NCBI GenBank assembly: GCA_038065735.1 | Contig: JBBTQK010000003.1 | Location: 64,704 to 128,703, forward strand | Source: Patescibacteria group bacterium | GTDB lineage: Bacteria; Patescibacteriota; Gracilibacteria; UBA1369; LOWO2-01-FULL-3 | DNA: 64,000 bases | Reading direction: 5' to 3' | Part shown: positions 1 through 64,000 of the stretch, in pieces | Numbering within the stretch: position 1 is the first letter of the stretch | How the letters are laid out: every line of letters starts with the position of its first letter | The notes under the pieces: generated by a model | Databases searched by the model: none | What the model saw: the letters and a program-made list of their open reading frames with translations, nothing else | What the model was told of the DNA's origin: nothing | Position numbers and translations under genes: made by a program

Positions 1-74
1 GCCAAGTTGCGAATTAGGGCTGTAGCATTAGCTTTATCTACCTGTAGTCTGATTTTTTTTACTTTATGACGCAT
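1..74 (-). CDS. rplQ: 50S ribosomal protein L17, N-terminal fragment (gene continues past window start)
   Basis: Hand translation of the minus strand from ATG (revcomp of 72-74) gives MRHKVKKIRLQVDKANATALIRNLA, an L17 N-terminus. It lies directly after rpoA, as in the alpha operon. Confidence 0.8.
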   Translation of the reverse strand, partial: MRHKVKKIRLQVDKANATALIRNL

Positions 75-86
75 TGTATATTAAGG

Positions 87-1061
87 TTATTCTTCTGTTA
101 ATTTTAAGCCCTTCTTTTCCAAAGCCTGTGCTACTTCTGTAAGTGCTTTTTTACCAAAACCTCTTAGGTTTGATAATTTGCTTTCTGTACATTTTGACAA
201 TTGCTCGATAGAACCAATTCCGCCGTTAATTAGAGCGTTCAAAGTTCTTGGAGAAAAACCTAGTATTTCAATTGGAGTATAGGATTCTTGAGTTGGCTTG
301 CTTGCTGCCTGTTCCTGTTCTTTTTCCATGATAGACTTGATGTCTGACATGTATCCGCCTTCAACTACAGCGTTTTCAGTGTTGAAAAGGTTATAGTAAG
401 ACTGAAGAATATTTGATGAGAATTTAAGCGCGTCTTCAGGAGAAATAGCTCCGTTAGTTTCGATTTCAAGAGTCAATTTGTCCAAGTTAGTCATCTGACC
501 AACACGGTGAGCTTCTACGTCGTAACGAACTTTTTTGATTGGAGAATATAGAGCATCAAGTAAAACTACCTGAGGATCTTTTTCTTCCTTTTGTCTAGCT
601 GTTGCTGGAATATATCCAACACCTTTTTCAACTCTCATTTCAATCTTTAATTTTGAACCTTTTTCGATTGTGCAAAGATACTGATTTGGATTTAAAATTT
701 CGATGCCAGTAGGACATTTAATGTCTTTAGCAAATACTTCTCCAGGTTTTGATACTTCCAAATGAACCATAGCCATTTCTGGAGTTTCTTTCATAAGATT
801 TACCAACTTAAGGTTTAAGCTTAAGTCTAGAACGCTTTCTTTGATACCTGAGATTGTTGAATACTCATGGCTTATACCTTCAATTTTGATTCCCGTAATG
901 CAAGCACCTGGAAGAGAAGATAAAAGAACTCTTCTCAAACCGTTACCTAATGTAACGCCATAACCTGTTGGAAGCGGACTTAAGGTAAATACCGCATGAT
1001 TATCACCGACTGATTCGGTTTTTAACTTTGGTATCCCTATTTCTGCTTGTATTTGATGCAT
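87..1061 (-). CDS. rpoA: DNA-directed RNA polymerase subunit alpha
   Basis: 324-aa ORF with N-terminal TLGNGLRRVLLSSLPG and a C-terminal alpha-CTD helix-hairpin-helix (LGFSPRTLNALINGGIGSIEQL). Alpha-operon position. Confidence 0.97.
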   Translation of the reverse strand: MHQIQAEIGIPKLKTESVGDNHAVFTLSPLPTGYGVTLGNGLRRVLLSSLPGACITGIKIEGISHEYSTISGIKESVLDLSLNLKLVNLMKETPEMAMVHLEVSKPGEVFAKDIKCPTGIEILNPNQYLCTIEKGSKLKIEMRVEKGVGYIPATARQKEEKDPQVVLLDALYSPIKKVRYDVEAHRVGQMTNLDKLTLEIETNGAISPEDALKFSSNILQSYYNLFNTENAVVEGGYMSDIKSIMEKEQEQAASKPTQESYTPIEILGFSPRTLNALINGGIGSIEQLSKCTESKLSNLRGFGKKALTEVAQALEKKGLKLTEE

Positions 1062-1095
1062 TTTAATTTTGTTATGAGCTAGAGGGAAAGGTTGA

Positions 1096-1710
1096 TTATT
1101 TAGAATAGAACTCAGTGATCAATTGATGATCAAATATTTGTTCGATATCATCCTTACCCGGAATTGCGAGTACTTCACCCTTTAGGTTTGTGATATCAGC
1201 GGAAATCCATTTTGGCGTTTTATACTTAGCTTTTTTAACTTCTTCAAAAAGTTTTGAAGCTTTTTTCTTGTCCATAACTTCAAATTTGTCGCCAGCCTTT
1301 ATTAGAATAGATGGTGTTTTAGCTCTTTTTCCATTTAAAGCCACTAATCCATGGCTGATCATCTGTCTTGCCTGAGGTCTTGTTTGAGCTAATCCAGCCC
1401 TGTAGACAACGTTATCAAATCTTTGTTCAAGTAAAGTAAGGTATTTGATACCAGTAATTTCACTGCTCTTTGAAGCTAGATCATAGCATTTCCTAGATTG
1501 TTTTTCTGTAATACCAAACATAAAACGAGCTTTTTGTTTCTCCAATAGCTGTTTGCTGTACTGTGAAACTGCTGAGAATCTTTTTTGACCATGTAAACCA
1601 GGCTTGTAGTTTTTCTTAGTAAAAGCTTTGTTTTTGCTTTCGCCGTTTGTAAACAAGGCAACTCCTAATCTTCTTGAAATGCGCGTTACTGGTCCGGTAT
1701 GTCTTGACAT
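1096..1710 (-). CDS. rpsD: 30S ribosomal protein S4
   Basis: MSRHTGPVTRISRRLG N-terminus plus an S4 RNA-binding domain. Lies between rpsK and rpoA. Confidence 0.97.
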   Translation of the reverse strand: MSRHTGPVTRISRRLGVALFTNGESKNKAFTKKNYKPGLHGQKRFSAVSQYSKQLLEKQKARFMFGITEKQSRKCYDLASKSSEITGIKYLTLLEQRFDNVVYRAGLAQTRPQARQMISHGLVALNGKRAKTPSILIKAGDKFEVMDKKKASKLFEEVKKAKYKTPKWISADITNLKGEVLAIPGKDDIEQIFDHQLITEFYSK

Positions 1711-1740
1711 AATATTTTTACTTAATTGAGATTAATTTTG

Positions 1741-1802
1741 GGGGATATGGTGTTTCGGGCTTGGCCGAAACCTTTTGCTATACTTAGGCAACAAGTTGCC
1801 TG
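1741..1802 (-). repeat. REP-like composite intergenic element, copy 1 (GGGATA box, TTTCGG/CCGAAA hairpin, spacer, stop-abutting palindrome)
   Basis: Hairpin GTTTCGGGCTTGGCCGAAAC (1752-1771) and palindrome AGGCAACAAGTTGCCT (1786-1801). Near-identical to 4602-4663 and clearly related to 8432-8493. Confidence 0.75.
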
Positions 1803-2270
1803 TTAGATCCTTCTTGCTTTCTTTTTACGGCAACCATTGTGTGGCATTGGAGTTAAGTCGCTGATAGATAACAAATCCAATCCTTTTGCAATAAGTCCTC
1901 TGATTGACTGTTCTCTACCGCTACCTACGCCGGTAATAAATACGTGAATTTTTTCTAGACCATAAACTTTAGCTTTTTCAGCAGCGTTTTCTGCAGATAT
2001 CTGAGCGGCATAAGGAGTTGCCTTTCTAGCACCCTTAAATCCACTAGAACCTGAGCTACTCCATGAAAGTACGTTACCTTCTGGATCAGTTAAAGTAATT
2101 ATAGTATTGTTGTAAGAAGCCTGAACATAAGCTTTACCCTGAACCACGGTTCTTTTTCTACTTCTACTCTTTTTAGCCGGTTTTTTTGAATCAGCCTTTT
2201 CTGCTGCAGATCCAGCCTTATTGCCCTTTTCGGATTTTCCGGTTTTTCCTTTTTTAGCTTCTTCTGCCAT
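1803..2270 (-). CDS. rpsK: 30S ribosomal protein S11 with a ~40-aa Lys-rich N-terminal extension
   Basis: C-terminal 115 aa match S11 (ASYNNTIITLTD, GFKGARKATPYAAQ, HNGCRKKKARR). Operon position. Confidence 0.96.
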   Translation of the reverse strand: MAEEAKKGKTGKSEKGNKAGSAAEKADSKKPAKKSRSRKRTVVQGKAYVQASYNNTIITLTDPEGNVLSWSSSGSSGFKGARKATPYAAQISAENAAEKAKVYGLEKIHVFITGVGSGREQSIRGLIAKGLDLLSISDLTPMPHNGCRKKKARRI

Positions 2271-2294
2271 GATAAGTTTATAGATTAATTAAAA

Positions 2295-2669
2295 TTATTT
2301 AGCTACTACTTTCTTGTTAGCAATAGTCTTCTTTCTACCCTTTCTTGTACGGCAGTTGTAACGAGTACGCTGACCTCTAGCTGGTAGTCCTTTTTTATGT
2401 CTTACTCCACGGTAAGCACCAATTTCCTGTAAATGCTTGATATCCATGGCAACTTTTCTTCTCAAGTCACCTTCAGTGGAAGAACGAGCAATTATTTCAC
2501 GAAGTTTGACAACGTCTTCTTCGCTTAAAGCTTCAACTTTTATATTTTTATCAACATTTGCTTCCTTAAGAATTGCAGCACTTAACTTTCTGCCAATACC
2601 GTGTATTGCCGTTAAACCAATTTCGATTCTTTTTTCTTTTGGTAGATTTATACCTGCTATACGAGCCAT
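2295..2669 (-). CDS. rpsM: 30S ribosomal protein S13
   Basis: MARIAGINLP N-terminus, 124 aa, operon position. Confidence 0.97.
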   Translation of the reverse strand: MARIAGINLPKEKRIEIGLTAIHGIGRKLSAAILKEANVDKNIKVEALSEEDVVKLREIIARSSTEGDLRRKVAMDIKHLQEIGAYRGVRHKKGLPARGQRTRYNCRTRKGRKKTIANKKVVAK

Positions 2670-2707
2670 GTGTGAAGAAGCTTAAATATTAAAAATAACA
2701 AACAGAA

Positions 2708-2824
2708 TTAACCCTGTCTTTGTTTATGACGTTTTTCTTTTTTACAGATGATACGTACTACTCCTCTTCTGTTTACTATCTGACAGAAGTCACATATCGG
2801 CTTTACTGATGCTTTAACTTTCAT
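2708..2824 (-). CDS. rpmJ: 50S ribosomal protein L36
   Basis: Not in the ORF track. Hand translation of the minus strand gives [38 protein letters not shown] (38 aa, Cys3-His zinc motif). Lies between infA and rpsM. Confidence 0.93.
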
Positions 2825-2842
2825 ATTCTGTATTCTATGTAA

Positions 2843-3097
2843 TTATGTAGTTTTTTTAGGGGGCTGGCCTTCAAATTTGCCAGTATTTCTGTAAGTAATG
2901 CGACCTTTTGAGAGATCGTAAGTGCTGAATACAACAGTTACCTTGTCTCCAGGAAGAATTTTTATGAAATTTTTCCTCATTTTTCCAGCTAGGTAAGCTG
3001 TTATTGTTCTGCCATCTTCTAGTAGAATTTTAAACTCAGTATTTGGTAATGGTTCTATAACCGTTCCCTGAATCTGAATTTCTTCTTCTTTAGCCAT
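2843..3097 (-). CDS. infA: translation initiation factor IF-1
   Basis: S1-like fold sequence [43 protein letters not shown], with a short basic C-terminal tail. Confidence 0.95.
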
Positions 3098-3203
3098 TAA
3101 TTACGCCCATTAAATTGCCTTTTTTAGCCTTAATTTGATGAAAAAAAGCGTTTGGATCTTACACGATAGATTTTGCTTGTGCAAGTGATTTTTTAAATTT
3201 TGA

Positions 3204-3953
3204 CTATTCGGTCAAAATTTCACAGCCATTCTGGGTTATCAAAATGGTATTTTCGACTTGTACAGCGGCAGATCCATCTACCGTAACTAGGGTCCATCCG
3301 TCTGATAAACATTTCATTTTTCCGCTTCCGGCAGCAAAAATTGGCTCGATGGCAAGGCACATTCCTTCTTTTAAAGTAGGTCCTGAATTGCCATCCCAAT
3401 AATTTATTACCGTTGGACTCTCGTGTAATTTTCTACCAATACCATGTCCGGTTAGCTCTTTTACAATGTTAAACCCCTCTTTTTCTACGATTTTTTGAAT
3501 TAATTTTCCAATTTCATTTAAATGTAGACCTGGTTTTATAATGTCTAATGCAGAATAAAGTGCGTGATAAGCTGTTTTGATTAATCTAGTTTTTTGCTCA
3601 TCGATTTTGCCGATGCCGATTGAACGTGCCGCATCTGAATACATGCCTTTATAAATAACCCCACCGTCAATTGTTAGCAAATCTCCATCTTTAAGAATTT
3701 TGTTCTTTTTTGGAATACCGTGAACGATTTCTTCATTTACGGCTAGACACAAAGTATGTTTAAAACCATTAAATCCTTTAAAAGCGGGGATACCACCATT
3801 TGCTCTGATAAATTTTTCTGCGAATTCGTCCAATTCTAAAGTAGACATTCCAGCTTTTGCTATCTTTGAAGTCTCTTCTAGTGTTTTTGCTAGAATCTTG
3901 GCGCTGTGGCGCATGTACTCGATTTCCTCTGGGGTTTTAATATTTGTGCTCAT
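3204..3953 (-). CDS. map: methionine aminopeptidase, type I
   Basis: 249 aa with a pita-bread fold pattern (metal-ligand contexts DGGVIYKGMYSDAARS, GHGIG, LAIEP). Follows adk. Confidence 0.93.
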   Translation of the reverse strand: MSTNIKTPEEIEYMRHSAKILAKTLEETSKIAKAGMSTLELDEFAEKFIRANGGIPAFKGFNGFKHTLCLAVNEEIVHGIPKKNKILKDGDLLTIDGGVIYKGMYSDAARSIGIGKIDEQKTRLIKTAYHALYSALDIIKPGLHLNEIGKLIQKIVEKEGFNIVKELTGHGIGRKLHESPTVINYWDGNSGPTLKEGMCLAIEPIFAAGSGKMKCLSDGWTLVTVDGSAAVQVENTILITQNGCEILTE

Positions 3954-4586
3954 TTAAGTACCCATTATAGGCTCTAATTTTTCAAAAGCCAGTTTTTTTA
4001 CTTCTTCGATTGAAGATTCACCGTCAATTGTGATCATTTTGTCTTCGTAGAGTTTGATTGCTGGAATGGTTTCGTGTTCAAAAGCGTCTAGGCGGTTTTT
4101 TATTGCCTCTGGGTTATCATCTGAACGGGTAATCAAATCACCTCCACATGTACATTTTTCACCTGAGTAGTCGGCTGGGTAAATTGTCTTACACACAGCA
4201 CAGATTCGGCGAGTGGTTAGACGTTTTAGAGCTGTTTCTTTAGCAATGTTAATTAACACCGCTTTGTAATTGCGATTATGTTTTTGTAGTAGTTCGTTTA
4301 GTGAATGGGCCTGGTCTACCTTTCTTGGAATACCGTCAAAAAGGATGGAGGCACCGGCGGATAGGTGATTCATAAAGTTCTCAACTATTTCCATCACAAC
4401 TTCATTTGGTACTAAATTTCCCGCTTCGATAATTGATTTAACTTTTCTTGAAAGTTCACTGTCTTCCTGTGCTAATTTTCTTAATTCACCTCCAGTTTCA
4501 AAAATCTGAAGATTGTATTTTTCTGCTACAGCCTTACTTAGAGTTCCTTTACCTGCTCCTTGCATGCCAAAGAATATTAGATCCAT
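3954..4586 (-). CDS. adk: adenylate kinase (Cys4 zinc lid)
   Basis: P-loop GMQGAGKGT, lid CAVC...CTCGG, spc-operon position. Confidence 0.95.
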   Translation of the reverse strand: MDLIFFGMQGAGKGTLSKAVAEKYNLQIFETGGELRKLAQEDSELSRKVKSIIEAGNLVPNEVVMEIVENFMNHLSAGASILFDGIPRKVDQAHSLNELLQKHNRNYKAVLINIAKETALKRLTTRRICAVCKTIYPADYSGEKCTCGGDLITRSDDNPEAIKNRLDAFEHETIPAIKLYEDKMITIDGESSIEEVKKLAFEKLEPIMGT

Positions 4587-4601
4587 GTAGATAGGGTTTA
4601 T

Positions 4602-4663
4602 TGGGATATTGTGTTTCGGTCTTGGCCGAAACTTTTGCTATACTTAGGCAACTTCGTTGCCTG
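4602..4663 (-). repeat. REP-like composite intergenic element, copy 2
   Basis: Hairpin GTTTCGGTCTTGGCCGAAAC (4613-4632) and hairpin AGGCAACTTCGTTGCCT (4646-4662), one nt before the secY stop. Differs from copy 1 at only a handful of positions. Confidence 0.75.
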
Positions 4664-5962
4664 CTAATAGAACTTTTTGTAGTCGTGCATTACCAACTGA
4701 GTGTTGATTTGTCTGATTAATTCTAGGACTACACCAACGATGATGATAATTCCAGCGCCTGAGATAAGTAGGGGAACGTTGCCAACGCCGCTGCTGCTAA
4801 ATGCAAATTGAGTTAATATTGGTAGGATACCAATGAAGGCGATGAATAAAGCTCCGTAGAATGTTAATCTGCTGCTCACTGTTTTAAGATATTCAGAAGT
4901 TTGTGTCCCTGGTCTGATACCTGGAATGTATCCACCTCTTTTTTGAATATTTTCAGCGATTTCTTCTGGTTTAAATGTGATTGAAACGTAGAAGAAAGTG
5001 AAGGCAATGATTAATAGGAAGTAAACTATCATGTATGAAACACTGTTTGGGGTGAACAGGCTCGTCATAGTTGCGCCTAAACTCTGCAACCATTCTGACT
5101 TAGCATTTACAAAGAATTGGCCTAGGATACCAGGAAAACTAACTAACGCTACCGCAAAGATGATAGGAATCATACCTGCTTGATTTATTCTGATAGGAAA
5201 GAAAGCATCTTCGCCTTTTGCACGGACACCACGTCCAGCATAGGTGAGTGGTATTTTGCGTTGAGCTTCATTCACCAAAATTACAACTGTAATCAAGATG
5301 ATAGTTAGTAACGTAACGATAATAAAAGGAATCAATTTGCTCTCGTCGTTTTGTGCCAAAAATAGTCCCTGTCCAATCTGTTGAGGAATACTTGCAATAA
5401 TACCTGCAAAGATAAGAACTGAGATACCATTTCCAATACCTTTTTCTGTAATTTGTTCACCAATCCATACCAATAACAAGGTACCTGCAGATATAGTTAA
5501 CATTATAGGTAGAATAACTGCCGGATCAGTAATGTTTTCTACGATTGGGATTTGTGATTGAGAATTTAATAGGATAATCATTCCATATGACTGTAAGAAA
5601 GCCAAAGGAAGAGTTAACCAGCGAGTATATGAGTTTAATTTTCTTCTGCCTGCGTCGCCCTCTTTTGAAAGGTTTTCCATCTTTGGAACGATAACGGTCA
5701 ACAACTGGATAATGATAGAAGCGTTAATGTATGGAGAAATACCCATCAATACGATTGAGAATGTTTCAGTGCTGCCACCAGTTAAAAGACTGAACATTTC
5801 TAGTAGTTCATTCTGGTTTGAAAAAGCTGCTAGAGCAGCAGTATTTGCTCCAGGAACTGTAATATGGGCAATGAGCCTATAAAGGGCTAGAGCACCAAGG
5901 GTGAAAAGGATTTTTTTTCTTAAATCCGGGGAATTCCAGATCTGGCTTAAGTACTTAAACAT
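4664..5962 (-). CDS. secY: preprotein translocase subunit SecY
   Basis: 432-aa multi-pass membrane protein with a SecY-type N-terminus (LRKKILFTLGALALYRL). Lies between rplO and adk. Confidence 0.96.
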   Translation of the reverse strand: MFKYLSQIWNSPDLRKKILFTLGALALYRLIAHITVPGANTAALAAFSNQNELLEMFSLLTGGSTETFSIVLMGISPYINASIIIQLLTVIVPKMENLSKEGDAGRRKLNSYTRWLTLPLAFLQSYGMIILLNSQSQIPIVENITDPAVILPIMLTISAGTLLLVWIGEQITEKGIGNGISVLIFAGIIASIPQQIGQGLFLAQNDESKLIPFIIVTLLTIILITVVILVNEAQRKIPLTYAGRGVRAKGEDAFFPIRINQAGMIPIIFAVALVSFPGILGQFFVNAKSEWLQSLGATMTSLFTPNSVSYMIVYFLLIIAFTFFYVSITFKPEEIAENIQKRGGYIPGIRPGTQTSEYLKTVSSRLTFYGALFIAFIGILPILTQFAFSSSGVGNVPLLISGAGIIIIVGVVLELIRQINTQLVMHDYKKFY

Positions 5963-6410
5963 CTTTTGAAATTAAAACTTTTACTTTACCTTTATTGTCT
6001 TCAACAGCTTTGATTGCTTCAACTGACGCTTTGTGTACAGTTATGTTCAAAGTCTTCTCTAGCTTGCCGTTCCCAAGTAGTTTAACAGGTTTATTCTTTT
6101 TTGAAATTAATTTTTTAGCTAGAAGGCTTTCTAGATTAACTTCTGCATTATTATCAAAAACATTTAAAGCCTCTACGTTTACAATCTGATAATCAACGTG
6201 ATTAGGATTTTTGAAACCCTTTAGTTTAGGCATTCTTCTTAAAGCTGGAGTTTGTCCACCTTCGAATCCAGGTCTTCTTGTACCACCTGAACGAGCAGTT
6301 TGGCCTTTACCACCACGTGTACTAAATGTTCCACGACCAGAACCATTACCACGTCCAACTATTTTCCTACGTTTTTTGCCTGATTTGCTTTTTAATTCGA
6401 GTAGAGACAT
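5955..6410 (-). CDS. rplO: 50S ribosomal protein L15
   Basis: GRGNGSGRGTFSTRGGKGQ motif. Follows rpsE directly, with no rpmD between them. Confidence 0.96.
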   Translation of the reverse strand: MSLLELKSKSGKKRRKIVGRGNGSGRGTFSTRGGKGQTARSGGTRRPGFEGGQTPALRRMPKLKGFKNPNHVDYQIVNVEALNVFDNNAEVNLESLLAKKLISKKNKPVKLLGNGKLEKTLNITVHKASVEAIKAVEDNKGKVKVLISKDV

Positions 6411-6432
6411 TTTAATTTAATTATTTATAGAA

Positions 6433-6996
6433 TTATTCTGCTTTTGCCGCTGCCACAGGAGCTGGAGCTGGCTGAATAGGTTTAGCTGCGGCTCTTTTTG
6501 CTGCCGTTCTAATCATTTTTGGATTTGCTCTTAGAGTTTTAAGAGCTTGGATAGCTGCTTTAGTGTTATTAAGTTTATTATTAGCACCAAAACATTTACT
6601 TAGGATATCTTTTACACCTGTTAATTCTAGAACTTTACGAACCGCACTACCAGCGATAAGACCTGTACCTTGTACGGCTGGCATCATAATCATTTTAGCT
6701 GCTTTGTATTTAACGCCAATTCTATGAGGAATAGTTGTTCCATCTAAAACAATAACGTTAAGTTTCTTTTTTGCTTTGTTGATAGCTTTTTGAATAGCTC
6801 CAGTTACTTCGTTTGATTTACCAACACCAAAGCCAACTTTTCCTTTTCTATTTCCAATAACAACAGTAGCTCTAAAACGCATTTTTCTACCACCTTTAAC
6901 TACTCTGGTAACTCTATCGATTTGAATTACTTCTTCATCGAATTCCTTTTGTTCTTTCTTTACGAAACCTGCATTTTTTGATCCTGGCTTTTGCAT
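6433..6996 (-). CDS. rpsE: 30S ribosomal protein S5
   Basis: [21 protein letters not shown] and GTGLIAG motifs, with an Ala/Pro-rich C-terminal tail. Confidence 0.96.
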
Positions 6997-7011
6997 GTGA
7001 TATTTATAGTG

Positions 7012-7359
7012 TTAGAATTTAAGGCCGCCTTCTCTAGCTCCGTCGGCTAAGGCTTTGATTCGGCCGTGGTATTTGTAACCATTGCGGTCAAAAACTACTT
7101 TTTCAACTTTCTTTTCGGTAGCTACTTTTGCAAGAGCTGTTCCTACTTCTTTTGATTTATCAGTTTTTGTTGCTTTAGTTTTAATCTTAAGGTCTGAGGC
7201 ACTAGCTAATACTTTACCGGTTTCATCATTGATAATCTGAGCGGAAATATGAGTCAAGCTTCTAAAAACTACTAAACGTGGTCTTTCGCCTGTTCCTTTA
7301 ATTTTGCTGCGAATTCTCGCTTTTCTTCTCTCCCTTAATGTTACTTTTTGGTTGGACAT
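7012..7359 (-). CDS. rplR: 50S ribosomal protein L18
   Basis: [10 protein letters not shown]...RPRLVVFRS pattern, operon position. Confidence 0.96.
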
Positions 7360-7391
7360 CTTAATTATTTATTAAATGTTCTTAGTTATTA

Positions 7392-7946
7392 TTATTTAGC
7401 ACCTGCGCCAGCAGCTTTACCAGCCTTGCGAACGATCTTTTCATCAATATATTTGATACCTTTTCCTTTGTATGGTTCCGGTTCTTTGAATGAACGTACT
7501 TTTGCAGCAACTTCACCAACGGTTTGTTTGTCTATACCCTCAATAGTAATGATGTTCTTGTTTTCACCATCAGCCTTGAATTCGATACCAACTGGGGCAA
7601 CGTATTCGATTGGGTGAGAGAAACCAAGATTCAATGTGATCTTATTCTTATTTGGCTGTGCCTTGTAACCTACTCCGATAATTTCTAATTTTTTTGAATA
7701 ACCTTTTGTTACACCTTCTACCATGTTGGCTATAAGGTTTCTAGTTAGTCCATGGAGAGCTCTATCTGATTTTTCTTCGCTTGGTCTTTTAACTACAATT
7801 GAATTTTCCACAGATTCGATCTGCATTCTCAAATGAAAGTCTTTTTTAAGTTCACCCTTTGGACCCTTTACCATTACAGTATTACCTGTAATTTGTACAG
7901 TTACTCCGCTAGGGATTACTACTGGTTTTTTTCCTACTCTTGACAT
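7392..7946 (-). CDS. rplF: 50S ribosomal protein L6
   Basis: MSRVGKKPVVIPSGV N-terminus, 184 aa. Confidence 0.96.
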   Translation of the reverse strand: MSRVGKKPVVIPSGVTVQITGNTVMVKGPKGELKKDFHLRMQIESVENSIVVKRPSEEKSDRALHGLTRNLIANMVEGVTKGYSKKLEIIGVGYKAQPNKNKITLNLGFSHPIEYVAPVGIEFKADGENKNIITIEGIDKQTVGEVAAKVRSFKEPEPYKGKGIKYIDEKIVRKAGKAAGAGAK

Positions 7947-7995
7947 ATATAAGTTGATTTAATTTAGAAAGGGGACAGGGGGTTAGGACGGTGCC

Positions 7996-8011
7996 GGGCG
8001 ACAAGTCGCCT
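7996..8011 (-). repeat. stop-abutting palindromic hairpin (GGCGAC-AA-GTCGCC; CUUG loop on the mRNA)
   Basis: Perfect palindrome at 7997-8010, 3 nt from the rpsH stop. The same 14-mer occurs at 23855-23868. Confidence 0.65.
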
Positions 8012-8013
8012 GA

Positions 8014-8397
8014 TTAATAAAGTTCGCAGATGAGCTCTCCTCCAAGGTTCTTTTTCTTTGCTTCTTTTGTAGTCATGATTCCTTGTGATGTAGAAATTAT
8101 CGCAATACCAAGGTCGCTAACTACTGGTCTAATATCTGCTTTCTTGATGTAAATTCTTTGTCCTGGCTTACTTACACGTTTTAAAGTCAATTTGCTTACA
8201 TGATCTTTTAACGTTACTTCCAAAACTTTGCCAGTTTCGTAATCTTCCACCTTAAAGCTTTCGATAAAGCCATTCTCTTTAATAACTTTTAGAATGCTCT
8301 CTTTTACTTGAGAATGAGGAATTGATACATTTTCATGGTGAGCCATGATAGCGTTCCTGATTCTAGTTAACATATCTGATATTGGGTCTGTATACAT
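8014..8397 (-). CDS. rpsH: 30S ribosomal protein S8
   Basis: DPISDMLTRIRNA N-terminus, 127 aa. Confidence 0.97.
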   Translation of the reverse strand: MYTDPISDMLTRIRNAIMAHHENVSIPHSQVKESILKVIKENGFIESFKVEDYETGKVLEVTLKDHVSKLTLKRVSKPGQRIYIKKADIRPVVSDLGIAIISTSQGIMTTKEAKKKNLGGELICELY

Positions 8398-8431
8398 ATA
8401 GTTTATTTACTTAGTTTAAGTTGGGATAATG

Positions 8432-8493
8432 TTGGGATAGGGTGTTTCGGGCTTAGCCGAAACTCTTTGCTCTATTTAGAGCGCAAGCGCTCT
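8432..8493 (-). repeat. REP-like composite intergenic element, copy 3 (diverged)
   Basis: Hairpin GTTTCGGGCTTAGCCGAAAC (8444-8463) and palindrome AGAGCGCAAGCGCTCT (8478-8493) touching the rpsN stop. A TTGGGATA box is duplicated upstream. Confidence 0.7.
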
Positions 8494-8717
8494 TACCAAG
8501 AAGACTTAGTAACTCCCATGACTTTTCCTTCACGGGCTAACTCACGGAAACAAATTCTGCAAGTTTCGAACTTTCTCATATAACCTTTAACTCTTCCGCA
8601 GAGTTTGCAACGATTATAGATTTTTGTAGGATGAGTCAGCTTTTTACCAGCAGCACGTTCCTTCGCAGCTCTTAACTTACGTCCGTTTGTCTTATTGATT
8701 AGGGATTTTTTTGCCAT
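8493..8717 (-). CDS. rpsN: 30S ribosomal protein S14 (zinc-ribbon type)
   Basis: 74 aa with CKLCGR...CRIC and a C-terminal KSSW. Confidence 0.95.
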
Positions 8718-8730
8718 TTTCTTGATTGAT

Positions 8731-9285
8731 TTATTTAGTTCTAAATGGGAAACCTAGTGCCTTTAATAGTTCGCGTCCTTCGTTATCATCTTTTGCATTT
8801 GTAGTAATGATAACCTGCAAAGGATGTAACTTGATAACATCGTCCGGACTGATTTCAGGGAAAACGATGTGTTCTTTGAATCCAAGAGCGTAATTTCCTT
8901 TGCCGTCAAAAGATTTTGGTGAGATACCACGGAAATCTCTTACACGAGGGAAAACTATATTAACTAGCTTGTTCAAAAAATCATACATTCTTCTACCTCT
9001 TAAGATAGTCACAATTCCGATAACTTCATTCTCCTTAACTTTGAAGTTTGAAATCGCTTTACGTGCTTTTGTTAGGACTGCCTTCTGGCCACTGATCTTA
9101 ACTATATTTTCAACTACATTTGAATAATCTTTGTTGTGAGTTTTTACGTAAGTTCCAATACCAACGTTGATTGTTATCTTGGTAACTTTTGGTACTCTCA
9201 TGATGCTCTTTGCACCTAAAGTTTCTTTAAGCTTAGGAGCAATCTCAGTTTTAAATCTAGTTTGTAAGTCTATTGCTTTTGACAT
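8731..9285 (-). CDS. rplE: 50S ribosomal protein L5
   Basis: 184 aa, [13 protein letters not shown] motif, spc-operon position. Confidence 0.96.
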
Positions 9286-9608
9286 TATGGTTTCTTAGTT
9301 ATTTTATCTTGGATTGCATTACATTTTTTGCAAAATCTCTGTTTTTTACCATCTTCTACCTCGTATCCAACTCTAGTCTTTTTGCCACAACTTGTGCATA
9401 CCAACATTACGTTTGAAGCATCAATAGGGGCCTCGAATTGAATTCTTTCTCCTGGCTTGCTATTACTCTTTTTAATGAACTTAGTGTGCATGTTAATTTT
9501 TTCAACCACAATCTTGTTTTGTTTTACCAAAACTTTAACCACTTTGCTCTTTTTGCCCTTATCTTTTCCGGCAATTACTTCTACTTGATCATTTAATTTT
9601 ACTTTCAT
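9285..9608 (-). CDS. rplX: 50S ribosomal protein L24
   Basis: KOW motif VIAGKDKGK and a CxxC...CxxC insertion. Confidence 0.95.
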   Translation of the reverse strand: MKVKLNDQVEVIAGKDKGKKSKVVKVLVKQNKIVVEKINMHTKFIKKSNSKPGERIQFEAPIDASNVMLVCTSCGKKTRVGYEVEDGKKQRFCKKCNAIQDKITKKP

Positions 9609-9617
9609 ATTGTTTAA

Positions 9618-9986
9618 TTAGAGTACCTCGGGTGCTAATGAAATAATTTTTTGGAATCCTTTTTCACGTAATTCTCTTGATACAGGACCGAATACACGAG
9701 TGCCTTTTGGCTGCATGTCCTTGTCAACGATTACGATTGCATTATCATCAAAACGAATACTTGTACCATCTTTACGATTAATCTCTTTAACCTGTCTGAT
9801 AATTACGCCTTTTTCCACAGCGTGCTTTTTTACAAGTCCTCTTGGAGAAGCATCCTTGATAGCAACAACGACAACTTCGCCGATTCTTGCATAACGAGCT
9901 CCACTTCCTCTAAGAACTTTTATACACTGCGCAATCTTTGCTCCAGTATTGTCCGCTACTTTTAACATTGTTCTAAGCTGTATCAT
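9618..9986 (-). CDS. rplN: 50S ribosomal protein L14
   Basis: [18 protein letters not shown]-terminus, 122 aa. Confidence 0.97.
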
Positions 9987-10012
9987 ATTAATTTAATGTT
10001 TCAATTATTTAC

Positions 10013-10267
10013 TTATTTGGTTGCTTTTGGGGTAGCCGCCTCAGGCTTTACTAGAGTCCATCTCTTTAACTTGCTAAGAGGTCTGCATTCGTAGAAAGTT
10101 ACTGAATCGCCAATCTCATACTTTGTGCTTTCTGGATTGTCGATATGGTATCTACTTGAAACACGGAATCTCTTTTTGTACTTTGGGTGACTCTTATAGC
10201 TATATACTGTTGCTATTACTGTTTTCTGCTGTTTGTTGCTGGCAATAATACCTGTTTTAATTCTCAT
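10013..10267 (-). CDS. rpsQ: 30S ribosomal protein S17
   Basis: 84 aa, KTVIATVYSYKSHPKYKKRF pattern, operon position. Confidence 0.95.
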   Translation of the reverse strand: MRIKTGIIASNKQQKTVIATVYSYKSHPKYKKRFRVSSRYHIDNPESTKYEIGDSVTFYECRPLSKLKRWTLVKPEAATPKATK

Positions 10268-10454
10268 TATTTTTTTCGTTAATTATAGTTTCGATTCTAG
10301 CAATCTGTTTACGATATACCTTTAGATTGTGAGTATCTTTGTTTTCCTTGCTATTAACTTTAAAGCCCATTCTTACCAATTCTGACTTTAGGCTGGCTTT
10401 TTCCTCCATAAGTTTTTTCTCGTCTAATTTTCTTAATTCTTTAATGTCTAACAT
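10257..10454 (-). CDS. rpmC: 50S ribosomal protein L29
   Basis: 65 aa, IKELRKL...L helical pattern. Lies between rplP and rpsQ. Confidence 0.93.
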   Translation of the reverse strand: MLDIKELRKLDEKKLMEEKASLKSELVRMGFKVNSKENKDTHNLKVYRKQIARIETIINEKNNEN

Positions 10455-10457
10455 GGT

Positions 10458-10880
10458 TTATAACAGATTATTTTTATCTACGAAACGTGATCTAACTGGT
10501 AATTTATGAGAAGCAAGCTGCATGGCTTCTTTTGCAGTAGCCGTATCAACACCTTCCATCTCAAATATTACTGTTCCCGGTTTAACTGGTGCTACGAATA
10601 ATTCAGGGGCACCTTTACCAGAACCCATCGGTACTTCAGAAGCTTTCTTGGTAATTGGCTTGTGTGGGAAAATCTTAATCCAGATTCTTCCACCTCTCTT
10701 GATAAATCTGCTCATAGTTCTACGAGCTGCTTCAATCTGTCTTGAGTTGATTTCTCCTCCTGTCATAGCCTTCAAACCATAACTTCCATGGCTGATGGTA
10801 TTACCACGAGTAGCAATTCCCTTGTAGTCAGATCTTGCTCTTTGAACTTTTCTATATTTTTGCTTATTTGGTGCTAACAT
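10458..10880 (-). CDS. rplP: 50S ribosomal protein L16
   Basis: MLAPNKQKYRKVQR N-terminus, 140 aa. Confidence 0.97.
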   Translation of the reverse strand: MLAPNKQKYRKVQRARSDYKGIATRGNTISHGSYGLKAMTGGEINSRQIEAARRTMSRFIKRGGRIWIKIFPHKPITKKASEVPMGSGKGAPELFVAPVKPGTVIFEMEGVDTATAKEAMQLASHKLPVRSRFVDKNNLL

Positions 10881-10881
10881 T

Positions 10882-11559
10882 TTATGATTGTTTAATTTCT
10901 TCTATCTGTTCGGTAAGTTTTTTCTTAAGGTCTTTTTTAAATATATCTCCACGGTAGATCCAGGTTTTGATACCTATTTTACCGTAGCTAGTAAAGGCTG
11001 GTACGGACGCGTAGTCTATATCTGCTCTGAACGTATGTAAAGGAATTTTACCTTTGCTAAAGAATTCACCACGAGATATTTCAACTCCATTAAGTCTTCC
11101 TCCTAGATATATTTTCGCTCCAATTGCTCCACTTTCGATAACTTTTTCTAGAGCCATCTTGGCTGCTCTTCTGTATGAAACACGCTTTTCAACCTGTCTA
11201 GCAACGCTGTCAGCAAAAATCTTTGCATCTAACATTGGCTTTTTGATCTCTTTAATATTGATAGCAAAAGTCTCTTTGAATGTTTTATGTAGAATATCTT
11301 TTAATTTCTCGATACCTTCACCGCCATGACCAATGATTACACCTGGTTTTGATGAGTGAATGTTTAGGATAACTTTACCCTGGGTTCTAAGAATCTCGAT
11401 TTTTGACATACCATCATTATCCAGGTTTTTCTTGATCAAAGCATTAATTGCAATGTCCTGATGTAAAACTTTGGCATAATTTTTACCAGCATACCATTTT
11501 GAATCCCAATCCTGGGTGATGCCGATTCTTATGATTTTTGGGTTTACTTTGTGACCCAT
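10882..11559 (-). CDS. rpsC: 30S ribosomal protein S3
   Basis: MGHKVNPKIIRIGI N-terminus and a KH domain, 225 aa. Confidence 0.97.
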   Translation of the reverse strand: MGHKVNPKIIRIGITQDWDSKWYAGKNYAKVLHQDIAINALIKKNLDNDGMSKIEILRTQGKVILNIHSSKPGVIIGHGGEGIEKLKDILHKTFKETFAINIKEIKKPMLDAKIFADSVARQVEKRVSYRRAAKMALEKVIESGAIGAKIYLGGRLNGVEISRGEFFSKGKIPLHTFRADIDYASVPAFTSYGKIGIKTWIYRGDIFKKDLKKKLTEQIEEIKQS

Positions 11560-11585
11560 AGGGTTTTTATAAGTTATTTAAGTTA

Positions 11586-12020
11586 TTATTGAGCTTTTTT
11601 AGTACGAGTAGTCTTTTTTACTTTTACTTCCGGTTCAGCCTTTGGCTCAGCGCTACCTTCCGTTTCAACTGTTTTTACTTTAGTCTTAGCTTCACCTCTG
11701 CTTACCAATGATACCGTAATATGTGATGTTCTCTTTAGAATAGGGTGCATTCTGCCTCTTGAAACTGGAATTCCTCTTTTGTAAGTAGGTCCTTCTGTAA
11801 CAATAATTTCATGAATGAATAGACTTTCTTTATCCTGTTTGAAATTGTTTTCTGCGTTTGCTGCTGCTGATTCAATAACTTTCTTAATGATATCCGCTGC
11901 CTTTTTTCTTGTGAATTTAAGTGTGTCAGTTGCGTCTTTTACGCTCATACCTTTAACCAATAGGGCAATCAATGCTGCTTTTTTTGGTGTAATCCTGACT
12001 TGTCTTAGTATTGCTTTCAT
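11586..12020 (-). CDS. rplV: 50S ribosomal protein L22 with a basic C-terminal extension
   Basis: RITPKKAALIALLVKGMSVKDA pattern. The last ~35 aa are a Lys/Glu-rich tail. Confidence 0.95.
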   Translation of the reverse strand: MKAILRQVRITPKKAALIALLVKGMSVKDATDTLKFTRKKAADIIKKVIESAAANAENNFKQDKESLFIHEIIVTEGPTYKRGIPVSRGRMHPILKRTSHITVSLVSRGEAKTKVKTVETEGSAEPKAEPEVKVKKTTRTKKAQ

Positions 12021-12046
12021 CTTATTAAAATTGGTTGATTATATTT

Positions 12047-12325
12047 TTAGTTTTCTCTCTTAGCCAACTGACCACCATGTCCACGGAATAAAGTTGTTGG
12101 TGCAAATTCGCCCAACTTGTGACCAATCATATTTTCAGTAACGAATACTGGAATAAATTGTTTGCCGTTGTGAACTGCGAATGTGTGTCCGATAAATTCA
12201 GGTGCAATTGTGCAATCTCTTGACCAGGTCTTGATTGGCTTTTTTTGACCAGTTTCATTAACTTTCTCAACCTTCTTCATCATCTTAGGGTCTATATATG
12301 GTCCTTTTTTGCTACTTCTTGACAT
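12047..12325 (-). CDS. rpsS: 30S ribosomal protein S19
   Basis: [13 protein letters not shown]-terminus, 92 aa. Confidence 0.97.
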
Positions 12326-12353
12326 AATTTTGCAGTTAAGCGATTAGCTTTTA

Positions 12354-13184
12354 TTATTTACTACGACGTTTTACGATCATTTTTGTAGTATAGTGCCTTT
12401 TTCTAGTCTTGAAACCAAGTGCAGGCATGCCCCATGGAGTTTTTGGATACTTAAGACCAATTGATGTATGGCCCTTACCACCTCCGTGTGGATGATCTTT
12501 TGCGTTCATGGCTGTACCTACTACAGTTGGTCTCCAACCCATGTGTCTCTTACGACCAGCTTTACCTATTTTAATATTGTTGAACTCGAGATTACTTACT
12601 TGTCCGATACTTGCATAACAATCTTTATCTACTTTTCTTACTTCACCTGAGGGCATTTGTATCTGAGCATGATCACCTTCGAGAGAAGTTAGTTTGATGA
12701 TAGTTCCGGCACTTCTACCTAATTGACCACCTTTACCAAGAGTTAATTCTACGTTGTAAATATTATAACCAACCGGGATATTCTTGATCATCATACGATT
12801 ACCCAACTTGATTTTGCCCTTTTCCTTAGTAACAATTTCATCTCCAACCTTGATTCCATCTGGAGCAAGCTGGTAAGTCTTTTCACCATCCTTATATCCC
12901 AAAAGCATAATATATGCGCTGCGATTTGGGTCGTATTCCACTGATTGAACCTTTGCTTCGATGTTTAGTTTGCCAGTACCCTTGAAGTCTACCATACGGT
13001 ATCTCCTGTCTGCTCCACCACCTCTATGACGAACGGTGATTTTACCTCTAAAGTTTCTACCACTACCTTTCTTTAATTTTACAGTAAGGGATTTAGTAGG
13101 TTTGCTTCTAGTTATTTCCTCGAATGAAGAAACACTCATATGTCTGACACCCGGCGTTGTTGGTTTAAATTTCTTTAGAGTCAT
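12354..13184 (-). CDS. rplB: 50S ribosomal protein L2
   Basis: 276 aa, GGGADRRYR and MNAKDHPHGGG motifs. Confidence 0.98.
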   Translation of the reverse strand: MTLKKFKPTTPGVRHMSVSSFEEITRSKPTKSLTVKLKKGSGRNFRGKITVRHRGGGADRRYRMVDFKGTGKLNIEAKVQSVEYDPNRSAYIMLLGYKDGEKTYQLAPDGIKVGDEIVTKEKGKIKLGNRMMIKNIPVGYNIYNVELTLGKGGQLGRSAGTIIKLTSLEGDHAQIQMPSGEVRKVDKDCYASIGQVSNLEFNNIKIGKAGRKRHMGWRPTVVGTAMNAKDHPHGGGKGHTSIGLKYPKTPWGMPALGFKTRKRHYTTKMIVKRRSK

Positions 13185-13492
13185 TATTTTTTATCTTTAG
13201 AATCTTTAAGTTTACTAGGATCGATGGTTTTGCCACCTTTTAAAGTTACTATAGCTTTTTTCATAACAGGTCTCTTTGTCCACTCATATTTTCCTTTAAT
13301 AGTTCTCTTTTTTGGAGCAGTTAACATTGTTCTAACAGTTGCAACTTCTGCACCATATAGTTCTTTGATCGCTTGTTTAACTTCAATTTTTGTAGAAGTT
13401 TTTTGAACCATGAAGGTGTATTTGCCTTTGCCCTGAGCAAATGAGCTCTTTTCTGTTGTGATCGCCTGAATGATTGCTGAATTATTTTTCAT
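13184..13492 (-). CDS. rplW: 50S ribosomal protein L23
   Basis: 102 aa, ITTEKS...YTF pattern. Lies between rplD and rplB. Confidence 0.94.
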   Translation of the reverse strand: MKNNSAIIQAITTEKSSFAQGKGKYTFMVQKTSTKIEVKQAIKELYGAEVATVRTMLTAPKKRTIKGKYEWTKRPVMKKAIVTLKGGKTIDPSKLKDSKDKK

Positions 13493-13502
13493 TGATTATT
13501 AA

Positions 13503-14129
13503 TTATTTCGTAAATGTTTCCTCAAGCTTCTTTACGGAATCTTTGAATAGAAGAACGTTTCTGTATTTCTGTAAATCCCCGATGTTTAGGTAGCCAGCAG
13601 TGATGAATTTTGCATTAGCAAGATTGCGTACTGACTTTTGTACCACTAGGTCTTTTACAGGAAGAACAACGAGAACGTTTCTATCTATAGGTAATTTCTT
13701 GATTAAAGTGTCGAATTCTTTAGTTTTTGGTTTATCAAGACTGAATCCTTCTAAACCAATAATCTGATTTGCACGAGCTTTTTCTGATAGAGCTGAAAGT
13801 AAAGCTACTCTTCTTTGTTTCTTTGGCATGTCTTTTTCGAAGGTTTTAACACTTCTTGGACCGAAAGTTACACCACCACCCCTCATATGAGGATTTCTAG
13901 TGGAACCTTGACGGGCGTTACCTGTAGACTTTTGAGCCAATGGCTTTTTGCCACCACCTCTGATTTCACCCTTAGTCTTTGTATGAGCAATTGCTACACG
14001 TTTGTTAGCCAACTGTCTTATTAAAGCCTGATGAATCAAGTCTTCATTGTATGGGACTTCAAATAGTGCCTTTGGAAGCTCTAGAGAGCCGTTCTTTTCA
14101 CCTTTTTGATTGTATAAATCTATCTTCAT
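13503..14129 (-). CDS. rplD: 50S ribosomal protein L4
   Basis: 208 aa, GEIRGGGKKPLAQKSTGNARQGS motif. Confidence 0.96.
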   Translation of the reverse strand: MKIDLYNQKGEKNGSLELPKALFEVPYNEDLIHQALIRQLANKRVAIAHTKTKGEIRGGGKKPLAQKSTGNARQGSTRNPHMRGGGVTFGPRSVKTFEKDMPKKQRRVALLSALSEKARANQIIGLEGFSLDKPKTKEFDTLIKKLPIDRNVLVVLPVKDLVVQKSVRNLANAKFITAGYLNIGDLQKYRNVLLFKDSVKKLEETFTK

Positions 14130-14134
14130 TATAA

Positions 14135-14722
14135 TTATTTAACTTTAACGATTTTGATTAGACCACCATTTGGTCCCGGTAATGAACCCCTGATGCAGAT
14201 AATTTGCTTAGCAGCGTCCATAGAGATGATTTCTTTTTGTAGAGTGACAGTGTCAGTACCGTGTCTACCTGGCAATTTCTTACCTTTTTGTACACGTCCC
14301 GGTTTTGCACGACAACCTATTGAACCTGGTTCGCGGTGGTGGTGAGAACCATGTCCACCCGGACCACTCTTGAACTTCCATCTCTTTATTACACCGGCGA
14401 AACCTCTACCTTTTGAAATTCCAGTAATCTTTACCAATTCTGTACCCTGGAGATTTTCAACGGTTAGTTGATCGCCTTTCTTATAATTCGCTACGTCTGC
14501 TTCGAGTATTTTAAATTCTCTTTGATACTGATATTGCTTAGTCTTTGTCGGTTTTTTTAATTTGGAAAAACCAAGGACTAACGCCGGATATCCGTCTTTC
14601 TCAACTGTCTTCACCTGTACGATCTCATTTGGACCACACTGGACTACAGTAATCGGGATCACGCGACCATCATCTTGAAAGATGCGAGTCATACCTAATT
14701 TTTTACCTAGAATTCCTGACAT
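14135..14722 (-). CDS. rplC: 50S ribosomal protein L3
   Basis: MSGILGKKLGMTRIF N-terminus and FAGVIKRW motif. Confidence 0.97.
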   Translation of the reverse strand: MSGILGKKLGMTRIFQDDGRVIPITVVQCGPNEIVQVKTVEKDGYPALVLGFSKLKKPTKTKQYQYQREFKILEADVANYKKGDQLTVENLQGTELVKITGISKGRGFAGVIKRWKFKSGPGGHGSHHHREPGSIGCRAKPGRVQKGKKLPGRHGTDTVTLQKEIISMDAAKQIICIRGSLPGPNGGLIKIVKVK

Positions 14723-14837
14723 ATATTGTTGTATTGGTTAATCCCCGCTAAGGAGGTGCTCCGAAAAGATTTTTGTAAACCCTTTCTGGGAGTTGGCCGG
14801 TAGGCCTTTTTAACTTGCCGTGTCAAATTGCCGTTAG

Positions 14838-14866
14838 AATATACAGATCACTCTTTGCCTAGTCAA
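14838..14866 (-). promoter_or_regulatory. candidate sigma70-type promoter for rplC and downstream genes
   Basis: On the minus strand: TTGACT (revcomp of 14861-14866), 17 nt, TATATT (revcomp of 14838-14843). Lies inside the unusually long 187-bp rpsJ-rplC spacer. Confidence 0.45.
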
Positions 14867-14909
14867 TAGAAAATTTAAAGATTGATTTTGCGGCTATGGC
14901 TTGCGCTAA

Positions 14910-15236
14910 TTAGCTATTCATTTGTAACATTTTTATCTCGATTTCTACACCCGCTGGAAGGCTAAGGTTTGAAAGAGCTTCTATTGTATGAGAAGTCGTT
15001 TCTGTGATGTCGATTAGTCGGGCATGTGTACGCATTTCAAACTGATCTCTAGCATTCTTGTGAACGAAAGTAGATTTGTTTACTGTGAATTTTTCGATCT
15101 TAGTTGGAAGTGGAATAGGGCCGGCAACGATTGCGCCTGTTCTCTCGGCTGTGTCGATGATTAACTTAGTAGTTTCGTCGATAACTTTGTGATCAAATGA
15201 TTTTACTTTGATACGAATCTTTTGTTTGTTTGCCAT
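14910..15236 (-). CDS. rpsJ: 30S ribosomal protein S10
   Basis: [17 protein letters not shown] pattern, 108 aa, first gene of the S10 cluster. Confidence 0.97.
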
Positions 15237-15265
15237 GTTGTTTATTGGTTAGGAGAAGTAAATTT

Positions 15266-15291
15266 AAAAAACCGAGTTTTACAGCTCGGTT
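15266..15291 (-). promoter_or_regulatory. intrinsic-terminator-like hairpin in the rpsJ leader (candidate attenuator)
   Basis: Minus-strand RNA reads AACCGAG-CUGUAAA-CUCGGUU followed by UUUU. It ends ~30 nt upstream of the rpsJ ATG and lies downstream of the candidate promoter at 15422-15450. Confidence 0.5.
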
Positions 15292-15421
15292 AGGGTTTGA
15301 TTAGTCGCTTTTTTAGAATTCTTTAGAATTGAAAGCGGAGATGAAACCTGAGCTGTCCCGCTATTCTTTGTAGAATCTGGCGGGTGACTTCCTAAAAACA
15401 GAAAATCAATTTTGTAGTGAA

Positions 15422-15450
15422 TTTATATAGATAGTTTTGATTGTAGTCAA
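15422..15450 (-). promoter_or_regulatory. candidate promoter for the rpsJ leader
   Basis: Minus strand: TTGACT (revcomp of 15445-15450), 17 nt, TATAAA (revcomp of 15422-15427). Confidence 0.5.
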
Positions 15451-15458
15451 GTTTTTTA

Positions 15459-15486
15459 TTGACATTCTATTGGTGCATGTATAAAT
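15459..15486 (+). promoter_or_regulatory. candidate promoter for the plus-strand orphan operon
   Basis: TTGACA (15459-15464), 16 nt, ATAAAT (15481-15486), preceded by an extended -10 TG (15478-15479). Divergent from the rpsJ promoter. Confidence 0.5.
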
Positions 15487-15516
15487 TGTGGCCTCTATAA
15501 TTTTTAATTCTATATA

Positions 15517-16134
15517 ATGAGTGCAGAAGCTGTGGGAGGGAAGAAGGATGTGGTGAATGGTGCAGGTAGATTGGACGCTGTCGAGGGAATGGGTGTTGCT
15601 GCTTGGATTCGAGCCGGAGATTCTGCTAGAGCTCAGGTTGAAGTTGCGGATGACGGTTTGAAAGCGGCTGTTGAGAGTGAGTTGCGGACTTTGTTTGGAA
15701 GTAATATTGATGAATTATTTGTTAATAGATCAAATGGTACTTTATCTGTGACTTTTAGGTTTGGCGAAGTGGATTTTCCTGAAGGGGCAAAAGTGGAAGA
15801 GGGTGTTCAAGTGGATAGTGATCATCATCATGATGGAGACGAGATTGTTAGTTTTAAGCATGTGGCTAATCTGGCATCTAATAGAGATTTTTTCGAAAAA
15901 TTATTTGCCGGGTATTCTTTATTTGGCGCAATAACTTCTGCTAAATTACTTTCTAATAAAAAGTGTGGATTTGTGTTGGATATTAATGCGATGAGGGGTG
16001 AGGCAGTGGCGGAACCTAATCTAGCGGTTGAGGCTAAAGATGGTGATGCTGGAGCCGCAATAAATGGTATTAGGAAAGGCGTTGGCTTTGGTTTGTCGGA
16101 TAGCGTCATTGATCTAAAGGATATTGTTTGGTGA
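15517..16134 (+). CDS. hypothetical acidic protein, orphan operon gene 1 (205 aa)
   Basis: Long ORF in an AT-rich genome with a promoter directly upstream. Gly/Asp/Glu/Val/Ala-rich, with no recognisable motif. Confidence 0.7.
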   Translation: MSAEAVGGKKDVVNGAGRLDAVEGMGVAAWIRAGDSARAQVEVADDGLKAAVESELRTLFGSNIDELFVNRSNGTLSVTFRFGEVDFPEGAKVEEGVQVDSDHHHDGDEIVSFKHVANLASNRDFFEKLFAGYSLFGAITSAKLLSNKKCGFVLDINAMRGEAVAEPNLAVEAKDGDAGAAINGIRKGVGFGLSDSVIDLKDIVW

Positions 16135-16167
16135 TATCGTGGTGTCTTAACTTTAATTTAAGAATTT

Positions 16168-16743
16168 ATGGCGGACAGATTTGATAGAGATAGGGATATT
16201 GATACTACTGAAATTCCATCTAGAGGAACTGGGGATTTGGCAAAATTGATTTTTGAATTAAAGTTTATAGAGAGAGCGGCTCGTGACGAAATTTTTAGTA
16301 GGATTAGTTATTTTCTTGAGCGTAAATTAGGAGGAGGTGGTTCTGAATGTGTATTTAAAATTTTGGCATTGCTTACGGATCCTGAAATTGATTTTGTTGT
16401 TCAGGGTGGCATTGTTAGTGTGTATGTGGATAAAATTAGACCACGGAATTATCAATTTGGAGCCAGGGATGATCACTCTCAAGCCATTATCGATTTGGTT
16501 AGTCAGTTGAGCGGTGATGGAGTTGAGGTTATTAATAGAGAAGAGGATGAATTTGGTACTGAAGTTATAGGATTTAAAATGCCTTTGGCAGAATTGGATA
16601 GAGGTTTCCCTATTGGTGGAGTACCTCGTGGAGGCGTTGAAGTTGTGGATGATTTTGTTGGGCAGGGAGAGGTTGGTGATATTAGGCAACGGGTTGGGGG
16701 AGCGGTTGCGCTCGGTGGTTCAGTTGGAAAAGATGTTGATTAG
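16168..16743 (+). CDS. hypothetical acidic protein, orphan operon gene 2 (191 aa)
   Basis: Starts 33 nt after gene 1 and is preceded by CTTAACTTTAATTTAAG. Gly-rich C-terminus, no recognisable motif. Confidence 0.7.
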   Translation: MADRFDRDRDIDTTEIPSRGTGDLAKLIFELKFIERAARDEIFSRISYFLERKLGGGGSECVFKILALLTDPEIDFVVQGGIVSVYVDKIRPRNYQFGARDDHSQAIIDLVSQLSGDGVEVINREEDEFGTEVIGFKMPLAELDRGFPIGGVPRGGVEVVDDFVGQGEVGDIRQRVGGAVALGGSVGKDVD

Positions 16744-16839
16744 TTCTCCCTAGGGAGGATTTGTGATCTGCAAATGGATTTAAATTTGACGATTGCTGAT
16801 TTGGTGATATTATTCTATCTTAATTTTAATTTAAACTTT

Positions 16840-17076
16840 ATGAGTGAAGTAAATCTGATTGATGACGTCCGTCCAGATTTTATTCAGCAAGCTGCCGCGA
16901 GACTTGAAGGCAAAGGTGCTGGTTATGATGATATGGACGATCCTTTAAAGCATCATCTTGTCGATACATCTGGCATTTCCAGAAGTGAAGTTACTGCAGA
17001 AAGCTATGCTGCAGAATGCGAAGATTTGAGAAGAAGGTATGCTGCATCTGCCGCAAATGGTTCTCATGTAGATTAA
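16840..17076 (+). CDS. hypothetical acidic protein, orphan operon gene 3 (78 aa)
   Basis: The ORF track opens at 16774. I prefer ATG 16840 (MSEVNLIDD) because it is preceded by CTTAATTTTAATTTAAACTTT, the box seen before the neighbouring starts. Confidence 0.55.
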   Translation: MSEVNLIDDVRPDFIQQAAARLEGKGAGYDDMDDPLKHHLVDTSGISRSEVTAESYAAECEDLRRRYAASAANGSHVD

Positions 17077-17098
17077 ATAATTATCTTAATTAAACTTT

Positions 17099-17572
17099 AT
17101 GGTAGAAATTGATGAGGGAAGTGGTTCTTGGTTGGAATACAGCACTTTGAATAGCAATGTAAAATCCAGGATCAGTGCTACTGTGCAGATGAAAGCTAGT
17201 GCTGCTGCGGCTATGGATATGTGGGCAATTCTTAATAAAGCTGGGACTGAATCTACCGATACGATTAGAGGCTCTTTAGATATTTCTTTGGATAGTAAAG
17301 CTCTTAATGATTCAGATATAGCCCTTCTGAGAAAGTTAAATGAATGTGGTGTAATTCAACTTGTTAATAATGATAGTAGTATATCTGGATTTGAGATAGA
17401 TTTGGATGCGAATAGGAGTAGTCGCGATGTTGTTGCCGATGCCTCTCCCCATGCCACTGGCGCCCTTGAAAGTAATGAAAATGTTGATTTGATGGTTGCT
17501 GATATGAGGGTGGCTGTAGCTGACAATGCAAGAAATAATGCTAAACTCCTCAGGATGTTTGGAGAAGAGTGA
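17099..17572 (+). CDS. hypothetical acidic protein, orphan operon gene 4 (157 aa)
   Basis: Starts 22 nt after gene 3, preceded by CTTAATTAAACTTT, and followed by the terminator at 17605-17643. Confidence 0.7.
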   Translation: MVEIDEGSGSWLEYSTLNSNVKSRISATVQMKASAAAAMDMWAILNKAGTESTDTIRGSLDISLDSKALNDSDIALLRKLNECGVIQLVNNDSSISGFEIDLDANRSSRDVVADASPHATGALESNENVDLMVADMRVAVADNARNNAKLLRMFGEE

Positions 17573-17604
17573 GAGCTCTAGTAGATAGTAAATTTATTCA
17601 GCAC

Positions 17605-17643
17605 AAAAAAAATCGCATCAACCTTTCGGGAGATGCGATTTTT
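17605..17643. terminator. bidirectional rho-independent terminator (orphan operon and tuf)
   Basis: AAAAAAAATCGCATC-loop-GATGCGATTTTT. A 9-bp stem plus an inner CC/GG pair, with an A-run on one side and a T-run on the other. Confidence 0.8.
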
Positions 17644-17648
17644 GAACA

Positions 17649-17662
17649 GAGCGCAAGCGCTC
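17649..17662 (-). repeat. stop-abutting palindromic hairpin (GAGCGC-AA-GCGCTC)
   Basis: Perfect palindrome 2 nt from the tuf stop, with the same core as 8478-8493. Confidence 0.6.
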
Positions 17663-17664
17663 GG

Positions 17665-18858
17665 CTATTTCAAAATCTTTGCTACTACTCCGGCACCTAC
17701 TGTACGACCACCTTCACGGATGGCGAAACGAGTACCTTCTTCAAGAGCGATAGGAGCTCCAAGAGTAATTGTCATTTTAACGTTATCACCTGGCATAACC
17801 ATTTCTACGTCAGCTGGTAATTCTACAGAACCAGTTGCGTCAGTTGTACGGATGTAGAACTGAGGTTTGTAACCTTTGAAAAATGGAGTATGACGACCAC
17901 CTTCATCTTTTGTCAAAACGTAAATTTCAGATTCGAATGTAGTGTGTGGAGTGATTGAACCTGGTTTAGCAATAACCTGACCTCTTTCGATATCATCTCT
18001 TTCAACACCACGGATAAGTAGACCAACGTTGTCTCCAGCCTGACCTCTATCAAGGCTCTTTCTGAACATTTCAACACCAGTTACTACTACTTTTCTTGTT
18101 GGACGAATACCAACGATTTCAACTTCATCATTCACATTAACCACACCCTGATCAACTCTACCAGTTGCTACTGTACCTCTACCTTTGATAGAGAATACAT
18201 CTTCAACTGACATCAAGAATGGTTTGTCTAGGATACGAACTGGATCTGGAATATATGTATCAAGTACTTCAAGAAGATCAAGAATTGGTTTGTTAGCTAC
18301 TGGATCAGCTGGGTTTTCCATAGCTTTAAGAGCTGAACCACGGATGATTGGAGTAGTGTCTCCAGGGAATCCGTATTTATTTAGAAGTTCACGAACTTCA
18401 ATTTCTGAAAGATCAGCAATATCTGGATCAGCCATGTCGATCTTATTCAAGAAAACAACAATGTAAGGAACGTTAACCTGTTTAGCAAGAAGGATATGTT
18501 CACGAGTTTGTGGCATAGGACCATCTGCAGCAGATACTACTAGAATAGCGCCATCCATTTGAGCGGCACCAGTAATCATGTTCTTAACGTAATCGGCATG
18601 ACCTGGACAATCCACGTGAGCGTAATGTCTTTTAGCTGTAACGTATTCCTGATGAGAAGTTGAGATAGTAATACCTCTAGCTTTTTCTTCTGGGGCGTTA
18701 TCAATTTGGTCGTAAGCAACACCTTTGTTGCCACCACCGAATACTGTTGCTGCTACCATCGTGATTGCAGCTGTAAGGGTAGTTTTACCATGATCTACGT
18801 GGCCAATTGTACCTACGTTCACATGGACTTTACTGCGGTCAAAAACTCCTTCTGCCAT
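17665..18858 (-). CDS. tuf: elongation factor Tu
   Basis: [18 protein letters not shown] and NKID motifs, 397 aa. Confidence 0.99.
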
Positions 18859-18916
18859 ATCATTGTTGTTTAGGGAATTAATAAATGTATATTTAGCGCT
18901 GATTTACAGCGGACGA

Positions 18917-18945
18917 ATAGTATATTATCAATTATTTATTGTCAA
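18917..18945 (-). promoter_or_regulatory. candidate internal promoter upstream of tuf
   Basis: Minus strand: TTGACA (revcomp of 18940-18945), 17 nt, TACTAT (revcomp of 18917-18922). Lies in the 91-bp fusA-tuf spacer. Confidence 0.4.
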
Positions 18946-18949
18946 TAAA

Positions 18950-21055
18950 TTATCGATTGTTTACGCCTGTTCTCTTGGTAATGATTCCTTCTGCTACGTT
19001 AGTTGGAACTTTTTCGTAATGACCGAATTCCATAGCGTAGTTACCACGACCCTGAGTCATAGATCTCAAGTCAGTAGCGTAACCAAACATCGCTCCCAAT
19101 GGGATAGTCGCCTTGATGAATTTAACTACACCTCTGTCGCCAGTTTCCTGGATCTGCCCGCGACGTGAGTTAATATCACCCATAACATCACCAAAGTAAT
19201 TTTCTGGAACTGTAACCTCAACTTTCATGATAGGTTCCAAAATAACTGGGTTAGCCTTCTTAGCCGCTTCCTGGAAACAAATTGAACCGGCAATTTTGAA
19301 CGCCATTTCTGATGAATCCACATCATGGTATGAACCATCAAGAAGTTCTGCCTTGATATCCACTATTGGGTAACCGGCCAAAATACCTTTTGTTAAAGCT
19401 TCTTTTACACCTTTGTCTACCGCAGGAATAAATTCTCTTGGAATTCTACCTCCAACTACTGAGTTCACGAATTCATAACCTTTACCTGGTTCCATTGGAG
19501 AGAATTTCATTACTACGTGACCAAACTGACCACGACCACCAGATTGTTTTGCATATTTTTCTTCACCTTCAATCTCTTTTGAAATTGTTTCACGGTAAGC
19601 TACCTGTGGAGCACCGATATTAGCTTCTACCTTAAATTCACGACGCATACGATCAACGATGATATCAAGATGTAATTCACCCATACCAGCGATAATTGTC
19701 TGTCCAGTTTCTTCATCAGTATTTACACGGAAAGTTGGATCTTCTTCAGCAAGTCTCTGTAGCGCAAAGCCCATTTTTTCCTGATCAGCTTTAGTTTTTG
19801 GTTCAACTGCGATACGGATAACTGGCTCTGGGAAAGTAATTGATTCAAGAAGAATAGGATTATTTGGATCGCAAAGTGTGTTACCAGTTGTAGTCTTTTT
19901 CAAACCTACGATGGCAGCAATATCACCAGCGTGTACTTCTTTAATTTCGTTTCTGTGGTTGGCGTGCATTTGGATCAAACGACCAATACGTTCTTGAGTA
20001 TCAGTTGAAGTGTTTAATGCGTAACTTCCGGATTGTAATTTTCCTGAGTAAACACGGATATATGTAAGTGAACCTACGAATGGATCACTTGCAATTTTAA
20101 ATGCCAAGGCACTAAATGGCTGATCAACGATCATTTTTCTTGTAATTGCTTCACCTGTATCTGGATTTGTTCCTTTAACTTCAGACAAATCTTGAGGACT
20201 TGGTAAGTAAAAACAAACTGCGTTTAATACCAACTGAGCTCCCATATTCTGCAAGGCGCTACCACAAACTACCGGGTAGATTTTGCTTACGATTGTAGCT
20301 CTACGGATAGCAGCTCTAATTTCGTCATTAGACATTTCTGCACCCTCAAGGAATTTTTCCATCAATATGTCGTCGTTTTCAGCAACTTTTTCAATCATGA
20401 TAGCGCGGAATTCTTCCACTTTATCATTCATGTCTTCTGGAATTGGAATTTCTTTATTTATTTCTCCGTTTTTACCTTCAAAAGTCCAGGCTTTTCTTTC
20501 GATCAAGTCAATTACACCTTTAAATTCTTTTTCAGCACCGATAGGTAACTGGATGGCTACTGCATTTGGGTTAAGTCTTGTGTGAATACTCTTCAAGCTC
20601 ATGTAGAAATCTCCACCAACTTTATCCATTTTGTTAATGAAGGCAACACGAGGAACGTTATATTTATCAGCCTGTCTCCAAACTGTTTCTGACTGAGGTT
20701 CCACACCCATACCACCATCGAATACTGCCACACCTCCGTCAAGTACGCGAAGTGAGCGTTCTACTTCTACAGTAAAATCTACGTGACCTGGAGTATCGAT
20801 AATGTTGATTCTATATTCTGATTTGTCATCGCATCCGATTGGAGTCCAAAAACAAGTTGTAGCCGCTGAAGTAATTGTGATACCTCTTTCCTGCTCTTGT
20901 TCCATCCAATCCATGGTTGCAGCACCTTCGTGCACTTCACCGATTTTGTAAGTTTTACCTGTGTAAAAAAGAATACGCTCTGTAACTGTTGTTTTACCTG
21001 CATCGATGTGCGCGATAATTCCGATATTACGTAATTTGCTGAGATCTTCGGCCAT
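18950..21055 (-). CDS. fusA: elongation factor G
   Basis: [17 protein letters not shown] and NKMD motifs, 701 aa. Confidence 0.99.
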
Positions 21056-21149
21056 GGTATTGGGAAATTAAAATTTAAATAAAATGTTGTGCGTCAATTT
21101 GGATTTCGACGCAGGGAGATTATATGTTTTGAATGGCTTAAGTCAAGGC

Positions 21150-21548
21150 TTAACTCTTTTTTGAGAAATCTCTTCTGCCAGCGATTAATAGGCCTAGAGT
21201 TGTCAGGGTTAGAATAAGGCTAATTAGAAATTCTTGGCTGAGGATTTGTTTGCCGTAGTTAGCCAAAAGCATAGCGAACAACACAAGTGGAATAATGGTA
21301 AAGATTAGCCCTGTAATGAATGACCAACGTTTTAGTTTTATGAGATAGTACCCGATTATTGTGCTGAGTACACCCTCGATTATGCTAATGGTGTAAAGCG
21401 TCTCCTCAATTCCAGAAAGCAATTCTTCCGGATTAACAGGTTTGCCCATTTCGACAACTAAATTTATGGTTCCGCTAATTAGCATAAGCAAACCACTAAC
21501 TAAAAGAATGAGTGCGGCGATTTTGATGGCAGCGGATGGAGTTTTCAT
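21150..21548 (-). CDS. hypothetical small membrane protein (about 4 TM segments)
   Basis: Hydrophobic ORF. I prefer the start at the ATG giving MKTPSAAIKIAALILL (21548), which avoids overlap with the divergent msrB start. The ORF track extends to 21593. Confidence 0.55.
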   Translation of the reverse strand: MKTPSAAIKIAALILLVSGLLMLISGTINLVVEMGKPVNPEELLSGIEETLYTISIIEGVLSTIIGYYLIKLKRWSFITGLIFTIIPLVLFAMLLANYGKQILSQEFLISLILTLTTLGLLIAGRRDFSKKS

Positions 21549-21587
21549 AAATTTTGTTAAATTTGAGAATAAAGTTATACTGATTTT

Positions 21588-21950
21588 ATGCAATTAAATG
21601 ATTTAACACCAGAGGAAGAGCGGGTAATTGTTGGGAAGGGGACTGAAGGGGCTTTTACTGGTGAATATACAGATACTTTTAGAGATGGTGTGTATGTTTG
21701 TCGACGTTGTGATGCGCCGCTTTATACTTCGGATAGTAAATTTCATTCGGGATGTGGCTGGCCGAGTTTTGATCAGGAAATTCCTGGGGCAGTTAAGAAT
21801 ACTACGGATGCGGATGGCAGGCGTACAGAGATTACTTGTATGAATTGTGGCGGGCATCTCGGGCATGTTTTTACGGGAGAATCTTTTACGGAAAAAAATG
21901 TGCGACACTGCGTGAATTCAATTTCTTTAAAATTTATTCCTAAAAAATAA
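21588..21950 (+). CDS. msrB: peptide-methionine (R)-S-oxide reductase
   Basis: [16 protein letters not shown] and CGGHLGHVF motifs. Confidence 0.93.
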
Positions 21951-21951
21951 T

Positions 21952-22479
21952 ATGGAAACTGTAGTTTTAGGTGGAGGCTGTTTTTGGTGTACGGAAGCGA
22001 TTTTTCAGCAGTTGAGGGGAGTTGTGAAGGTGACTTCAGGATATGCCGGTGGAGAATTTAAAAATCCCGGATATTATGATTTGGCAATGGGTAGAGCTGA
22101 TCAGGCAGAAGTGATTAAAGTAGAATTTGATCCTGCTGTGATTACGTTGCGAGATTTGTTGGATGTATTTTTTCACACACATAATCCGACTACGGTTAAT
22201 CAACAGGGTGCGGATAAGGGACCGGCTTATCGCTCGGTAATTCTTTATACTAGTCCTGAGCAAAAGGGGATTGCGGAGAATTTGATTGCAGAATTGGGGC
22301 GGTCAGGAGAATTTGGAAATCCGATTGTGACTGATGTGGAGCCTTTGGGAGAATTTTATGAAGCGGAAGAGGAACACCAAAGTTATTATGAACGGAATTC
22401 GTACCTGCCTTATTGCGAAGTCGTGATTTCACCGAAGCTGGCTAAGTTGCGGGAGAAATATAGGGAGAAGTTGAAGTAG
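21952..22479 (+). CDS. msrA: peptide-methionine (S)-S-oxide reductase
   Basis: GGGCFWCTEA active-site motif. Starts 1 nt after msrB. Confidence 0.93.
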   Translation: METVVLGGGCFWCTEAIFQQLRGVVKVTSGYAGGEFKNPGYYDLAMGRADQAEVIKVEFDPAVITLRDLLDVFFHTHNPTTVNQQGADKGPAYRSVILYTSPEQKGIAENLIAELGRSGEFGNPIVTDVEPLGEFYEAEEEHQSYYERNSYLPYCEVVISPKLAKLREKYREKLK

Positions 22480-22487
22480 GGATTGGG

Positions 22488-22805
22488 TTAAACCGAGATT
22501 CCTAGTGCACGATTTTGCCTTTGTTCGAGTGAGTGAAGGATCTCATCTATCTGCTCATCTGTTAGTGAGCCTTCTTGAAGTCGTAAATGGATTTCTTGTC
22601 GGCATAAACCAGCTTTAGAAAGACCGCCATGGGGTAATTCTTGAAGAGTTGTTAGGTGGAGTGTTTCTCCGCTGTAGCCACTTACAAAAAGATGTCTTCC
22701 CATTCCTTGACTCAATCTGATCAATTCTTGATCCGTCAGTCTTTGTGGATTAAATCCTGCTGAAACGCTGCCTTTTAGTGCTTGGTAATCTATTCTGTTT
22801 TCCAT
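22488..22805 (-). CDS. hypothetical protein (105 aa)
   Basis: ORF only, no motif recognised. Gln/Leu/Gly-rich composition, atypical for this genome. Confidence 0.45.
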   Translation of the reverse strand: MENRIDYQALKGSVSAGFNPQRLTDQELIRLSQGMGRHLFVSGYSGETLHLTTLQELPHGGLSKAGLCRQEIHLRLQEGSLTDEQIDEILHSLEQRQNRALGISV

Positions 22806-22896
22806 ATTACGGACTTATTTAGAAGTTTTGATTCTAGCCTTAGGGCAGTAAGTAAGTCAATGATTTGCTTTGGTATATTCTTTGTTGTACTTTGTG

Positions 22897-22916
22897 TTTT
22901 CGGACCGGTCCGAAAA
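22897..22916. repeat. 20-nt perfect palindrome TTTTCGGACCGGTCCGAAAA, copy 1
   Basis: Read directly from the sequence. A second copy lies at 23745-23763. It shares the TTTCGG/CCGAAA arms with the REP-like element hairpins. Confidence 0.85.
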
Positions 22917-23044
22917 CAGCGTTTTACTTCCCTAAGAAGGTGGTCCAATTTAGTTTTGGTCTATTTGTAGCCGTTAATGGCGTTTTCGGTGTTGTTTTTG
23001 GGGAAGTCATTAAGAATACTAAATTGTGCGTTTGGCAAATTTTA

Positions 23045-23428
23045 TTAGTAGCTAAATACTACTTCCTGCAATTTTTCTTTGAAGGTGATTTCAAAGTTGT
23101 CAAAAATACCTTTTCTGCCTAAGAGGCATTCTACTTCTTCTTTACAGATGAGAACTGGGATTTTGAGTCTGATTTTATCAATAGTCAGGTATAGATCTGT
23201 TTGTTTTGCTTCTATTGATTCCAGATTTGCGGTTTCTATTTTTGTCTTATGATCTGGTAAAGATTTGTAAGTTAAACCTAAAATTGTTCCTGCTGATTGA
23301 GGAATCATGGTGTAATCGGCTCCACTATCAATTAGAAATTCAAAATAACGGCTGGAGTTTTGATCTTTGCCGAGTTTGGCCATTAACATTGGCCTATTTC
23401 TGATGTACGTAAAGGTAAGGTGCGACAT
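23045..23428 (-). CDS. retropepsin-like (clan AA) aspartic protease
   Basis: FLIDSGADYTMIP contains the D-S/T-G-A catalytic signature in a ~115-127-aa protein. An alternative start at MLMAKLG (23389) would remove the overlap with the upstream ORF. Confidence 0.7.
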   Translation of the reverse strand: MSHLTFTYIRNRPMLMAKLGKDQNSSRYFEFLIDSGADYTMIPQSAGTILGLTYKSLPDHKTKIETANLESIEAKQTDLYLTIDKIRLKIPVLICKEEVECLLGRKGIFDNFEITFKEKLQEVVFSY

Positions 23429-23612
23429 ATTTTGGGTGAATGCGGGATACTAGAAATTCTTTTTTTTCTATGTCCGGCATTACTTTTTTGGCTTCATGAA
23501 GTGCTATTACGCAATCCGTGCCAATTCCCAAAACTTTTCCGTTGAAAGAAATGATGGTTTTACCAACATGCTTTTCTTCCATTCTGGCTGATATGTTTGG
23601 AGCTTTTATCAT
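23394..23612 (-). CDS. small partner protein of the aspartic protease (resembles the DUF5678 family)
   Basis: 72-aa ORF translationally coupled to the protease gene. The GKTIISFNGKVLGIGTD...EAKK pattern resembles small proteins I recall being paired with clan AA proteases. Family assignment is from memory only. Confidence 0.45.
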   Translation of the reverse strand: MIKAPNISARMEEKHVGKTIISFNGKVLGIGTDCVIALHEAKKVMPDIEKKEFLVSRIHPKYVAPYLYVHQK

Positions 23613-23744
23613 ATGCTTACATGCTAGCTTAAAATGTGGATGCCGACAACTTTAGTTATATCAAATAGACATTAAATAATTATTAAATTTTCTTAAAATC
23701 TTTTCAGGTTGGTTTGCGAATTCCTATATTTATTGCAGTTTAAG

Positions 23745-23763
23745 TTTTCGGACCGGTCCGAAA
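23745..23763. repeat. palindrome TTTTCGGACCGGTCCGAAA, copy 2
   Basis: 19 of 20 nt identical to 22897-22916. The two copies bracket the protease cassette. Confidence 0.85.
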
Positions 23764-23782
23764 GTCTTGTAATTGGATAGGC

Positions 23783-23817
23783 AAAAAAAGAGCCTCGATT
23801 TTGGTCGAAGCTCTTTT
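23783..23817 (-). terminator. rho-independent terminator after rpsG
   Basis: Minus-strand RNA reads AAAGAGCUUCGA-CCAAAA-UCGAGGCUCUUU followed by a U-run. 11 bp with one mismatch. Confidence 0.7.
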
Positions 23818-23854
23818 AGAATTATTGTTTCAGTCCGATTTGCTTGGGGGAACG

Positions 23855-23868
23855 GGCGACAAGTCGCC
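23855..23868 (-). repeat. stop-abutting palindromic hairpin (GGCGAC-AA-GTCGCC)
   Basis: Directly adjacent to the rpsG stop codon (23869-23871) and identical to 7997-8010. Confidence 0.65.
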
Positions 23869-24321
23869 TTAATACTTAGCCAAGTGAGCGAATGCTTTGT
23901 TAGCGTCGGCCATACGGTTGGTGTCTTCTTTCTTTTTGAAAGCAGAACCCTGTTCGTTTGAAGCGTCTACTAATTCGTTAGCTAGTTTTTGTGCCATTGG
24001 AGCACCTTTTTTACCTCTTGAAGCGATCAATATCCAGCGACAAGCTAGAGCTAATTGACGATCTGCTTTAACTTCTCTTGGAACCTGGTAAACCGCGCCA
24101 CCGATTCTTTTTGGGCGGATTTCCATCTGTGGTTTGCAGTTATCCAAAGCCAATTTGAAAACTTTTTCTGGATCTGCAGAAGTCTTTTTAGCTACTATTT
24201 TTAAAGTTTCATTAAAAATTTTGCGAGCTATGGATTTCTTACCTTCTTTCATCAAGTAGTTGATGAATTTTTCCTGAAGGGGAGAAGAGTTTTCTGGGAT
24301 GTAAGTAACTTTTGATCTCAT
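23869..24321 (-). CDS. rpsG: 30S ribosomal protein S7
   Basis: 150 aa, FINYLMKEGKKSIA and VEVRSR-like (MEIRPKRIGGAVYQVP) motifs. Follows rpsL. Confidence 0.97.
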   Translation of the reverse strand: MRSKVTYIPENSSPLQEKFINYLMKEGKKSIARKIFNETLKIVAKKTSADPEKVFKLALDNCKPQMEIRPKRIGGAVYQVPREVKADRQLALACRWILIASRGKKGAPMAQKLANELVDASNEQGSAFKKKEDTNRMADANKAFAHLAKY

Positions 24322-24340
24322 ATTCTATTACGATAGGTAA

Positions 24341-24760
24341 TTATTTAGTAGCCTTAGGTTTCTTTGCACCGTATCTTGAACGTCCTTGTTTTCTGTTTTG
24401 TACACCCTGAGTGTCCAAAACACCACGAACGATATGGTAACGCACACCCGGTAGATCTTTTACTTTTCCTCCACGAATCATCACAACTGAGTGTTCCTGT
24501 AGGTTGTGACCTTCTCCTGGGATATAAGCCATAACTTCAGTTCCGTTAGTAAGTCTAACTTTTGCAATCTTACGAAGCGCTGAGTTAGGTTTTTTAGGCG
24601 TCATAGTAGTAACTTTCACACATACACCACGTTTGAATGGTGAGTTTACTTTTGTGTTAGTGTTCTTAAGATGATTAAACATCTCATGCAAGGCTGGAGA
24701 TTTGCTCTTTGCCTTTACACTTTTTCTAGGACGTCTGACTAACTGGTTAATAGTTGGCAT
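24341..24760 (-). CDS. rpsL: 30S ribosomal protein S12
   Basis: [10 protein letters not shown]-terminus and [10 protein letters not shown] motif. Confidence 0.98.
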
Positions 24761-24823
24761 AATATAATTTTATAGCTGTGCTAATTTATCTGACAATTTT
24801 TTGAAATGCAAGAGAATCTTCGC

Positions 24824-27800
24824 TTAAATAACAGGCAATGTCTTTACCTTTTCTACGCTGTCGTCGTCTCCTCTATCAAATTCAGGTTCTGCAAGGTGCT
24901 GCATTTTTCTGAAAGTTTCGCCGGCTGGGATCAATTTACCGATGATAACATTCTCTTTTAGACCCTGTAGATTATCTATACGGTTTGTTGTAGAAGCTTC
25001 TACCAATACTCTAATTGTTTCCTGGAAAGAAGCCGCAGATAACCAGCTATCAGTGTAAAGAGCGATACGAGTCAAACCAAGAAGCAATCTCTCGCCTTTA
25101 GTTTTACGTTTGCCCTTTTTAGCTAAAGCTTCGTTTGTGCGGTTGTATCTAATAATATCCACAATTTCACCAGGTAAGAAGTCACTGTCGCCGGATTCCA
25201 TAATTCTAACTTTTGATAGCATTTGTTTAGCGATGATTTCGATATGTTTGTCATTGATTGTCTGACCCTGAGAAGCGTAAATGCTTTGTACCTCAGTAAC
25301 AATGTACTTTTGAACAGTGTATTCATCTGTTAAATGCATCAATTGTTTAAGATCCAAATGACCAGTCGTAATTGCCTGACCTTTTGAAACCATCATGTTG
25401 TCCTTGATCTTCAAACTTCTTGAGAATGGAACCTGATATACCTTTCGGATTTTGTCGTCTGTACGGATCACGATGGAATTATCTTCGATACGAACAACTT
25501 TACCATCCTGATCAGCCTTTAGAGTGCCTTTTTGATTTGCATCTTTAGCAATACTCATTTTAGCTTTAACTTTATCTCCAGGTTTTACCATTGATTCCAT
25601 TTCTCCAGTCATAAGGTAGCTGATTTCAACCGGTTCAAGTGAAGTAACACTGATTTCAGTTTGTTTACCTTTTTGATGAATGTGAGCTTTACCTTCGATT
25701 TCAGAAATGATACCTGGATTTTTTGGGCTTCTTGCTTCAAATAATTCTTCTACACGAGTTAGACCTTGAGTGATATCTCCACCTTCGGCCACACCACCCA
25801 TGTGGAAGGTTCTCATGGTAAGCTGCGTACCCGGTTCACCGATACTCTGAGCGGCTATAATACCTACCGCAGTACCGATGGCGATGTTTTTACTTGTACC
25901 AAGGTCTTTACCATAACATTGGATACAAATACCGTTCAAAGTCTGACATGTGATAACTGAACGTACGTGTACAATATTGATCTCGTTAGCTTTGATAGCT
26001 TTTAGAGTTTCTTTTTCGATAGTGTTACCTTTTTTAGCGATGGTAGCACCTTTTTTGTCTTTAAGATCTTCTGCCAAAGTACGACCATAAATACGTACCT
26101 CGAATTTTTCACCAATTACTTCTGATTCTTCACGAGTGATAATGTGAACTTGCTTAGAACCACAATCGTCTTCGCGGATAACTACGTCCTGGTTTGAGTC
26201 AACTAGACGTCTAGTCAAATAACCGGCTTCCGCAGTCTTTAGGGCTGTATCGGATTTACCTTTACGTCCTCCGTGTGTCGCAATGAAGTATTCCAAGATC
26301 TTAAAACCTTCTTTAAGATTTGATTTAATCGGCAACTCAATTGTTTTACCGGCTGGATTAGCTACCAACCCTTTCATTCCGCAAAGCTGAGTAATTTGTC
26401 CCCAGTTACCGCGGGCTCCAGAGTCGATCATGTAGAATACGTTGTTGCTTGGATCGATACTCTTGATCATGCAGGTAGTAATTTCTGCCTTGGTTTTTGA
26501 CCAAACTTTAATTGTGTGTAAATAACGTTCGTTGTCTGTGATAAGACCTTTCCAGTATTGATTGCTGATTTGTTTAACAACTTCAGAAGAAGCTTCTACG
26601 ATGGCGTTTTTTTCTTTAGGCACAATCATATCGGCCTGGCTGAAAGAGATACCTGACTTAGTCGCAAATTTGAAACCAAGATCCTTTAAATCATCAGTTA
26701 ATTTTGAAGTTTTTTCGATGCCAAACATTTCAAAACAATCGCTGACAAGTTCGCTTAATTTTTTCTTGCCCATGTTTTCATTCTGGTAGCCAAGACCGTC
26801 TGGTACATAGCTGTTAAAAATCAAACGACCAATTGTTGTCTCAAGAATTTCTCCTTTGAAACGACATTTGATTGGGGCCTGGAGAGAGGCGTGACCACCC
26901 TGGTAAGCGAGAACGGCTTCTTTAATATCTGAGAAAGCCATACCTTCACCTTTTAATCCAGAGTTAAGTTTTGTTAGATAGTAGCAACCAAGCACCATGT
27001 CCTGAGTAGGTGTGATGATAGGTTCTCCAGAAGAAGGCTTAAGAATGTTGTGCTTTGAAAGCATCAAAGTCTTAGCCTCGTGTTGAGCGGCTGTTGATAA
27101 TGGTACGTGAATAGCCATCTGATCACCATCGAAATCGGCGTTGAATGCGGCACAAACTAGTGGATGTACCTGAATAGCTTTACCTTCGATTAGGATAGGT
27201 TGGAAAGCTTGGATACCCAAACGGTGAAGGGTAGGCGCACGATTTAATAGTACGTAGTGATTTTTTGTAACTCTTTCAAGAATGTCCCAAACTTCTCTTT
27301 TACCGCTTTGAATAAGTCTTTCAGCGTTTTTGATGTTGTGGGCAAGACCATCTCTGATCAAGTGACCAATAATAAATGGTTTGAATAATTCCAAGGCCAT
27401 GATTTTTGGTAGACCACACTGATGAATTTTTAATTTTGGACCGATGATAATTACTGAACGACCAGAATAATCCACACGTTTTCCGAGCAAGTTCTGACGG
27501 AAGCGCCCTTGTTTACCCTTTAACATATCAGATAAAGAACGTAATTTACGTTTGTCTCCTGAGCTGAATACTGTTTTACCCTGACGGGCGCTGTTGTTTA
27601 ACAAAGTATCTACGGCTTCCTGTAACATACGTTTTTCATTTCTGCAGATTACCTCTGGAGCACCAATAGATAAAAGTCTTTTTAGACGGTTGTTTCTATT
27701 GATAACTCTTCTATAAAGATCGTTAAGATCTGAAGCGGCAAAACGACCTCCATCCAACTGTACCATCGGACGTAAATCCGGTGGAATGATTGGTAGGGTA

Positions 27801-28744
27801 GTCATGATAAACCATTCAGGTTTGATGTTGGCTTTGTCCAAACTACCAGCTAATTTAATTCTCTTGATGATCTTTTTTTGCTTTTGACCGGTTGCGTTTC
27901 TTGATTCTTTTTTCAATTTCTCAATAAGTTCTTTTAGGTTTATAGCACCCAAAATATTTCTGATTGTTTCAGCGCCACTACCAGCTTTGAAGACATGTCC
28001 AAATTTCATAGACATGTTTCTGTAATCAACTTCAGAATAAACTTTGCTTACAGCCAATTTTTCGAGAGCGTCTTTAGTGTCGTTATGCTGATAATCTAGA
28101 TCTTCGATTCGGTTTGCGTATTCTTTTTCTACATCTGTCAGAGTTTTTTTAGCTACAGAGGCATTTTCGATTTTTTCTACATCTAGAGATTTTTCTTTAA
28201 ATTCATCCTGAATTCTTTTTTTCTGTTCCTTATATTCCTGTAGAAGGTTTTTGATAGCTTCTTCTCTAGCAGCATCGTCAACTTCGTGAACTACGTAAGC
28301 TGCAAAATAAACAACCTGTTCGAGAGTTTTGATTGGAAGGTCTAATAGAAGGCCGATTCTACTTGGAGTAGAGCGTAAAAACCAGATATGAGTAACCGGA
28401 ACTGCCAATTTGATATGGCCAAGTCTTTCACGTCTTACAGAAGAACGTGTAACTTCAACTCCACATTTTTCACAAATCACGCCTTTATATCTAATTCTTT
28501 TGTACTTACCGCAATAACATTCCCAGTTTTTAGTTGGGCCAAATATTTTTTCGCAAAACAAACCATCGCGTTCTGGTTTTTGAGTACGGTAGTTGATGGT
28601 TTCAGGTTTTTTTACTTCACCGTGAGACCAACCTAAGATTTCCTCAGGAGAGGCAACTGATACTGTAATTGCATCAAACTGATCCTTGAAATTTCTTGAA
28701 TCATCTAGTTTTTGAGGCATAGATTTAGTATTGTTAGAAGTCAA
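24824..28744 (-). CDS. rpoC: DNA-directed RNA polymerase subunit beta-prime
   Basis: NADFDGDQM catalytic motif and an N-terminal zinc-binding Cys cluster. The ORF track starts at TTG 28744, but ATG 28720 ([11 protein letters not shown]) is an equally plausible start. Confidence 0.98.
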
Positions 28745-28787
28745 AGTATTTGAGATTAAAAGTTAATAATTTTACTTACAGTTGAGT

Positions 28788-29261
28788 TTATAACCCAAGG
28801 TCTTTATCGATTGGGCTTTCCTCGTCAGTGTGTTCAGGATGATCTACCGGTGGTTCCTCCTGAGGAATGTATTCGTCTTCGCTGGATTCGCCGCCTTCGC
28901 TACCTTCAAATCCTTCGCCTTCGGCTTTTGGTCTTTTTTCAAGTCTGATCATATCTTTCACAACGATTTCAGTCTTGAATTTTTTAGTCCCATCCGGACC
29001 GTCCCAGCTGCGAGTTTTGAGATAACCCTCGATGTAGATGAGGTCACCCTTTTTAAGGTATTTCCCGCAGATTTCTGCAAGGTGAGCCCAAGCTACACAT
29101 TCATGGAATTCCGCAGAGGTGTTTTTTTGACCACCCTTTGTCATCCATTCTCTGTTTGTAGCTACACCAAAGGTAGTTACGCTTTGTCCGTTTGGAGTCT
29201 GTCTTAGTTCAGGCGTTCTGGTTAAGTTACCGATAATGATTACTTTGTTAATGCTACGCAT
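28788..29261 (-). CDS. ssb: single-stranded DNA-binding protein
   Basis: OB-fold sequence INKVIIIGNLTRTPELRQTPNG...FHECVAWAHLAE...YIEGYLKTRSW, with an acidic tail ending IDKDLGL. Sits between rpoB and rpoC. Confidence 0.9.
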   Translation of the reverse strand: MRSINKVIIIGNLTRTPELRQTPNGQSVTTFGVATNREWMTKGGQKNTSAEFHECVAWAHLAEICGKYLKKGDLIYIEGYLKTRSWDGPDGTKKFKTEIVVKDMIRLEKRPKAEGEGFEGSEGGESSEDEYIPQEEPPVDHPEHTDEESPIDKDLGL

Positions 29262-29287
29262 ATTGGTAAAGTTTTAAGTTATTAATA

Positions 29288-32200
29288 TTAAACTTCTTCT
29301 TCAATGACAGGTTCTTCTAAAATTTCATCTACATTGGTTAGTTCTTTAGAAGTGCCTCCGGCTTCAGCTTCCAATTCTTTTTGGATGTTGCCAGTTACGT
29401 CTTCGCGTTCTTCAGGATTTTCATTTAAATATTCTTCAACTTCAGCAGGGTCAACTTCTCCCTTAAAATTTGCAGTCTGAATAAGTTTTACAGAAAGTCC
29501 CAAACTTTGTAATTCCTTCATCAATACATTGAAGGATTCAGGTACACGTGGTTTTCTGATCATTTCACCCTTAACGATTGATTCGTAAGCTTTTGATCTA
29601 CCATAAACGTCATCTGATTTGATAGTAAGCATTTCCTGCAAAGTGTGTGATGCGCCGTAGGCCTCAAGTGCCCACACCTCCATTTCACCAAAACGCTGAC
29701 CACCATGTTGAGCTTTACCTCCAAGCGGCTGTTGAGTAACTAATGAATATGGTCCTACAGAACGAGCGTGGATCTTGTCTTCAACCAAGTGATTCAACTT
29801 TAACATGTAGGCGATACCTACTGTTACTTCGCGATCAAAGGCTTCACCCGTTTTGCCATCGAACAATTGGATTTTGCCATGTTCTGGTAAGCCGGCTTTC
29901 TTTAATTCTGCAGTGATTTGATCTGTAGTAACTCCGTTTAAGGCTGGAGTTGCTACCGTAATACCTTGCTGTTTAGCAGCCCAACCTAAGTGGGTTTCAA
30001 GAATCTGACCGATGTTCATACGACTTGATACACCGAGTGGATTAAGTACGATATCAACCGGTCTTCCATCTGGTAAGAATGGCATGTCTTCTCTTGGAAC
30101 GATTATAGACACGACACCTTTGTTACCATGACGTCCGGCCATCTTGTCACCGATTTGGATTTTACGAGTTTGAGCAACGTTTACTTTGATTTGTTTCAAA
30201 ACACCCGTTGGTAGCTCGTCTCCAGCTTCTTTTGTGAACATTTGAATTGCAACAACTTTTCCACCTTCACCACCCGGTAAACGTAGAGAAGTGTCTTTTA
30301 CATCTCTTGCTTTGTCTCCGAAGATCGCTCTTAGCAATCTTTCTTCAGCGGTTAATTCAGTTTCGCCTTTTGGCGTAATCTTTCCACAAAGGATATCTCC
30401 TTCCTGTACAGTCGCACCAATTCTCACGATACCGTCATCACCAAGATCTTTTAATTTATTTTCACCAACGTTTGGGATGTCTCTTGTAATAACTTCTGAA
30501 CCAAGTTTAGTTTCACGTACATCTACAACATAACTTTCAATATGTACTGAATCATAGAAACCACGACGTACGATGTCTTCTGACAAAACGATCGCGTCCT
30601 CAAAGTTGTAACCTTCCCATGATAGGTAAGCTACAAGTAAGTTTTTACCAAGTGCTAATTCGCCGTTTTCTGTAGCTGTTCCATCGGCAAGCACATCACC
30701 TTTTTTAAGTTTTTGGTCTTTAGTTACTCTAACTCTCTGGTGTAGACAAGTACCCTGATTTGATCTTTCATAAGTCTGAACACCATAGCTGACTTTACGA
30801 CCATTGTCGTAAATCACTGTAATACGATTTGCGTCTACGTAAGAAACCGTGCCCTCTCTTTCTGCCATAATTACCTGGCCAGAGCTTTTTGCAGCAATTT
30901 CTTCAATACCAGTTCCAACGATTGGGGCATCTGGTGAAAGTAGAGAAACAGCTTGACGTTGCATGTTTGAACCCATGGATGCACGCGTATTATCATCATG
31001 CTCCAAGAACGGAATTAACGCTGTAGTAATAGAGATAATCTGTTTTGGAGAAACATCAATATGCGTAAGGTCGTTAACGTGAGCCAAAACCGGTTCACCA
31101 GCTTTTCTCGCAGAAATACGGGTAGTCATAAATTGACCAATTTCATCTATCTCTGAGTTTGCCTGTGAAATCACAAGAGCCTGCTCTTCTTCTGCATCAT
31201 AATATGCAATTTTGTTCGTGATATATGGGCGAACTTTTACTTCGTCCAATTTTACTTTAGCTATTTTTTTAGCCATTTCTTCGTCAACTGTGTCGCCGGC
31301 TTTAGCGATAACTTTGCCTTTGTCTTCTACGCTTTCACGTAAAACGCGGCCGATAAGGTCTTTTTCACCATTTTTTATTGTATGCGCAACTTCACGGAAA
31401 GGAGTTTCGATAAATCCATATTCATTAATTTTTGCGTAAGTCGCTAAATGCACTACTAGACCGATATTTGGACCTTCGGGAGTGGCAATAGGACAGATTC
31501 TACCGTAGTGAGATGGATGTACGTCACGTACGTCAAATGATGCTCTTTCTCTAGACAAACCTCCTGGACCCATCGCGGATAGACGACGTTTGTGTTCAAG
31601 TTCGGCCAAAGGATTGGTCTGATCCATGAACTGAGAAAGTTGTGAGCTTGCAAAGAATTCTCTCAAGGCGGCAGTAATAGGACGAGAATTAATAAGTTGT
31701 GTTGGAGTTACTGTTTCAAGATCCATAACAGTCATACGATCTTTTGCGATACGATCTGTTCTAAGTAAACCAACTCTGAATTTGTTTTGTACAAGTTCAC
31801 CAACCGCACGAATTCTTCTGTTAGCCAAGTGATCGATGTCATCTGGAGCTAATTCTCCATTATTTAATTTGATCAAATGTCTCAAAATGTGGACTAAATC
31901 GTTAATCTGGAAAGTATGGAACTTCTTTTTATTAGGAGTATCCATGTTGAATCTTTTGTTCAACTTGTAACGAGCTACCGGACCCATGTCATATTTACGG
32001 TAGTCAAAGAACATTGATTTGATCAGAGATTTTGCGTTTTCTGGAGTAGCCAAATCACCAGGACGGATCTTTTTATAGATGTTCTGGTAAGCGTCTTCTA
32101 CAGTTTTTGCAGTATCTTTTTCAAGAGAATTTAGAATGTAATCGTGTTCAGTATCGAGAATGTCATCTTTGAATAAATCCAAGATTTCTCTGTCAGTTTC

Positions 32201-33148
32201 GTAACCAAAAACACGAAGTAGGGAAGTGACAGAAATTTTACGTTTGCGGTCGATTTTTACCGTAATAATACCTTTTTTGTCGGTTTCAATTTCCAACCAG
32301 GCACCACGTTTTGGAATGATTTTTGCTGAGTGCATATCTGGAGCTGCTGGATTTCTTGAGAAGAATACACCAGGAGATCTGACGATCTGACTCACTACAA
32401 CTCTTTCAATACCATTTACGATGAAAGTTCCACGATTAGTCATCAATGGAATATTTCCTAGGAATACGTCTTGTTCTTTAATTTCACCAGTTTCTTTATT
32501 AATTAACTGTACGTGCACTTTTAGGGCTGCTTCGTAAGTTAAATTCTTGTTTTTTGCAGTTTCTGCGTTGTATTTAGTTTCAGCGATTGAGTGTTCCAAG
32601 AAATGTAATTCAAGTTTTTTACCTGAAAAATCCTGGATTGGGCTGATTTCATCTAATAATTCACGGATACCTTCGTTCAAAAACCACTCGTGAGAGTTTA
32701 ATTGAATTTCGATAAGACTTGGAATTTCAACTTTTTTGTCGATCTGTGTACCAAAGTATTTGCGCTTGCTTGTAAGCGTAATTGGCTCTCTGTGTAGATC
32801 GATTTCTGAAGGAAGAACTAAGTCTTTGTCCTTTTTTTCAGTGATATCTAAAGGTTTTTCTTTGACTTCAGGCACTTTTTTAGAAGCCTTAGCCGCAGGT
32901 TTTGCAACTAATTTAGTCTCTTTAACGGGCTCTTTAGCTACGGTCTTAATTTTTTTAGGACCGGCCTTAGGAGTATGCTTTTTTACTTCGATCTTCTTTG
33001 CCTTTGCTGGAATTTTCTTTACTTCCTTTTTTGCAGTTTTCTTAGAAGCTTTTACTGTAGGTTTAACTGCTTTCTTAATTACTTTTACAGGCTTTTTTAT
33101 TGCCTTTAAAGTTTTCTTCGGGCTTTTAACAGCCTTTTTTTTAGCCAT
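29288..33148 (-). CDS. rpoB: DNA-directed RNA polymerase subunit beta, with a ~115-aa Lys/Ala/Pro/Val-rich N-terminal extension and an acidic C-terminal tail
   Basis: Conserved beta-subunit blocks (IPSLIEIQLNS, MAGRHGNKGVVS, QRFGEMEVWALEAYGA). The N-terminal low-complexity region is read directly from the ORF. Confidence 0.98.
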   Translation of the reverse strand: MAKKKAVKSPKKTLKAIKKPVKVIKKAVKPTVKASKKTAKKEVKKIPAKAKKIEVKKHTPKAGPKKIKTVAKEPVKETKLVAKPAAKASKKVPEVKEKPLDITEKKDKDLVLPSEIDLHREPITLTSKRKYFGTQIDKKVEIPSLIEIQLNSHEWFLNEGIRELLDEISPIQDFSGKKLELHFLEHSIAETKYNAETAKNKNLTYEAALKVHVQLINKETGEIKEQDVFLGNIPLMTNRGTFIVNGIERVVVSQIVRSPGVFFSRNPAAPDMHSAKIIPKRGAWLEIETDKKGIITVKIDRKRKISVTSLLRVFGYETDREILDLFKDDILDTEHDYILNSLEKDTAKTVEDAYQNIYKKIRPGDLATPENAKSLIKSMFFDYRKYDMGPVARYKLNKRFNMDTPNKKKFHTFQINDLVHILRHLIKLNNGELAPDDIDHLANRRIRAVGELVQNKFRVGLLRTDRIAKDRMTVMDLETVTPTQLINSRPITAALREFFASSQLSQFMDQTNPLAELEHKRRLSAMGPGGLSRERASFDVRDVHPSHYGRICPIATPEGPNIGLVVHLATYAKINEYGFIETPFREVAHTIKNGEKDLIGRVLRESVEDKGKVIAKAGDTVDEEMAKKIAKVKLDEVKVRPYITNKIAYYDAEEEQALVISQANSEIDEIGQFMTTRISARKAGEPVLAHVNDLTHIDVSPKQIISITTALIPFLEHDDNTRASMGSNMQRQAVSLLSPDAPIVGTGIEEIAAKSSGQVIMAEREGTVSYVDANRITVIYDNGRKVSYGVQTYERSNQGTCLHQRVRVTKDQKLKKGDVLADGTATENGELALGKNLLVAYLSWEGYNFEDAIVLSEDIVRRGFYDSVHIESYVVDVRETKLGSEVITRDIPNVGENKLKDLGDDGIVRIGATVQEGDILCGKITPKGETELTAEERLLRAIFGDKARDVKDTSLRLPGGEGGKVVAIQMFTKEAGDELPTGVLKQIKVNVAQTRKIQIGDKMAGRHGNKGVVSIIVPREDMPFLPDGRPVDIVLNPLGVSSRMNIGQILETHLGWAAKQQGITVATPALNGVTTDQITAELKKAGLPEHGKIQLFDGKTGEAFDREVTVGIAYMLKLNHLVEDKIHARSVGPYSLVTQQPLGGKAQHGGQRFGEMEVWALEAYGASHTLQEMLTIKSDDVYGRSKAYESIVKGEMIRKPRVPESFNVLMKELQSLGLSVKLIQTANFKGEVDPAEVEEYLNENPEEREDVTGNIQKELEAEAGGTSKELTNVDEILEEPVIEEEV

Positions 33149-33217
33149 TTGAAAGGACGGTTAAGAAAATATATACTATCGGGTCTCTTAACTCATCCAA
33201 AGCTTGATAGCCTTCCC

Positions 33218-33245
33218 ATTTTAGGTATATTTTGGCTTTAGTCAA
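33218..33245 (-). promoter_or_regulatory. candidate promoter for rpoB
   Basis: Minus strand: TTGACT (revcomp of 33240-33245), 16 nt, TAAAAT (revcomp of 33218-33223). It overlaps a divergent plus-strand TTGATA-16-TATATT (33204-33231). Confidence 0.45.
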
Positions 33246-33256
33246 GAAAAAACTTA

Positions 33257-34066
33257 ATGTTGGGTAAACAGAATTCCATGAATGACGTTAGAGGGCAAAA
33301 TAAGCGATATGTGGAGCTCGATTTTATCCGAGGGTTAGCGGTTTTTGGCATGATCATCTTCCATTCTTTCTATATTTTGGATTTTTATGATGTAATTGTT
33401 GTTAGTATTCAGGAGGGTCTTTGGTATTTTTTTGCAGAATTGGTGCGGATTGTGTTTTTAATGTTGGTTGGAATTTCAATGCATATTTCTTATGGTCGGT
33501 CTTTTAACAAGAGAGCTCGAGATGGCGCTAGTGTGTTAGGCGGAAGAATGTTGATGCCGATTGCTAAGCAGATAAAGAGAGGAATTGTGATTTTTGCGGC
33601 TGGTTTACTGGTGACTTTGGCGACGTATCTTGCTGTCGGTGAAGTTTATGTGAGATTTGGAATTTTACACCTGATTGGTGTGAGTATTGTTTTTTGGAGT
33701 TTATTTATTTGGGATAAATATATTGTTTTGTTAATGGCTATTTTGGCTTTGGTTCTTGGTTTTTGCTTTCCTGATTTGGATTTTCCTTTCGGCAAAGTTG
33801 ATTATTTTGCCTTGGATTATTTCCCGATTTTTCCGTGGATGGGCGTTGTAGGGATTGGGATTTTTGCTGGATATTTATTTTATCCAGGCGACAAGATAAG
33901 GGTTTCAAGTTCTGTTGGGCTATTTAACGTTGGCATCCTTGGTTATTTTTCAAAATTAATCGTATTTTTAGGCAGAAATTCTTTGTGGGTTTACATTCTG
34001 CATGTTCCGTTAATCCTGCTAATTTTGCTTATTTCTGGAATTTTGGACTGGTCTGTCTTTTTTTAG
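33257..34066 (+). CDS. multi-pass membrane protein, DUF1624 / heparan-alpha-glucosaminide N-acetyltransferase-like
   Basis: The N-terminal ELDFIRGLAVFGMIIFH motif and ~8 hydrophobic segments resemble the DUF1624 family. The start may instead be the downstream ATG at MNDVRG. Confidence 0.55.
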   Translation: MLGKQNSMNDVRGQNKRYVELDFIRGLAVFGMIIFHSFYILDFYDVIVVSIQEGLWYFFAELVRIVFLMLVGISMHISYGRSFNKRARDGASVLGGRMLMPIAKQIKRGIVIFAAGLLVTLATYLAVGEVYVRFGILHLIGVSIVFWSLFIWDKYIVLLMAILALVLGFCFPDLDFPFGKVDYFALDYFPIFPWMGVVGIGIFAGYLFYPGDKIRVSSSVGLFNVGILGYFSKLIVFLGRNSLWVYILHVPLILLILLISGILDWSVFF

Positions 34067-35073
34067 TGTTGCCGGAATTCTCCCACTATTTGGTCGATTT
34101 TATATTTGGGATCGTTGTAGTCTGGTTCAGTTCGTAGTTTCCATGATTGTGGCGATTTATTTTCATTTTCTATTAATCCAAGATGCGCTAGGCCTTCATG
34201 GGCTTTGCATAATGGGGTGATTGTATCGGGGTCGTGAGTGTGATTTAGGGCATACCTGTTAGTGTGGTGTAGAATTTTGTAGGGCTTACTGCACCCCGGA
34301 AAGGCGCACGTGGAATTGGTTTTTGCCAGTATGTGTTTTTTCATTTTGCTTGGTACTGCGCGGGATTTGTAAGCTTTGGGGGCTTGATTTACCGTGATCG
34401 CTTTTGGCTTGTTTTCTTCCAAGTTTTTCTCGTGCATTTCAATAAATTTTTTCATCAGTTCATTCCAATTACCCTGGCCTTTTAATTTAGATAATTTGTC
34501 GGCAATAGTGGGGTCGAGACTCATATTGATTTCTGCATTTCCAATATTTACAGATAGGTTTTCCTCCCTAGGGAGAAATTCCTTCCTGTAAGCTTGCACG
34601 TATGCCTCCAAGGTATTTTTGCTCATAACTTTTGCTTTTTCTGCCCAGAATTCCTGAGTTTCAGCGGTTGCGATTACCGCCACTGGTCTTATACTTTGTA
34701 GGCCCTTTTCTTCAGCAATTTTCATTAAAGCTGGCTTATCTGCAATTCTATGTAAAACCCTGAGGGCTTCTTCGACTTGTCCCTGATTCATGCCAGCGAT
34801 TTGGTAGGCGTAAACGTAGATGCTGCTGAAGCCTTTTTTCTGCCATATTTTTTGTTTTTCGATTTCTGGTAAAAGTAGGGCGCATTTGCGTAGCCATTCT
34901 TTTGCAGTTTTGCCATATTGTGAAAATTGTTGATGAATTATTTGCCAGGAATTGTCTAAATTTTTCATGTGAATTTTTGTTAAGTTTTGTTTGATTTTGC
35001 CTGTGATAATTTTCTTATATTTTGGTCTAAATTGGAAGCTTAATCCTGAAATTAAGGCTGACAAAAGCCGCAT
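34063..35073 (-). CDS. HNH endonuclease domain protein
   Basis: C-terminal CAFPGCSKPYKILHHTNRY...ITPLCKAHEGLAH (HNH with a Cys/His zinc site). An alternative start is at 34968 (MKNLDNS). Confidence 0.7.
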   Translation of the reverse strand: MRLLSALISGLSFQFRPKYKKIITGKIKQNLTKIHMKNLDNSWQIIHQQFSQYGKTAKEWLRKCALLLPEIEKQKIWQKKGFSSIYVYAYQIAGMNQGQVEEALRVLHRIADKPALMKIAEEKGLQSIRPVAVIATAETQEFWAEKAKVMSKNTLEAYVQAYRKEFLPREENLSVNIGNAEINMSLDPTIADKLSKLKGQGNWNELMKKFIEMHEKNLEENKPKAITVNQAPKAYKSRAVPSKMKKHILAKTNSTCAFPGCSKPYKILHHTNRYALNHTHDPDTITPLCKAHEGLAHLGLIENENKSPQSWKLRTEPDYNDPKYKIDQIVGEFRQH

Positions 35074-35293
35074 AATATTGGTGAGTACGCACTCACTCGG
35101 CGATCTTTGAAGTTAATAATATTTTTTTGCTTGAGCTAAGCCTTTGTAAGATTTAACTTGCTTGTTGCGCTTTGTCTTTTGGCTGGAGATTTGCATTGTT
35201 GACAATTCGGAATATTACACTGGTTTTTGGACCTGATTCTGTTTTTGCCTTCTGGCAGCCACGTGAGTGCCGCTTGCGCCGATCGCCGTATTA

Positions 35294-35302
35294 TGTTATA
35301 AT
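35294..35302 (+). promoter_or_regulatory. extended -10 promoter (TGtTATAAT) for 35334 gene
   Basis: Part of the 24-nt module CGTATTATGTTATAATAAATGTGT (35287-35310), which is repeated at 38873-38896. Confidence 0.55.
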
Positions 35303-35333
35303 AAATGTGTTTAAAAAAATAACAAAAATAAAA

Positions 35334-36005
35334 ATGTTTACAAATCTTGGTGTCAATTATTCAAAGGGAGTTTTATTTTCAAAGCGTTTTGTATATCAAA
35401 CTGGTCCAGAAAAACATGATCCTGTAAAAACTGAAACTTCTAATGTTCCTAAAGAGGATTCCAAGCTTAGCGAATCTAAGGAAGCAGAGTTATCTCAGAA
35501 GGAAAGAGTAATTAAGTTACTTTCAGCTGAGATGAGGAAGAACATGGAAAGTTTTGCCAAGGAAACTAAATCAAAAGCTTTTATCGGCACTGCAGTAGAG
35601 TATACGTTACAAAATACTGCGGAGGTTGAGCTATTGATGTATTTTGCGAAATCGCCTGTTCTTATTCATAGGTTAAATGTTGCGTGGAATTCCAATAAAG
35701 ACATTCCTGTTGTGATGAGGGATGAGATTAATGAAATTTTAATTACTGATAAAGACGACTTCGTACGTTTTTATCTTGCTGGTGGAAAGTATACTTCTGA
35801 AAAGCACTTAAGGGTACTCGCTGGTGATGTCTCTTCAGATTTAAGAGCCACTGTTGCCTCAAATAAAAATACTCCAGCTGATGTATTAGCAATCTTACTA
35901 AATGATAAAGTTGAATTAGTTAGAAGTAATGCGGCATTGAGGATAAAAGCCAATGAAGAGGTCAATGTAAAAAAGGGATCGGATATCCTAAATCAAATGC
36001 TCTAA
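35334..36005 (+). CDS. hypothetical protein with leucine-rich-repeat-variant/HEAT-like C-terminal repeats
   Basis: DLRATVASNKNTPADVLAILLNDKVELVRSNAA resembles LRV repeats. Start chosen at ATG 35334, downstream of the promoter; the ORF-track start at 35172 lies upstream of it. Confidence 0.55.
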   Translation: MFTNLGVNYSKGVLFSKRFVYQTGPEKHDPVKTETSNVPKEDSKLSESKEAELSQKERVIKLLSAEMRKNMESFAKETKSKAFIGTAVEYTLQNTAEVELLMYFAKSPVLIHRLNVAWNSNKDIPVVMRDEINEILITDKDDFVRFYLAGGKYTSEKHLRVLAGDVSSDLRATVASNKNTPADVLAILLNDKVELVRSNAALRIKANEEVNVKKGSDILNQML

Positions 36006-37270
36006 AGTCGATTTAGCGCTTTGACTGGACTGATATTTGCGGCTTTACGGGCTGGAATGTAGGCTGAAATGAGCGCTAATAATGTGCCAAAAATTAGAGT
36101 CTGGAGAATTAAAGCTGGAGTGATTTTAAATAGAGTATCTGCGGTAAAGGTTGTTTGGGCTAGTTGACCGATGCCAACCTGATCTATGATGACACTGCCA
36201 ATTAGTCCAAGGACTATTCCCATGCAGCTGCCGACGATTCCGACGATGCCGGCTTCAATTAAAATTAATTTTTTGATGTGAGATTTTGAGGCGCCAAGTG
36301 CTCTGAATAAACCGATTTCTTTTGTGCGTTCTGAGATTGTGGCCAAAAAAGTACTAATGATAGAAATGGCTGCCGTTAGCAGAATTACAAAACTAATAAA
36401 GCCTAAAGTTATTTTTAAGTAAGTGAATTTTGCTTCTACATCTTTGAGATTTTTTTGTAGGTAGAATGTGCTGAGGTCGAGTTTTTCTATTGCGGCTGCG
36501 ACTTGCGGCACTAGAGTTGCGTCTTTTGTTTCTACAAAAAGTTCTATGTAATTTGTAGGTTTTTCGGGATTAAATTTTTGATTTAATTCTTTAAGAATAT
36601 TGTCCGGTAACGTTACTCCAATAAAATTTACTTTGTCCGAAAAGCCGACAACTTCCAGTTCTATTTTTTCGTCCTGATTATCTTTAACCGGGAAGAATGT
36701 AGAATAATTTGGATAAAGAGTTGGGCGGGCTCCAATCAAAATCTCTTCGGAAAGTTTTGGTAAATCCTGGCTTGTAGCAACCGTTAAATTGTATAAATCC
36801 AATAATTTTCTTGGCACAATTACTGGATATGGTTCTGAGGTTTTGTCCCAGTCTTCAGGGTTTTCTAAATCGTTTTCTATAAAGCCTTTTGGTACACCAA
36901 ATAGCATGGTGTCAGTAACTAAACTTTCACCCAATAATTCAATTTCTAGAGAGGAAAAATTGCTATATTGGATTTCGGGATAGACTTTAGTTACGCCATC
37001 AATTTTTGCAATTTGCGCTATTGTTTCGTCGGTGATTTTATTTTTGCTGGAGCCTATAAACGATAAGGGACTGGCTTTTTCGTTATTTGGTCTAACCGTT
37101 ATTTGGTTGAGAGGACTTTGCTTTTCTAATTCACTAAAAGTTGCCTGTTTTATTCCATCGCTTAAGCCTAAAAAAACTATTAAAGAAGCAGTGCCGATAG
37201 CTATTGTAAAACTGGCTAGCAGACTGCGGAATTTTCTTTCTTTAATGTTTTTAATTGCTAATTTAAGCAT
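36002..37270 (-). CDS. ABC transporter permease, FtsX/MacB-like
   Basis: 422 aa with an N-terminal TM, a large periplasmic-type domain and a C-terminal FtsX-type 3-TM bundle. Follows the ATPase gene. Confidence 0.8.
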   Translation of the reverse strand: MLKLAIKNIKERKFRSLLASFTIAIGTASLIVFLGLSDGIKQATFSELEKQSPLNQITVRPNNEKASPLSFIGSSKNKITDETIAQIAKIDGVTKVYPEIQYSNFSSLEIELLGESLVTDTMLFGVPKGFIENDLENPEDWDKTSEPYPVIVPRKLLDLYNLTVATSQDLPKLSEEILIGARPTLYPNYSTFFPVKDNQDEKIELEVVGFSDKVNFIGVTLPDNILKELNQKFNPEKPTNYIELFVETKDATLVPQVAAAIEKLDLSTFYLQKNLKDVEAKFTYLKITLGFISFVILLTAAISIISTFLATISERTKEIGLFRALGASKSHIKKLILIEAGIVGIVGSCMGIVLGLIGSVIIDQVGIGQLAQTTFTADTLFKITPALILQTLIFGTLLALISAYIPARKAANISPVKALNRL

Positions 37271-37272
37271 GA

Positions 37273-37938
37273 TTATTTATGGTGAATTTTGCCGTTTTCG
37301 ATATGTATGATTTTTTCTGCTGCTGAGGCAATTTTTTCGTCGTGAGTTGCAATTACAAAAGTGATTTTATGTTCTTTATGTAATTTTTTTAATAATTTAA
37401 TAATGGTTTCACCGGTTTTTTCATCCAGATTTCCAGTTGGTTCATCAGCTATAATAATTTTTGGTTTATTAATTAAGGCTCTGGCTATTGCGACACGTTG
37501 TTTTTGCCCTCCAGAAAGCTCGTTTACTAGGGAATTAGTTTTGCCTTCAAGTTCAACTTCTTTGATTAGTTCTTTGGCATATTCTACTCTGTTTTTGTCG
37601 TCAGAATTAAAAAATGTTGGTAATAAAATATTATCTTTTACAGTTAAAAATGGTTGCAGATGAAATTCCTGGAAGATGAAACCAATGTTTTTATTACGAT
37701 ATTCGGAAAGTTCTTTGTCTTTGGAATGACTAATGTTTTTCCCATTAATAAAAATATCTCCTTTTGTTGGAGAATCAAGTCCGCCGAGCAAATTTAAAAG
37801 AGTTGTCTTGCCAGAGCCGGAACGTCCAACTAAAGCCATAAATTCGCCTTCTTTGATTTCTAGATTTACATCATCAACAACAGCAATTTTTGATTTACCG
37901 GAACTAAAAATTTTGCTGATATTTTTAAGCTGAATCAT
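37273..37938 (-). CDS. ABC transporter ATP-binding protein (MacB/LolD-like)
   Basis: Walker A GRSGSGKTT, signature LSGGQKQR, Walker B IIIADEPT. Confidence 0.92.
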   Translation of the reverse strand: MIQLKNISKIFSSGKSKIAVVDDVNLEIKEGEFMALVGRSGSGKTTLLNLLGGLDSPTKGDIFINGKNISHSKDKELSEYRNKNIGFIFQEFHLQPFLTVKDNILLPTFFNSDDKNRVEYAKELIKEVELEGKTNSLVNELSGGQKQRVAIARALINKPKIIIADEPTGNLDEKTGETIIKLLKKLHKEHKITFVIATHDEKIASAAEKIIHIENGKIHHK

Positions 37939-37953
37939 AAAAGCTTAAGGGGG

Positions 37954-38745
37954 CTATTGATTATCTTCGTTTTTTTCTTCGTCCTCAACAGGCTTAGATT
38001 CTACGTTAGTGTAATATTTATCGTAATATTTTTTAGCACGTTTTAATTCTTCAATAACTTTTTCGTCTTCGCCGGCAAATAAAAATTTCGGTAGAATTTT
38101 CATGGAAATCGCGCCTGGATATCTTTCCTGCTTTAGCTTAGTTAAAAAGCTTTCTAAAGGCATAATTCCTTCATGTGGAGGAGCATATTTTTTGCCGTTG
38201 AATAGGTTTGAAAGATGTACGTGAACAAGGTATTTTTTTAGTGAAGTATATGCACGCATTAAGTCTTTGCGTTGTTCTCCGATTCTCGCAGTATCTAAAG
38301 AAACGTGTTTGAATTCTTTTAAATCTTGAGCTGAGCCCATGGCGTGTTCCGGGATAAATCCTAGAATTGTACCTGATGGAGCGTTTTCGAGAGCGATGGA
38401 CATGAATTCTTTTTCACGTAATTTTGGAATTTCTTTTTTTAACCAGCTGGCTAGTTTGAAATCCAAAAGTTTTGGTGGTTGTAAGATAACGATTTTTGCG
38501 CCTATGGCCCTAGCCATTTCTACAATTTCCTGAATATGTTTTGGAGAAAGTTCTTTAGGTGCAGAAACAGCACGAACTGGCAGATCGTATTCTTTTACAA
38601 GCTTTTTGATGTAATCCGTGTTCCAGGTATCAAAATTTCCATAATCAACAGTCAGATCTAATCCATCGTAGCCGGCTGCTTTTGCAAGTTCAAAGATTCT
38701 GTTTAATCCGTAACCTCTAAGGGAATCAGTGCAAAGTAGAATCAT
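37954..38745 (-). CDS. sugar phosphate isomerase/epimerase-like TIM-barrel protein (xylose isomerase-like fold)
   Basis: The N-terminal pattern (ELAKAAGYDGLDL, ...AIGAKIVILQPP, VHLSN) resembles the AP_endonuc_2/xylose isomerase-like family. Assigned by eye only. Confidence 0.5.
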   Translation of the reverse strand: MILLCTDSLRGYGLNRIFELAKAAGYDGLDLTVDYGNFDTWNTDYIKKLVKEYDLPVRAVSAPKELSPKHIQEIVEMARAIGAKIVILQPPKLLDFKLASWLKKEIPKLREKEFMSIALENAPSGTILGFIPEHAMGSAQDLKEFKHVSLDTARIGEQRKDLMRAYTSLKKYLVHVHLSNLFNGKKYAPPHEGIMPLESFLTKLKQERYPGAISMKILPKFLFAGEDEKVIEELKRAKKYYDKYYTNVESKPVEDEEKNEDNQ

Positions 38746-38879
38746 ATTTTTAGTTTTTAAATCTTGTACAGTTTAGCACGATTTTAAGAAAATTTAATAA
38801 TTATTTAATGTTTAGTTGCTAGGCTATGTTGTTGCTGTGGATTTTTTACGAGAGTTTCCTTGCCCCGGAGTACGTATTA

Positions 38880-38888
38880 TGTTATAAT
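38880..38888 (+). promoter_or_regulatory. extended -10 promoter (TGtTATAAT) for the His-rich protein gene
   Basis: Part of CGTATTATGTTATAATTTATGTGT (38873-38896), 22 of 24 nt identical to 35287-35310. Confidence 0.55.
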
Positions 38889-38914
38889 TTATGTGTATAT
38901 TTAACACAAATTTT

Positions 38915-39427
38915 ATGAGACAAGAACCAACTTTGAGTTTTCGTCAGATCCTGAGCGGTAACTTAGACCATAGTGATATTTCGTATGATGAATTAAACCC
39001 TGTTGTGAGGGGAGAAGTTGATAGATTAGTATCGACAGCAGTTGGTGTGGAAAATTTAGATGAACTTCTTGGTGACAGAGATGTAGACGTGGTTATTAAT
39101 CAGGTAGTTGCTGGTATGTCGGTAGCTTTGGGATTCAAAGATAGCCGTGATGATCACGGGCACGGTGGTCATGGTAGTACTCATGGTCATGATGATCATG
39201 GAGATGCCTGGCACGATACTCATGAACCACATGGCCATGGTGATACTCATGGGCATGGTGATACTCATGGGCATGGTGATACTCACGGGCATGGTGATAC
39301 TCATGGGCATGGTGATACTCATGGTCATGATGATACTCACGGGCATGGTTCACATGGACATGAAAATGAGGGAGTTGGATATGTTCCTACTATCAGAAAT
39401 TGGAAAAACAATCCTAGTGTTCAGTAA
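38915..39427 (+). CDS. acidic histidine-rich protein with tandem HGHGDT repeats (candidate metal-binding protein)
   Basis: Start at ATG 38915 (MRQEPTL), downstream of the promoter. The C-terminal half reads HGHGGHGSTHGHDDHGDAWHDTHEP(HGHGDT)x5... Confidence 0.7.
   Translation: MRQEPTLSFRQILSGNLDHSDISYDELNPVVRGEVDRLVSTAVGVENLDELLGDRDVDVVINQVVAGMSVALGFKDSRDDHGHGGHGSTHGHDDHGDAWHDTHEPHGHGDTHGHGDTHGHGDTHGHGDTHGHGDTHGHDDTHGHGSHGHENEGVGYVPTIRNWKNNPSVQ
39230..39337 (+). repeat. six tandem copies of an 18-bp unit (CATGGGCATGGTGATACT) inside the His-rich gene
   Basis: Read directly. Units start at 39230, 39248, 39266, 39284, 39302 and 39320, with 0-3 substitutions each. Confidence 0.9.
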
Positions 39428-39450
39428 AATTTAGCTGAAATTTCTTATAC

Positions 39451-39545
39451 TTAGGCCTTTGGTTCGATTTTTATTCATCCGTACATGTATGGCTGTATTC
39501 GAGCTTGGAAGTCAGTGGTGAGTACTGATCGGTATCCTTTTGATG
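39451..39545 (-). pseudogene. degenerate duplicate of the serS 3-prime end
   Basis: Hand alignment of 39451-39508 with 41525-41582 gives 45 of 58 identical without gaps, and weaker similarity continues further. The minus-strand reading ...QPYMYG*IKIEPKA* compares with serS ...QPYMGGRTKIEPKA* and has an in-frame stop. Confidence 0.6.
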
Positions 39546-39546
39546 A

Positions 39547-39575
39547 TTAACAAATTGGGTATTTTGTGGTATAAT
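39547..39575 (+). promoter_or_regulatory. candidate promoter for the 39597/39742 operon
   Basis: TTAACA (39547-39552), 17 nt, TATAAT (39570-39575), with an extended -10 TG at 39567-39568. Confidence 0.55.
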
Positions 39576-39596
39576 TATGGGATTTGATAAATAAAA

Positions 39597-39737
39597 ATGA
39601 AAAAGATTACTGAGGCGCAAAAAACAGAGATACTAAAGGCAATTTTCAAGCGGACTAATATTTACTATGAAAAGAAAATAGTTGGTAAGGATTTTAGTGA
39701 TGCTGAGGAACTTTTAGAAAGTTTAAATAACGTCTAA
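39597..39737 (+). CDS. hypothetical small protein (46 aa)
   Basis: Not in the ORF track. Hand translation gives MKKITEAQKTEILKAIFKRTNIYYEKKIVGKDFSDAEELLESLNNV. The stop lies 4 nt before the 39742 ATG. Confidence 0.4.
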   Translation: MKKITEAQKTEILKAIFKRTNIYYEKKIVGKDFSDAEELLESLNNV

Positions 39738-39741
39738 ATTT

Positions 39742-41520
39742 ATGGAATTTAATGAAATTGAATCACGTGATGGAGGTTTAGATAAATACAGAAGTGATCT
39801 GAAAAATTTATTTGAATCAAATGAAGATGGGAATGATGTTTTATTAAGAAATCTTAAGGACATATTAACCGGATTTGATATTCTTAAAAAACAGAGTTTG
39901 TATCAGGCTACAGTTAAAGAAGTCGAAGATTTTAATGAAAAAAATGGACCGATTTTAACTGTTCAGGAAGTTTTTAGTTGGATTTTGGATAGTGAATCAC
40001 TGGCCGTAGAGGAAATTACAAAAATTACCTACCTAGAAAATAGTAGAGAAAAAGAAAAAGAAACTGCGGAATTTAAATTTGATGAGTCAATTCCTAATGT
40101 GAAAAATGTTGAGCAATTGGGATCCTTGAAGGATTCCTTTGCTAGTTTTTTAAAAATTGTGAAAGGTTCGAAATCAACTAAAATAAATGTTACTGCATTA
40201 AGTGAGTTTTTTTCTTTTATTACTGATACGTGTGAAATTCATCCAAGCTTAGAGTCTATGTTTATAAATATCGTTAATGAAAGAACTAAAGATTTACAAG
40301 AATCTAAAGGAAAAGAAGATTTAGTTGTAAAGGTATTGATTTCCTCTCTTAAAAATCGTGCGAATAGAAGTTCATTTAGTAGCTCAGGTTTCCAATTTGA
40401 TGAAGAAACAATAAAGACCAGAGTTTTAACAGACTATAAAAGAGAACAAGAAGCAAAAACTTCGGAAGATAAAGAATTAATGTCGAACGTCGATGGAAGA
40501 ATTAAAGGCGTAACGGTTGTTTTAGGTATGAAGGTGCGTGATGGATATACAGATATAGCAGGAGAGTATTACAATACGATTTTTGATCTTATTGAAGCTA
40601 AAAAAGGAGAAAAAGATTTTATTCTTAAATGTGTTTACGTTGAAAAGAGTGAGAAAGAAAATTTTACAAAGTATATGAGGGCAAGAAATGTTGATTTTTC
40701 AAAAATAGTGTTTTTGAATGCTGGAGATGTGGAATATAGCCATAGGTATGATATTTGGGCGAGAGATTCGGCTGTGAGACGTAAGGATGGAGTTATTATT
40801 GAACCATTTAATAATTATGCCGATGGTGTAACTGCTGCTTACGCTAATTTGATTCCAATAGAAGGAACTGATATTCAGCAGTCTGAACTTGTTTTTGAGG
40901 GAGGCAATATGAGGGCAACGGATAAGTATCTTTTTATTGGTGTTGATGATATTTACAAAACTATGGGTAATCCGAAACTTAAACTTGCAAGTCAAGAAAT
41001 GGTAATTAGCCTTTTTGAAAAGCAATTTAACAAAAAAGTGATTGTTTTAGGTGACTCTGAGGGTGGACAGGATGTTTTTCACATAGACATGTGTATAACT
41101 CCACTGAATGATAAAGATATTCTTGTGGCTGAACCAATCGATGGGAGTATGTACGCTCCATTTATGATTAATATAAGTCAGCAACTTGCAGAGCAGGGGT
41201 TTAATGTAATTAAGGTTCCGTATTTTAGTCATGGAAGCTTTCATGCAACATATAACAACGCTCTTCTTGAAAATTATAAAGATGAAAGTGGTAAGGAAGT
41301 AAAAAAGGTTTATCTTCCCCAGTATTATGCTGGCTCAGAGGGTTCTCCAGTTTATACTTATGGAGCTGGTGGTGGTACTGTTTTAGATTTAAATAAAATG
41401 AATAAAGCTGCAGTAGAGATTTATAGGTCTCAGGGTTTTGAAGTAGTGCCGATCAATGTTTCTGTCTCCGTAATCAGGCGTTCGGGATCCTTAAATTGTC
41501 TGACTTTTGAAGATAGATAA
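39742..41520 (+). CDS. 592-aa protein with an unknown N-terminal region and a C-terminal guanidino-group-modifying-enzyme-like domain (agmatine/arginine deiminase or amidinotransferase superfamily)
   Basis: Ordered motifs IWARDS, FEGGN, FHIDMC and a C-terminal GSLNCLT. They resemble the W-x-R-D, EGG, H-x-D and G-G-x-x-C-x-T blocks of that superfamily as I recall them. Confidence 0.55.
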   Translation: MEFNEIESRDGGLDKYRSDLKNLFESNEDGNDVLLRNLKDILTGFDILKKQSLYQATVKEVEDFNEKNGPILTVQEVFSWILDSESLAVEEITKITYLENSREKEKETAEFKFDESIPNVKNVEQLGSLKDSFASFLKIVKGSKSTKINVTALSEFFSFITDTCEIHPSLESMFINIVNERTKDLQESKGKEDLVVKVLISSLKNRANRSSFSSSGFQFDEETIKTRVLTDYKREQEAKTSEDKELMSNVDGRIKGVTVVLGMKVRDGYTDIAGEYYNTIFDLIEAKKGEKDFILKCVYVEKSEKENFTKYMRARNVDFSKIVFLNAGDVEYSHRYDIWARDSAVRRKDGVIIEPFNNYADGVTAAYANLIPIEGTDIQQSELVFEGGNMRATDKYLFIGVDDIYKTMGNPKLKLASQEMVISLFEKQFNKKVIVLGDSEGGQDVFHIDMCITPLNDKDILVAEPIDGSMYAPFMINISQQLAEQGFNVIKVPYFSHGSFHATYNNALLENYKDESGKEVKKVYLPQYYAGSEGSPVYTYGAGGGTVLDLNKMNKAAVEIYRSQGFEVVPINVSVSVIRRSGSLNCLTFEDR

Positions 41521-41524
41521 CGGC

Positions 41525-42817
41525 TTAGGCCTTTGGCTCGATTTTAGTTCTGCCGCCCATGTATGGTTGTAATACAGTTGGGATTGTGACTGAACCGTCG
41601 GCGTTTTGGTAATTCTCAAGGATGGCGACTAAAGTGCGGCCAACAGCGCAGGCAGTGCCGTTTAAAGTGTGGATATATTCGTTTTCACCTTTGGAATTTT
41701 TGTGTCTGATTTTGCTGCGACGTGCCTGAAAGTCAGTGCAGTTTGAGCAAGAAGTTAATTCTCTGAATTTATTTTGAGTTGGTATCCAGATTTCCAAATC
41801 GTATTTTTTGGCTGCTGGAGCGCCGGTGTCGCCTGTACAAATCGCCATTACTTGATAGTGGAATCCAAGATCCTGCATGATTTCTTCTTCGGTTGCACGG
41901 ATTAATTCGTGTTCTTCCAGGGATTTATCTGGGTCGCAAAAACTAAACATTTCTATCTTGTCGAATTGGTGTACGCGGATGATTCCGGCAGTATCTTTGC
42001 CGTAAGAACCGGCTTCACGACGGAAACAAGTAGAAAAACCGGCGTAACGGATGGGTAATTTTTCAGTTTCCAGGATTTCGTTGTAGTGAATCATTGTTAG
42101 AGGGACTTCTGAAGTACCAACCAAATATAAATCGTCGTTTTCTGGATTTTCGGCAGTTTTTGGATTAACTTGATAGATTTCACCGCGGTCTGCTGGGAAA
42201 AATCCGGTTGCAAACATGGCTTCTTCTTTGACCAAAACCGGTGGGATAACAGGTGAGAAGCCTTTAGAATTTAATTTGTGTAGAATATGTTGGACTAAAG
42301 CGAATTCGAGCAGAGCGGCTTCGTTTTTTAAGTAGTAAAAACGAGCACCGGAGGTGCGAGTTCCTCTTTCTATGTCAATAATATCGAGAGATTTACCAAG
42401 TTCGATGTGATCTTTTGGTGTGAAATCAAATTCTGGTTTTTTGCCCCAAGTTTTAATCACCTGATTTCCGCTGTCATCTGGACCGTCTGGAACTGAATCA
42501 AGTGGGGGATTTGGTACTTGCTGAGCCAATTCATCAATCTGTTTTTCTAGAATTTCAAGCTCTGGTTCCAAAGTTTTGATTTCTTCTTTAAGTTTTTTCA
42601 TTTCTTCAAAAAGCTTGGCCTTTTCTTCTGGAGAAGCCTTGCCTGCATTTTTGCTTTGTTCGTTTTGCTGTGCGCGTAAAGTTTCAATTTTCAACAATTT
42701 CTCTTTTCTTTCTTCATAAATAGCTAGAATTTTGTCTATATCTGGACCAAAACCCTTACGTTTAATACCATTTTTAATTTTTTCAGGATTCTCAATAATG
42801 AATTTAATGTCGAGCAT
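41525..42817 (-). CDS. serS: seryl-tRNA synthetase
   Basis: N-terminal coiled-coil arm plus class II motifs (FRREAGS..., GTSEVPL, NGTACAVGRTLVAILENYQ). Confidence 0.97.
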   Translation of the reverse strand: MLDIKFIIENPEKIKNGIKRKGFGPDIDKILAIYEERKEKLLKIETLRAQQNEQSKNAGKASPEEKAKLFEEMKKLKEEIKTLEPELEILEKQIDELAQQVPNPPLDSVPDGPDDSGNQVIKTWGKKPEFDFTPKDHIELGKSLDIIDIERGTRTSGARFYYLKNEAALLEFALVQHILHKLNSKGFSPVIPPVLVKEEAMFATGFFPADRGEIYQVNPKTAENPENDDLYLVGTSEVPLTMIHYNEILETEKLPIRYAGFSTCFRREAGSYGKDTAGIIRVHQFDKIEMFSFCDPDKSLEEHELIRATEEEIMQDLGFHYQVMAICTGDTGAPAAKKYDLEIWIPTQNKFRELTSCSNCTDFQARRSKIRHKNSKGENEYIHTLNGTACAVGRTLVAILENYQNADGSVTIPTVLQPYMGGRTKIEPKA

Positions 42818-42909
42818 GTTTGAAAGTTAATCTGTTAATTATTGCCTAAGCGGCTTTTATTGCGTGATTTATCCTAATTTGGAATCGATTTTTAGTAAAG
42901 AGGGAGATT

Positions 42910-43338
42910 TTAGCTGGTAATCATTTGTAGATATTCTCCTGGTAACAGAATTTTTGTTGGTAAATTTGCCTTTTCAAGCTTTGTGGTTTTAAAGTCTTTT
43001 TTATCTAAAGTAATCAAAAAATCGGCTTTCTGATTGATGCTGCTAATGAGTATTGGGAGGTCTTTTTCAATGATTAGATCCTGATATTTTATTTTTAAAT
43101 CTGTTGAGTGAGCTTCTTTATCAATCTGATTAAGCAAGCTGACTAGTTTGTAGAATTCCGGTAGAAATTCTACTCCAACTTTTCTCTCAATATTTAATTT
43201 TGCTTCTTTAATGGCATATAGACTTGATACTAATATATGTTTTTTATTTTTAGCTAGTTCAAAAATGGCTCTGGAACCTCCAGTTTTTGAATAAGTAGCA
43301 GCAAAAAAGATGTTGGCGTCTAAAAATAGTTTGTACAT
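42910..43338 (-). CDS. PIN-domain toxin (VapC-like)
   Basis: The N-terminal FLDANIFF and C-terminal ITLDKKDF acidic residues are typical of PIN nucleases. Lies 5 nt downstream of the antitoxin gene. Confidence 0.75.
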   Translation of the reverse strand: MYKLFLDANIFFAATYSKTGGSRAIFELAKNKKHILVSSLYAIKEAKLNIERKVGVEFLPEFYKLVSLLNQIDKEAHSTDLKIKYQDLIIEKDLPILISSINQKADFLITLDKKDFKTTKLEKANLPTKILLPGEYLQMITS

Positions 43339-43343
43339 CTGAG

Positions 43344-43601
43344 TTAATTTTTGATAAGTTTTGCTAATTTTTCTGCCGTTTTTTTGTCCAGTTTATCTTC
43401 TTTTAACCAGATTTGAATATCTTCGTCTGAATAAATTTCAGTGGTATCTGGCTTGTAGTCTATTTTGATAAAAGAAATGCCGTTACTTAGCAGTTTTACT
43501 TCTAATAAACTATTTTCATCAATATTTAATTTTTGCCTGAATTCTACTGGAATAGTGACCATGCCTTTTGATTGAGGTTTTACTATTTTAGTTGGAGACA
43601 T
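43344..43601 (-). CDS. AbrB/SpoVT-type antitoxin
   Basis: The GMVTIPVEFRQKLNI swapped-hairpin motif. 85 aa, immediately upstream of the PIN gene. Confidence 0.7.
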   Translation of the reverse strand: MSPTKIVKPQSKGMVTIPVEFRQKLNIDENSLLEVKLLSNGISFIKIDYKPDTTEIYSDEDIQIWLKEDKLDKKTAEKLAKLIKN

Positions 43602-43720
43602 AGTGGTGAAGTTAGGAAGTGGTAAATGTCTACTTATAGAATAGCGGAATTGTAGCGTTTTGTAAAGAATGTTGTAGGTAGGCTTGTTTTATTGTAGAGT
43701 GCTGCCTTAAATTAAAAATT

Positions 43721-44101
43721 ATGAAGCAAATATTAGAAGATGGTGAAGGGCGGAAGTATGAATTTTTTGATAGCGATCATGATGGGAAGTTGGCATTACT
43801 CCAGTGGGAGGGTCGTATTGAGGAATTGGATGTAGAAATTGCAAATAGAATAGCAGCTTTGTTAAATATTGAATGTACAAGTAGACCAATGACCGCTCAA
43901 GAGTTAAGGGAGTATTTAGATGGATTGGTCGGAGAGAGATTTGTTTTGTCTAATAACAACTACGAGCTTGTTGGGCAGGTTATTGTAGTAGATTCAGTTG
44001 AACTTGATGATATAACTTTAACAATTGAAACCAAAATAGACGAACTTACTGATAATTTGTTACTTCAAATAACTCCAACAGTTCCTCTTCTACCAATGTA
44101 G
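43721..44101 (+). CDS. hypothetical acidic protein (126 aa)
   Basis: ORF preceded by CTTAAATTAAAAATT, with a G-skewed coding strand. No motif recognised. Confidence 0.6.
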   Translation: MKQILEDGEGRKYEFFDSDHDGKLALLQWEGRIEELDVEIANRIAALLNIECTSRPMTAQELREYLDGLVGERFVLSNNNYELVGQVIVVDSVELDDITLTIETKIDELTDNLLLQITPTVPLLPM

Positions 44102-44102
44102 T

Positions 44103-44666
44103 CTACCCGTTGGCTTTGCTTACGTAGCTGCCGTCTTCGGTGTTGATTTTGATGATGTCGCCTTCTTCAATAAAAAGAGGGGCGCGGACAGTAGCACCAG
44201 TTTCAATGACAACGTCTTTTGCTCCACCCGTAGCGGTATCTCCTTTAGTTCCTGGAGGTGAGCTAATAACTTTGAAGTCCATTTTTGGAGGTAGTTGAAT
44301 ACTTACCGGAACACTATCGATGTACATTGCGTAGCATTCTGTATCGTCAATTAGATATTTTATACCATCGCCAACTGTTTCTTTGTCCAAGGCAAATTGT
44401 TCGTAGGTAACGTTATCCATGAAATTATAATCTGTACCATCTGTATATAAATATTGGCATTTGTTTCTGACAACATCTACTGTTTCTACGGCTTCACCTG
44501 ATTTAAAAGTGATTTCGATAACTTGGCCAGTGCGTAGGTTGCGAAGTTTAGCTCTTGTAAAAGCCGCGCCCTTACCTGGATTTACGAATTGGGCCTGAGC
44601 TACAAGCCAAGCGCCGTTTTTAAAATTGATTGCGATACCCTGTTTAATGTCTTGTGTGCTGCCCAT
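44103..44666 (-). CDS. efp: elongation factor P
   Basis: 187 aa with the NPGKGAAFTRAKLRNL loop, carrying the modifiable Lys in a PGKG context. Confidence 0.95.
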   Translation of the reverse strand: MGSTQDIKQGIAINFKNGAWLVAQAQFVNPGKGAAFTRAKLRNLRTGQVIEITFKSGEAVETVDVVRNKCQYLYTDGTDYNFMDNVTYEQFALDKETVGDGIKYLIDDTECYAMYIDSVPVSIQLPPKMDFKVISSPPGTKGDTATGGAKDVVIETGATVRAPLFIEEGDIIKINTEDGSYVSKANG

Positions 44667-44673
44667 GAAAATT

Positions 44674-45705
44674 TTAGTTAATGTATTTGGCTAACGGAAA
44701 AAGTATTACTTCTTCAATTGATTTCTTATCCAAGAGTAGCATAAAAAGTCTGTCGAGACCTAGAGCTATTCCCGCGCAAGGAAACTGGATCGATTCTAGA
44801 CTAGCCAGAAATTCCTCGTCAATATCAAAAACAGTTTTGTTTAGTTGGCGACGGAGGTTTTGCTCTTCCATCAGGCGTTCTCGCTGTTCTTTGGAATCTA
44901 TAAGTTCGGAGAATGAATTGGCGAGTTCGGTGCCGCCGATATAGAGCTCAAAACGTTCTGCGAAGAATGGATTTGTGGTTGATTTTTTTGCTAGTGCAGC
45001 TTGGCTGACTGGATAGTCGTAGACGAAAATAGGTCTATCTTTAGGCAAATTTGGCTCTATGTGATTTAAGAAAATTTTGAAATAAATGTCGTCCCAGTTT
45101 TCACAACCGTTAGTGTCGTAGTTTTTAGATTCGGCAGATTTTTTGAGTTCTTCAAATTCTTTATTTTGCAGAAGGTCTATGCCGCAGTATTCCTGGAAAA
45201 GTTCATTAGTTGTTTTGCGTGGCCAGGGTGTGGTGAGGTCGATTTTAGTATTTTGGTAATTGAGAATTTTTGCAGAATTGTCCTGTGATTGGCTTTTTAC
45301 TAATTCTAAAACTAAACTTTCGCAATCTTGCATTATGTCTTTGTAGTCAGCTTTTTCGCGGTACCACTCGATCATTGAGAATTCCGGATTGTGCAGGTCG
45401 CCGCCAACTTCTCCATTTCTAAAAACTTTAATGATGTCAAAAATATTGCCAAAACCCGCTCCGAGCAGTTTTTTTAATTGTAATTCCGGAGAAGTATTTA
45501 AGTATAAATTTATTGTAGAATTTTGCTCGGTTTTGAGATGAGAAGGTAGCGTGAATTTTGTTTCAAAAGGTGTCAAATATGGCTCCATGCCGGGGATTGT
45601 GACCATGATTGGAGTTTCAACTTCTGTGAAATTGCGTGCATTAAAAAAATCACGAACTTTTTGCATGAGTTGGGAGCGCTGTTTGGCTAATTCTTTATTG
45701 AGCAT
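44674..45705 (-). CDS. epmA: EF-P lysine ligase-like class II aaRS paralog (EpmA/GenX/PoxA-like)
   Basis: 343 aa, a LysRS-type catalytic core without an anticodon-binding domain. Motif 2 is FRNGEVGGDLHNPEFSMIEWY and motif 3 is GIALGLDRLFMLL. Adjacent to efp. Confidence 0.75.
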   Translation of the reverse strand: MLNKELAKQRSQLMQKVRDFFNARNFTEVETPIMVTIPGMEPYLTPFETKFTLPSHLKTEQNSTINLYLNTSPELQLKKLLGAGFGNIFDIIKVFRNGEVGGDLHNPEFSMIEWYREKADYKDIMQDCESLVLELVKSQSQDNSAKILNYQNTKIDLTTPWPRKTTNELFQEYCGIDLLQNKEFEELKKSAESKNYDTNGCENWDDIYFKIFLNHIEPNLPKDRPIFVYDYPVSQAALAKKSTTNPFFAERFELYIGGTELANSFSELIDSKEQRERLMEEQNLRRQLNKTVFDIDEEFLASLESIQFPCAGIALGLDRLFMLLLDKKSIEEVILFPLAKYIN

Positions 45706-45814
45706 TTTTGAATATATTTGCTGCGGGATTATAGGTGAAATAGCCGGTTTTGCAAAATCGCTTGTTTTTGGGGTTAAATTGGAATATTTTTCGTTCTTAA
45801 ATTAAAAAATTATT

Positions 45815-46555
45815 ATGGCAGGAAAAATGGAAGAACAGCAGGTGGAAGCTTTTGAAGAAGTACATGCGGTAGTTAGTCAAAGAATAAGTGGTCATAGAAG
45901 TCCTACAAGTGGGGCAACAGAGGAGGATTGTTTAGTTTTTGAACATCCTGATGAGGGGGTGCCATTATCTGATGATAATGTCCATGATGTGGTGCGGCTG
46001 TTTGCTGATACTGATGGAGGTAAAAAAGAATTGATTGCTACATCTTCTGAAGTGTCTTGGAAAACTATACCTCTCCACCCTCGTTCTAGGCCTTTGGCTG
46101 CAATAAGGTATTTTGATACGGAAGCTTTTCCATGGAATGAAGCTACTTTGCTGTTGGATCCTAGTAAAAAATTAAGTGTTAATGTTGATGGTGAATTAGA
46201 TTATGGCAGAGTTACTAATGACGATATTAGCAGGGGTATTGGAGAGAGAGGTATCTCAACTTTGGGTTTTGGTAGAATTAGGCATTATGGAGATTTTTTA
46301 ACTATGAATAGCGCATTAACACGTGCAATGGAGTCTCAACTGGTTGATGGAACACTTGAGTTAATAACTGCTTTGTTACGAAAATGGGAGACTGAAACAG
46401 GTCTAAACCCTACCGAATGGTCGGCTGGTGTCAGCGGTATTATTCAAAGAGTTCAAGCTAGGAGAGATAGAATTATGTCTATTGATTTTGATAAAGATCA
46501 AAAAAAAACTAGAGGTTCTAGGGTGTTTGAATACGATTGCCATGGAGGATATTAA
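45815..46555 (+). CDS. hypothetical acidic protein (246 aa)
   Basis: ORF preceded by CTTAAATTAAAAAATT, with a G-skewed coding strand. No motif recognised. Confidence 0.6.
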   Translation: MAGKMEEQQVEAFEEVHAVVSQRISGHRSPTSGATEEDCLVFEHPDEGVPLSDDNVHDVVRLFADTDGGKKELIATSSEVSWKTIPLHPRSRPLAAIRYFDTEAFPWNEATLLLDPSKKLSVNVDGELDYGRVTNDDISRGIGERGISTLGFGRIRHYGDFLTMNSALTRAMESQLVDGTLELITALLRKWETETGLNPTEWSAGVSGIIQRVQARRDRIMSIDFDKDQKKTRGSRVFEYDCHGGY

Positions 46556-46576
46556 AGTTTTCTGAAGGATGTTTGC

Positions 46577-47242
46577 CTATTTAAGGTAATGAATAAGAAG
46601 GTTTTTGTTTTTGAGTAATGCTACCGCTGGAAATTCTGCGATGGATTTTTTGCCTTGTTTGAGGGTTTCTAGGACGGATTTTTTGTCCTGACCTTTTATT
46701 AAAACTAAAATATTTTTGCTTTTAAGAATTGTTGGGAGAGTTAGAGTTAGGCGATGATTAATTGCGAATTCATCGGTTTGAGTGTGGGCGACTGTGTCTT
46801 TGGAATTCAAGGCTTCGCAGTGAGGAAAAAGTGAGGCGATGTGTCCGTCTGGACCGATGCCAAGTATAGTTAGATCGATAATTTTTGGTAAACTTTTTGC
46901 GTACTTTGCTAGGGATTTTTTAATTGGTATGGAAGTGTCAAAATGAGTAAATTTTATGCCGTGGTTTTTGATCAATGTTTCTTTGATCATTTTTTGGTTT
47001 GAATCTGGATGATCGGCTGGCACATAACGTTCATCGACCTGATAAAAATGTATTCTTTTGCATTCATCTTTGGTAAGTTTTTTTTCAAGAATGTCGTAAA
47101 CGGGTTTTGGTGTAGAGCCTCCGCTTAGGGCAATATTGCAGTTTGGAGTTTCTTTGCAAATTCTAAAAATAACGTGGGTAGTTTTTTTAATAAAATCGTC
47201 TTCGTCTGTGAATGTTATTACTTTCATTTTAGTGGATATCAA
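46577..47242 (-). CDS. pgl: 6-phosphogluconolactonase
   Basis: 221 aa, ALSGGSTP motif and the DERYVP pattern of the NagB/Pgl family. Overlaps the zwf stop by 14 nt. Confidence 0.85.
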   Translation of the reverse strand: MISTKMKVITFTDEDDFIKKTTHVIFRICKETPNCNIALSGGSTPKPVYDILEKKLTKDECKRIHFYQVDERYVPADHPDSNQKMIKETLIKNHGIKFTHFDTSIPIKKSLAKYAKSLPKIIDLTILGIGPDGHIASLFPHCEALNSKDTVAHTQTDEFAINHRLTLTLPTILKSKNILVLIKGQDKKSVLETLKQGKKSIAEFPAVALLKNKNLLIHYLK

Positions 47243-48635
47243 ACCATTTATGTCCGTCCATTGCTGTCAGTTTGTTTTGAGAATTTGGGCCTTCGGTGCC
47301 GTCTTTGTAGATTTCGAGTTTTGGCTTTTTTTGAGCACGGAATTTTTGAATGGAATCTGTTAATTCCCAGGTTGCGATAATTTCCTGGAAGCTTAAGAAG
47401 TGTAATCGGCGTTTTTGTAGAACGTCTAAAAGTAGTTGGGCGTTTTCTGGCAGGCATTCATCTCCGGAACAAGCGATAGAATCGGAAGTTGTGATGGTTT
47501 GTGATTGCATTGAATCGCCTTGTTTGTTGATGAGTCTGATGCTTAATCTTTCATCTGGTTGTAGTTCAAAAATCAGGCGATTTGGTTCTTCGTCAGGTGG
47601 TTGGAAGGCGAATTTTTTTAGTTCTACAACTATATAAGTATGTTTTTCGTGTAATTTTTTACCCGTACGAATGTAGATTGGAGTTTTGTACCAACTTTCT
47701 CTATCGATAAAAAGTCTTAGAGCTGCAAAGGTTTCTGTTTGAGAATTTTTTGGCACGTCAGTTTCTTTTTTGTAACCCTGATATTGGCCTAGCACTAAAT
47801 TCTCTTTATTCTCAATAAATTTTAAGGCTGAAAGAATGCTGTATTTTTCACGATGCAAACTTTCTGGATTTTCAGTGATTGGGATGGACATTGTAATAAG
47901 CGCAAGAATTTGAAGAAGGTGAGACTGAATCATATCTTTCATTGTGCCAACCTGATCGAAATATCCGGCACGCATGTTCACGCCAATTTTTTCAAAAGCG
48001 GTGATTTGGATGTTGGAAATTTCCGGACCTTTCATCATGATGTTGAGCAGGCGATTGCTGTGGCGAAGGTGAAGAAGGCTTTGTACAGCGGATTTACCGA
48101 GGTAATGGTCTAGCAGGTAAATGTTTTGTTCTTCAAAATAACGGGCGGTAAAGTGGAAAAGATCGTTGGCGGAATGAGTGTCTTTGCCAAAGGGTTTTTC
48201 GATAATCAGGCGCAGGTCTTCGTTTTTTGAAGGTTGAGTTTCGCCAAGATTCTTAATGATATCTTTAAAAACAACTGGTGGAACTGAGAAATAAGCCAGT
48301 TTTGTCTCGAATTTTAGGGCTTTTAAATATTCTCTAAGTTTTTGGAAATCTTTGATGTCGTCGTATTGTCCAGAAAAATATGAAACTTTGCCGCTCAGAT
48401 CTTTGAGAATTTTTGCGTCAGTTTTTGTTGCTGATTTTATGCTTTCTTCGAACTCTTTTTGAAATTCTTTATTGGACATTTTTGTCCTTGCATACCCCAC
48501 AATCTGAAATTTCTCAGGTAATTTTTTTTGTTCCATCAAGCTATACAAAGCTGGAAAAAGTTTGAGCTTTGCAAGATCACCAGACGCACCAAAAATTACG
48601 AGAGTGAAGGGCTTATTGATTTGAGTTTTTTTCAT
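47229..48635 (-). CDS. zwf: glucose-6-phosphate 1-dehydrogenase
   Basis: IFGASGDLA, EKPFG and DHYLGK motifs. Confidence 0.95.
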   Translation of the reverse strand: MKKTQINKPFTLVIFGASGDLAKLKLFPALYSLMEQKKLPEKFQIVGYARTKMSNKEFQKEFEESIKSATKTDAKILKDLSGKVSYFSGQYDDIKDFQKLREYLKALKFETKLAYFSVPPVVFKDIIKNLGETQPSKNEDLRLIIEKPFGKDTHSANDLFHFTARYFEEQNIYLLDHYLGKSAVQSLLHLRHSNRLLNIMMKGPEISNIQITAFEKIGVNMRAGYFDQVGTMKDMIQSHLLQILALITMSIPITENPESLHREKYSILSALKFIENKENLVLGQYQGYKKETDVPKNSQTETFAALRLFIDRESWYKTPIYIRTGKKLHEKHTYIVVELKKFAFQPPDEEPNRLIFELQPDERLSIRLINKQGDSMQSQTITTSDSIACSGDECLPENAQLLLDVLQKRRLHFLSFQEIIATWELTDSIQKFRAQKKPKLEIYKDGTEGPNSQNKLTAMDGHKWFDIH

Positions 48636-48726
48636 AGGTTGGATGTTGCTTATTATAAGGCTTAGCTGAGTGCTTTTACAATTAGATTTATTCTCAGTTT
48701 TAGCCTTTACAGAGTCCTTGCTTTTT

Positions 48727-48735
48727 TGATAAAAT
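48727..48735 (+). promoter_or_regulatory. extended -10 promoter (TGaTAAAAT) for 48753 gene
   Basis: Lies 17 nt upstream of ATG 48753, implying a very short leader. Confidence 0.4.
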
Positions 48736-48752
48736 ATTGTCTAACTTTGTTT

Positions 48753-49703
48753 ATGAGTGAGGAGCAAAAAGATTTAGTTGGCCAATTTTTAGCACCGGGC
48801 AGTGGGTGTCCATATCATAAGGTTCAATATCAGGCTGCTCTAAGGGAGGGCACGGATAATCAGCTTACGGAAAGGGCCGTAGCCTCAATTCCTACGATAG
48901 AGCAATTCTGGAGAAATCTTTCTTTAAGGCGTGAGTCTTTTGAGGTGGACTTAAGTGGAGATAGTGATGTTGTGTCTGGGATGATTAATGCGGTTCAGTC
49001 TTTTGTCGGACCGGATTTCGTTACAGCTATAAATATTGTTTCGGCTGATCCAGCGCAAATGTCTAGCATAGTGAAATTGCAATCAGGTTTAGTGCTTGAA
49101 AATGATACTCCTGAAAATTTTTTGAAGCATAATATTCAGCAGGGAGATATAGTAGTTTTTGATTTTGTGGAACTGGTTTTTAAATATGTCCGAGATCATC
49201 AGAAATCTGGGATGACTTTGGATTTGGATAATTTGAGAAAATTTGCGAACGGTAATATCAAGAAGTTGTGTTATGAAATTGCATGCAGAAATGCTTTAAG
49301 AGAGCATGCTTTGTTGGATGCTGTAACAGTTGCTTATCCGGGTAGAAGACGTTTGTTAGATGTGAATTCACTTGAAGAGTATAATTCTGATAGAGGATTG
49401 GATTTACGTCTTACTGCTCCGGCGTATGCTAAATTTCACGGTTTATTTGAAGAATATAATAGAGGTGTATGGAATTCTCCTGGAAAATGTCCAGCAAGTG
49501 AGGCTTATGGTTTGGAGACTACGGTTCTTTTGGAGTATCTTGATTGGCTTTTTGAATTAACTTCAAACTATTATTTTCCTGAAATGCTTAGAAGGCATGA
49601 AGACCCCTATTTACAAACAATTGCCGACCTGGAGACTTTAACTAGAAATGTTGTAGAGCGATCTAAACAGAGAGTACGTTATGGTGGAGGATTTCAGTTT
49701 TAG
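48753..49703 (+). CDS. hypothetical protein (316 aa)
   Basis: Start chosen at ATG 48753 (MSEEQKD); the ORF track opens at TTG 48726, inside the promoter. No motif recognised. Confidence 0.6.
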   Translation: MSEEQKDLVGQFLAPGSGCPYHKVQYQAALREGTDNQLTERAVASIPTIEQFWRNLSLRRESFEVDLSGDSDVVSGMINAVQSFVGPDFVTAINIVSADPAQMSSIVKLQSGLVLENDTPENFLKHNIQQGDIVVFDFVELVFKYVRDHQKSGMTLDLDNLRKFANGNIKKLCYEIACRNALREHALLDAVTVAYPGRRRLLDVNSLEEYNSDRGLDLRLTAPAYAKFHGLFEEYNRGVWNSPGKCPASEAYGLETTVLLEYLDWLFELTSNYYFPEMLRRHEDPYLQTIADLETLTRNVVERSKQRVRYGGGFQF

Positions 49704-51124
49704 TTTTCCCAGTCTGTGTGGAAAGTGCCTGGTTTATCTAGTCTTTCGTAAGTATGTGCGCCAAAAAAGTCGCGTTGAGCTTGGATGAGATTTTGTGGGA
49801 GGCGGGATTTTGCGTAGGCGTCGTAGAGGCTTAGTGAGCCGTAAAGTGCTGGTACAGGGATAGCATTTTGCACGGCCAGACTAATTAATTTGCGCCAGTT
49901 TTTTTGTTTGTCGCTAGCGAAAAGTTTTACTAAGCCCGTATTTGCTTTTTGAGAGATTTTTTGATCTTTGCTGTAGCAAGATTCTAAAGTTTTTAGATAG
50001 CTTGAACGAATGATGCAGCCTCCTTGCCAGATTTTGGAAATTTCTTGCATGTCAAAGTTCCAATTGTATTCTTTTGAGGCTTTTGTGATTACGCTAAAGC
50101 CCTGTTCGTAGGCCATAATGCTGGTTAATTCTAAGCTGTTTTCTACTAATTTGATTAATTGAGTTTTGGAAATTGCTGATTTAATTGTTCTAACTTTTAG
50201 ACTCTTGCTGATTTCACGATTTGGGCCATCTCCTGAGATAATTCTGGCATCGACAGCGTTGTTAATTGTCGGAATCGCTATGCCTAAATCCATTGCTGTA
50301 AAAGTTGTCCATTTGCCGGTGCCTTTTTGTTTAGCAGAATCTTTTATTAGATCGATTAGATATTTAGAATTTTTTGGGCTTGTTGTTGGATCTTTTTTAG
50401 CTAAAATCTTGGCTGTGATTTCTAGTAAGAATGATTTTAAGTTAGAATTTTTTTGAAAGTTTTTGAATATTTTTGATAGTTCTTCATTTGAGAATTTCCC
50501 TAGAGTTTTTAGAATGTCGTAGGACTCTGCGATGAGTTGCATAAGGCCATATTCGATGCCGTTATGCACCATTTTGACGAAGTGACCTGAGCCGGTTTCG
50601 CCAAGATAAGTTACACACGGTTTGCCTGAGAAATCTTTGGCAGAGACTTTTTCAAAAAGTGGTTTAATTTGTTGCCAGGCTTTTTTGTCTCCTCCTGGCA
50701 TTAAACTTGGTCCGTGAAGTGCCCCTGATTCTCCACCAGAAATTCCGCAACCAATATAATTTATCTTTTTTGCGGCTAAGTCTTGTTGGCGTTTTTCAGT
50801 ATCTTTAAAGTGAGAATTTCCGCAGTCTATTAAGATATCTTCGGCTTGTAGGTAGGGGATTAATTGCTCAATAACCTGGTCAACTGCTGGTCCAGATTGT
50901 ACCATCAAAATAATTTTTCGAGGGCGTTCTAACTTTGAAATAAATTCTTTAATTTCTTTTGCTCCAGCCAAATATTCGTTGCCGAATTCTTTAATAAAAT
51001 TGTCTGTTTTTTCTGTAGTACGGTTAAACACTAGAGTAGAAATTTTGTGATTAGCAAAGTTACGAGCGAAATTTGCACCCATAGTAGCTAAACCGATTAA
51101 ACCAATTTGAAATTGTTTTTTCAT
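49700..51124 (-). CDS. gnd: 6-phosphogluconate dehydrogenase (decarboxylating)
   Basis: N-terminal Rossmann motif IGLIGLATMGANFA and conserved C-terminal dimerisation-domain pattern, 474 aa. Confidence 0.93.
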   Translation of the reverse strand: MKKQFQIGLIGLATMGANFARNFANHKISTLVFNRTTEKTDNFIKEFGNEYLAGAKEIKEFISKLERPRKIILMVQSGPAVDQVIEQLIPYLQAEDILIDCGNSHFKDTEKRQQDLAAKKINYIGCGISGGESGALHGPSLMPGGDKKAWQQIKPLFEKVSAKDFSGKPCVTYLGETGSGHFVKMVHNGIEYGLMQLIAESYDILKTLGKFSNEELSKIFKNFQKNSNLKSFLLEITAKILAKKDPTTSPKNSKYLIDLIKDSAKQKGTGKWTTFTAMDLGIAIPTINNAVDARIISGDGPNREISKSLKVRTIKSAISKTQLIKLVENSLELTSIMAYEQGFSVITKASKEYNWNFDMQEISKIWQGGCIIRSSYLKTLESCYSKDQKISQKANTGLVKLFASDKQKNWRKLISLAVQNAIPVPALYGSLSLYDAYAKSRLPQNLIQAQRDFFGAHTYERLDKPGTFHTDWEN

Positions 51125-51223
51125 GTCTGAATAATAGCTTCAATTTTACTTATTGTCTAAGTAGTAATGATTGTATGGCTAAATTTTTCTTGGTATATTG
51201 GTGTTGAATTATTATCCTGTTTT

Positions 51224-51361
51224 ATGATTAAGATGTTGGATACAATAAATAAAGAGCAATCTTTTAAGAATAAAGTTGAAGCTGCATGGTTGCAGTATGA
51301 GATGGGAATGTTTATAACTAATGAGGATTTGAAGAAGAAATACGATTTGAAGAAACTTTAA
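51224..51361 (+). CDS. hypothetical small protein (45 aa)
   Basis: ATG 51224 (MIKMLDT) lies downstream of TGGTATATT (51191-51199). Short and unsupported by any motif. Confidence 0.3.
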   Translation: MIKMLDTINKEQSFKNKVEAAWLQYEMGMFITNEDLKKKYDLKKL

Positions 51362-51366
51362 ATTTC

Positions 51367-52005
51367 TTACAGATATTTATGGTTGTCGTGAAGTTTTCCT
51401 TCTTTGAAAGCTTTGTAGGTTTTGAGAATAATCTCCATTGCACCTTTGTTAGTCTTTGCGATGAAGATATGATCAAGATCTGGAGGGCTTATTAATCCAG
51501 TTTTTAGAGGATATTTTTTAATCCATTTAATTAATTCTTCCCACATTTCTCCAACCAAAATAATTGGAATTGGATAAATATGTTTTACCTGAATTAATTG
51601 CCAAGTGTAAAAAAGTTCAAGACAGGTACCAATACCACCAGGCATGACGACTACTACGCTTGATAGAGCCATAAAGTGATCAAGTCGACTTGAGAATTTT
51701 TTAAAATTTTTCTTGATTTCGAGATGTTTATTGGCTTCGTTTTCCCAGGGTAGATAAATTGGCAAACCGATGTCGTCGGAAAGATTTTTTGTATCTCCAG
51801 CTTGATGTCCGGCATTTGCTGCGTCCATAATTCCTGGGCCGCCACCTGTTACCATATCAAAACCGTGCTTGCCGATTTCTTTTGCAAGGGCAAATACACT
51901 TTTATAAATCTTATCGTCTGGTGCAATTCTGGCAGATCCAAAAATGGCCACACGGAAATCATGATGTTTTAATTCTTTTTGAACGGTTTTTAAATTTCTA
52001 AGCAT
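51367..52005 (-). CDS. LOG-family protein (TIGR00730-type, cytokinin riboside 5-prime-monophosphate phosphoribohydrolase-like)
   Basis: GGGPGIMDAANAG and PGGIGTCLELF motifs. Confidence 0.85.
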   Translation of the reverse strand: MLRNLKTVQKELKHHDFRVAIFGSARIAPDDKIYKSVFALAKEIGKHGFDMVTGGGPGIMDAANAGHQAGDTKNLSDDIGLPIYLPWENEANKHLEIKKNFKKFSSRLDHFMALSSVVVVMPGGIGTCLELFYTWQLIQVKHIYPIPIILVGEMWEELIKWIKKYPLKTGLISPPDLDHIFIAKTNKGAMEIILKTYKAFKEGKLHDNHKYL

Positions 52006-52078
52006 GAAATTAGGTTTTGTTTGTTTTTGTTGTATAGATTATACCAGAAAATCGAGGGTTTTGGAAGATCTAAATCTG

Positions 52079-54001
52079 TTAGTGTAGATTTAAAACTGCC
52101 TCTTTTATAGCGTCAGCGTCTATTTTTGCGAGATGGTAGAGTTCGTCGGCTTTGCCTGAGAGTTGATATTCAGTGACGGAGATTGTTTTGAAAGCTTTGG
52201 TTGGGATTTTGTTTTCTGTTAAGTAAGCAGCAAGTTGGCCTCCTAAACCGGATAGGCAATTGTGGTCTTCTACAGTAATTACTTTGCCGGTTTTTTTGAT
52301 AGAATTTAGGAGCGCGTCATCAAATTTTTTGATTGAACTTACTGCAACTATTTCTATAGAGAGTTCTGGTTTTTCAGTTTTTAATCTTTCATAAGCTTTG
52401 ATGGCTTCCGCAATTGTGGCTCCCGTAGCGGCGATTGTGATATCTTTACCTTCTCGGATTACATCAGTGCGGCCATATTCATATTTGTAATTTTCGTCGT
52501 AAAAAGGCGTGCCGTCGATTTTTGTAATTACTGGGAATTTGTGGCGTCCCATTCTCACATAAAAATTACCGTAGTGAGAAGCAATATATCTAATAATTCT
52601 GTCGGTTTGATTTGGATCGGCTGGTTCAATAACCATAGTGTTAAACATTCCCAAAAATGAACCCATGTCGTCGATTGCCTGATGAGTTGGGCCGTCTTCG
52701 CCTACGGATAAACCGCAGTGGGTAGCCACCATTTTAACGTTAGTGAGGTTGATATCATTTACGCGAGCCTGGTCTTTTGCACGACTACTCATAAAGGCTC
52801 CAAACGTTGAAGCAAAAGGAATAAAGCCTGCCAAGCTAATACCGCCAGCGGCTGAAACCATGTGCTGTTCGGAAATGCCACATTCTATATATTGATCTGG
52901 TAATTCTGCTGAAACAGCTTGAGTCATCACAGAACCTTTGAGATCGGCAGTGAGTGCGACAACTTCTTTATTATTTTTTGCGAGGTCCAACAAAGCTTTA
53001 CCGTAAGCGCTGCGACAGTCTGTCAAGGCTTCGGTTGTATATAGAATAGGGGAGCCGGTATTGATTTTTACTTCACTTAAAAGCGGCGGATTTACTGTTT
53101 TTTGTGGGTGCCATTTAATTGTTTTGCGGAATTCTGCGAGTAAATTTTCTTCTTCTGGAGTTGGAGTAAGTTTTTGTAGTGCTTCAACAATTTGTTCTGG
53201 TTTTGGGGCTTTGCCATGCCAATCTGCTTTGTGAGCCTGACCTTCTTTTTCCATGAAATCCACGCCCTGACCCATGATGCTGTGACCAAGTATGACAATT
53301 GGTTTGTCTTTGACTTCGTTACATTTTGAAAGTGCGGCCCAAATTTCTTGATAATTGTGTGCGTTAACTTCCATAACTTCCCAACCGCAGGCCTTAAAAA
53401 TTGCTGATAAGTCGAGGTCCATAATTTCCTTTAAACTAGCTGTTAATTGGACTTTATTGTAGTCGATAAAAAGTACTAAATTATTTAATTTGTATTTATT
53501 GGCAAAGTTCATCATTTCATAAACCTGACCTTCCTGACATTCTCCGTCACCAGCCAAAGCGTAAACTTTGTTTTCAGTTTTATGAGCTTTTTCTGCCCAG
53601 GCGAAAGATGATGCAACAGATACGCCGATGCCTAGAGGGCCAGTACCATACCAAACTCCGTCAACATGACGTGTGACATGCCCTTCATAAATCGAACCAA
53701 TTTTGCGGAAAGTTTTTACGGCTTCTTCTTTTGGAATATAGCCCATTTCTGCGAGAATTGAATAAACACCTGGCGAAATATGGCCATTGCTTACAACGAT
53801 TTTTTCTCCAGTGTTAGCCAAAATAAAGCTGTATACTACGCTCAAGTAATCAATACAAGAAAGTGAACCACCCGGGTGACCACTTTGCGCGTTTGTAACC
53901 ATTTCTAAAATAGACTTACGGCAGGATTTGCTTAAGACATTGAGGAAATTTAGATGCTCATCACTTAGAGATTTGCCGAGTTGTGGCTCTTCATTAAACA
54001 T
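52079..54001 (-). CDS. tkt: transketolase
   Basis: SGHPGGSLS and GDGECQEGQVYE thiamine-diphosphate motifs, 640 aa. Confidence 0.95.
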   Translation of the reverse strand: MFNEEPQLGKSLSDEHLNFLNVLSKSCRKSILEMVTNAQSGHPGGSLSCIDYLSVVYSFILANTGEKIVVSNGHISPGVYSILAEMGYIPKEEAVKTFRKIGSIYEGHVTRHVDGVWYGTGPLGIGVSVASSFAWAEKAHKTENKVYALAGDGECQEGQVYEMMNFANKYKLNNLVLFIDYNKVQLTASLKEIMDLDLSAIFKACGWEVMEVNAHNYQEIWAALSKCNEVKDKPIVILGHSIMGQGVDFMEKEGQAHKADWHGKAPKPEQIVEALQKLTPTPEEENLLAEFRKTIKWHPQKTVNPPLLSEVKINTGSPILYTTEALTDCRSAYGKALLDLAKNNKEVVALTADLKGSVMTQAVSAELPDQYIECGISEQHMVSAAGGISLAGFIPFASTFGAFMSSRAKDQARVNDINLTNVKMVATHCGLSVGEDGPTHQAIDDMGSFLGMFNTMVIEPADPNQTDRIIRYIASHYGNFYVRMGRHKFPVITKIDGTPFYDENYKYEYGRTDVIREGKDITIAATGATIAEAIKAYERLKTEKPELSIEIVAVSSIKKFDDALLNSIKKTGKVITVEDHNCLSGLGGQLAAYLTENKIPTKAFKTISVTEYQLSGKADELYHLAKIDADAIKEAVLNLH

Positions 54002-54031
54002 ATGTGTGGGCAGTTTATAATAAGTTACCTT

Positions 54032-54481
54032 TTAATTCCAGAAATTTTTGTCCTTTGCCCTTAAGGCTTCAAAACATTCTATTGCCTTAGCATCATCTGC
54101 GATAGCTCTGCAATAATCATATATTTCAAATTGTTTTGTTATATATTTTAATCTTGCTTTGCGTTTTACCTCATTGGTTTCTGAAACATTTTTGGCATTT
54201 GCGTCTAGGATTCGGTCACCCATTTTATTGGAAAGGTTTTCTCGACGTTCTTTTGGGGTGAATTCTTTTATAAATACATGAACGGTAGCGTCATTAGATG
54301 CAGACGGTGTGTCTCCTCGCGATAGTAACATTGTGCTGAATACGGTTAGACGGACTAACAATTGTGTTGAAAGAAGTGGGCGGAAAGTTGATTTTTCCAG
54401 TTTGGTTGTAGCTGGCAGTTTTGAGATGCCGCTTTCTTCATCTTGTAGATTTTGCGAGTCTGGCTGTTTTGGCATTGGCAA
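54032..54481 (-). CDS. hypothetical protein (149 aa)
   Basis: ORF only. Lies between tkt and pgi on the same strand. Confidence 0.45.
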   Translation of the reverse strand: MPMPKQPDSQNLQDEESGISKLPATTKLEKSTFRPLLSTQLLVRLTVFSTMLLSRGDTPSASNDATVHVFIKEFTPKERRENLSNKMGDRILDANAKNVSETNEVKRKARLKYITKQFEIYDYCRAIADDAKAIECFEALRAKDKNFWN

Positions 54482-54538
54482 TATTAAATCAGGCCAGGTA
54501 TTTTGACATTATTGAATGATTTAGTCAATAATGGAATT

Positions 54539-55771
54539 TCATTTATCCAGAGCCGCTTTGGTCAGTTTTTTTGATAATTCTACACCTGGTTGGTCGTAGG
54601 TGTTGATGTTGAAAAATTCTCCGAGAAAGGCAATTGAGGATTGGAATAAAAAGAATAATTCTCCGAGAGTTTGTTCGTTGATTTCGTCGATTTTTAGAGT
54701 GATATTTGGTCTGTTATTTTGAGTTAAAGCCATTGCTGTAGCGTCTTTTTCTACTTTTAGTAATTTGTTGAAGCTGAATTTTTGATCTGGAACTTTTAAT
54801 TCTTTAGCCAGTTTTTTAACTTCTATGAAAATAAAAAACTTGTCGTTTGGCCCTTCGTTATATAGTTGTAATTGGGAATGTTGGTCGGTCACGCCGAGAG
54901 CGTTGATTGGAGTAATACCAGAGTGAACTTGCTTGCCATTTAGGTCGAGTTTTTTGCCGATGCTTTCTGCGAGAAGTTGTCTATACCAGTCTGCGAAGCG
55001 AATTAATTTTTGTGCGTACGGGATCATTACATTGATGTTTTTGCCCTTTTTACTAAGTAAATATTGGATTGTGGCAATTTGGTAAGGTAGATTTTTTGAG
55101 AAGTTTTCGTTGAGAAATTGTTTGCGCATCGTGAGCGCGCCTTTGATTAGTTTTTCTATATTTATTCCTATTAATGCCGCTGGTAGTAATCCAACTGGAG
55201 TTAGTACGGAAAATCTGCCACCGACGTTTTGTGGAATTTCGAAACTTGGAATTTTTTGTGTGGTTGCCATTTGTCTAAGGTCGCCATTTTTTGGATCAGT
55301 GATGAAGACAAAGTGTTTTTTTGGATCTAGTTTTTTTTCGTCAGTTTTGTTGCGGTAGTAAGAATATTGAGCGAGAGTTTCAGGGGTACTGCCTGATTTT
55401 GTTACGATGATGAAAAGTGTTTTTTTGTAGTCGATGACATCTTCTAATTCTAAAATTAAAGCCGGATCGATATTGTCGATGACATATAATTTTGGAGAGT
55501 CTGAGCTGAGTTCATTCTCATATAGATGTTTGAGACTTTGTTGTAAGCAGATTGTGCCAAGAGCAGAACCACCAATTCCTAAAACAACGATAGATTTATA
55601 TTTTCCTTTCACGGAATTTGCGTATTTTAAGACCTTTTTTACAGTTTTTTTGTCGTCAAGGATTTCGTAAAAACCTTGCTTGCGTGATTCGATTCTCTTA
55701 AGAAATTTTTTGATTGTTGAAGCTGGGGTGCTGAGATCTTTTAAGGCGTTTTTGTAGTCTAGTTCTATCAT
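54539..55771 (-). CDS. pgi: glucose-6-phosphate isomerase (short SIS-type)
   Basis: VVLGIGGSALG and IVTKSGSTPET motifs, 410 aa. Confidence 0.9.
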   Translation of the reverse strand: MIELDYKNALKDLSTPASTIKKFLKRIESRKQGFYEILDDKKTVKKVLKYANSVKGKYKSIVVLGIGGSALGTICLQQSLKHLYENELSSDSPKLYVIDNIDPALILELEDVIDYKKTLFIIVTKSGSTPETLAQYSYYRNKTDEKKLDPKKHFVFITDPKNGDLRQMATTQKIPSFEIPQNVGGRFSVLTPVGLLPAALIGINIEKLIKGALTMRKQFLNENFSKNLPYQIATIQYLLSKKGKNINVMIPYAQKLIRFADWYRQLLAESIGKKLDLNGKQVHSGITPINALGVTDQHSQLQLYNEGPNDKFFIFIEVKKLAKELKVPDQKFSFNKLLKVEKDATAMALTQNNRPNITLKIDEINEQTLGELFFLFQSSIAFLGEFFNINTYDQPGVELSKKLTKAALDK

Positions 55772-55866
55772 TGAGATTTATTAAATTTCGACTGAAAGAT
55801 ACTCTTTTTTGGCTGACTTTTGTAGTGAATTTAAATTGATATGCTATTCTTTAATTATGTAATTTG

Positions 55867-55875
55867 TGGTATAAT
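55867..55875 (+). promoter_or_regulatory. extended -10 promoter (TGgTATAAT) for 55904 gene
   Basis: The same TGGTATAAT nonamer also occurs at 39567 and 58752. Confidence 0.5.
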
Positions 55876-55903
55876 ATTATATTCAATTTTAAAAAATAAA
55901 AAA

Positions 55904-58033
55904 ATGCAAACAAAAACAAAAGCCTTAATGATATTGGGAGGTTTTTTAGTAATCGCGGCTTTATATTCTAGTAATCCTTCTCTTTTGAAAGGGCAGATGA
56001 TTGTTAAAGATATTACACAAAAATCGGAAGTGGATTTGGTAGTCTCAGTTGCGCCTAAGTTTATCGGTAAAGCTGTTGAACCAGGAGAAAAAGATGTAGT
56101 GGCGCTTAGTTTTTCTCTGAGAGCAAATAAAAATGATATTGCTGTCAGTGGCATTAGAGTACGTGCTAAATCAGAGCCGGCTGGATTATATGAAAATGTG
56201 CGGTTAGTTGATGGCGCGGATGAGTCTGTTCTTACCTCTGGTACTGTGAAATCTAATTATATTTCTTTTGAAAAAGCTTTTACAGTCAAAGCTGGAACAA
56301 GAAAATTGTTGAATGTTGTAATAGATATTAAGTCTGATCTGACTAGCGATGGAAACCTAACCCTTGCAGTTGGAGATGTGGTATCAAAAAAGAAAAAAGG
56401 ATCGGTTTTTGTCATTATTGAAGATAAAGATCCTATTGTTTTTAATGTGATTAAAAAAGAAGTTGCAGTTGTTCCTTTAACTCCGGTTGATGCATTACTA
56501 ACGAAACCAAAAATTGCACAAGCCGTTGGTGATTTATCTGAAAGTGATAGGGAATTTTTGAATAGTGCTTATGACCAATTGATTTCTGGTGAAACTAGCA
56601 GTTGGTATGAGTATGATAATTATGGTCCGTATGACTTCTCATATGAGGATATTCGTAAGATTTGGTTAAGAAGAGTAGCTTTTTCTTTTTATGTTGAGTT
56701 AACTAAAAATTTGCCATGGAGTTTGGAAAGTTATGAGCAGGAAGACTTAAGTTGGATGCTGTCGTTTTGTACTGATTTCAATCCAAATCTTAATAAAGAT
56801 GGTATCGCTGGTAATGATTACGTAAGAAATTCTCCATATCCGTGTGGGCAATATTTTAGAACGAATGTTGGAAGCTTCGGAGAGGCTGGTTTTTACCATA
56901 TGATTAAACTAATTGAACCAAATCCTCTACAAACATATGAAATTAGTCAGAAAATTATGAACTATGAGAAAGTTGTAAATGTAAAAATTGAGGATGGTCC
57001 AGATGCTATAAATAACCAAAAAAATTTTATTGATAAGGCTATCATTGGTATGAGAAAAAGAGGTTGGAGTCATTATAGTACGGTGGATCAAGTTGATGGA
57101 ATGAATCCTTATCCGATTATAACTGCATTTAATTTATCCAAGGGGTCTTCGCATGTTAATGCCCATTTTTTAGCTGACATTAGTCGTACCTGGAACATAC
57201 CTGCTATTGTAGGTAACAATCAGCAAAACTTTGGGCATGGGAGTATTATTTTCCCTTCTGAAAATATAGGTCTATATTCAGGAGATGATGTGCAGAGTGA
57301 ATTTGTATATTTACCGGTAAAAGAGTCTTATTTTACAGAAAGTTATCTTTATAATATTTTTGATAAAAATGTTTGCGATGTTGATAAAGAGAAAAATAAA
57401 GCATTTTTGGAGAGGTTGTTTTCATATAGAGATGATCCTCAATACTCTTATCTTGTCTATACCACTGGCTTGTCATACGGTCCAACGCCATCTTACTGTG
57501 AAAGTGGTAAAAAATTTGTAGAAAGTTATGTTAATTCGTTTCAGAGTGTTCATTGCGATAAGGGGGCTGGTGATAGCCAGTGTTTAGGTGGTAAATGTGC
57601 TGGAATATGGCAGCCTGCTCTAACTTCTGAAGAAATAGATCAGTGGACAAATACCTTATTTGAAGACCATATTTGTGGTGAGAATTTTTCTTTGGAACCT
57701 AAAACTTATGTAATTAATTCCGTAGATTTTTCAGCACCACTGCAGGTTAATAATAAAATATCTATTAGTGTCACGGGAGATTTTTTAAATGTAAGGGCTT
57801 GGGTGGCTTGTGGAGAAATTATAAATGCAAATTTAAAATTTATTGGCGTGGCAACTAAAAAGAGCACAAACGAATATGAGACTGTTTTTACAGGTAAGAA
57901 AGCTGGTTCAACAGAAGAAATCCCTACCTGTGATGCTATGAAAATGTTAGTTAGTGGTTATTATGGCCAATCAGTGAATGGTTTATATCCCAAAGTAGAA
58001 AAGATTGTTGGACCATTTAGTTATACTAAATAA
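55904..58033 (+). CDS. large secreted or membrane-anchored protein (709 aa), function unknown
   Basis: Start at ATG 55904 gives MQTKTKALMILGGFLVIAALYSS, an N-terminal signal or anchor. Beta-rich N-terminal region and a Cys-rich C-terminal half. Confidence 0.7.
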   Translation: MQTKTKALMILGGFLVIAALYSSNPSLLKGQMIVKDITQKSEVDLVVSVAPKFIGKAVEPGEKDVVALSFSLRANKNDIAVSGIRVRAKSEPAGLYENVRLVDGADESVLTSGTVKSNYISFEKAFTVKAGTRKLLNVVIDIKSDLTSDGNLTLAVGDVVSKKKKGSVFVIIEDKDPIVFNVIKKEVAVVPLTPVDALLTKPKIAQAVGDLSESDREFLNSAYDQLISGETSSWYEYDNYGPYDFSYEDIRKIWLRRVAFSFYVELTKNLPWSLESYEQEDLSWMLSFCTDFNPNLNKDGIAGNDYVRNSPYPCGQYFRTNVGSFGEAGFYHMIKLIEPNPLQTYEISQKIMNYEKVVNVKIEDGPDAINNQKNFIDKAIIGMRKRGWSHYSTVDQVDGMNPYPIITAFNLSKGSSHVNAHFLADISRTWNIPAIVGNNQQNFGHGSIIFPSENIGLYSGDDVQSEFVYLPVKESYFTESYLYNIFDKNVCDVDKEKNKAFLERLFSYRDDPQYSYLVYTTGLSYGPTPSYCESGKKFVESYVNSFQSVHCDKGAGDSQCLGGKCAGIWQPALTSEEIDQWTNTLFEDHICGENFSLEPKTYVINSVDFSAPLQVNNKISISVTGDFLNVRAWVACGEIINANLKFIGVATKKSTNEYETVFTGKKAGSTEEIPTCDAMKMLVSGYYGQSVNGLYPKVEKIVGPFSYTK

Positions 58034-58684
58034 CTATTGTTTGTCTTTGACCTTGTCCCAGTCTTCTAAAAATTTTTTAATTCCACTGTCGGTGAGTGGA
58101 TGTTGGATTAATTTTGCCATGATTTCTGGAGGCATTGTTGCGATGTCGGCTCCTAATTTTGCTGCATCGACGACGTGACGGGGATGTCTAATGCTTGCAA
58201 CTAAAACTTTAGTTTTGTAACCGTAATTTTTGTAGATCTGTGTAATTTCTGCAATTAAATTCATTCCATCTTGGGAAATATCGTCCAAGCGACCAATAAA
58301 AGGGCTGACCAAAGTTGCCCCAGCTTTTGCGGCTAAGAGAGCCTGGCTAGCAGAAAAAACTAGAGTTACATTTGTTTTAATTCCTTCTTTTGTGAGAATT
58401 TTTACCGCCTGTAAGCCCTCGGCTGTCATTGGCACTTTTACGTATATATTGCGATGCCACCTTGCGTAAGCACGGCCCTGTTTTAGCATTTCATCAAGGT
58501 CATTACTGACAACTTCTGAGCTAATTGGACCGTTTACAACCTTACAAATTTCTTTGATACGTTTTTCTAACGACACGCCTTCTTTGGCTATTAAAGTTGG
58601 ATTTGTGGTCACTCCATCAACTATGCCCCAAGCTGCATATTTTTTGATTTCTTCGATATTTGCTGTGTCTAGGAATAATTGCAT
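58034..58684 (-). CDS. tal: transaldolase / fructose-6-phosphate aldolase family (216-aa short type)
   Basis: [14 protein letters not shown]...GVTTNPTL N-terminus and the Schiff-base Lys context VKVP. Confidence 0.93.
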
Positions 58685-58751
58685 GGAAGTTTTGGATTAG
58701 GGGGTTGATTTTATTGTAGGCAATTTTGAGGGTGATTAAAAGCTCTTTTTA

Positions 58752-58760
58752 TGGTATAAT
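58752..58760 (+). promoter_or_regulatory. extended -10 promoter (TGgTATAAT) for 58785 gene
   Basis: Lies 25 nt upstream of the TTG start given by the ORF track. Confidence 0.5.
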
Positions 58761-58784
58761 TAAGGGATTTTTTAATGCATTTGT

Positions 58785-61700
58785 TTGACTATATTTAAGA
58801 ATACAAAAAATTGGCATAGAGGATTAATTTTTGATCGGTTGGATGCGCCTCAAATTTCTTCGTCAGAAAATCCTCAAAAAAGGGCTGAAAAAATTCTGAA
58901 AGAAAAGAGTGATTATGCTGAGAATTCTATAGATGAGCGCATGGATTTAGATGTGGGGGATCAGTTAGTGGATTCAGAAGTCCAGGATGCAGTGGATAAA
59001 ATTGCTAGTGTCAGAAAATTGATTGATAAGAAAAGGGCTACGTATTATGAAGTTGTTCGTAATATGTATTACAAAACTGTAAAGGAGAATGCTAGCGATA
59101 TAGTTAATGCGGAATATGCTGAAAAAGTGGCTTTGGCCTATAAAGATTTAGTGGATTCATATAGTGATGTTATTAAAATTCAGGAGGAATCTAAAGATCC
59201 TGAATTCGTTAGGCAATTGGCTGGAGATTTGCTGAAAGTTGAAGTTCCATTGATAAAGACTGTTACTGTTAATAAAACTCGTGATGTTCCAGTAATGGAT
59301 TTAATGGAATTGAGCGACATAAATAATGTTCAAAAGGCAGCAAACAGAAAACAAGCTTATGTAGAAACTAAAATTCAGATCGTTAAAAAAACGTATGAAA
59401 TTCCAAAAAATGCTGAGAAATATAATATTCTAAAAAATGGAGCAGAGATGGCGGTACTTGGCTCAAGGGCTGATTTATTTTTAACGACTAGAGATCAAGC
59501 TTATGAAAAATTCTATCATCAGAATATTGAGCAGAGAAGTAAAAACATGCATGCTAATGGAAAAGTAGCGATCAAAAGAGCTGAGGAAGCCGATGGGAAG
59601 GGTCTTTCAAAAGTTCAAAATGTTATCCGATTGCAGGATAATGCTGAAAAATATCAGGCAATTGATGGGTATACGACCATGCTTGCTCAAAAGCAGTTGG
59701 AAATTGAAAAAATGAGAGTTGCTGATCCAGTGAAAGCCTGTAGTTTGGCTAATGAATTTAGCCTATTGGTGGGTAATTTAAAGAAAAATATGGTTGGTTC
59801 ATCGATTGATAAAAAGATTGACCAAAGATTTTTTGGATTGCCCGTGGATACTCTTGAAATCTCTGTTGGATTTTTTGAAGATTTAAAGAAAACATCTCCA
59901 AAAGTCTTTGAACGTTTTTCCCAAATCATAGATATTTATCACAACAAAGCTGTTGGGTTGGCACAGGATATTATTCAAAGAGATCCAGAAATTATCCAGT
60001 TTAAGTGCGACTTGAGTGGGTTTATTAAGAGTGGAGAAGGGCTATTCAAAACTTTCGAAAATCTCAATAAAGAAATAGCAAGAGGGCAAAGTCCATCTCA
60101 ACCATACATGGAAAAAATCCATGAGGAGTTGGAGATTTATATCAATTCTCCATACTTTAGAGACATCAAAAAGAATTGGCCAAGGCAAAAATATTTGTCT
60201 TATTTATCCCAAGATTTAAGTGCTATACCGGGTGCAAAAAAGATGATTGAAACTTGGGAAAATGCTTATAAAGCTTTAGATCAATATAAGGCACAAATTC
60301 TGCAAGTAAGCGCCCAGATAAATGATATGGGTGGCGATAATGTTGACTGGACTGGCTTTTTAAAAGATGCGGGTAAATTTGCACTGGTTATTGCTGCCTG
60401 TGTTGCAACTGGAGGTGCGATGACGGCCATTGTCGCCAATACTTTTACTACTTTGTCTTCAATAGCTGCTGTAAGTACTTTGGGAAATGCAAGTTTGGAT
60501 TATTTAGATGGTAATGGAAATGCTTTTGATCCTAATGCTTTGATGGAAGGGTACATGAATAGCCTTGGTGTGTCCTGGGCAAGTGGTGTTTTGGCGAAAC
60601 CGATTGGTGGGCTTTGGGGAAAATATGCTAGAAAACTTAATGATAAAATGGCGTCTTCTGATATTGGTTGGATTAAGACGTTTGCTGAACGAGGGTATGT
60701 TAATAAAATTTTTGCAAATGGAGAGGGAAGTTTTGGTACTAGGTTTACGTCTGAAATGCTTGAGGAATCATTGGAGGATGGGATGAAAAGGCTTGGTGAG
60801 GCTGTTGCGCCAAAACATCCTTTACTTGGTGCAATATTCCAAATTATTGGTACGTCTGCGAGAGTTGCTAGAGGGGTTTTTAATAGAGGACCATTTAAAA
60901 TTGGTGAAATATATGGACAGGTCACGGATAGTGGAGTGAAGCTCGAATATACTAATTTAAATGAGATAAAAGCTTTTTTGTTGGCAAGGGGTCTTGATGC
61001 GGAATCAATTTCCAGGTTGGAGCAAGAGGGTGGACTCGTGATTGAAAAAGATGGAATTAGGTTGGAGGTTGAGAATGTTGAAGTTGTTTCCACTGATAAG
61101 CTTGATGCTGGGTTTATTAATGGACTGAAATCTAAATACGTATGGGTTAGTCCAGTTAGGGATTGTGGTTTAATTTATGTTCAGAGAAGAGATGGTTCAT
61201 ATACTTTTGTTAAGAAAAATGGGCAGGAAATAAATGCAGTTAAATATAAACAAGTGGTGACGTGGTTTGAGGATGGCTACGCTGGAGTGCAAAGAGAAGA
61301 CGGTTCCTATACTTTTATAGATCGTCAGGGCAGAGAAATTAACGATAAGAAATATAAGGATATAGATGGATTTACAGGTTTCAGCAAGCATGATGGTTAT
61401 GCCGTTGTAATGAGAGAAGATGGTTCGTATACTTTTTTGAATCTTCGAGGTAGGGAAATTAATGATAAAAAATATGCAAGGACGATTTATGGATTTCGTC
61501 CATTTAGTGATGGTTATGTACTGGTTCGTAGAGAGGATGGTTCGTATACCATGATAGATGAAAATGGGAATGAGTTATGTTCGGTAAAATATAAGTTTAT
61601 ACAGGGTTCCTTTGAGTTTGGATACGTTGGTGTGCAGAGGCCGGATGGTTCGTGGAATTTTATTGATAAAAAGGGTAAGGAAATTAATTCAGTTAGGTAT

Positions 61701-62351
61701 GGAGCGGCTGGTCATTTTGATGAATCGGGCTATGCGTGGGTTGAGAGGCTTGATGGATGGTCGACATTTATTGACAAAAGAGGTAATGAAATAAGCAAGC
61801 TTGGTTATCATGATGTTGGAGGATTTTATTATGGTTATAGTTCGGCCCAAAGGCCTGATACTTCATGGACCTTTATTGATAAAAAAGGTAGAGAAATAAC
61901 TAGTAAGGGTTATAAAACGGCAATGCCCTTTGAAGCTGATGGGTATGCAAAAGTCGTAAGGCTGGATGGTAGTAAAGCTAAAATCGATAAAAACGGTGTG
62001 GAAAGTGATGCAAAATGGGATGATAAATGGAATGATATTGGCAAAGTAAAACCTGCTGCAGCGACTCAGTTTGAGCCGGTACCGATTTTTGATAATAGTC
62101 AGAATCAATATCGGGATTTTAGGGAAAAGTTTCCTGGTGAATTAGGGTCAGCTATTTTTATGAAATTTGGAAAATTAAGCTGGAGTGATCATGCTCCTAA
62201 TGTTTTGATTGTTGATAGTTTAAATTCTGGAGATATTTCCATCGGCCAATTTTTATCTGAACGTGGGTATAAAGTTGAGGTTGGTAGTAATGGGGTTGAA
62301 TTTGAAGTTAATGGTCAGAAATTTATAATTATTCTGAAAAATAGTTATTAG
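58785..62351 (+). CDS. giant membrane protein (1188 aa) with about nine C-terminal WG-type beta repeats
   Basis: Hydrophobic segments near FALVIAACVATGGAMTAIVANTF. A repeating ~38-aa unit (DGSYTFIDRQGREINDKKYKDI..F..GYA.V), encoded at ~61150-62000, resembles the WG-containing (KWG-like) repeat family. The start is uncertain (TTG 58785 or ATG 58941). Confidence 0.75.
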   Translation: MTIFKNTKNWHRGLIFDRLDAPQISSSENPQKRAEKILKEKSDYAENSIDERMDLDVGDQLVDSEVQDAVDKIASVRKLIDKKRATYYEVVRNMYYKTVKENASDIVNAEYAEKVALAYKDLVDSYSDVIKIQEESKDPEFVRQLAGDLLKVEVPLIKTVTVNKTRDVPVMDLMELSDINNVQKAANRKQAYVETKIQIVKKTYEIPKNAEKYNILKNGAEMAVLGSRADLFLTTRDQAYEKFYHQNIEQRSKNMHANGKVAIKRAEEADGKGLSKVQNVIRLQDNAEKYQAIDGYTTMLAQKQLEIEKMRVADPVKACSLANEFSLLVGNLKKNMVGSSIDKKIDQRFFGLPVDTLEISVGFFEDLKKTSPKVFERFSQIIDIYHNKAVGLAQDIIQRDPEIIQFKCDLSGFIKSGEGLFKTFENLNKEIARGQSPSQPYMEKIHEELEIYINSPYFRDIKKNWPRQKYLSYLSQDLSAIPGAKKMIETWENAYKALDQYKAQILQVSAQINDMGGDNVDWTGFLKDAGKFALVIAACVATGGAMTAIVANTFTTLSSIAAVSTLGNASLDYLDGNGNAFDPNALMEGYMNSLGVSWASGVLAKPIGGLWGKYARKLNDKMASSDIGWIKTFAERGYVNKIFANGEGSFGTRFTSEMLEESLEDGMKRLGEAVAPKHPLLGAIFQIIGTSARVARGVFNRGPFKIGEIYGQVTDSGVKLEYTNLNEIKAFLLARGLDAESISRLEQEGGLVIEKDGIRLEVENVEVVSTDKLDAGFINGLKSKYVWVSPVRDCGLIYVQRRDGSYTFVKKNGQEINAVKYKQVVTWFEDGYAGVQREDGSYTFIDRQGREINDKKYKDIDGFTGFSKHDGYAVVMREDGSYTFLNLRGREINDKKYARTIYGFRPFSDGYVLVRREDGSYTMIDENGNELCSVKYKFIQGSFEFGYVGVQRPDGSWNFIDKKGKEINSVRYGAAGHFDESGYAWVERLDGWSTFIDKRGNEISKLGYHDVGGFYYGYSSAQRPDTSWTFIDKKGREITSKGYKTAMPFEADGYAKVVRLDGSKAKIDKNGVESDAKWDDKWNDIGKVKPAAATQFEPVPIFDNSQNQYRDFREKFPGELGSAIFMKFGKLSWSDHAPNVLIVDSLNSGDISIGQFLSERGYKVEVGSNGVEFEVNGQKFIIILKNSY

Positions 62352-63104
62352 TTATTGAATTATTATTTCTTTTCCGTCAAAAGTAATGTCGATTTTTTTT
62401 GTGTTCTTAGGGTTGAAAGTAAATTCTTTTTGGAATTTTTCCAGGTCGACCTTTAGAAGGTGGTCACCAGGCGAGAGCATTATTAAATTTGGGAATTCGT
62501 AATCCCAGTAGTCGCTGAGTTTCATACCGTCAATTAAGATTGCGCTGCGAAGGGGGAGTTCTTTTGGCTTTGTGAAGGTCATTACTATGGTTTCGGTTTT
62601 TTCTTTAGCTTTTTGATCGGCCAGATTTTGTATTGCTTGGACTATGTTGTAAAAAGGTTTTATTGAGGATTCTTCTAAAAACTCTCCGCCGCTGTTGGAT
62701 TTATAATAGTTAATTGTGTTAAAAGTGATATTTAACCCAGTTCCTCCGCGATCGTAAACCCTTTCCTGGTGATATGTTTTGATATCCTCAATATTATTTT
62801 CTTCAATTGTTTTGTATAGTTTTGAAAGTTCTTCGTTTGTAACCGTGAATGGAGTTATAACAGTTCTGTAGTCATCATTTACCATTTTGCTTTCGTCTAT
62901 ATAGCTTTGATCCTTTGAGATGAAGACTGTTTTTCCATCTTGTGACATGCCACCATTCTCACTTGAACTCATCTTTAAATCAGCCGGATAATTAGCTTCA
63001 GTTGTATCCGGTTTTGGAGTGTTATCGGGCTCTGAGCATGCAGTAAGTGCTAGAAGGCTAATTGCTAGAATTAAGGTGAGTAAATTTGTGATAATTTTTT
63101 TCAT
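62352..63104 (-). CDS. lipoprotein (250 aa), function unknown
   Basis: ATG at 63104 gives MKKIITNLLTLILAISLLALTAC, a signal peptide with a lipobox Cys. The longer ORF-track version overlaps the divergent gene and is rejected. Confidence 0.7.
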   Translation of the reverse strand: MKKIITNLLTLILAISLLALTACSEPDNTPKPDTTEANYPADLKMSSSENGGMSQDGKTVFISKDQSYIDESKMVNDDYRTVITPFTVTNEELSKLYKTIEENNIEDIKTYHQERVYDRGGTGLNITFNTINYYKSNSGGEFLEESSIKPFYNIVQAIQNLADQKAKEKTETIVMTFTKPKELPLRSAILIDGMKLSDYWDYEFPNLIMLSPGDHLLKVDLEKFQKEFTFNPKNTKKIDITFDGKEIIIQ

Positions 63105-63185
63105 GATTTTGGTGATGGTCAGTAGTTGAGCTAAATTTAGTTTATTCATCTGGTTGCAGCAAGCATTTTGTGATTTAATTTGTTT

Positions 63186-63887
63186 ATGAGTGGTTATTTG
63201 AAGCAGATTATTTGCAATAAAAAAAGTGTGTCGATTGTGATTGATTCCGAGGCTGATGGGTCGGTTTTTTATGAGATTTTTACGGAGAGAGAGTATAAAA
63301 TTTTGGATAATATTATTAGCAAGGCTAGTTCGCCGATTTTGGATATTGGTGCGCATGTTGGGATGTTTTCGATTTATGCTAACTGTTTTAATTCTGATGT
63401 GCAGATTTATGCTTTTGAGCCAGAAGAAAGGAATTTCACTGCTTTGAAGAATAATTTTAAGGAGAACGTGGTGAAGAATGTAATTGCCAAAAATGTGGCT
63501 GTGGCAGCTGAGATTGGCGTGCGAGAATTTAATATTAGTTCCGATTCTCATAATCATAGTTTGATAAAAATTGAGAATGAAGATGGTGAGGTTTTTCCGA
63601 TTAAAAAAGTTTCATGCACAACTATTGAGCAGATTTTTTTGAAGAATAATTTGCAGTCAGTAAGTTTGGTGAAAATGGATTGTGAGGGTGCGGAATTCGA
63701 GATTCTTGCAAATTTAAAGCCTGAAATTTTGGCTAAGATCGGAGCTATTTACATTGAGTACCATCAATATGGTACTCAAATGAATCCCGAGGTTTTGCGT
63801 CAAATTCTTATTGAGAATGGTTTTAAGGTTCAAATGAAACCTTCGCATTTCGATAAAAAATTTGGTTTTATCCTGGCGGTAAGATAG
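63186..63887 (+). CDS. FkbM-family methyltransferase
   Basis: ILDIGAHVGMFSIY SAM-binding motif and VKMDCEGAEFEIL, the FkbM signature. Confidence 0.8.
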   Translation: MSGYLKQIICNKKSVSIVIDSEADGSVFYEIFTEREYKILDNIISKASSPILDIGAHVGMFSIYANCFNSDVQIYAFEPEERNFTALKNNFKENVVKNVIAKNVAVAAEIGVREFNISSDSHNHSLIKIENEDGEVFPIKKVSCTTIEQIFLKNNLQSVSLVKMDCEGAEFEILANLKPEILAKIGAIYIEYHQYGTQMNPEVLRQILIENGFKVQMKPSHFDKKFGFILAVR

Positions 63888-63920
63888 AATTGGAAGAGTG
63901 ATTTTTTACCTCTCTTCACT

Positions 63921-64000
63921 ATGAATAATGATCAAAAGTTTTTAATTTGGCAGCAAAAGTTTAGACGATTTGCTGACTTTATTGGAGCTGCTCAACTTTA
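63921..64000 (+). CDS. start of an unidentified ORF running off the window
   Basis: ATG 63921 followed by 26 sense codons (MNNDQKFLIWQQKFRRFADFIGAAQL). Confidence 0.25.
   Translation, partial: MNNDQKFLIWQQKFRRFADFIGAAQL

Follow-up and report, generated by a model that had tools for sequence, protein, structure and literature searches.

Variable hotspots flanked by core genes are the integration and defense-island hotspots of bacterial pangenomes. A second described class to which the present locus can be compared is that of the ORFan clusters of CPR/Patescibacteria, whose genes are likewise short, unannotatable, lineage-specific, and host-like in composition. The genes tuf and rpsJ are both named in a Saccharibacteria genetics paper; in that work, only their promoters are used, and the junction does not serve as an insertion site.

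The locus described here belongs to a groundwater Peregrinibacteria-like bacterium and contains a module of four genes, encoded on the strand opposite to the EF-Tu gene and the S10 ribosomal operon and located between the two. It was analyzed as part of a stretch of 64,000 nt, which is called the window throughout. In the reading that we prefer, and to which we assign a probability of roughly 55%, the gap between tuf and rpsJ holds a genuine, long-resident accessory operon that is restricted to its lineage, evolves fast, and occupies a hotspot specific to the clade.

Architecture of the rpsJ-tuf gap

The gap spans 2,428 nt (15237-17664) and is filled with four plus-strand ORFs. Together with the flanking genes, it comprises the following features:

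14910-15236, minus strand: rpsJ
15237-15450, minus strand: ancestral rpsJ promoter and leader of ~190 nt, conserved in relatives and outside the module
15459-15487, plus strand: sigma-70-like promoter candidate of the module, a consensus match in the sequence
15517-16134, plus strand: ORF1, 205 aa, pI 4.7, soluble, orphan
16127-16161, plus strand: junction box (ORF1 stop and ORF2 start context), a direct repeat
16168-16743, plus strand: ORF2, 191 aa, pI 4.6, orphan
16800-16834, plus strand: second copy of the junction box (83% identity), upstream of ORF3
16840-17076, plus strand: ORF3, 78 aa, pI ~4.6, singleton cluster at 90% identity
17082-17099, plus strand: third, shorter copy of the junction box, before ORF4
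17099-17572, plus strand: ORF4, 157 aa, pI 4.4, orphan
17608-17643, both strands: hairpin common to the convergent module and tuf, an inverted repeat with 12-nt arms that are 100% complementary
17665-18858, minus strand: tuf

This layout agrees with the initial annotation, which had described a 2.4-kb gap with ORFs of 205, 191, 78, and 157 aa. The ORFs follow each other in one direction, all on the plus strand and with the annotated spacers of 33, 96, and 22 nt, as in an operon. ORF3 can alternatively be read from 16774, resulting in 100 aa; the start of the 78-aa version has the repeated TCTTAAYTTTAATTTAA box in front of it and is also the one used in public gene calls. The four proteins exhibit pI values of 4.4-4.7 and contain no TM segments (maximum 19-residue Kyte-Doolittle mean <1.5), in keeping with their earlier description as strongly acidic and free of such segments, and a recount of the first 60 nt from 15517 returned the same 27 G and 4 C. 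The module sequence is identical at every base in independent ENA and Logan assemblies.

The promoter candidate of the module consists of TTGACA (15459-15464), a spacer of 15-17 nt, and TG-TATAAAT (15478-15486); a promoter scan reports the site as TTGACA-17-TAAATT with 10/12 matches. Hence, the promoter-like site that had been annotated back to back with the rpsJ promoter is present in the sequence, the two divergent -35 boxes being 8 bp apart. Seven promoter-like sites were found, compared with 8.3 ± 3.2 expected, so that a match alone is not above chance. At the other end of the module, the hairpin previously described as bidirectional and shared with tuf folds significantly on both strands, with -20.0 kcal/mol (z -3.8) on the plus strand and -27.1 kcal/mol (z -4.3) on the minus strand. 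With an A-run on one side and a T-run on the other, it provides a U-tract of 8 U for tuf vs 4-5 U for the module and could serve as an intrinsic terminator both ways, the stronger one being that for tuf. A terminator scan did not call this hairpin, presumably because of its loop of 12 nt. The operon would have a sigma-70-type promoter of its own, facing away from that of rpsJ, and its transcription would end where that of tuf ends as well, at the shared hairpin. With transcription stopping there, no read-through into tuf would occur, and the S10 operon would be left uninterrupted.

The junction box reaches a local alignment score of 40, compared with 24.4 ± 2.8 (maximum 37) in codon-shuffled controls, and its exact 17-mer occurs at only two sites within the window, namely in the copies at 16127-16161 and 16800-16834. 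CTTAA...TTAA boxes are located upstream of ORF2-4, and their context is that of the non-SD, A/T-rich TTAA-type start boxes of this genome. These boxes had been noted before and read as a sign of host adaptation, with which both the codon scores and the start context are in line. The starts of ORF1, ORF2, and ORF3 (15517, 16168, and 16840) all lie in frame 1, a single TAG stands between ORF2 and the long version of ORF3, and the 96-nt spacer between these two ORFs shows similarity to the 3' end of ORF1 together with its junction; ORF1-3 could be fragments of one decayed larger gene. We consider this highly improbable, since three ORFs share a frame by chance in ~1 in 9 cases, every ORF possesses a separate A/T-rich start box, the coding score stays uniformly high throughout each of them, and a Pfam domain is absent in every frame of both strands. 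Nor did the antisense strand reveal a decayed known gene in three-frame Pfam scans.

Coding signal, composition, and homology searches

Across 2,000 shuffled versions of the module, the longest stop-free stretch had a mean length of 71 codons and a maximum of 162, compared with the observed 205, 191, and 157. With the plus-strand codon model of the window, ORF1-4 score +0.30 to +0.34 bits/codon in frame (ORF1 +0.305), real plus-strand genes score 0.00-0.33 bits/codon, and the other frames of the module and its antisense strand have negative scores. The codon positions of all four ORFs follow the order GC1 > GC2 > GC3. ORF1-4 look like real, long-resident genes.

A G+T-rich, A-poor strand is easily stop-free, and the ORFs could instead be proto-genes or non-functional ORFs, exposed by leaky divergent transcription from the rpsJ promoter region and evolving near-neutrally. 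The length of the stop-free runs in the shuffles, the absence of homologs, and the low structure confidence fit this origin, as does the near-neutral evolution of gap genes in relatives (dN/dS ~0.7 with saturated dS in the pair L008/L099). It is nevertheless quite unlikely: four ORFs of 78-205 aa lie in series, all of which surpass the shuffle maximum or come near it, neither strong codon-position periodicity nor real-gene codon scores would be expected for random ORFs, and conserved start boxes precede ORF2-4. Moreover, relatives free of an insert lack an orthologous non-coding sequence from which the ORFs could have emerged at this site, so that they were not born in place from spacer.

The G-over-C skew and the acidic, Lys-poor composition had been regarded as special to the module, a view that has to be given up because both are common among the plus-strand genes of the window. 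Third-position GC skew is positive in 14 of these 15 genes, with ORF3 (-0.16) as the exception, reaches 0.66-0.74 in msrB/msrA, and lies at or below zero in almost all minus-strand genes. Among the plus-strand genes outside the module, nine of 11 likewise encode acidic products. Since the silent-site skew of the module matches its strand, it argues against a foreign source. More generally, caution is warranted in that a strong G>C skew combined with acidity can reflect strand-wide mutational asymmetry and not a foreign or special origin.

Protein searches with ORF1, ORF2, and ORF4 returned next to nothing beyond these proteins themselves. ORF1 retrieved only itself from 5.8 billion proteins, as did ORF2 in a protein search with GGGGS masked, and JGI metagenomes contained no relatives of ORF2. 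For ORF4, an exhaustive phmmer search against 1.84 billion representatives yielded ORF4 itself and one marginal match, P0021 (E 3e-4). This match is spurious, as three near-identical repeat units hit one Ser/Asp/Asn-rich stretch, meaning that the score is inflated by composition and repeats. Each of the four ORFs forms a singleton cluster at 90% identity; the EF-Tu of the window is also a singleton at this level, its nearest relative being 87% identical. ORF1-4 gave no accepted Pfam, NCBIfam, or PHROG match, no PADLOC-DB 2.0 family at E <=1, no PDB match, no relatives in IMG/VR, and no DNA similarity to phages (INPHARED) or plasmids, and tblastn of the module proteins against 167 related loci found nothing. 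No paralogy among ORF1-4 or with other ORFs of the window was detected by phmmer, BLASTP, or Smith-Waterman alignment with shuffles.

Several sub-threshold matches were rejected. The SseB_C domain (PF14581) bears a weak local likeness to residues 101-148 of ORF4 (E 0.0038), a failed lead: its 17.8 bits are below the cut-off of 22.5 bits, half of the domain is covered, and neither the exhaustive search nor the structure model supports it. Weak matches of module proteins to DUF5980, TraI, and GspN were all under the cut-off.

AF2 single-sequence models are of poor confidence for both ORF2 (mean pLDDT 46, pTM 0.41) and ORF4 (mean pLDDT 37), as is expected for models made with no alignment, and lend no positive support to a fold. 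The low-confidence model of ORF2 suggests an alpha-alpha-beta-beta-alpha-beta-beta core (approximately residues 35-145) that may be flanked by a disordered N terminus and a Gly-rich C-terminal tail; in a Foldseek search of this model against the PDB, nothing was below E 0.05, and TM values of <=0.25 reflect noise only. Hence, the profile, protein, and structure searches led to no characterized family, in agreement with the initial annotation. The orphan status of the module would most simply be explained by very rapid divergence and the lack of a sequenced close relative. Its products contain no enzyme motifs and appear to consist of a small alpha/beta core and disordered Gly-rich and acidic tails; they may belong to the accessory (flexible) genome as binding proteins without enzymatic activity. 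By analogy, they would more probably act in conflict or interaction (e.g., in immunity, anti-defense, or the binding of a partner) than in translation, this functional class resting on composition, motif absence, and the analogy with variable hotspots. The practical gain is modest, with the four proteins staying hypothetical.

The tuf-rpsJ junction across relatives

The initial annotation had counted the tuf-rpsJ junction among the most conserved ones. This is correct for bacteria in general, where the gap exceeds 500 nt in two of ~70 outgroup loci, but not for this clade, where it does so in 13 of 24 related lineages and ranges from 15 to 3,988 nt. The comparison with relatives that had been proposed, thus, revealed a junction that is variable across the clade, the module itself not being found there. 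The larger gaps of the clade mostly hold opposite-strand ORFs of 167-347 aa without Pfam domains, and seven of eight gap ORFs of relatives are acidic (pI 4.4-6.1). Many clade members have no gene in the gap (15-300 nt). In two insert-free relatives (L005 and L007), the T-run of the tuf terminator abuts the -35 box of rpsJ with few nucleotides in between, and the rpsJ promoter and leader are kept on the rpsJ side of the insert. As insert-free relatives have just these few nucleotides at the site, the DNA of the module represents an insertion or expansion.

Further occupants are more diverse: an IS200-like Y1 transposase is found in the gap of L090, an rve integrase adjoins rpsJ in L006, and the gaps of L100 and L170 contain unrelated cargo such as SLH proteins. 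In this respect, the junction acts like an integration hotspot, and the module could be recently acquired cargo of a mobile element (e.g., a defense/anti-defense islet) that horizontal transfer has put into a permissive intergenic site. DNA-mimic anti-restriction proteins and immunity proteins are typically small and strongly acidic, two properties in which the module proteins may resemble them. This source is unlikely, however. Neither the four proteins nor the antisense frames contain an integrase, transposase, or recombinase (Pfam and NCBIfam), no pair of direct or inverted repeats brackets 15451-17604, the module cannot be told apart from resident plus-strand genes by its codon usage, its silent-site skew, or the context of its starts, and PADLOC, PHROG, IMG/VR, phage, and plasmid searches gave no matches.

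A recurring layout is shared by the window, L008, L099, and L090, in which the opposite-strand gene starts ~270-300 nt upstream of the rpsJ start. The ORFs of the window have no detectable homology to the gap ORFs of relatives (BLASTP, phmmer, two-sequence HMM, and hhalign), and L008_226 and L099_227 are the only related pair among the gap ORFs compared. In this pair of loci, EF-Tu is 94% identical and the homologous gap proteins are 31-34% identical, with a dN of 0.78 for the gap protein vs 0.038 for tuf. The dN/dS of the gap gene is ~0.7 with dS saturated, and its dN exceeds the dS of tuf. Homology that escapes detection is to be expected for proteins that are ~31% identical at 94% EF-Tu identity, a calibrated divergence of hotspot genes that explains their ORFan look.

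The same layout, the back-to-back promoters with their closely spaced -35 boxes, and the inference that acidic products would complement basic r-proteins could also point to a functional tie to the neighbors, the products being acidic partners, chaperones, or regulators of basic S10-operon proteins or EF-Tu, co-regulated via the divergent promoters. Such a tie is improbable because acidity is a strand-wide property in the window, the gap occupants are not detectably homologous except in L008/L099, and the near-neutral divergence is unlike that of ribosome-contacting proteins; the many clade members without a gene at this position argue against an essential role. A related scenario is that of a gene nursery, in which a divergently transcribed opposite-strand gene was kept beside the rpsJ promoter since the clade ancestor, was expanded to four by tandem duplication in the lineage of the window, and would be retained because its acidic products act on the adjacent translation genes or the rpsJ attenuator. 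Herein, the rate would be near-neutral or diversifying, and the repeated junction box could be a duplication scar. We give this scenario a slim chance; if true, the module would represent a new, hyper-variable class of ribosome-associated factor and not random accessory cargo.

According to the preferred reading, that of a resident accessory operon, four small, soluble, acidic proteins would be encoded by an operon placed exactly between the tuf terminator and the -35 box of rpsJ, a position that would be a recurrent hotspot for extremely fast-evolving opposite-strand orphans in the Peregrinibacteria-like clade. Other classic junctions are broken in the window as well, with rpsG and fusA lying 2.8 kb apart and ssb located between rpoB and rpoC, and at least eight further plus-strand genes without a Pfam domain, or with a repeat motif only, are wedged between conserved minus-strand genes. 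Considering these interrupted junctions and wedged orphans together with the variability of the junction in the clade, the module is one case of a genome-wide and clade-wide pattern. It is a curiosity and not a singular anomaly, the junction being routinely variable in this clade. The str/S10 boundary, which serves as a synteny anchor in comparative genomics, can hence be a variable hotspot across a whole Patescibacteria clade.

The rpsJ leader and comparison with known systems

The S10 leader of E. coli is subject to L4-mediated attenuation. In the window, the minus-strand rpsJ promoter consists of TTGACT (15450-15445) and TATAAA (~15427-15422). In the leader that follows, the hairpins P0 (15407-15386) and P1 (15384-15355) can be distinguished; the antiterminator strand occupies 15359-15347, and the terminator hairpin, which has a U-run, lies at 15291-15266. 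Promoter and leader are kept in relatives with and without insertions. Covariation across 20 loci supports the alternative pairing: cognate antiterminator duplexes have a mean of -12.8 kcal/mol vs -8.9 kcal/mol for non-cognate ones, and none of 10,000 permutations was as good. The MFE fold of the leader of the window forms P0, P1, and the antiterminator. With a conserved, covarying 5'-UTR structure, a terminator, and a competing alternative helix, the leader qualifies as a putative attenuator. It has no match in Rfam 15, neither at the gathering threshold nor at E <=10. Another described ribosomal-protein leader is the rpsJ motif of Peptostreptococcaceae (PMC11109978). Both this motif and the E. 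coli leader are likewise structured 5' leaders of the S10 operon with a terminator hairpin that can be disrupted by alternative pairing; the leader of the window differs from them in sequence, structure, and phylum. This terminator/antiterminator leader, being absent from Rfam, may serve RNA specialists more than the operon does.

The borders of the module resemble known divergent promoter pairs and bidirectional terminators by their back-to-back -35 boxes and by the succession of A-tract, hairpin, and T-tract between ORF4 and tuf. In contrast to those systems, function is herein read from sequence only, and the module has a short U-tract (4-5 U). As in the ORFan clusters of CPR/Patescibacteria, several minus-strand genes of the window, too, have no Pfam domain or a repeat motif only. 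The module differs from such clusters by its four genes forming a tight operon-like unit, by its repeated junction box, and by its location at the tuf-rpsJ boundary. With core-gene-flanked hotspots, the locus shares a fixed site between core genes whose content varies within the clade, comprising orphans, an IS200-like transposase, SLH proteins, or nothing. In contrast to these hotspots, the module contains no recognizable defense, integrase, or mobility gene and is fully host-like in composition, and at least one occupant family, that of L008/L099, was inherited vertically and diverged instead of being swapped.

Layout, signals, and coding status of the module

The distance between tuf and rpsJ is 2,428 nt, in agreement with the 2.4 kb given in the initial annotation, and the interval indeed contains the four serial plus-strand ORFs described there (the module), with spacers of 33, 96, and 22 nt.

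Genes and ORFs at the tuf–rpsJ junction
14910-15236, minus strand: rpsJ
15517-16134, plus strand: ORF1, 205 aa
16168-16743, plus strand: ORF2, 191 aa
16840-17076, plus strand: ORF3, 78 aa (100-aa alternative from 16774)
17099-17572, plus strand: ORF4, 157 aa
17665-18858, minus strand: tuf

A candidate promoter with the proposed extended -10 element is seen in the sequence (TTGACA, 15459-15464; TG-TATAAAT, 15478-15486). The bidirectional hairpin between tuf and the module is likewise present (17608-17643), with perfectly complementary arms of 12 nt and folding energies of -20.0 kcal/mol on the plus strand (z -3.8) and -27.1 kcal/mol on the minus strand (z -4.3). Transcription of the module would be driven by its own promoter, divergent from that of rpsJ, and would end at the hairpin shared with tuf. 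ORF1, ORF2, and ORF3 share one reading frame (15517-17076), and only a single TAG lies between ORF2 and the 100-aa form of ORF3. A 35-nt junction box that spans the ORF1 stop and the ORF2 start context (16127-16161; TTTGGTGATAT...TCTTAAYTTTAATTTAA) recurs with 83% identity upstream of ORF3 (16800-16834), and a shorter copy precedes ORF4 (17082-17099). The alignment score of the box is 40, compared with 24.4 +/- 2.8 for shuffles, and its exact 17-mer has no further copy anywhere in the window. The repeated box may be a scar left by duplication within the module, or else an element for translation initiation or regulation that the genes have in common.

On the evidence of the sequence, ORF1-4 are genuine genes. 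Under a codon model from the other plus-strand genes of the window, their in-frame scores are +0.30 to +0.34 bits per codon, compared with 0.00-0.33 for bona fide plus-strand genes, and both alternative frames and every antisense frame score below zero. In each of the four, GC1 > GC2 > GC3, and the longest stop-free run over 2,000 module shuffles has a mean of 71 codons and a maximum of 162. On the antisense strand, Pfam scans in three frames gave no match, so the ORFs do not merely mirror a known gene in decay; that they are fragments of one decayed gene is highly improbable, with each of the four scoring as coding in its own frame. No Shine-Dalgarno-like GGAGG precedes genes across the window; instead, A/T-rich boxes with abundant TTAA or TAAAT stand in front of the gene starts, which suggests that translation initiation in this organism is Shine-Dalgarno independent. 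ORF2-4 carry the same TTAA-type context, in line with the earlier view that the module looks host-adapted. The standard genetic code suits all conserved genes of the window.

Strand-wide composition and further interruptions

The first 60 nt of ORF1 contain 27 G and 4 C, exactly as counted before, and the products are acidic (pI 4.4-4.7) and devoid of a hydrophobic segment, hence of a TM segment, as had been proposed. Neither the skew nor the acidity is peculiar to the module, however. Third-position GC skew tracks the strand across the whole window: it is positive (+0.14 to +0.74) in 14 of 15 plus-strand genes, the conserved msrB and msrA reaching 0.66 and 0.74, and negative only in the 78-aa ORF3, whereas nearly all minus-strand genes, annotated or not, have values of zero or below. 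Acidity (pI 4.2-6.4) is likewise found in nine of the 11 other plus-strand genes. Where the coding strand is rich in G+T, GNN codons (Gly, Asp, Glu, Val, and Ala) are favored; skew and composition are therefore strand-wide properties and no sign of a foreign or unusual origin of the module. Silent sites of the plus strand are G+T-rich regardless of gene orientation. By the usual convention, this would place the ribosomal and rpoBC cluster on the lagging strand, unless the polarity of the skew is unusual; other CPR genomes have been reported to show an unusual strand disparity (PMC7143001).

Conserved housekeeping genes lie almost all on the minus strand, and the plus-strand genes are mostly orphans and mostly acidic, especially in 33000-64000. 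At least eight further plus-strand genes, each between conserved minus-strand housekeeping genes, have no Pfam domain or a repeat motif only.

Plus-strand genes that lack a Pfam domain or carry only a repeat motif (Pfam)
35172-36005, plus strand
38891-39427, plus strand
39742-41520, plus strand
43721-44101, plus strand
45815-46555, plus strand
48726-49703, plus strand
55841-58033, plus strand
58785-62351, plus strand

The str operon is interrupted a second time by a lineage-specific insert of ~2.8 kb between fusA and rpsG (21056-23868), genes that are adjacent in the relatives' loci L005-L008 and L174.

Genes of the fusA–rpsG insert
21150-21593, minus strand: orphan
21588-22479, plus strand: msrB and msrA
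22488-22805, minus strand: second orphan
23045-23428, minus strand: retropepsin-like aspartyl protease

In addition, ssb (28788-29261, minus strand; SSB, E 6e-36) lies between rpoB (29288-33148) and rpoC (24824-28744), normally a tight junction, and serS is adjoined by a pair of a MazE-like antitoxin and a PIN-domain toxin (42910-43601, minus strand; weak Pfam matches).

The rpsJ leader and the insertion point

The region 15237-15450 is ancestral: the rpsJ promoter (TTGACT, 15450-15445; TATAAA) and its ~190-nt leader align with relatives free of an insert. In two of these (L005 and L007), the rpsJ -35 element lies within a few nucleotides of the T-run of the tuf terminator, and the module including its promoter therefore sits where those genomes hold essentially no DNA. 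Judged from this alignment, the module is an insertion or expansion and not an ORF born in a pre-existing spacer. Proto-genes or non-functional ORFs, a reading to which the orphan status of the proteins would be congenial, are accordingly quite unlikely, given also the coding scores.

The leader itself (15237-15425, minus strand) is conserved and structured.

Elements of the rpsJ leader, in order
P0, minus strand: hairpin with a GYUUUU loop
P1, minus strand: second hairpin
Conserved GGGACA and the following 7-9 nt, minus strand: the 7-9 nt pair with the 5' arm and loop of the terminator hairpin
Terminator hairpin CCGAG...CUCGG with a U-run, minus strand: ~30 nt before the start codon

It was compared between the window and L003, L007, L008/L095, L088, L090-L094, L098-L100, L102, L104, L109, L112, L113, L117, and L118. 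The alternative pairing covaries across 20 loci (for example, ACAGCTC/GAGCTGT, ACACCCG/CGGGTGT, CACCTCG/CGAGGTG, and ACATCCT/AGGATGT). Cognate antiterminator duplexes have a mean of -12.8 kcal/mol versus -8.9 for non-cognate ones, with none of 10,000 permutations as good, and the minimum free energy fold of the window's leader has the antiterminator formed. A search of Rfam 15 gave no match, even with the E-value limit relaxed to 10, and the Peptostreptococcaceae rpsJ motif is a different RNA (PMC11109978). The leader is a candidate for a new ribosomal-protein leader and S10-operon attenuator.

Homology, the junction in relatives, and the nature of the module

Function was called unassignable, and indeed no significant family or PDB match was found. 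Searches of ORF1-4 against Pfam, NCBIfam, PHROG, and PADLOC returned no significant family; the best match, ORF4 to SseB_C, was rejected at 17.8 bits, below the 22.5-bit cut-off. ORF1 and ORF2 match only themselves among 5.8 billion proteins, and an exhaustive phmmer search of ORF4 against 1.84 billion representatives returned itself and one spurious repeat-protein match; the valid remote-homology negatives are those for ORF1, ORF2, and ORF4. No match was found for ORF2 in JGI metagenomes or for any of the four in IMG/VR, nor is any relationship detectable among them or with the rest of the window. AF2 without an alignment gave mean pLDDT values of 37 (ORF4) and 46 (ORF2), the latter model showing a plausible alpha-alpha-beta-beta-alpha-beta-beta core with disordered ends; Foldseek against the PDB returned only noise. 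The contig originates from Hainich groundwater assemblies (ERZ1292635, ERR3858133), and named members of the 90%-identity cluster of its S10 are Candidatus Peregrinibacteria, Gracilibacteria, or Patescibacteria. Its EF-Tu is a singleton at 90% identity and at most 87% identical to that of any fetched locus; sequenced genomes include no close relative.

For the junction, 167 loci were fetched via EF-Tu and S10. Its supposed high conservation holds for bacteria in general, the gap being 14-470 nt in all but two of about 70 loci with EF-Tu identity below 79%, but not for the clade of Peregrinibacteria-like lineages at 79% or more. Across 24 such lineages, the gap ranges from 15 to 3,988 nt, exceeding 500 nt in 13 and 800 nt in 7, and the larger gaps mostly hold an ORF opposite in strand to tuf and rpsJ.

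Opposite-strand gap ORFs of relatives
L008: 226 aa
L099: 227 aa and 167 aa
L097: 231 aa
L091: about 150-210 aa
L090: 251 aa, with an IS200-like transposase
L100: 310 aa, with an SLH protein
L117: 347 aa, with two further genes

None of these has a Pfam domain, and 7 of 8 have a pI of 4.4-6.1. Upstream of rpsJ, an amidinotransferase-like gene is found in one relative and an SLH protein in another (L088, L170), and others carry insertions between rpsJ and rplC. Cargo at the tuf/rpsJ/rplC boundaries of six loci is varied.

Boundary cargo of relatives
L090, 5450-5878, plus strand: IS200-like Y1 transposase
L006, 6884-7918, plus strand: rve integrase
L100, 4975-6828, plus strand: SLH-domain protein
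L170, 408-1802, plus strand: SLH-domain protein
L174, 6373-7347, plus strand: Na/Ca exchanger
L088, 325-1746, plus strand: amidinotransferase-like protein

Such cargo includes a transposase and an integrase; in the window, neither a mobility gene within the module nor repeats bracketing it were found, phage and plasmid collections showed no DNA similarity to it, and recent mobile cargo is an unlikely explanation.

Homology among gap proteins is detectable only between those of L008 (226 aa; 11271-11951, minus strand) and L099 (227 aa; 4551-5234, minus strand), which align over 105 aa at 31% identity (E 6e-8; hhalign 93%). These proteins are 31-34% identical, whereas the EF-Tu proteins of the two loci are 94% identical; the gap gene has a dN of 0.78, compared with 0.038 in tuf. 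By eye from the alignment, the L008 gene has an apparently perfect extended -10 upstream (TGGTATAAT). With 83-87% EF-Tu identity between the window and all relatives, a homologous gap gene would be unrecognizable. That ORF1-4 are orphans is thus no argument for or against a shared ancestry with the relatives' gap genes.

The module is best read, at a probability of roughly 55%, as a resident, lineage-restricted, and fast-evolving accessory operon in a clade-specific hotspot, with transcription, termination, and functional class as inferred here; that it is real, resident, orphan, and in a hotspot is held with much higher confidence. With a terminator on one side and a promoter on the other, the site would be permissive, as an insert there disrupts neither neighbor. 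Very tentatively, the products are non-enzymatic soluble binding proteins, for which a role in conflict or interaction is likelier than one in translation; functional coupling to the translation genes, as their position between tuf and rpsJ might invite, is improbable next to the varied occupants of the same boundary in relatives. None of the hallmarks tested for mobile elements, known defense systems, viral families, SseB_C, or de novo birth in place is seen in the module. Four hypothetical proteins are by themselves unsurprising; of mild specialist interest are the str/S10 boundary as a hotspot across a clade and the measured divergence rate of its occupants. Compared with known systems, the module is a fresh instance of two familiar kinds, namely the ORFan clusters of CPR genomes and the variable hotspots flanked by core genes.

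Follow-up and report, generated by a model that had tools for sequence, protein, structure and literature searches.

Eight open reading frames (ORFs), c1 to c8, lie on the plus strand of a stretch of DNA of 64,000 nucleotides, the whole of which is termed the window here. It belongs to the genome of an uncultured Peribacteria (CPR) bacterium (1.41 Mb, 14 contigs). Their uniform appearance raises the question whether they represent a gene class of their own or were made alike by the strand on which they are found. A preliminary description of the locus had presented them as G-rich, C-poor and acidic or Lys-poor, as devoid of a recognisable domain and as filling gaps between minus-strand core genes, and in all three respects it was borne out. 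All eight ORFs are present (Table 1), with coding-strand GC skews of +0.20 to +0.51, Lys contents of 1.1-5.9 %, Asp+Glu contents of 13.5-20.6 % and pI values of 4.15-5.44. The minus-strand genes flanking them were identified as named, with the products S10, EF-Tu, seryl-tRNA synthetase, EF-P and an EpmA-type class II synthetase, together with pgl, zwf and gnd. In the Pfam scan of c1-c8 no match reached the curated cut-off, the two sub-threshold hits being SseB_C (17.8 bits, found for c4, cut-off 22.5) and GPIID_WHD (19.8 bits). Searches of PHROGs, NCBIfam and PADLOC gave no match. The Rfam scan of the whole window yielded no family at the gathering score, and neither a tRNA gene nor an integrase-like ORF was seen in it.

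Table 1. Positions of the eight ORFs and of two promoter-like sites in the window.
Feature	Position	Strand	Description
c1	15517..16134	+	205-aa orphan; first of the four-gene run between rpsJ and tuf
c2	16168..16743	+	191-aa orphan; four-gene run
c3	16774..17076	+	100-aa ORF; four-gene run
c4	17099..17572	+	157-aa orphan; last of the four-gene run
Promoter-like site	38860..38888	+	TTGCCC-17-TGTTATAAT, extended -10, 26 nt before ATG 38915; consensus match only
c5	38891/38915..39427	+	170-aa His-rich protein from 38915; longest ORF from 38891
c6	43721..44101	+	126-aa acidic protein, pI 4.15
c7	45815..46555	+	246-aa orphan between epmA and pgl
Promoter-like site of c8	ends 48735	+	TTTACA-18-TGATAAAAT, extended -10, short leader to 48753; consensus match only
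c8	48726/48753..49703	+	316-aa protein between zwf and gnd; longest ORF from TTG 48726

Strand Asymmetry of the Genome

The G skew, originally taken as the mark of a gene class, turned out to be a genome-wide property of the strand. In all 14 contigs the GC3 skew holds one polarity throughout. Genes on the G-rich strand (n = 605, at least 100 aa) showed a coding skew of +0.279 +/- 0.095 and a GC3 skew of +0.386, genes on the C-rich strand (n = 591) a coding skew of -0.015 +/- 0.117 and a GC3 skew of -0.260 (MWU p ~1e-178 for the difference in skew). The strand-fixed G excess extends to housekeeping genes and is strongest at third codon positions. Within the window the G-rich skew is common to every plus-strand gene, with coding skews of +0.33 for msrB, +0.38 for msrA and +0.36 for an HGSNAT-like gene; for the housekeeping genes msrB and msrA the GC3 skew amounts to +0.66 and +0.74. 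Compared to the C strand, the proteome of the G strand is enriched in V, R, D, G and E and depleted in T, I, P, Q and K, and 67 % of its proteins are acidic versus 47 % on the other strand. Strong G/C strand disparity was described for other CPR in a study which also gives a general account of GC skew (PMC7143001), and complete Peribacteria genomes show, according to a second report, the standard GC-skew pattern with origin and terminus (PMC4736985).

Among the 605 G-strand genes, c1-c8 were found in order at skew percentiles 99, 99, 18, 63, 46, 67, 71 and 52. Checked genome-wide, as the preliminary description had proposed, the skew of 6 of the 8 differs from the G-strand mean by no more than 1 SD, with c1 at +2.2 SD and c2 at +2.5 SD. 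For Lys, every candidate ranks low among the G-strand genes (0th-21st percentile). The skew excess of c1 and c2 resides at codon positions 1 and 2 (G1 0.51 and 0.48), not at position 3. These two stand above the mean because of a protein composition rich in Gly, Ala, Asp, Glu and Val (48-51 % of residues, 51 % in c1); their coding skews are +0.485 and +0.513, the latter being the top of the set. A compositional contrast had also been claimed with three plus-strand genes at 39742, 55841 (given then as 55904) and 58785. It persists for Lys (7.9-9.2 % in the three genes) and for their lower GC, but not for skew (+0.32, +0.25 and +0.36) or acidity (pI 5.0, 5.5 and 6.4).

Lysine Content and Relatedness of the ORFs

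Using the Pfam scan, 89 of 268 genes (33 %) were found unmatched, and on either strand such genes encode proteins with less Lys and a more acidic character (K 0.072 vs 0.084 on the G strand, 0.079 vs 0.107 on the C strand). The candidates showed a Lys content of 0.035 versus 0.072 for the 36 other Pfam-unmatched G-strand genes (p = 0.0016), a comparison that is biased because the genes had been picked for low Lys in the first place. As their Lys lies below that of these other genes, strand and orphan status together fall short of a full explanation. Using K < 0.06, pI < 5.5 and D+E of at least 0.13 as a post hoc definition, 9 of the 16 G-strand genes of the window were selected versus 49 of 605 genome-wide. 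A clear preference of orphans for the G strand was not observed (44/111 vs 45/157, p = 0.066; 36/103 vs 45/157 without the candidates, p = 0.34). For 28 non-conserved gap ORFs at the loci of 10 relatives, skew tracked the strand (+0.39 vs -0.16, p = 6e-7), while K and D+E did not.

The eight ORFs are not related to each other. By phmmer (E <= 1) each candidate matched only itself among 1333 ORFs, and the all-against-all comparison including gap ORFs of relatives revealed no mutual similarity among the candidates; hence, they do not constitute a paralogous family. Of the earlier proposal of a lineage-specific class instead of random ORFs, the lineage-specific genes are supported as real by their codon scores and narrow distribution; a class is not supported, as its members lack mutual similarity and share their G skew with the rest of the strand.

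Overall, we consider it likely that the eight ORFs are ordinary, unrelated and narrowly distributed accessory orphan genes, and that their shared look stems mainly from strand asymmetry: they appear uniformly G-rich and C-poor because all of them are encoded on the G-rich strand in a strongly asymmetric genome. A G/C asymmetry tied to the strand, of the kind known as replication-associated GC skew, would imprint every gene of that orientation. The ORFs occupy junctions of core genes that are ancient, conserved and co-directional, and these junctions vary among related genera. Their acidic, Lys-poor make-up may have two sources, the general tendency of the Pfam-unmatched genes of this genome and, as the composition suggests, a G-enriching mutation pressure on weakly constrained proteins. 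AAA would be converted to AGA, with Arg for Lys, or to GAA, and an excess of GNN codons would bring in Gly, Ala, Asp, Glu and Val. Most likely, the products are soluble cytoplasmic proteins with differing functions.

Core-Gene Junctions and the tuf-rpsJ Gap

Core-gene junctions were found abutting in some genera and occupied by unrelated ORFs in others; for instance, epmA-efp-serS and gnd-zwf-pgl-serS abut directly in the loci L026, L031 and L021. The tuf-rpsJ gap, which here houses the run c1-c4 with c4 converging on tuf (17665-18858, minus strand), varies in length among 14 relatives from ~160 bp to ~5.2 kb. It is filled in 8 relatives; in 6 of these, representing six further genera, it contains opposite-strand ORFs of 139-385 aa with a skew of +0.31 to +0.42, K of 0.029-0.054 and D+E of 0.11-0.19. 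When these ORFs and c1-c4 were compared pairwise, all 55 pairs stayed at or below a shuffle z of 3. This recurrence of Lys-poor, acidic opposite-strand ORFs exceeds what we can attribute to chance.

The similar composition of unrelated ORFs in the tuf-rpsJ gap speaks for young genes or genes of rapid turnover, with core junctions repeatedly making or replacing G-strand ORFs de novo or by extreme divergence. So do the richness of c1 and c2 in Gly, Ala, Asp, Glu and Val and the missing homologues of most candidates wherever searched, c1 matching only itself in 56 family genomes and c2 only itself in a library of 5.8 billion proteins. However, the four genes are tightly spaced, share start-region repeats (families D1 and D2) and show full native periodicity, which is the look of an established operon. 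Furthermore, the homologues of c6 and c8 are old, intermediate forms did not turn up, and by our estimate a 200-codon ORF is very unlikely to arise by chance at such composition. We regard this origin as unlikely for the eight ORFs, and it is similarly doubtful that Peribacteraceae core junctions, with tuf-rpsJ as the clearest, act as cradles or turnover sites at which the mutation bias of the strand steers unrelated proteins of different genera toward a GNN-rich, acidic and Lys-poor composition. The internal start-region repeats are the only repeats between 15150 and 17750, where no flanking direct repeats were found. As the 35-nt start region of c2 recurs at 16800-16834, the true start of c3 is probably ATG 16840, giving a protein of 78 aa, for which no Pfam match was found either.

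Individual Genes and Promoter-Like Sites

A true functional class with a selected composition, such as effectors or host-interaction proteins made by an episymbiotic CPR cell, would agree with eight ORFs within 34 kb which all lie at or below the 21st Lys percentile and carry no known domain. We judge it improbable. Besides the missing mutual similarity, no signal-peptide-like or transmembrane segment was detected in c1-c8 (top 19-residue Kyte-Doolittle means of 0.64-1.49); the one hydrophobic N-terminus, that of c3, lies upstream of its likely true start. Moreover, acidic, Lys-poor Pfam-unmatched genes occur on both strands, and the opposite-strand gap ORFs of relatives are not consistently Lys-poor.

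The promoter-like sites do not single out the candidates either. An extended -10 element with a very short leader had been claimed for those ORFs with a located promoter-like site. Such an element with a short leader is indeed present before 38915 and 48753; it is not distinctive, since such sites also occur upstream of the contrast genes at 39742, 55904 and 58785 and the total of promoter-like sites equals the shuffle level (32 vs 31.7). Likewise, the A/T-rich start-region motif CTTAA..TTAA, which precedes c2, c4, c6, c7 and the internal start of c3, is found at 12 % of starts genome-wide versus 3.4 % in the background.

The individual genes differ from each other. Because of the promoter-like site upstream, start 38915 is favoured over 38891 for c5. 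Depending on the start, its protein contains 25 His in 170-178 residues, with a tandem repeat at 39230-39349 (18-nt unit, 6.7 copies) encoding (HGHGDT)n. This sequence makes c5 a probable histidine-rich metal-binding protein; no homologue of its N-terminal 85 residues was found. Flanked by a PIN/MazE toxin-antitoxin pair on one side and by efp on the other, c6 is the sole candidate with a syntenic homologue, which lies on the opposite strand of the same efp-serS slot in locus L025 (E 1.2e-8) in another strongly skewed genome and has a skew of +0.47. In the order, c6 matched in 2 of 201 genomes (G000 among the two), with a homologue in one other genus. No relatives of c7 were found in 56 family genomes, genome contigs or metagenome contigs, and the ESM Atlas results for c7 and c1 (top feature scores of 0.76 and 0.83, structural TM by query <= 0.36) are at chance level by the calibration of the tool. 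c8 belongs to a small, divergent and patchy family with an invariant C-P-A motif. Its homologues in another taxonomic family, in weakly asymmetric genomes, have a skew of only +0.10 to +0.13; a search for related loci with the single homologue P0003 found nothing. The AlphaFold2 models of c8, with a mean pLDDT of 34.7 for the single sequence and 45.6 with a 4-sequence alignment, were too low in confidence for a fold search.

Codon Usage and Distribution

A further reading, raised in part earlier for a higher-GC partner, is that the genes were taken up from a partner or host of higher GC and have since been partly ameliorated. An overall GC above the genome mean in 5 of 8 candidates (0.40-0.43 vs 0.38), with GC1 and GC2 raised, and a high R/(K+R) of 0.43-0.78 (0.70 for c2) against a comparison figure of 0.33 are in line with it. 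However, GC3 of c1-c8 is 0.24-0.30 (6th-43rd percentile; G-strand mean 0.319), the increase in GC at the first two codon positions is due to G and not C, with C1 at or below average in 6 of 8, and Arg is mostly encoded by AGR (pooled CGN/Arg 0.25 vs 0.37 in native genes), CTN/Leu being native. By codon-model score the candidates rank between the 49th and the 96th percentile of native genes (c1 83rd, c2 96th), and the GC3 skew fits the local strand. The distribution of c1-c8 is narrow or nil in large protein libraries and in 55 family genomes, none of them of the same genus, and no homologues in higher-GC organisms were found in the libraries searched. Because GC3 is below average, codon usage native and Arg encoded via AGR, there is no sign of a higher-GC donor, and without flanking repeats, tRNA or integrase-like ORF we regard such a capture as very improbable. 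That the ORFs are spurious and lie in non-coding spacers, as the missing homologues of most and the low AlphaFold2 confidence might suggest, is hardly credible in view of codon-model scores surpassing 99-100 % of the scores for 132 G-strand shadow ORFs, a strong three-base periodicity with G at position 1 far above positions 2 and 3, the homologues of c6 and c8, native start-region motifs and a window free of Rfam families.

Comparison With Known Systems

For accessory orphan genes on a G-rich strand, a caution follows from these data. Strong strand asymmetry makes unrelated genes of the same orientation look alike, so that they risk being taken for a gene class or for foreign DNA; island or effector calls in CPR that rest on composition therefore need strand normalisation. 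In addition, the variable core junctions, tuf-rpsJ above all, offer a defined place to study the origin and turnover of orphans in CPR as soon as same-genus genomes are at hand.

Histidine-rich metal-binding proteins are known with Hpn and with the His stretches of HypB and SlyD. c5 resembles them in its clustered His, arranged as (HGHGDT)n, but differs in lacking a match to any Pfam, PHROGs, NCBIfam or PADLOC family and in an N-terminal domain without homologue.

Strand asymmetry, the probable source of the shared look, is a known phenomenon. Replication-strand asymmetry shapes codon and amino-acid usage in Borrelia burgdorferi and Treponema, and Rocha reportedly spoke of 'universal replication biases'. 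Common to these cases and the present genome are a strand-fixed G excess, strongest at third positions, and a rise of Val, Gly, Asp, Glu and Arg in G-strand proteins, with a drop in Thr, Ile, Pro, Gln and Lys. In contrast to them, gene orientation is nearly unbiased here (605 vs 591 genes), and the C-rich strand carries the ribosomal-protein, rpoBC and tuf cluster, the G-rich one dnaA and a 16S fragment, so that gene placement does not identify the leading strand.

For Ca. Peribacter riflensis, its genome report gives a confident functional assignment for only 52 % of the genes (PMC4736985). With the ORFans of CPR/Patescibacteria the eight ORFs share the absence of a domain and a narrow or nil distribution, in a genome with a third of its scanned genes unmatched in Pfam. 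They differ in being concentrated, within the window, on the strand opposite a long block of conserved core genes, and it is from this placement that the orphans derive their uniform look.

Eight orphan genes at the junctions of a conserved core-gene block

The source genome (G000; 1.41 Mb, 14 contigs, GC 38%; the window is C3:64704-128703) encodes a seryl-tRNA synthetase with 70-79% identity to its counterparts in Candidatus Peribacteria / Peregrinibacteria MAGs, which places the organism in that group of CPR bacteria. All eight plus-strand ORFs named in the preliminary description (c1 to c8) were found to be present. The first four form a tight run in which successive genes are 33, 30, and 22 nt apart, and c5 to c8 are single genes; flanking genes were assigned by Pfam. 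The composition was as described, with a coding skew of +0.20 to +0.51, 1.1-5.9% Lys, 13.5-20.6% Asp+Glu and a pI of 4.15-5.44. The reported lack of recognizable domains also held, as none of the eight proteins reached a Pfam cut-off and none had a match in PHROGs, NCBIfam or PADLOC at E<=0.01. Transmembrane or signal-like segments were found in none of them. In c5 an 18-nt tandem repeat (6.7 copies, 92% match) encodes (HGHGDT)n, and 25 of the 178 residues of the longest ORF (start at 38891) are His. This stretch is likely a metal-binding tail on a domain without homologues.

Features of the window and of related sequences (window positions unless a contig or a relative's locus, L, is named; C, contigs of G000)
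Feature	Position	Strand	Remark
S10-spc-alpha cluster, tuf, fusA, rpoBC	1-33148	minus	ribosomal-protein cluster and neighbours
rpsJ	14910-15236	minus	flank of c1-c4 run
50-nt conserved stretch	15380-15430		between rpsJ and c1
c1-c4 run	15517-17572	plus	between rpsJ and tuf
c1	15517-16134	plus
c2	16168-16743	plus
c3	16774-17076	plus	internal ATG at 16840
c4	17099-17572	plus
tuf	17665-18858	minus	flank of c1-c4 run
ATTTTAAGAAAATTTAATAATTATTTAATGTC copy	23659-23700	minus
ATTTTAAGAAAATTTAATAATTATTTAATGTC copy	38780-38830	plus	upstream of c5
c5	38915-39427	plus	between TIM-barrel gene and serS
Tandem repeat	39230-39349		in c5
PIN-domain protein and MazE/AbrB-type antitoxin	42910-43601	minus	between serS and efp
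c6	43721-44101	plus	between PIN/MazE pair and efp
c7	45815-46555	plus	between epmA and pgl
c8	48753-49703	plus	between zwf and gnd
Start-region words	16143-16167, 17082-17098, 43701-43720, 45793-45814		examples
dnaA and 16S rRNA fragment	C5:120725-121210 and C5:258471		G-rich strand
Similar Pfam-less G-strand genes	C3:20350, 28328, 60705, 180478, 194308; C8:26006, 49882
Similar Pfam-less C-strand genes	C3:34179, 35811, 36801, 217451, 224793		without G-skew
High-GC "ORFs", G000	C2:24066-25802, C5:87727-88428, C3:42807-43226
High-GC "ORFs", relatives	L023:12441-13022, L024:11377-12009, L033:2438-3025

All eight genes occupy junctions within a conserved block of core genes, and the junctions differ from genus to genus. 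By coordinate arithmetic, tuf and rpsJ are about 160-320 bp apart in six relatives (genomes G009, G002, G007, G013, G015, and G006) and 0.7-5.2 kb apart in eight others, with 2.4 kb in G000. Likewise, epmA-efp-serS-TIM directly adjoin at two relatives' loci (L026, L031) and gnd-zwf-pgl-serS at another (L021). Six of the eight filled tuf-rpsJ gaps carry opposite-strand ORFs of 139-385 aa with a skew of +0.31 to +0.42, a Lys fraction of 0.029-0.054 and an Asp+Glu fraction of 0.11-0.19. In G028 the gap contains an opposite-strand ORF of 556 aa, whose Lys content is ordinary, along with one co-directional ORF; in G022 it contains four co-directional, Lys-rich ORFs of low GC. Comparing the gap ORFs and c1-c4 with each other, none of 55 pairs exceeded a shuffle z of 3. 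Some of the junction ORFs, with the tuf-rpsJ slot as the main candidate site, may have arisen de novo, although this reading is unlikely. Around serS, 28 non-conserved ORFs (20 opposite-strand, 8 co-directional) were found inside the conserved block at 10 relatives' loci. Their skew tracked the strand (+0.39 opposite versus -0.16 co-directional, p=6e-7), and Lys and Asp+Glu did not differ by strand; the relatives are kin rather than independent samples. In G000 the insertion between serS and efp is a toxin-antitoxin pair, made up of a PIN-domain protein (26.1 bits for PIN_3, below threshold) and a MazE/AbrB-type antitoxin (31.3 bits). The relative G008 has a PIN-like pair that takes up some of its tuf-rpsJ gap. 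Mobile accessory modules thus gather at the same junctions.

The G-skew is an imprint of the strand

The gene set comprised 1333 ORFs genome-wide, obtained with our own greedy longest-ORF script, a crude caller and not a curated annotation. Composition was computed per ORF, and the strand comparison was limited to genes of at least 100 aa. The third-position GC skew (plus-strand reference) kept a single sign along the full length of every contig; for contig C3, which includes the window, it was +0.16 to +0.49 in 12 of 12 bins of 20 kb. Genes with the G-rich strand as coding strand (G-strand genes, n=605, including c1 to c8) showed a coding skew of +0.279 +/- 0.095 and a GC3 skew of +0.386, compared to -0.015 +/- 0.117 and -0.260 for C-strand genes (n=591), the skew difference having a p-value of about 1e-178. 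The skew was common to every plus-strand gene of the window regardless of function, including msrB, msrA, and a HGSNAT-like acyltransferase. The genes at 39742 (+0.32), 55841 (+0.25) and 58785 (+0.36), previously presented as a contrast to the eight, carried it as well. Among G-strand genes c1 to c8 ranked at percentiles 99, 99, 18, 63, 46, 67, 71, and 52, leaving only c1 and c2 as outliers. These two had surplus G at codon positions 1 and 2 (G1 0.51 and 0.48 versus a mean of 0.35) with average G3; the surplus therefore results from proteins consisting to 48-51% of Gly, Ala, Asp, Glu, and Val. The G-skew of c1-c8 is thus a strand imprint and not a gene property.

The homologues point the same way. 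A c6 homologue (E 1.2e-8) was found in one other genus, in the same efp-serS slot and on the opposite strand, with 2 of 201 genomes of the order matching, G000 counted. For c8, when all of 1.84 billion representatives were scanned with HMMER, three remote homologues came up that are similar to it in length (E 5e-21, 7.7e-6, and 7.8e-4) and share with it an invariant C-P-A motif. The c8 profile matched 4 of 201 order genomes including G000; none of the 51 genomes from its own family did so, and a second family contributed 3 of 28. In that other family the gene context was different and the skew merely +0.10 to +0.13, whereas the c6 homologue, located in a strongly skewed genome, showed +0.47. 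Therefore, the skew goes with genome and strand, not with the gene family.

As to the polarity of the strands, in G000, as at every relative's locus examined, the ribosomal-protein cluster lies on the C-rich strand together with tuf, fusA, and rpoBC. dnaA is located mid-contig, with no skew switch there. There are two readings: Peribacteraceae carry this large essential block on the lagging strand, or the common equation of G-rich with leading strand does not apply to them.

Acidity and low lysine content

The G-strand proteome was enriched in Val (x1.28) and also in Arg, Asp, Gly, and Glu, and depleted in Thr (x0.75) and also in Ile, Pro, Gln, and Lys; acidic proteins accounted for 67% on the G strand versus 47% on the C strand. 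Orphan status, defined by Pfam only (E<=1e-5), was compared with strand for 268 of the 1196 genes of at least 100 aa, namely those of 100-450 aa on C3 and the first 160 kb of C8 not crossing a 20-kb fetch boundary. No Pfam family was found for 89 of these 268. Lys and Asp+Glu fractions were 0.072 and 0.146 for Pfam-less G-strand genes (the eight candidates left out), 0.084 and 0.129 for G-strand genes with Pfam, 0.079 and 0.127 for Pfam-less C-strand genes, and 0.107 and 0.114 for C-strand genes with Pfam. The C-strand difference must in part arise because the group with Pfam includes the Lys-rich ribosomal proteins. Pfam-less genes were also lower in pI and GC3, whichever their strand (p from 0.03 to 4e-5). 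Many other Pfam-less G-strand genes had the same appearance as the candidates (seven examples are tabulated), and it was also seen, without the G-skew, on the C strand (five examples tabulated). A post-hoc class (Lys<0.06, pI<5.5, Asp+Glu>=0.13) took in 74 of 1196 genes: 49 of the 605 G-strand genes and 25 of the 591 C-strand genes.

Two findings speak against a full explanation by strand and orphan status, both biased since the genes had been picked for the trait: a Lys fraction of 0.035 in the candidates versus 0.072 in 36 other Pfam-less G-strand genes (p=0.0016), and 9 of 16 G-strand genes of the window falling into the post-hoc class. With R/(K+R) at 0.43-0.78 versus 0.33, Arg seems to take the place of Lys in the candidates, which would fit G-enrichment on this strand because the Arg codons are AGR. 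Weak constraint together with a G-enriching pressure may push these proteins toward GNN and AGR codons, and such a drift would lead to acidic, Gly/Ala/Val-rich, Lys-poor proteins.

Native, mutually unrelated genes

The eight had been proposed to form a lineage-specific gene class rather than random ORFs. That they are not random ORFs was borne out. A codon model learned from long G-strand genes, and set against models for antisense and out-of-frame reading, ranked c1-c8 within the 49th-96th percentile of native G-strand genes (100-350 aa); compared with 132 G-strand shadow ORFs, all eight reached the 99th percentile or higher. The idea of a class was not supported, as each candidate matched itself alone among the 1333 ORFs (phmmer, E<=1). 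Capture from a higher-GC partner is contradicted by a GC3 of 0.24-0.30 (6th-43rd percentile, under the native mean), by mostly AGR-type Arg codons (CGN/Arg 0.25 versus 0.37 in native G-strand genes) and by native CTN/Leu, and the effector reading found no support. Only self-matches were obtained for c1 and c7 across the family's 56 genomes (30 genera, with G000 alone in its genus) and for c2 and c8 in a word-indexed library of 5.8 billion proteins; the same library gave no match to the N-terminal domain of c5, and scans of genome and metagenome contigs gave no relative of c7. The candidates are therefore real genes of native codon usage, mutually unrelated and narrowly distributed.

The true compositional outliers of the genome are high-GC "ORFs" (GC 0.58-0.70, almost no Lys), also seen in relatives; the genomes themselves have 38-45% GC. 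These frames are probably spurious and overlie structured RNA genes of high GC; the alternative is that the DNA is indeed foreign.

Start regions and promoter-like elements

The start regions of the candidates are native. A/T-rich words of the CTTAA..TTAA type, enriched 4-7-fold ahead of start codons genome-wide on both strands, were found upstream of c2, c4, c6, and c7. A 35-nt repeat sets the same element ahead of the internal ATG of c3, which is probably the true start. The enriched words included TAATTA, AATTAA, CTTAAA, and ATTTAA (4-7-fold), and no Shine-Dalgarno-like word was among the top 25 hexamers enriched in the 25 nt before start codons genome-wide, which suggests translation initiation independent of a Shine-Dalgarno sequence in G000.

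An about 31-nt word, ATTTTAAGAAAATTTAATAATTATTTAATGTC, was found at 20 places of the genome including the window copy (90-100% identity; also on C1, C2, C4, C5, C6, C8, C10, C11, and C12) and in the relatives G010, G012, G014, and G015. An extended -10-like TGnTAT comes about 5 nt after it, and the copies are always intergenic and oriented toward a gene, often a small one (60-140 aa); c5 has one copy upstream. The word has the look of a strong, conserved promoter or UP-element cassette. For the 50-nt stretch between rpsJ and c1, identity is 79-88% in at least seven other genera, independent of what else the tuf-rpsJ gap contains. It matched no Rfam family and probably serves the S10 operon as promoter or leader.

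Comparison with other CPR genomes

Taken together, the finding is an ordinary outcome of a known strand asymmetry and of the plentiful orphan genes in CPR genomes. The GC-skew curve of complete Peribacteria genomes is an ordinary one that has an origin and a terminus (PMC4736985), and other CPR lineages show a strong G/C strand disparity (PMC7143001). The strand picture of G000 agrees with both.

What the first reader, a model, noticed from the sequence alone, without database searches (positions are those of the whole stretch)
39428..41620. Degenerate duplicate of the serS 3-prime end brackets a 2.07-kb insert
The last codons of serS plus the stop (41525 onward) are repeated at 39451 onward. 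By hand alignment 45 of the first 58 positions are identical with no gaps, and weaker gapped similarity runs for ~35 nt more. The upstream copy has an in-frame stop (reading ...QPYMYG*IKIEPKA*), so it is a dead remnant. The two direct repeats enclose exactly one transcription unit: promoter 39547-39575, a 46-aa ORF and the 592-aa gene. This is the footprint expected when an element integrates into the 3-prime end of a gene and supplies a replacement end, as tRNA- or gene-end-targeting islands do. No integrase is present, so the mobilising function is lost or encoded elsewhere. The remnant is fused to a partial REP-like element.
Basis: seen in the sequence. Interest (0 to 1): 0.66.

Follow-up and report, generated by a model that had tools for sequence, protein, structure and literature searches.

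The report
Decayed serS-end duplicate flanking inserted cassette
In a groundwater Peregrinibacteria genome, a 2-kb two-gene cassette (a tiny protein plus an uncharacterised agmatine/arginine-deiminase-like enzyme) sits at the very end of the seryl-tRNA synthetase gene, bracketed by the real gene end and a decayed 58-60-nt copy of it; this is a real but fairly ordinary insertion scar whose mobilising machinery is nowhere in sight.

Summary
Window 39450-39509 is a direct, ungapped, 78%-identical copy of 41524-41583, which is the last 19 codons plus stop of serS. Its score is about 15 sd above background, and the copy carries an in-frame TGA. Between the two copies lie only a strong promoter-like site, a 46-aa ORF and a 592-aa ORF.

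More than 20 related genomes keep the order EFP-serS-AP-endonuclease-ABC-FtsX. Several have 64-154 bp between serS and the endonuclease gene. Others carry unrelated cargo there (HicA/RHH, MNT/HEPN-like, orphans). None has the cassette or a serS remnant. The 2.07-kb unit is therefore a lineage-specific insertion into a variable slot.

The cassette is a conserved two-gene module found in five different contexts. Two of these abut tRNA 3' ends and one sits next to an IS66 fragment. The large protein is an N-terminal helical domain fused to an agmatine-deiminase/PPAD-like pentein domain with its catalytic Asp/His/Cys intact.

The whole window holds no integrase or transposase. No empty site of the same species was found, and no other cassette copy has flanking repeats.

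Site-specific integration leaving a CIME-like relic is the best reading (about 0.45). Homology-facilitated illegitimate recombination between two alleles of the slot is nearly as good (about 0.35). The "REP-like" claim is unsupported.

The parts
41525..42817 (-). serS (serine--tRNA ligase), intact, 430 aa. This is the target gene, and its 3' end is duplicated.
   Evidence: Pfam tRNA-synt_2b and Seryl_tRNA_N. TIGR00414 matched over its full length, E 1.3e-150.
41524..41583 (-). Repeat copy R1: the functional last 19 codons of serS, the stop codon and 1 nt beyond it.
   Evidence: the repeat finder family D3. Alignments.
39450..39509 (-). Repeat copy R2: a decayed duplicate of the serS 3' end. 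It reads ...QPYMYG*IKIEPKA* and carries an in-frame TGA and a Gly-to-Tyr change.
   Evidence: 78% identity over 60 nt with no gaps. Translation. Score about 15 sd above the window background.
39450..39471 (.). Best-conserved stretch of the repeat: 21 of 22 identical to 41524-41545, with a 13-nt exact run CTTAGGCCTTTGG that spans the stop codon. If integration was site-specific, this is the candidate crossover core.
   Evidence: 21/22 here against 25/37 further in, Fisher p = 0.02 on a post hoc split. The 13-mer occurs only at these two places in the window.
39510..39546 (.). Spacer between the remnant and the promoter. It may be a further, heavily decayed piece of serS, but the evidence is marginal.
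   Evidence: The gapped alignment is only at the 5% level against shuffles and other genomic pieces.
39547..39575 (+). Sigma-70-like promoter of the cassette: TTAACA, 17-nt spacer, TATAAT, with TG upstream of the -10.
   Evidence: Best promoter-like match in 38.7-42.9 kb, 11 of 12. This is a consensus match only. The total number of such sites in the region is no higher than in shuffles.
39597..39737 (+). 46-aa ORF, the conserved small partner. It ends 4 nt before the large ORF and carries the motif K-x-EIL-x2-hh-KRT-x3-YEK.
   Evidence: tblastn match to the ORF upstream of the homologue in L002-L005. Aligned homologues lie upstream of the large gene in L036, L002, L006 and L001.
39742..41520 (+). 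592-aa ORF: an N-terminal helical domain of about 240 aa, then a C-terminal agmatine-deiminase/PPAD-like pentein domain. Asp342, His447/Asp449 and Cys586 are conserved. Its stop codon is 4 nt from the serS stop, and the two genes converge.
   Evidence: No Pfam, NCBIfam, PADLOC or PDB sequence hit. Distant homologues hit PF04371. A family profile hits agmatine deiminases 6b2w/6b10/1xkn, E 1.5e-6 to 5e-6. Foldseek top 29 hits are agmatine deiminases, PPAD and related deiminases, best E 4.7e-9. Invariant residues.
38891..39427 (+). His-rich 178-aa orphan ORF with seven 18-nt tandem repeats. It lies outside the bracketed insert, between the remnant and the conserved AP-endonuclease gene. Its stop is 23 nt from the remnant's stop.
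   Evidence: ORF. Repeats D1/D2. No homologue in any relative or in the 5.8-billion-protein search.
37954..38745 (-). AP_endonuc_2 / xylose-isomerase-like TIM-barrel gene. It is the conserved far flank of the variable slot, followed by ABC and FtsX genes.
   Evidence: Pfam PF01261. Order serS-APendo-ABC-FtsX in L009-L011, L014, L016-L019, L022, L024, L033-L035.

Best explanation
A small accessory unit (promoter, 46-aa gene, 592-aa deiminase-like gene) entered this Peregrinibacteria lineage at the extreme 3' end of serS. The event duplicated the last 58-60 nt of the gene. The copy joined to the gene body keeps serS intact. The displaced copy now lies on the far side of the cassette and has decayed.

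The most likely mechanism is site-specific (att-type) integration of an element whose attachment site mimicked the serS end. The crossover would fall in the 13-22-nt near-identical stretch that spans the stop codon. The recombinase and any other element genes were then lost or always acted in trans, leaving a CIME-like relic that is now fixed and probably immobile.

Shown: the repeat, its decay, the insertion relative to relatives, the modular cassette, and the absence of a recombinase. Inferred: the recombination mechanism. My confidence that this is an insertion with a duplicated gene end is about 0.9. The figure given for this field refers to the site-specific mechanism.
For: - The repeat is real and includes the stop codon of the target gene, and serS stays full-length.
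- The repeat length falls in the 8-60 bp range reported for tyrosine-recombinase elements that target 3' ends of housekeeping and tRNA genes. Decayed, integrase-less derivatives (CIMEs) are described (PMC5704250). e14 in icd, with its icdC pseudogene, is a direct precedent for an imperfect displaced gene end (PMC13626634).
- Relatives show an empty slot of 64-154 bp between serS and APendo in L014, L016, L017, L018, L024 and L034/35.
- Identity is highest at the stop-codon end, 21/22 against 25/37. A conserved crossover core flanked by diverged arms would look like this.
- The cassette is a portable module. The same gene pair occurs in five unrelated contexts: 9 bp from the 3' end of tRNA-Arg(CCT) in L002, 128 bp downstream of tRNA-Lys(CTT) in L036, and beside an IS66 fragment in L001.
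- The cassette genes have low G+C, 30.5% and 33.0% against a mean of 37.7% (sd 3.1).
- Repeat divergence (d about 0.27) is well below the four-fold-site divergence of serS from the nearest relatives (d 0.88-1.67). The event therefore postdates the split from every sampled relative, which fits their lack of the cassette.
Against: - No integrase, transposase or relaxase is in the 2.07 kb or anywhere in the 64-kb window or about 10 kb beyond it.
- No empty site, circular junction or polymorphism is seen. The other contigs carrying this serS are identical.
- serS is not a recurrent target. None of 22 relatives has a serS-end duplicate, including those with other cargo in the slot.
- The other cassette copies have no detectable flanking repeats, not even next to the tRNA genes.
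- The identity gradient rests on a post hoc split of 59 positions.
- Both copies share the lineage-specific ending ...CCA AAG GCC TAA, seen in no relative. That is equally expected if both copies come from the same species.
- Two kilobases is very small for an integrative element.
Confidence: 0.45

Rival explanations
1. The scar was made by recombination between two alleles of a variable slot, with no recombinase involved. In this clade the interval between serS and the AP-endonuclease gene carries different cargo in different genomes. DNA from a close relative carrying one allele (serS-cassette, or serS-His178) recombined with a resident carrying the other. One end was anchored by homology in a conserved flank. 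The other end joined illegitimately, 58-60 nt inside the serS end. This is homology-facilitated illegitimate recombination, or Campbell-type single crossover of a circularised fragment. Both cargos were stacked and a serS-end fragment was left between them, where it then decayed.
For: - The slot is demonstrably variable: HicA plus RHH in L009-L011, MNT plus NTase_sub_bind in L019, a GATase-like 355-aa gene in L010, and orphans of 381 and 435 aa in L022 and L033.
- The window stacks two unrelated lineage-specific cargos, the cassette and His178, exactly on either side of the remnant.
- Both repeat copies share the lineage-specific PKA* ending, as expected if both are native serS ends of one species.
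- No recombinase is needed, and none is present.
- Other cassette copies lack repeats.
- The mechanism itself (homology-facilitated illegitimate recombination during natural transformation) is from my own knowledge of the literature, not from a tool result.
Against: - Ordinary exchange by homology in both flanks would leave no duplicate, so an additional illegitimate join is required.
- It does not explain why the first 22 nt are better conserved than the rest.
- It pushes back, rather than explains, how the cassette first came to lie 4 nt from the serS stop.
- No donor allele (serS-cassette only, or serS-His178 only) has been sampled.
Confidence: 0.35
2. The duplication arose in place as a by-product of the insertion event itself. 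Examples are a long staggered break with fill-in repair, or replication slippage or template switching, when the cassette was captured at the serS end. There was no att site and no second allele. The two copies were identical at birth and one has since drifted.
For: - The two copies share the same lineage-specific ending.
- Their differences are spread over all three codon positions, 6/4/4. This looks like neutral decay of one copy rather than two ends that were each kept functional.
Against: - Target duplications of about 60 nt are far longer than those of known transposition mechanisms (my own knowledge).
- There are no terminal inverted repeats at the cassette ends.
- Uniform decay does not predict the 21/22 against 25/37 pattern.
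- There is an abrupt fall to random identity beyond about 58-60 nt.
Confidence: 0.12
3. The similarity is chance, or it reflects convergence on a shared functional motif such as a terminator or a REP-type element, and is not a duplication.
For: None, beyond the short length of the match.
Against: - Score 54-56 against a background maximum of 28-29.
- The match stays in the serS reading frame and ends at the same stop codon.
- No terminator-like site lies in either copy. There is no Rfam hit. There are no other copies in the window.
Confidence: 0.02

Closest known systems
Integrative and mobilizable or conjugative elements that target the 3' end of housekeeping genes, and their decayed derivatives, the cis-mobilizable elements (CIMEs) (review PMC5704250)
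   Same: Direct repeats flank the insert. [quoted passage not shown] The repeat length is within the reported 8-60 bp. The cargo is an accessory module. Like a CIME, the unit has no integration or transfer genes.
   Different: No recombinase is present here, and no cognate recombinase-bearing element is known for this site. The repeats are only 78% identical. The unit is only 2.07 kb. serS appears in no paper I found as a target: a search for serS, integration site, integrase and genomic island returned nothing. No recurrence in 22 relatives. The host is a CPR bacterium.
Cryptic prophage e14 (and phage 21) in the E. coli icd gene, with the displaced icdC C-terminal pseudogene (PMC13626634; Hill et al. 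1989, cited there)
   Same: The element sits in the 3' end of a protein-coding housekeeping gene. The gene keeps a functional end. [quoted passage not shown]
   Different: e14 is about 15 kb, encodes its own integrase and excises on SOS induction. icdC differs from icd by only a few conservative changes. Here the displaced copy has a nonsense codon, and homology stops after about 19 codons.
Homology-facilitated illegitimate recombination during natural transformation (my own knowledge; not checked with the tools)
   Same: Foreign cargo can be stacked next to a conserved anchor gene, and short duplications or deletions can be left at the non-homologous junction. No recombinase is needed.
   Different: It has been described experimentally in Acinetobacter and Streptococcus, not in CPR bacteria. 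No junction microhomology can be identified here because no parental allele is available.
Agmatine deiminase / Porphyromonas-type peptidyl-arginine deiminase family (PF04371; PDB 6b10, 1xkn, 5ak7, 2jer)
   Same: The C-terminal roughly 340 aa of the 592-aa protein has the same predicted fold and conserved catalytic Asp, His and Cys.
   Different: The protein does not reach any Pfam threshold. It has an extra helical N-terminal domain of about 240 aa and an obligate 46-aa partner gene. Sequence identity to solved structures is 11-15%. No carbamoylputrescine-pathway gene is adjacent. The substrate is unknown.

Membership tests
Site-specific integrative element at a gene 3' end (IME/ICE/prophage type) | [quoted passage not shown] | tested here: met
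   39450-39509 against 41524-41583, 78% over 60 nt. serS is full-length against TIGR00414.
Site-specific integrative element at a gene 3' end (IME/ICE/prophage type) | Encodes a tyrosine or serine recombinase (integrase) | tested here: not met
   The insert holds only the 46-aa and 592-aa ORFs, with no recombinase domain. No integrase or transposase Pfam domain is on record across the window.
Site-specific integrative element at a gene 3' end (IME/ICE/prophage type) | An empty target site exists in related genomes | tested here: inconclusive
   Relatives with 58-82% serS identity have serS next to APendo with 64-154 bp between them. No genome of the same species lacking the insert was found: the nearest relative is 82% identical, and the other contigs are identical to the window.
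Site-specific integrative element at a gene 3' end (IME/ICE/prophage type) | The same attachment site is used repeatedly by related elements | tested here: not met
   No serS-end duplicate in 22 relatives. Homologous cassettes lie at other sites and have no repeats.
Site-specific integrative element at a gene 3' end (IME/ICE/prophage type) | Excision to a circular form, restoring attB | not testable with these tools
   This needs read-level metagenome data or an experiment.
CIME (cis-mobilizable element) | Retains usable attL and attR but lacks integration and transfer genes | tested here: inconclusive
   It lacks the genes. The repeats survive, but only 21/22 in the best stretch and 78% overall. 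Whether a recombinase could still use them is unknown.
CIME (cis-mobilizable element) | A cognate integrase-bearing element uses the same att site | tested here: not met
   None was found in the window, in relatives' serS flanks or in viral contigs. The rest of this genome could not be searched.
Agmatine deiminase / PPAD family (PF04371, pentein/GME superfamily), for the 592-aa protein | Matches the family profile above the curated threshold | tested here: not met
   No Pfam family at E <= 0.01. Only distant homologues (P0160, P0185, P0224, P0230) reach PF04371.
Agmatine deiminase / PPAD family (PF04371, pentein/GME superfamily), for the 592-aa protein | Pentein fold | tested here: met
   The 29 Foldseek hits with E <= 1e-3 are agmatine deiminases, PPAD and related putative deiminases, probability 1.0, TM-score on the target 0.47-0.67. 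A family profile hits 6b2w/6b10/1xkn, E 1.5e-6 to 5e-6. Caveat: the model's mean pLDDT is only 65.9.
Agmatine deiminase / PPAD family (PF04371, pentein/GME superfamily), for the 592-aa protein | Catalytic Cys, His and Asp residues conserved | tested here: met
   D342, H447, D449 and C586 are invariant among the five closest sequences. Across 28 diverse members, D342, N506 and C586 are invariant and H447 nearly so. The assignment as catalytic residues is by motif analogy (W-x-R-D, F-H-I-D, G-S-L-N-C), not by a residue-level structural superposition.
Agmatine deiminase / PPAD family (PF04371, pentein/GME superfamily), for the 592-aa protein | Deiminase activity on agmatine or peptidyl-arginine | not testable with these tools
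   This needs an enzyme assay.
Type II toxin-antitoxin or defence module, for the 46-aa and 592-aa pair | Matches known TA or defence families | tested here: not met
   No PADLOC, Pfam, NCBIfam or meaningful PHROG hit. Only the layout is TA-like: a small gene 3-4 nt upstream of the large one, kept in three of five contexts (100 nt apart in L006; not measured in L001).
REP-type intergenic repeat, claimed for the sequence fused to the remnant | Multiple dispersed copies, usually palindromic | tested here: not met
   No second copy of 39428-39450 or 39498-39546 in the window. No inverted repeat there. Only 64 kb of the genome could be searched.

The most novel reading that the evidence does not exclude
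The 46-aa plus 592-aa pair may be a self-contained selfish or conflict module, for example a toxin-antidote or defence pair whose effector is an arginine- or agmatine-deiminase-like enzyme. In Peregrinibacteria it would be moved in trans, without a recombinase of its own, into the 3' ends of translation-apparatus genes. It is seen here at serS, and in other genomes next to tRNA-Arg and tRNA-Lys. That would make it both a new kind of minimal cargo cassette and a new effector chemistry for such modules.
Probability: 0.1. Interest if true: 0.7.

Novelty: new member of a known kind. Interest (0 to 1): 0.35.

Why it matters
The scar is a datable, well-delimited example of gene gain in a Candidate Phyla Radiation bacterium. 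Little is documented about mobile DNA in this group: a full-text search for Peregrinibacteria, integrase and mobile genetic elements found nothing.

It marks the serS-AP-endonuclease interval as a variable slot across a clade. The slot collects toxin-antitoxin modules and orphan genes.

It also singles out an uncharacterised two-gene module: a tiny protein plus a helical-domain/deiminase-fold enzyme with an intact catalytic set. Only about ten representatives are close (E <= 1e-30) among 1.8 billion proteins. Its repeated appearance in different contexts suggests that it moves as a unit.

If excision or a cognate recombinase were found, serS would be a new attachment site. Otherwise this is an ordinary recombination scar.

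Tried and rejected
- **Repeats around the other cassette copies.** I looked for flanking direct or inverted repeats in L001, L002, L006 and L036 and found nothing above shuffles. For tRNA 3'-half duplicates near the cassettes in L002 and L036, the only lead was a 12/14 match in L036, p = 0.16.
- **serS-end duplicates in relatives.** None in the flanks of 22 relatives.
- **An empty site in the same species.** The nearest serS is only 82% identical. The other contigs with this exact serS are base-for-base identical to the window. The His-rich neighbour, used as an alternative anchor, has no homologues at all.
- **Phage origin.** No relative of the large protein in IMG/VR contigs. Only non-significant PHROG hits.
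- **Defence system.** No PADLOC hit.
- **Structured RNA.** No credible Rfam hit in 38.7-41.9 kb.
- **REP-like element.** No dispersed copies in the window.
- **Polarising the 13 repeat differences with outgroups.** Synonymous sites are saturated among relatives, so this was uninformative. The only clear result is that the three amino-acid changes, including the stop, are derived in the remnant.
- **The 4-nt spacing between the 592-aa gene and serS.** I rejected it as evidence of precise targeting. Convergent genes spaced -4 to +4 nt apart are the norm in this genome (coordinates).
- **Gapped extension of the repeat beyond 58 nt.** Only marginal, about 5%.
- **Literature on deiminase-type toxins.** No mention in the polymorphic-toxin survey PMC3482391.

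Full report
**1. What is in the sequence**

The window is a 37.5% G+C stretch of a Peregrinibacteria (Peribacteria) genome assembled from Hainich groundwater. It is base-for-base identical to ENA and Logan contigs, and its closest serS relatives are all labelled Peregrinibacteria, Peribacteria or Gracilibacteria.

serS lies on the minus strand at 41525-42817. It is intact, with Pfam tRNA-synt_2b and Seryl_tRNA_N and a full-length match to TIGR00414, E 1.3e-150.

Convergent with serS, and ending 4 nt from its stop codon, is a 592-aa ORF (39742-41520). It is preceded by a 46-aa ORF (39597-39737) and by the best sigma-70-like site of the region at 39547-39575: TTAACA, 17 nt, TATAAT, with an upstream TG, 11 of 12 matches.

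Further left come a His-rich 178-aa ORF (38891-39427, plus strand) and an AP_endonuc_2 TIM-barrel gene (37954-38745, minus strand).

**2. The repeat is real**

- The repeat finder returns the pair independently: 39450-39509 against 41524-41583, 60 nt, 78% identity, spacing 2074.
- The local alignment scores 54-56. The same serS end against 832 other pieces of the window gives mean 15.4, sd 2.6, maximum 29. Against shuffles the maximum is 28.
- Read in the serS frame, the upstream copy gives ...QPYMYG*IKIEPKA*, against ...QPYMGGRTKIEPKA* for the real end. It is therefore a dead fragment.
- The differences fall on all three codon positions, 6/4/4.
- Homology ends 1 nt past the stop codon on one side. 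On the other side it falls to random identity beyond about 58-60 nt.
- Identity is uneven: 21/22 at the stop-codon end, including a 13-nt exact run CTTAGGCCTTTGG, against 25/37 further in. Fisher p = 0.02, on a post hoc split.
- Both copies end ...CCA AAG GCC TAA. The extra Ala codon occurs in none of 10 relatives examined, so both copies stem from this lineage's own kind of serS end.
- No REP-like repeat is attached. Apart from the serS end, nothing in 39400-39600 recurs in the window except a 22/24 promoter-like match at 58747-58770.

**3. The bracketed unit is an insertion into a variable slot**

A protein-guided scan of one genome per species returned 24 serS loci, and three more came from exact-protein look-ups.

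Relatives with 58-82% serS identity keep the order EFP-serS-AP endonuclease-ABC-FtsX. The interval between serS and the endonuclease gene varies:

| Interval content | Loci |
|---|---|
| Empty, 64-154 bp | L014, L016, L017, L018, L024, L034/L035 |
| HicA toxin plus RHH protein | L009-L011 |
| MNT-type nucleotidyltransferase plus NTase_sub_bind | L019 |
| GATase-like 355-aa gene | L010 |
| Orphans of 381 and 435 aa | L022, L033 |

None of these cargos is related to the window's genes. No relative has the 592-aa gene here, and none has a second copy of its own serS end.

The His-rich ORF is also lineage-specific, with no homologue anywhere. The window therefore stacks two private cargos, and the serS remnant sits exactly between them.

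The repeat's divergence (d about 0.27) is far below the four-fold-site divergence of serS from its nearest relatives (d 0.88-1.67). The event is thus younger than the split from any sampled relative, but it is not recent.

**4. The cargo**

The 592-aa protein has no Pfam, NCBIfam, PADLOC or PDB sequence match. Only three close homologues (38-41% identity) turned up among 5.8 billion proteins. An exhaustive HMMER scan of 1.84 billion representatives found 203 relatives, 10 of them at E <= 1e-30. Most cover only the C-terminal 250-350 residues.

Several lines place the C-terminal domain in the deiminase fold:
- Some distant relatives reach PF04371, the Porphyromonas-type peptidyl-arginine deiminase / agmatine deiminase family.
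- A profile of 28 members hits the agmatine deiminases 6b2w/6b10 and 1xkn, E 1.5e-6 to 5e-6.
- An AlphaFold model (mean pLDDT 65.9) gives agmatine deiminases and PPAD as its top Foldseek matches, best E 4.7e-9, probability 1.0.
- Asp342 (W-x-R-D), His447/Asp449 (F-H-I-D-M) and Cys586 (G-S-L-N-C) are conserved.

The protein is therefore most likely an active guanidino-group hydrolase with an added helical N-terminal domain of about 240 aa. Its substrate is unknown.

The small ORF is a genuine partner. A homologue with the motif K-x-EIL-x2-hh-KRT-x3-YEK precedes the large gene in every other copy, and lies 3-4 nt from it in two of the three where the spacing was measured.

The pair occurs in five unrelated contexts:
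- the window;
- L001, next to an IS66-transposase fragment;
- L002-L005, between lexA and a tRNA-Arg(CCT) gene whose 3' end lies 9 bp from the large gene's stop;
- L006;
- L036, 128 bp downstream of tRNA-Lys(CTT).

It therefore behaves as a portable module. Its G+C (30.5% and 33.0%) is among the lowest in the window, alongside the PIN/MazE pair. No relative of it is found in viral contigs.

**5. Mechanism**

The layout is gene body, functional end, cargo, displaced dead end. This is the classical scar of elements that integrate into 3' ends of housekeeping or tRNA genes through recombination between 8-60-bp repeats. Integrase-less decayed derivatives (CIMEs) are known (PMC5704250). e14 in icd, with its icdC pseudogene, is a direct precedent (PMC13626634).

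Three things favour this reading: the better-conserved 22 nt across the stop codon, the tRNA neighbours of two other cassette copies, and the IS66 neighbour of a third.

Against it:
- no recombinase lies in the insert or anywhere in the window;
- no polymorphism or empty site is seen in the same population;
- serS is not used as a target in any relative;
- the other cassette copies have no flanking repeats.

One rival explains the same scar without a recombinase. Two alleles of this variable slot, one with the cassette and one with the His-rich gene, recombine with one homologous and one illegitimate junction. The cargos are stacked and a serS-end fragment is left between them. The shared lineage-specific PKA* ending and the exact position of the remnant between two private cargos fit this well. 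The identity gradient does not.

I put site-specific integration at about 0.45, allele recombination at about 0.35, duplication in place at about 0.12, and chance at about 0.02.

The 4-nt spacing to serS is not diagnostic. Convergent genes in this genome are routinely spaced -4 to +4 nt apart (coordinates).

**6. Verdict**

This is a new member of a known kind of scar. It differs in having an unreported target gene, an under-studied phylum, and an uncharacterised but clearly modular deiminase-fold cassette as cargo. Interest is moderate to low unless excision, a cognate recombinase or a conflict function of the cassette is demonstrated.

Noticed in passing
window 42910-43601 (minus strand): A PIN-domain gene and a MazE/AbrB-type antitoxin gene sit between the EFP-side genes and serS. 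No relative shows a match to them in this position. They have the lowest G+C in the window, 29-30%. serS is therefore flanked on both sides by lineage-specific accessory modules.
   Followed up: partly
window 38891-39427; repeats 39166-39367: The His-rich 178-aa ORF contains seven 18-nt tandem units encoding H-G-H-G-D-T. It has no homologue in the relatives or in the 5.8-billion-protein search. It could be a metal-binding orphan or not a real gene.
   Followed up: partly
L002 11870-11944; L036 5536-5611; L001 1-488: Homologous cassettes elsewhere abut the 3' end of tRNA-Arg(CCT) (9 bp away, convergent), lie 128 bp downstream of tRNA-Lys(CTT), or sit beside an IS66 transposase fragment. No flanking repeats were found. 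Two of four next to a tRNA gene is suggestive: my rough estimate is p about 0.03, assuming about 45 tRNA genes per 1100 genes.
   Followed up: partly
serS-APendo interval in L009-L011, L019, L010, L022, L033: The interval downstream of serS is a clade-wide variable slot. It holds HicA plus an RHH protein, MNT plus an NTase_sub_bind (HEPN-like) protein, a GATase/Peptidase_C26-like 355-aa gene, or orphan genes of 381 and 435 aa.
   Followed up: partly
window 39562-39585 and 58747-58770: The cassette's extended -10 region matches 22/24 nt with the sequence just upstream of the 1188-aa ORF (58785-62351). This is probably a shared strong-promoter motif, not a mobile repeat.
   Followed up: no
window 41518-41527: The stop codons of the 592-aa gene and serS are 4 nt apart, with no terminator-like site between them. 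Transcription from the strong cassette promoter would run antisense into serS. Tight or overlapping convergent gene ends are common across this window, for example at 36002/36005, 34063/34066 and 49700/49703.
   Followed up: no
window about 21150-23600: Between rpsG (S7) and fusA (EF-G), about 2.8 kb holds six small genes. They include MsrA, MsrB and a 114-aa ORF with weak retropepsin-like (Asp_protease_2) hits. This is an unusual interruption of the str operon.
   Followed up: no
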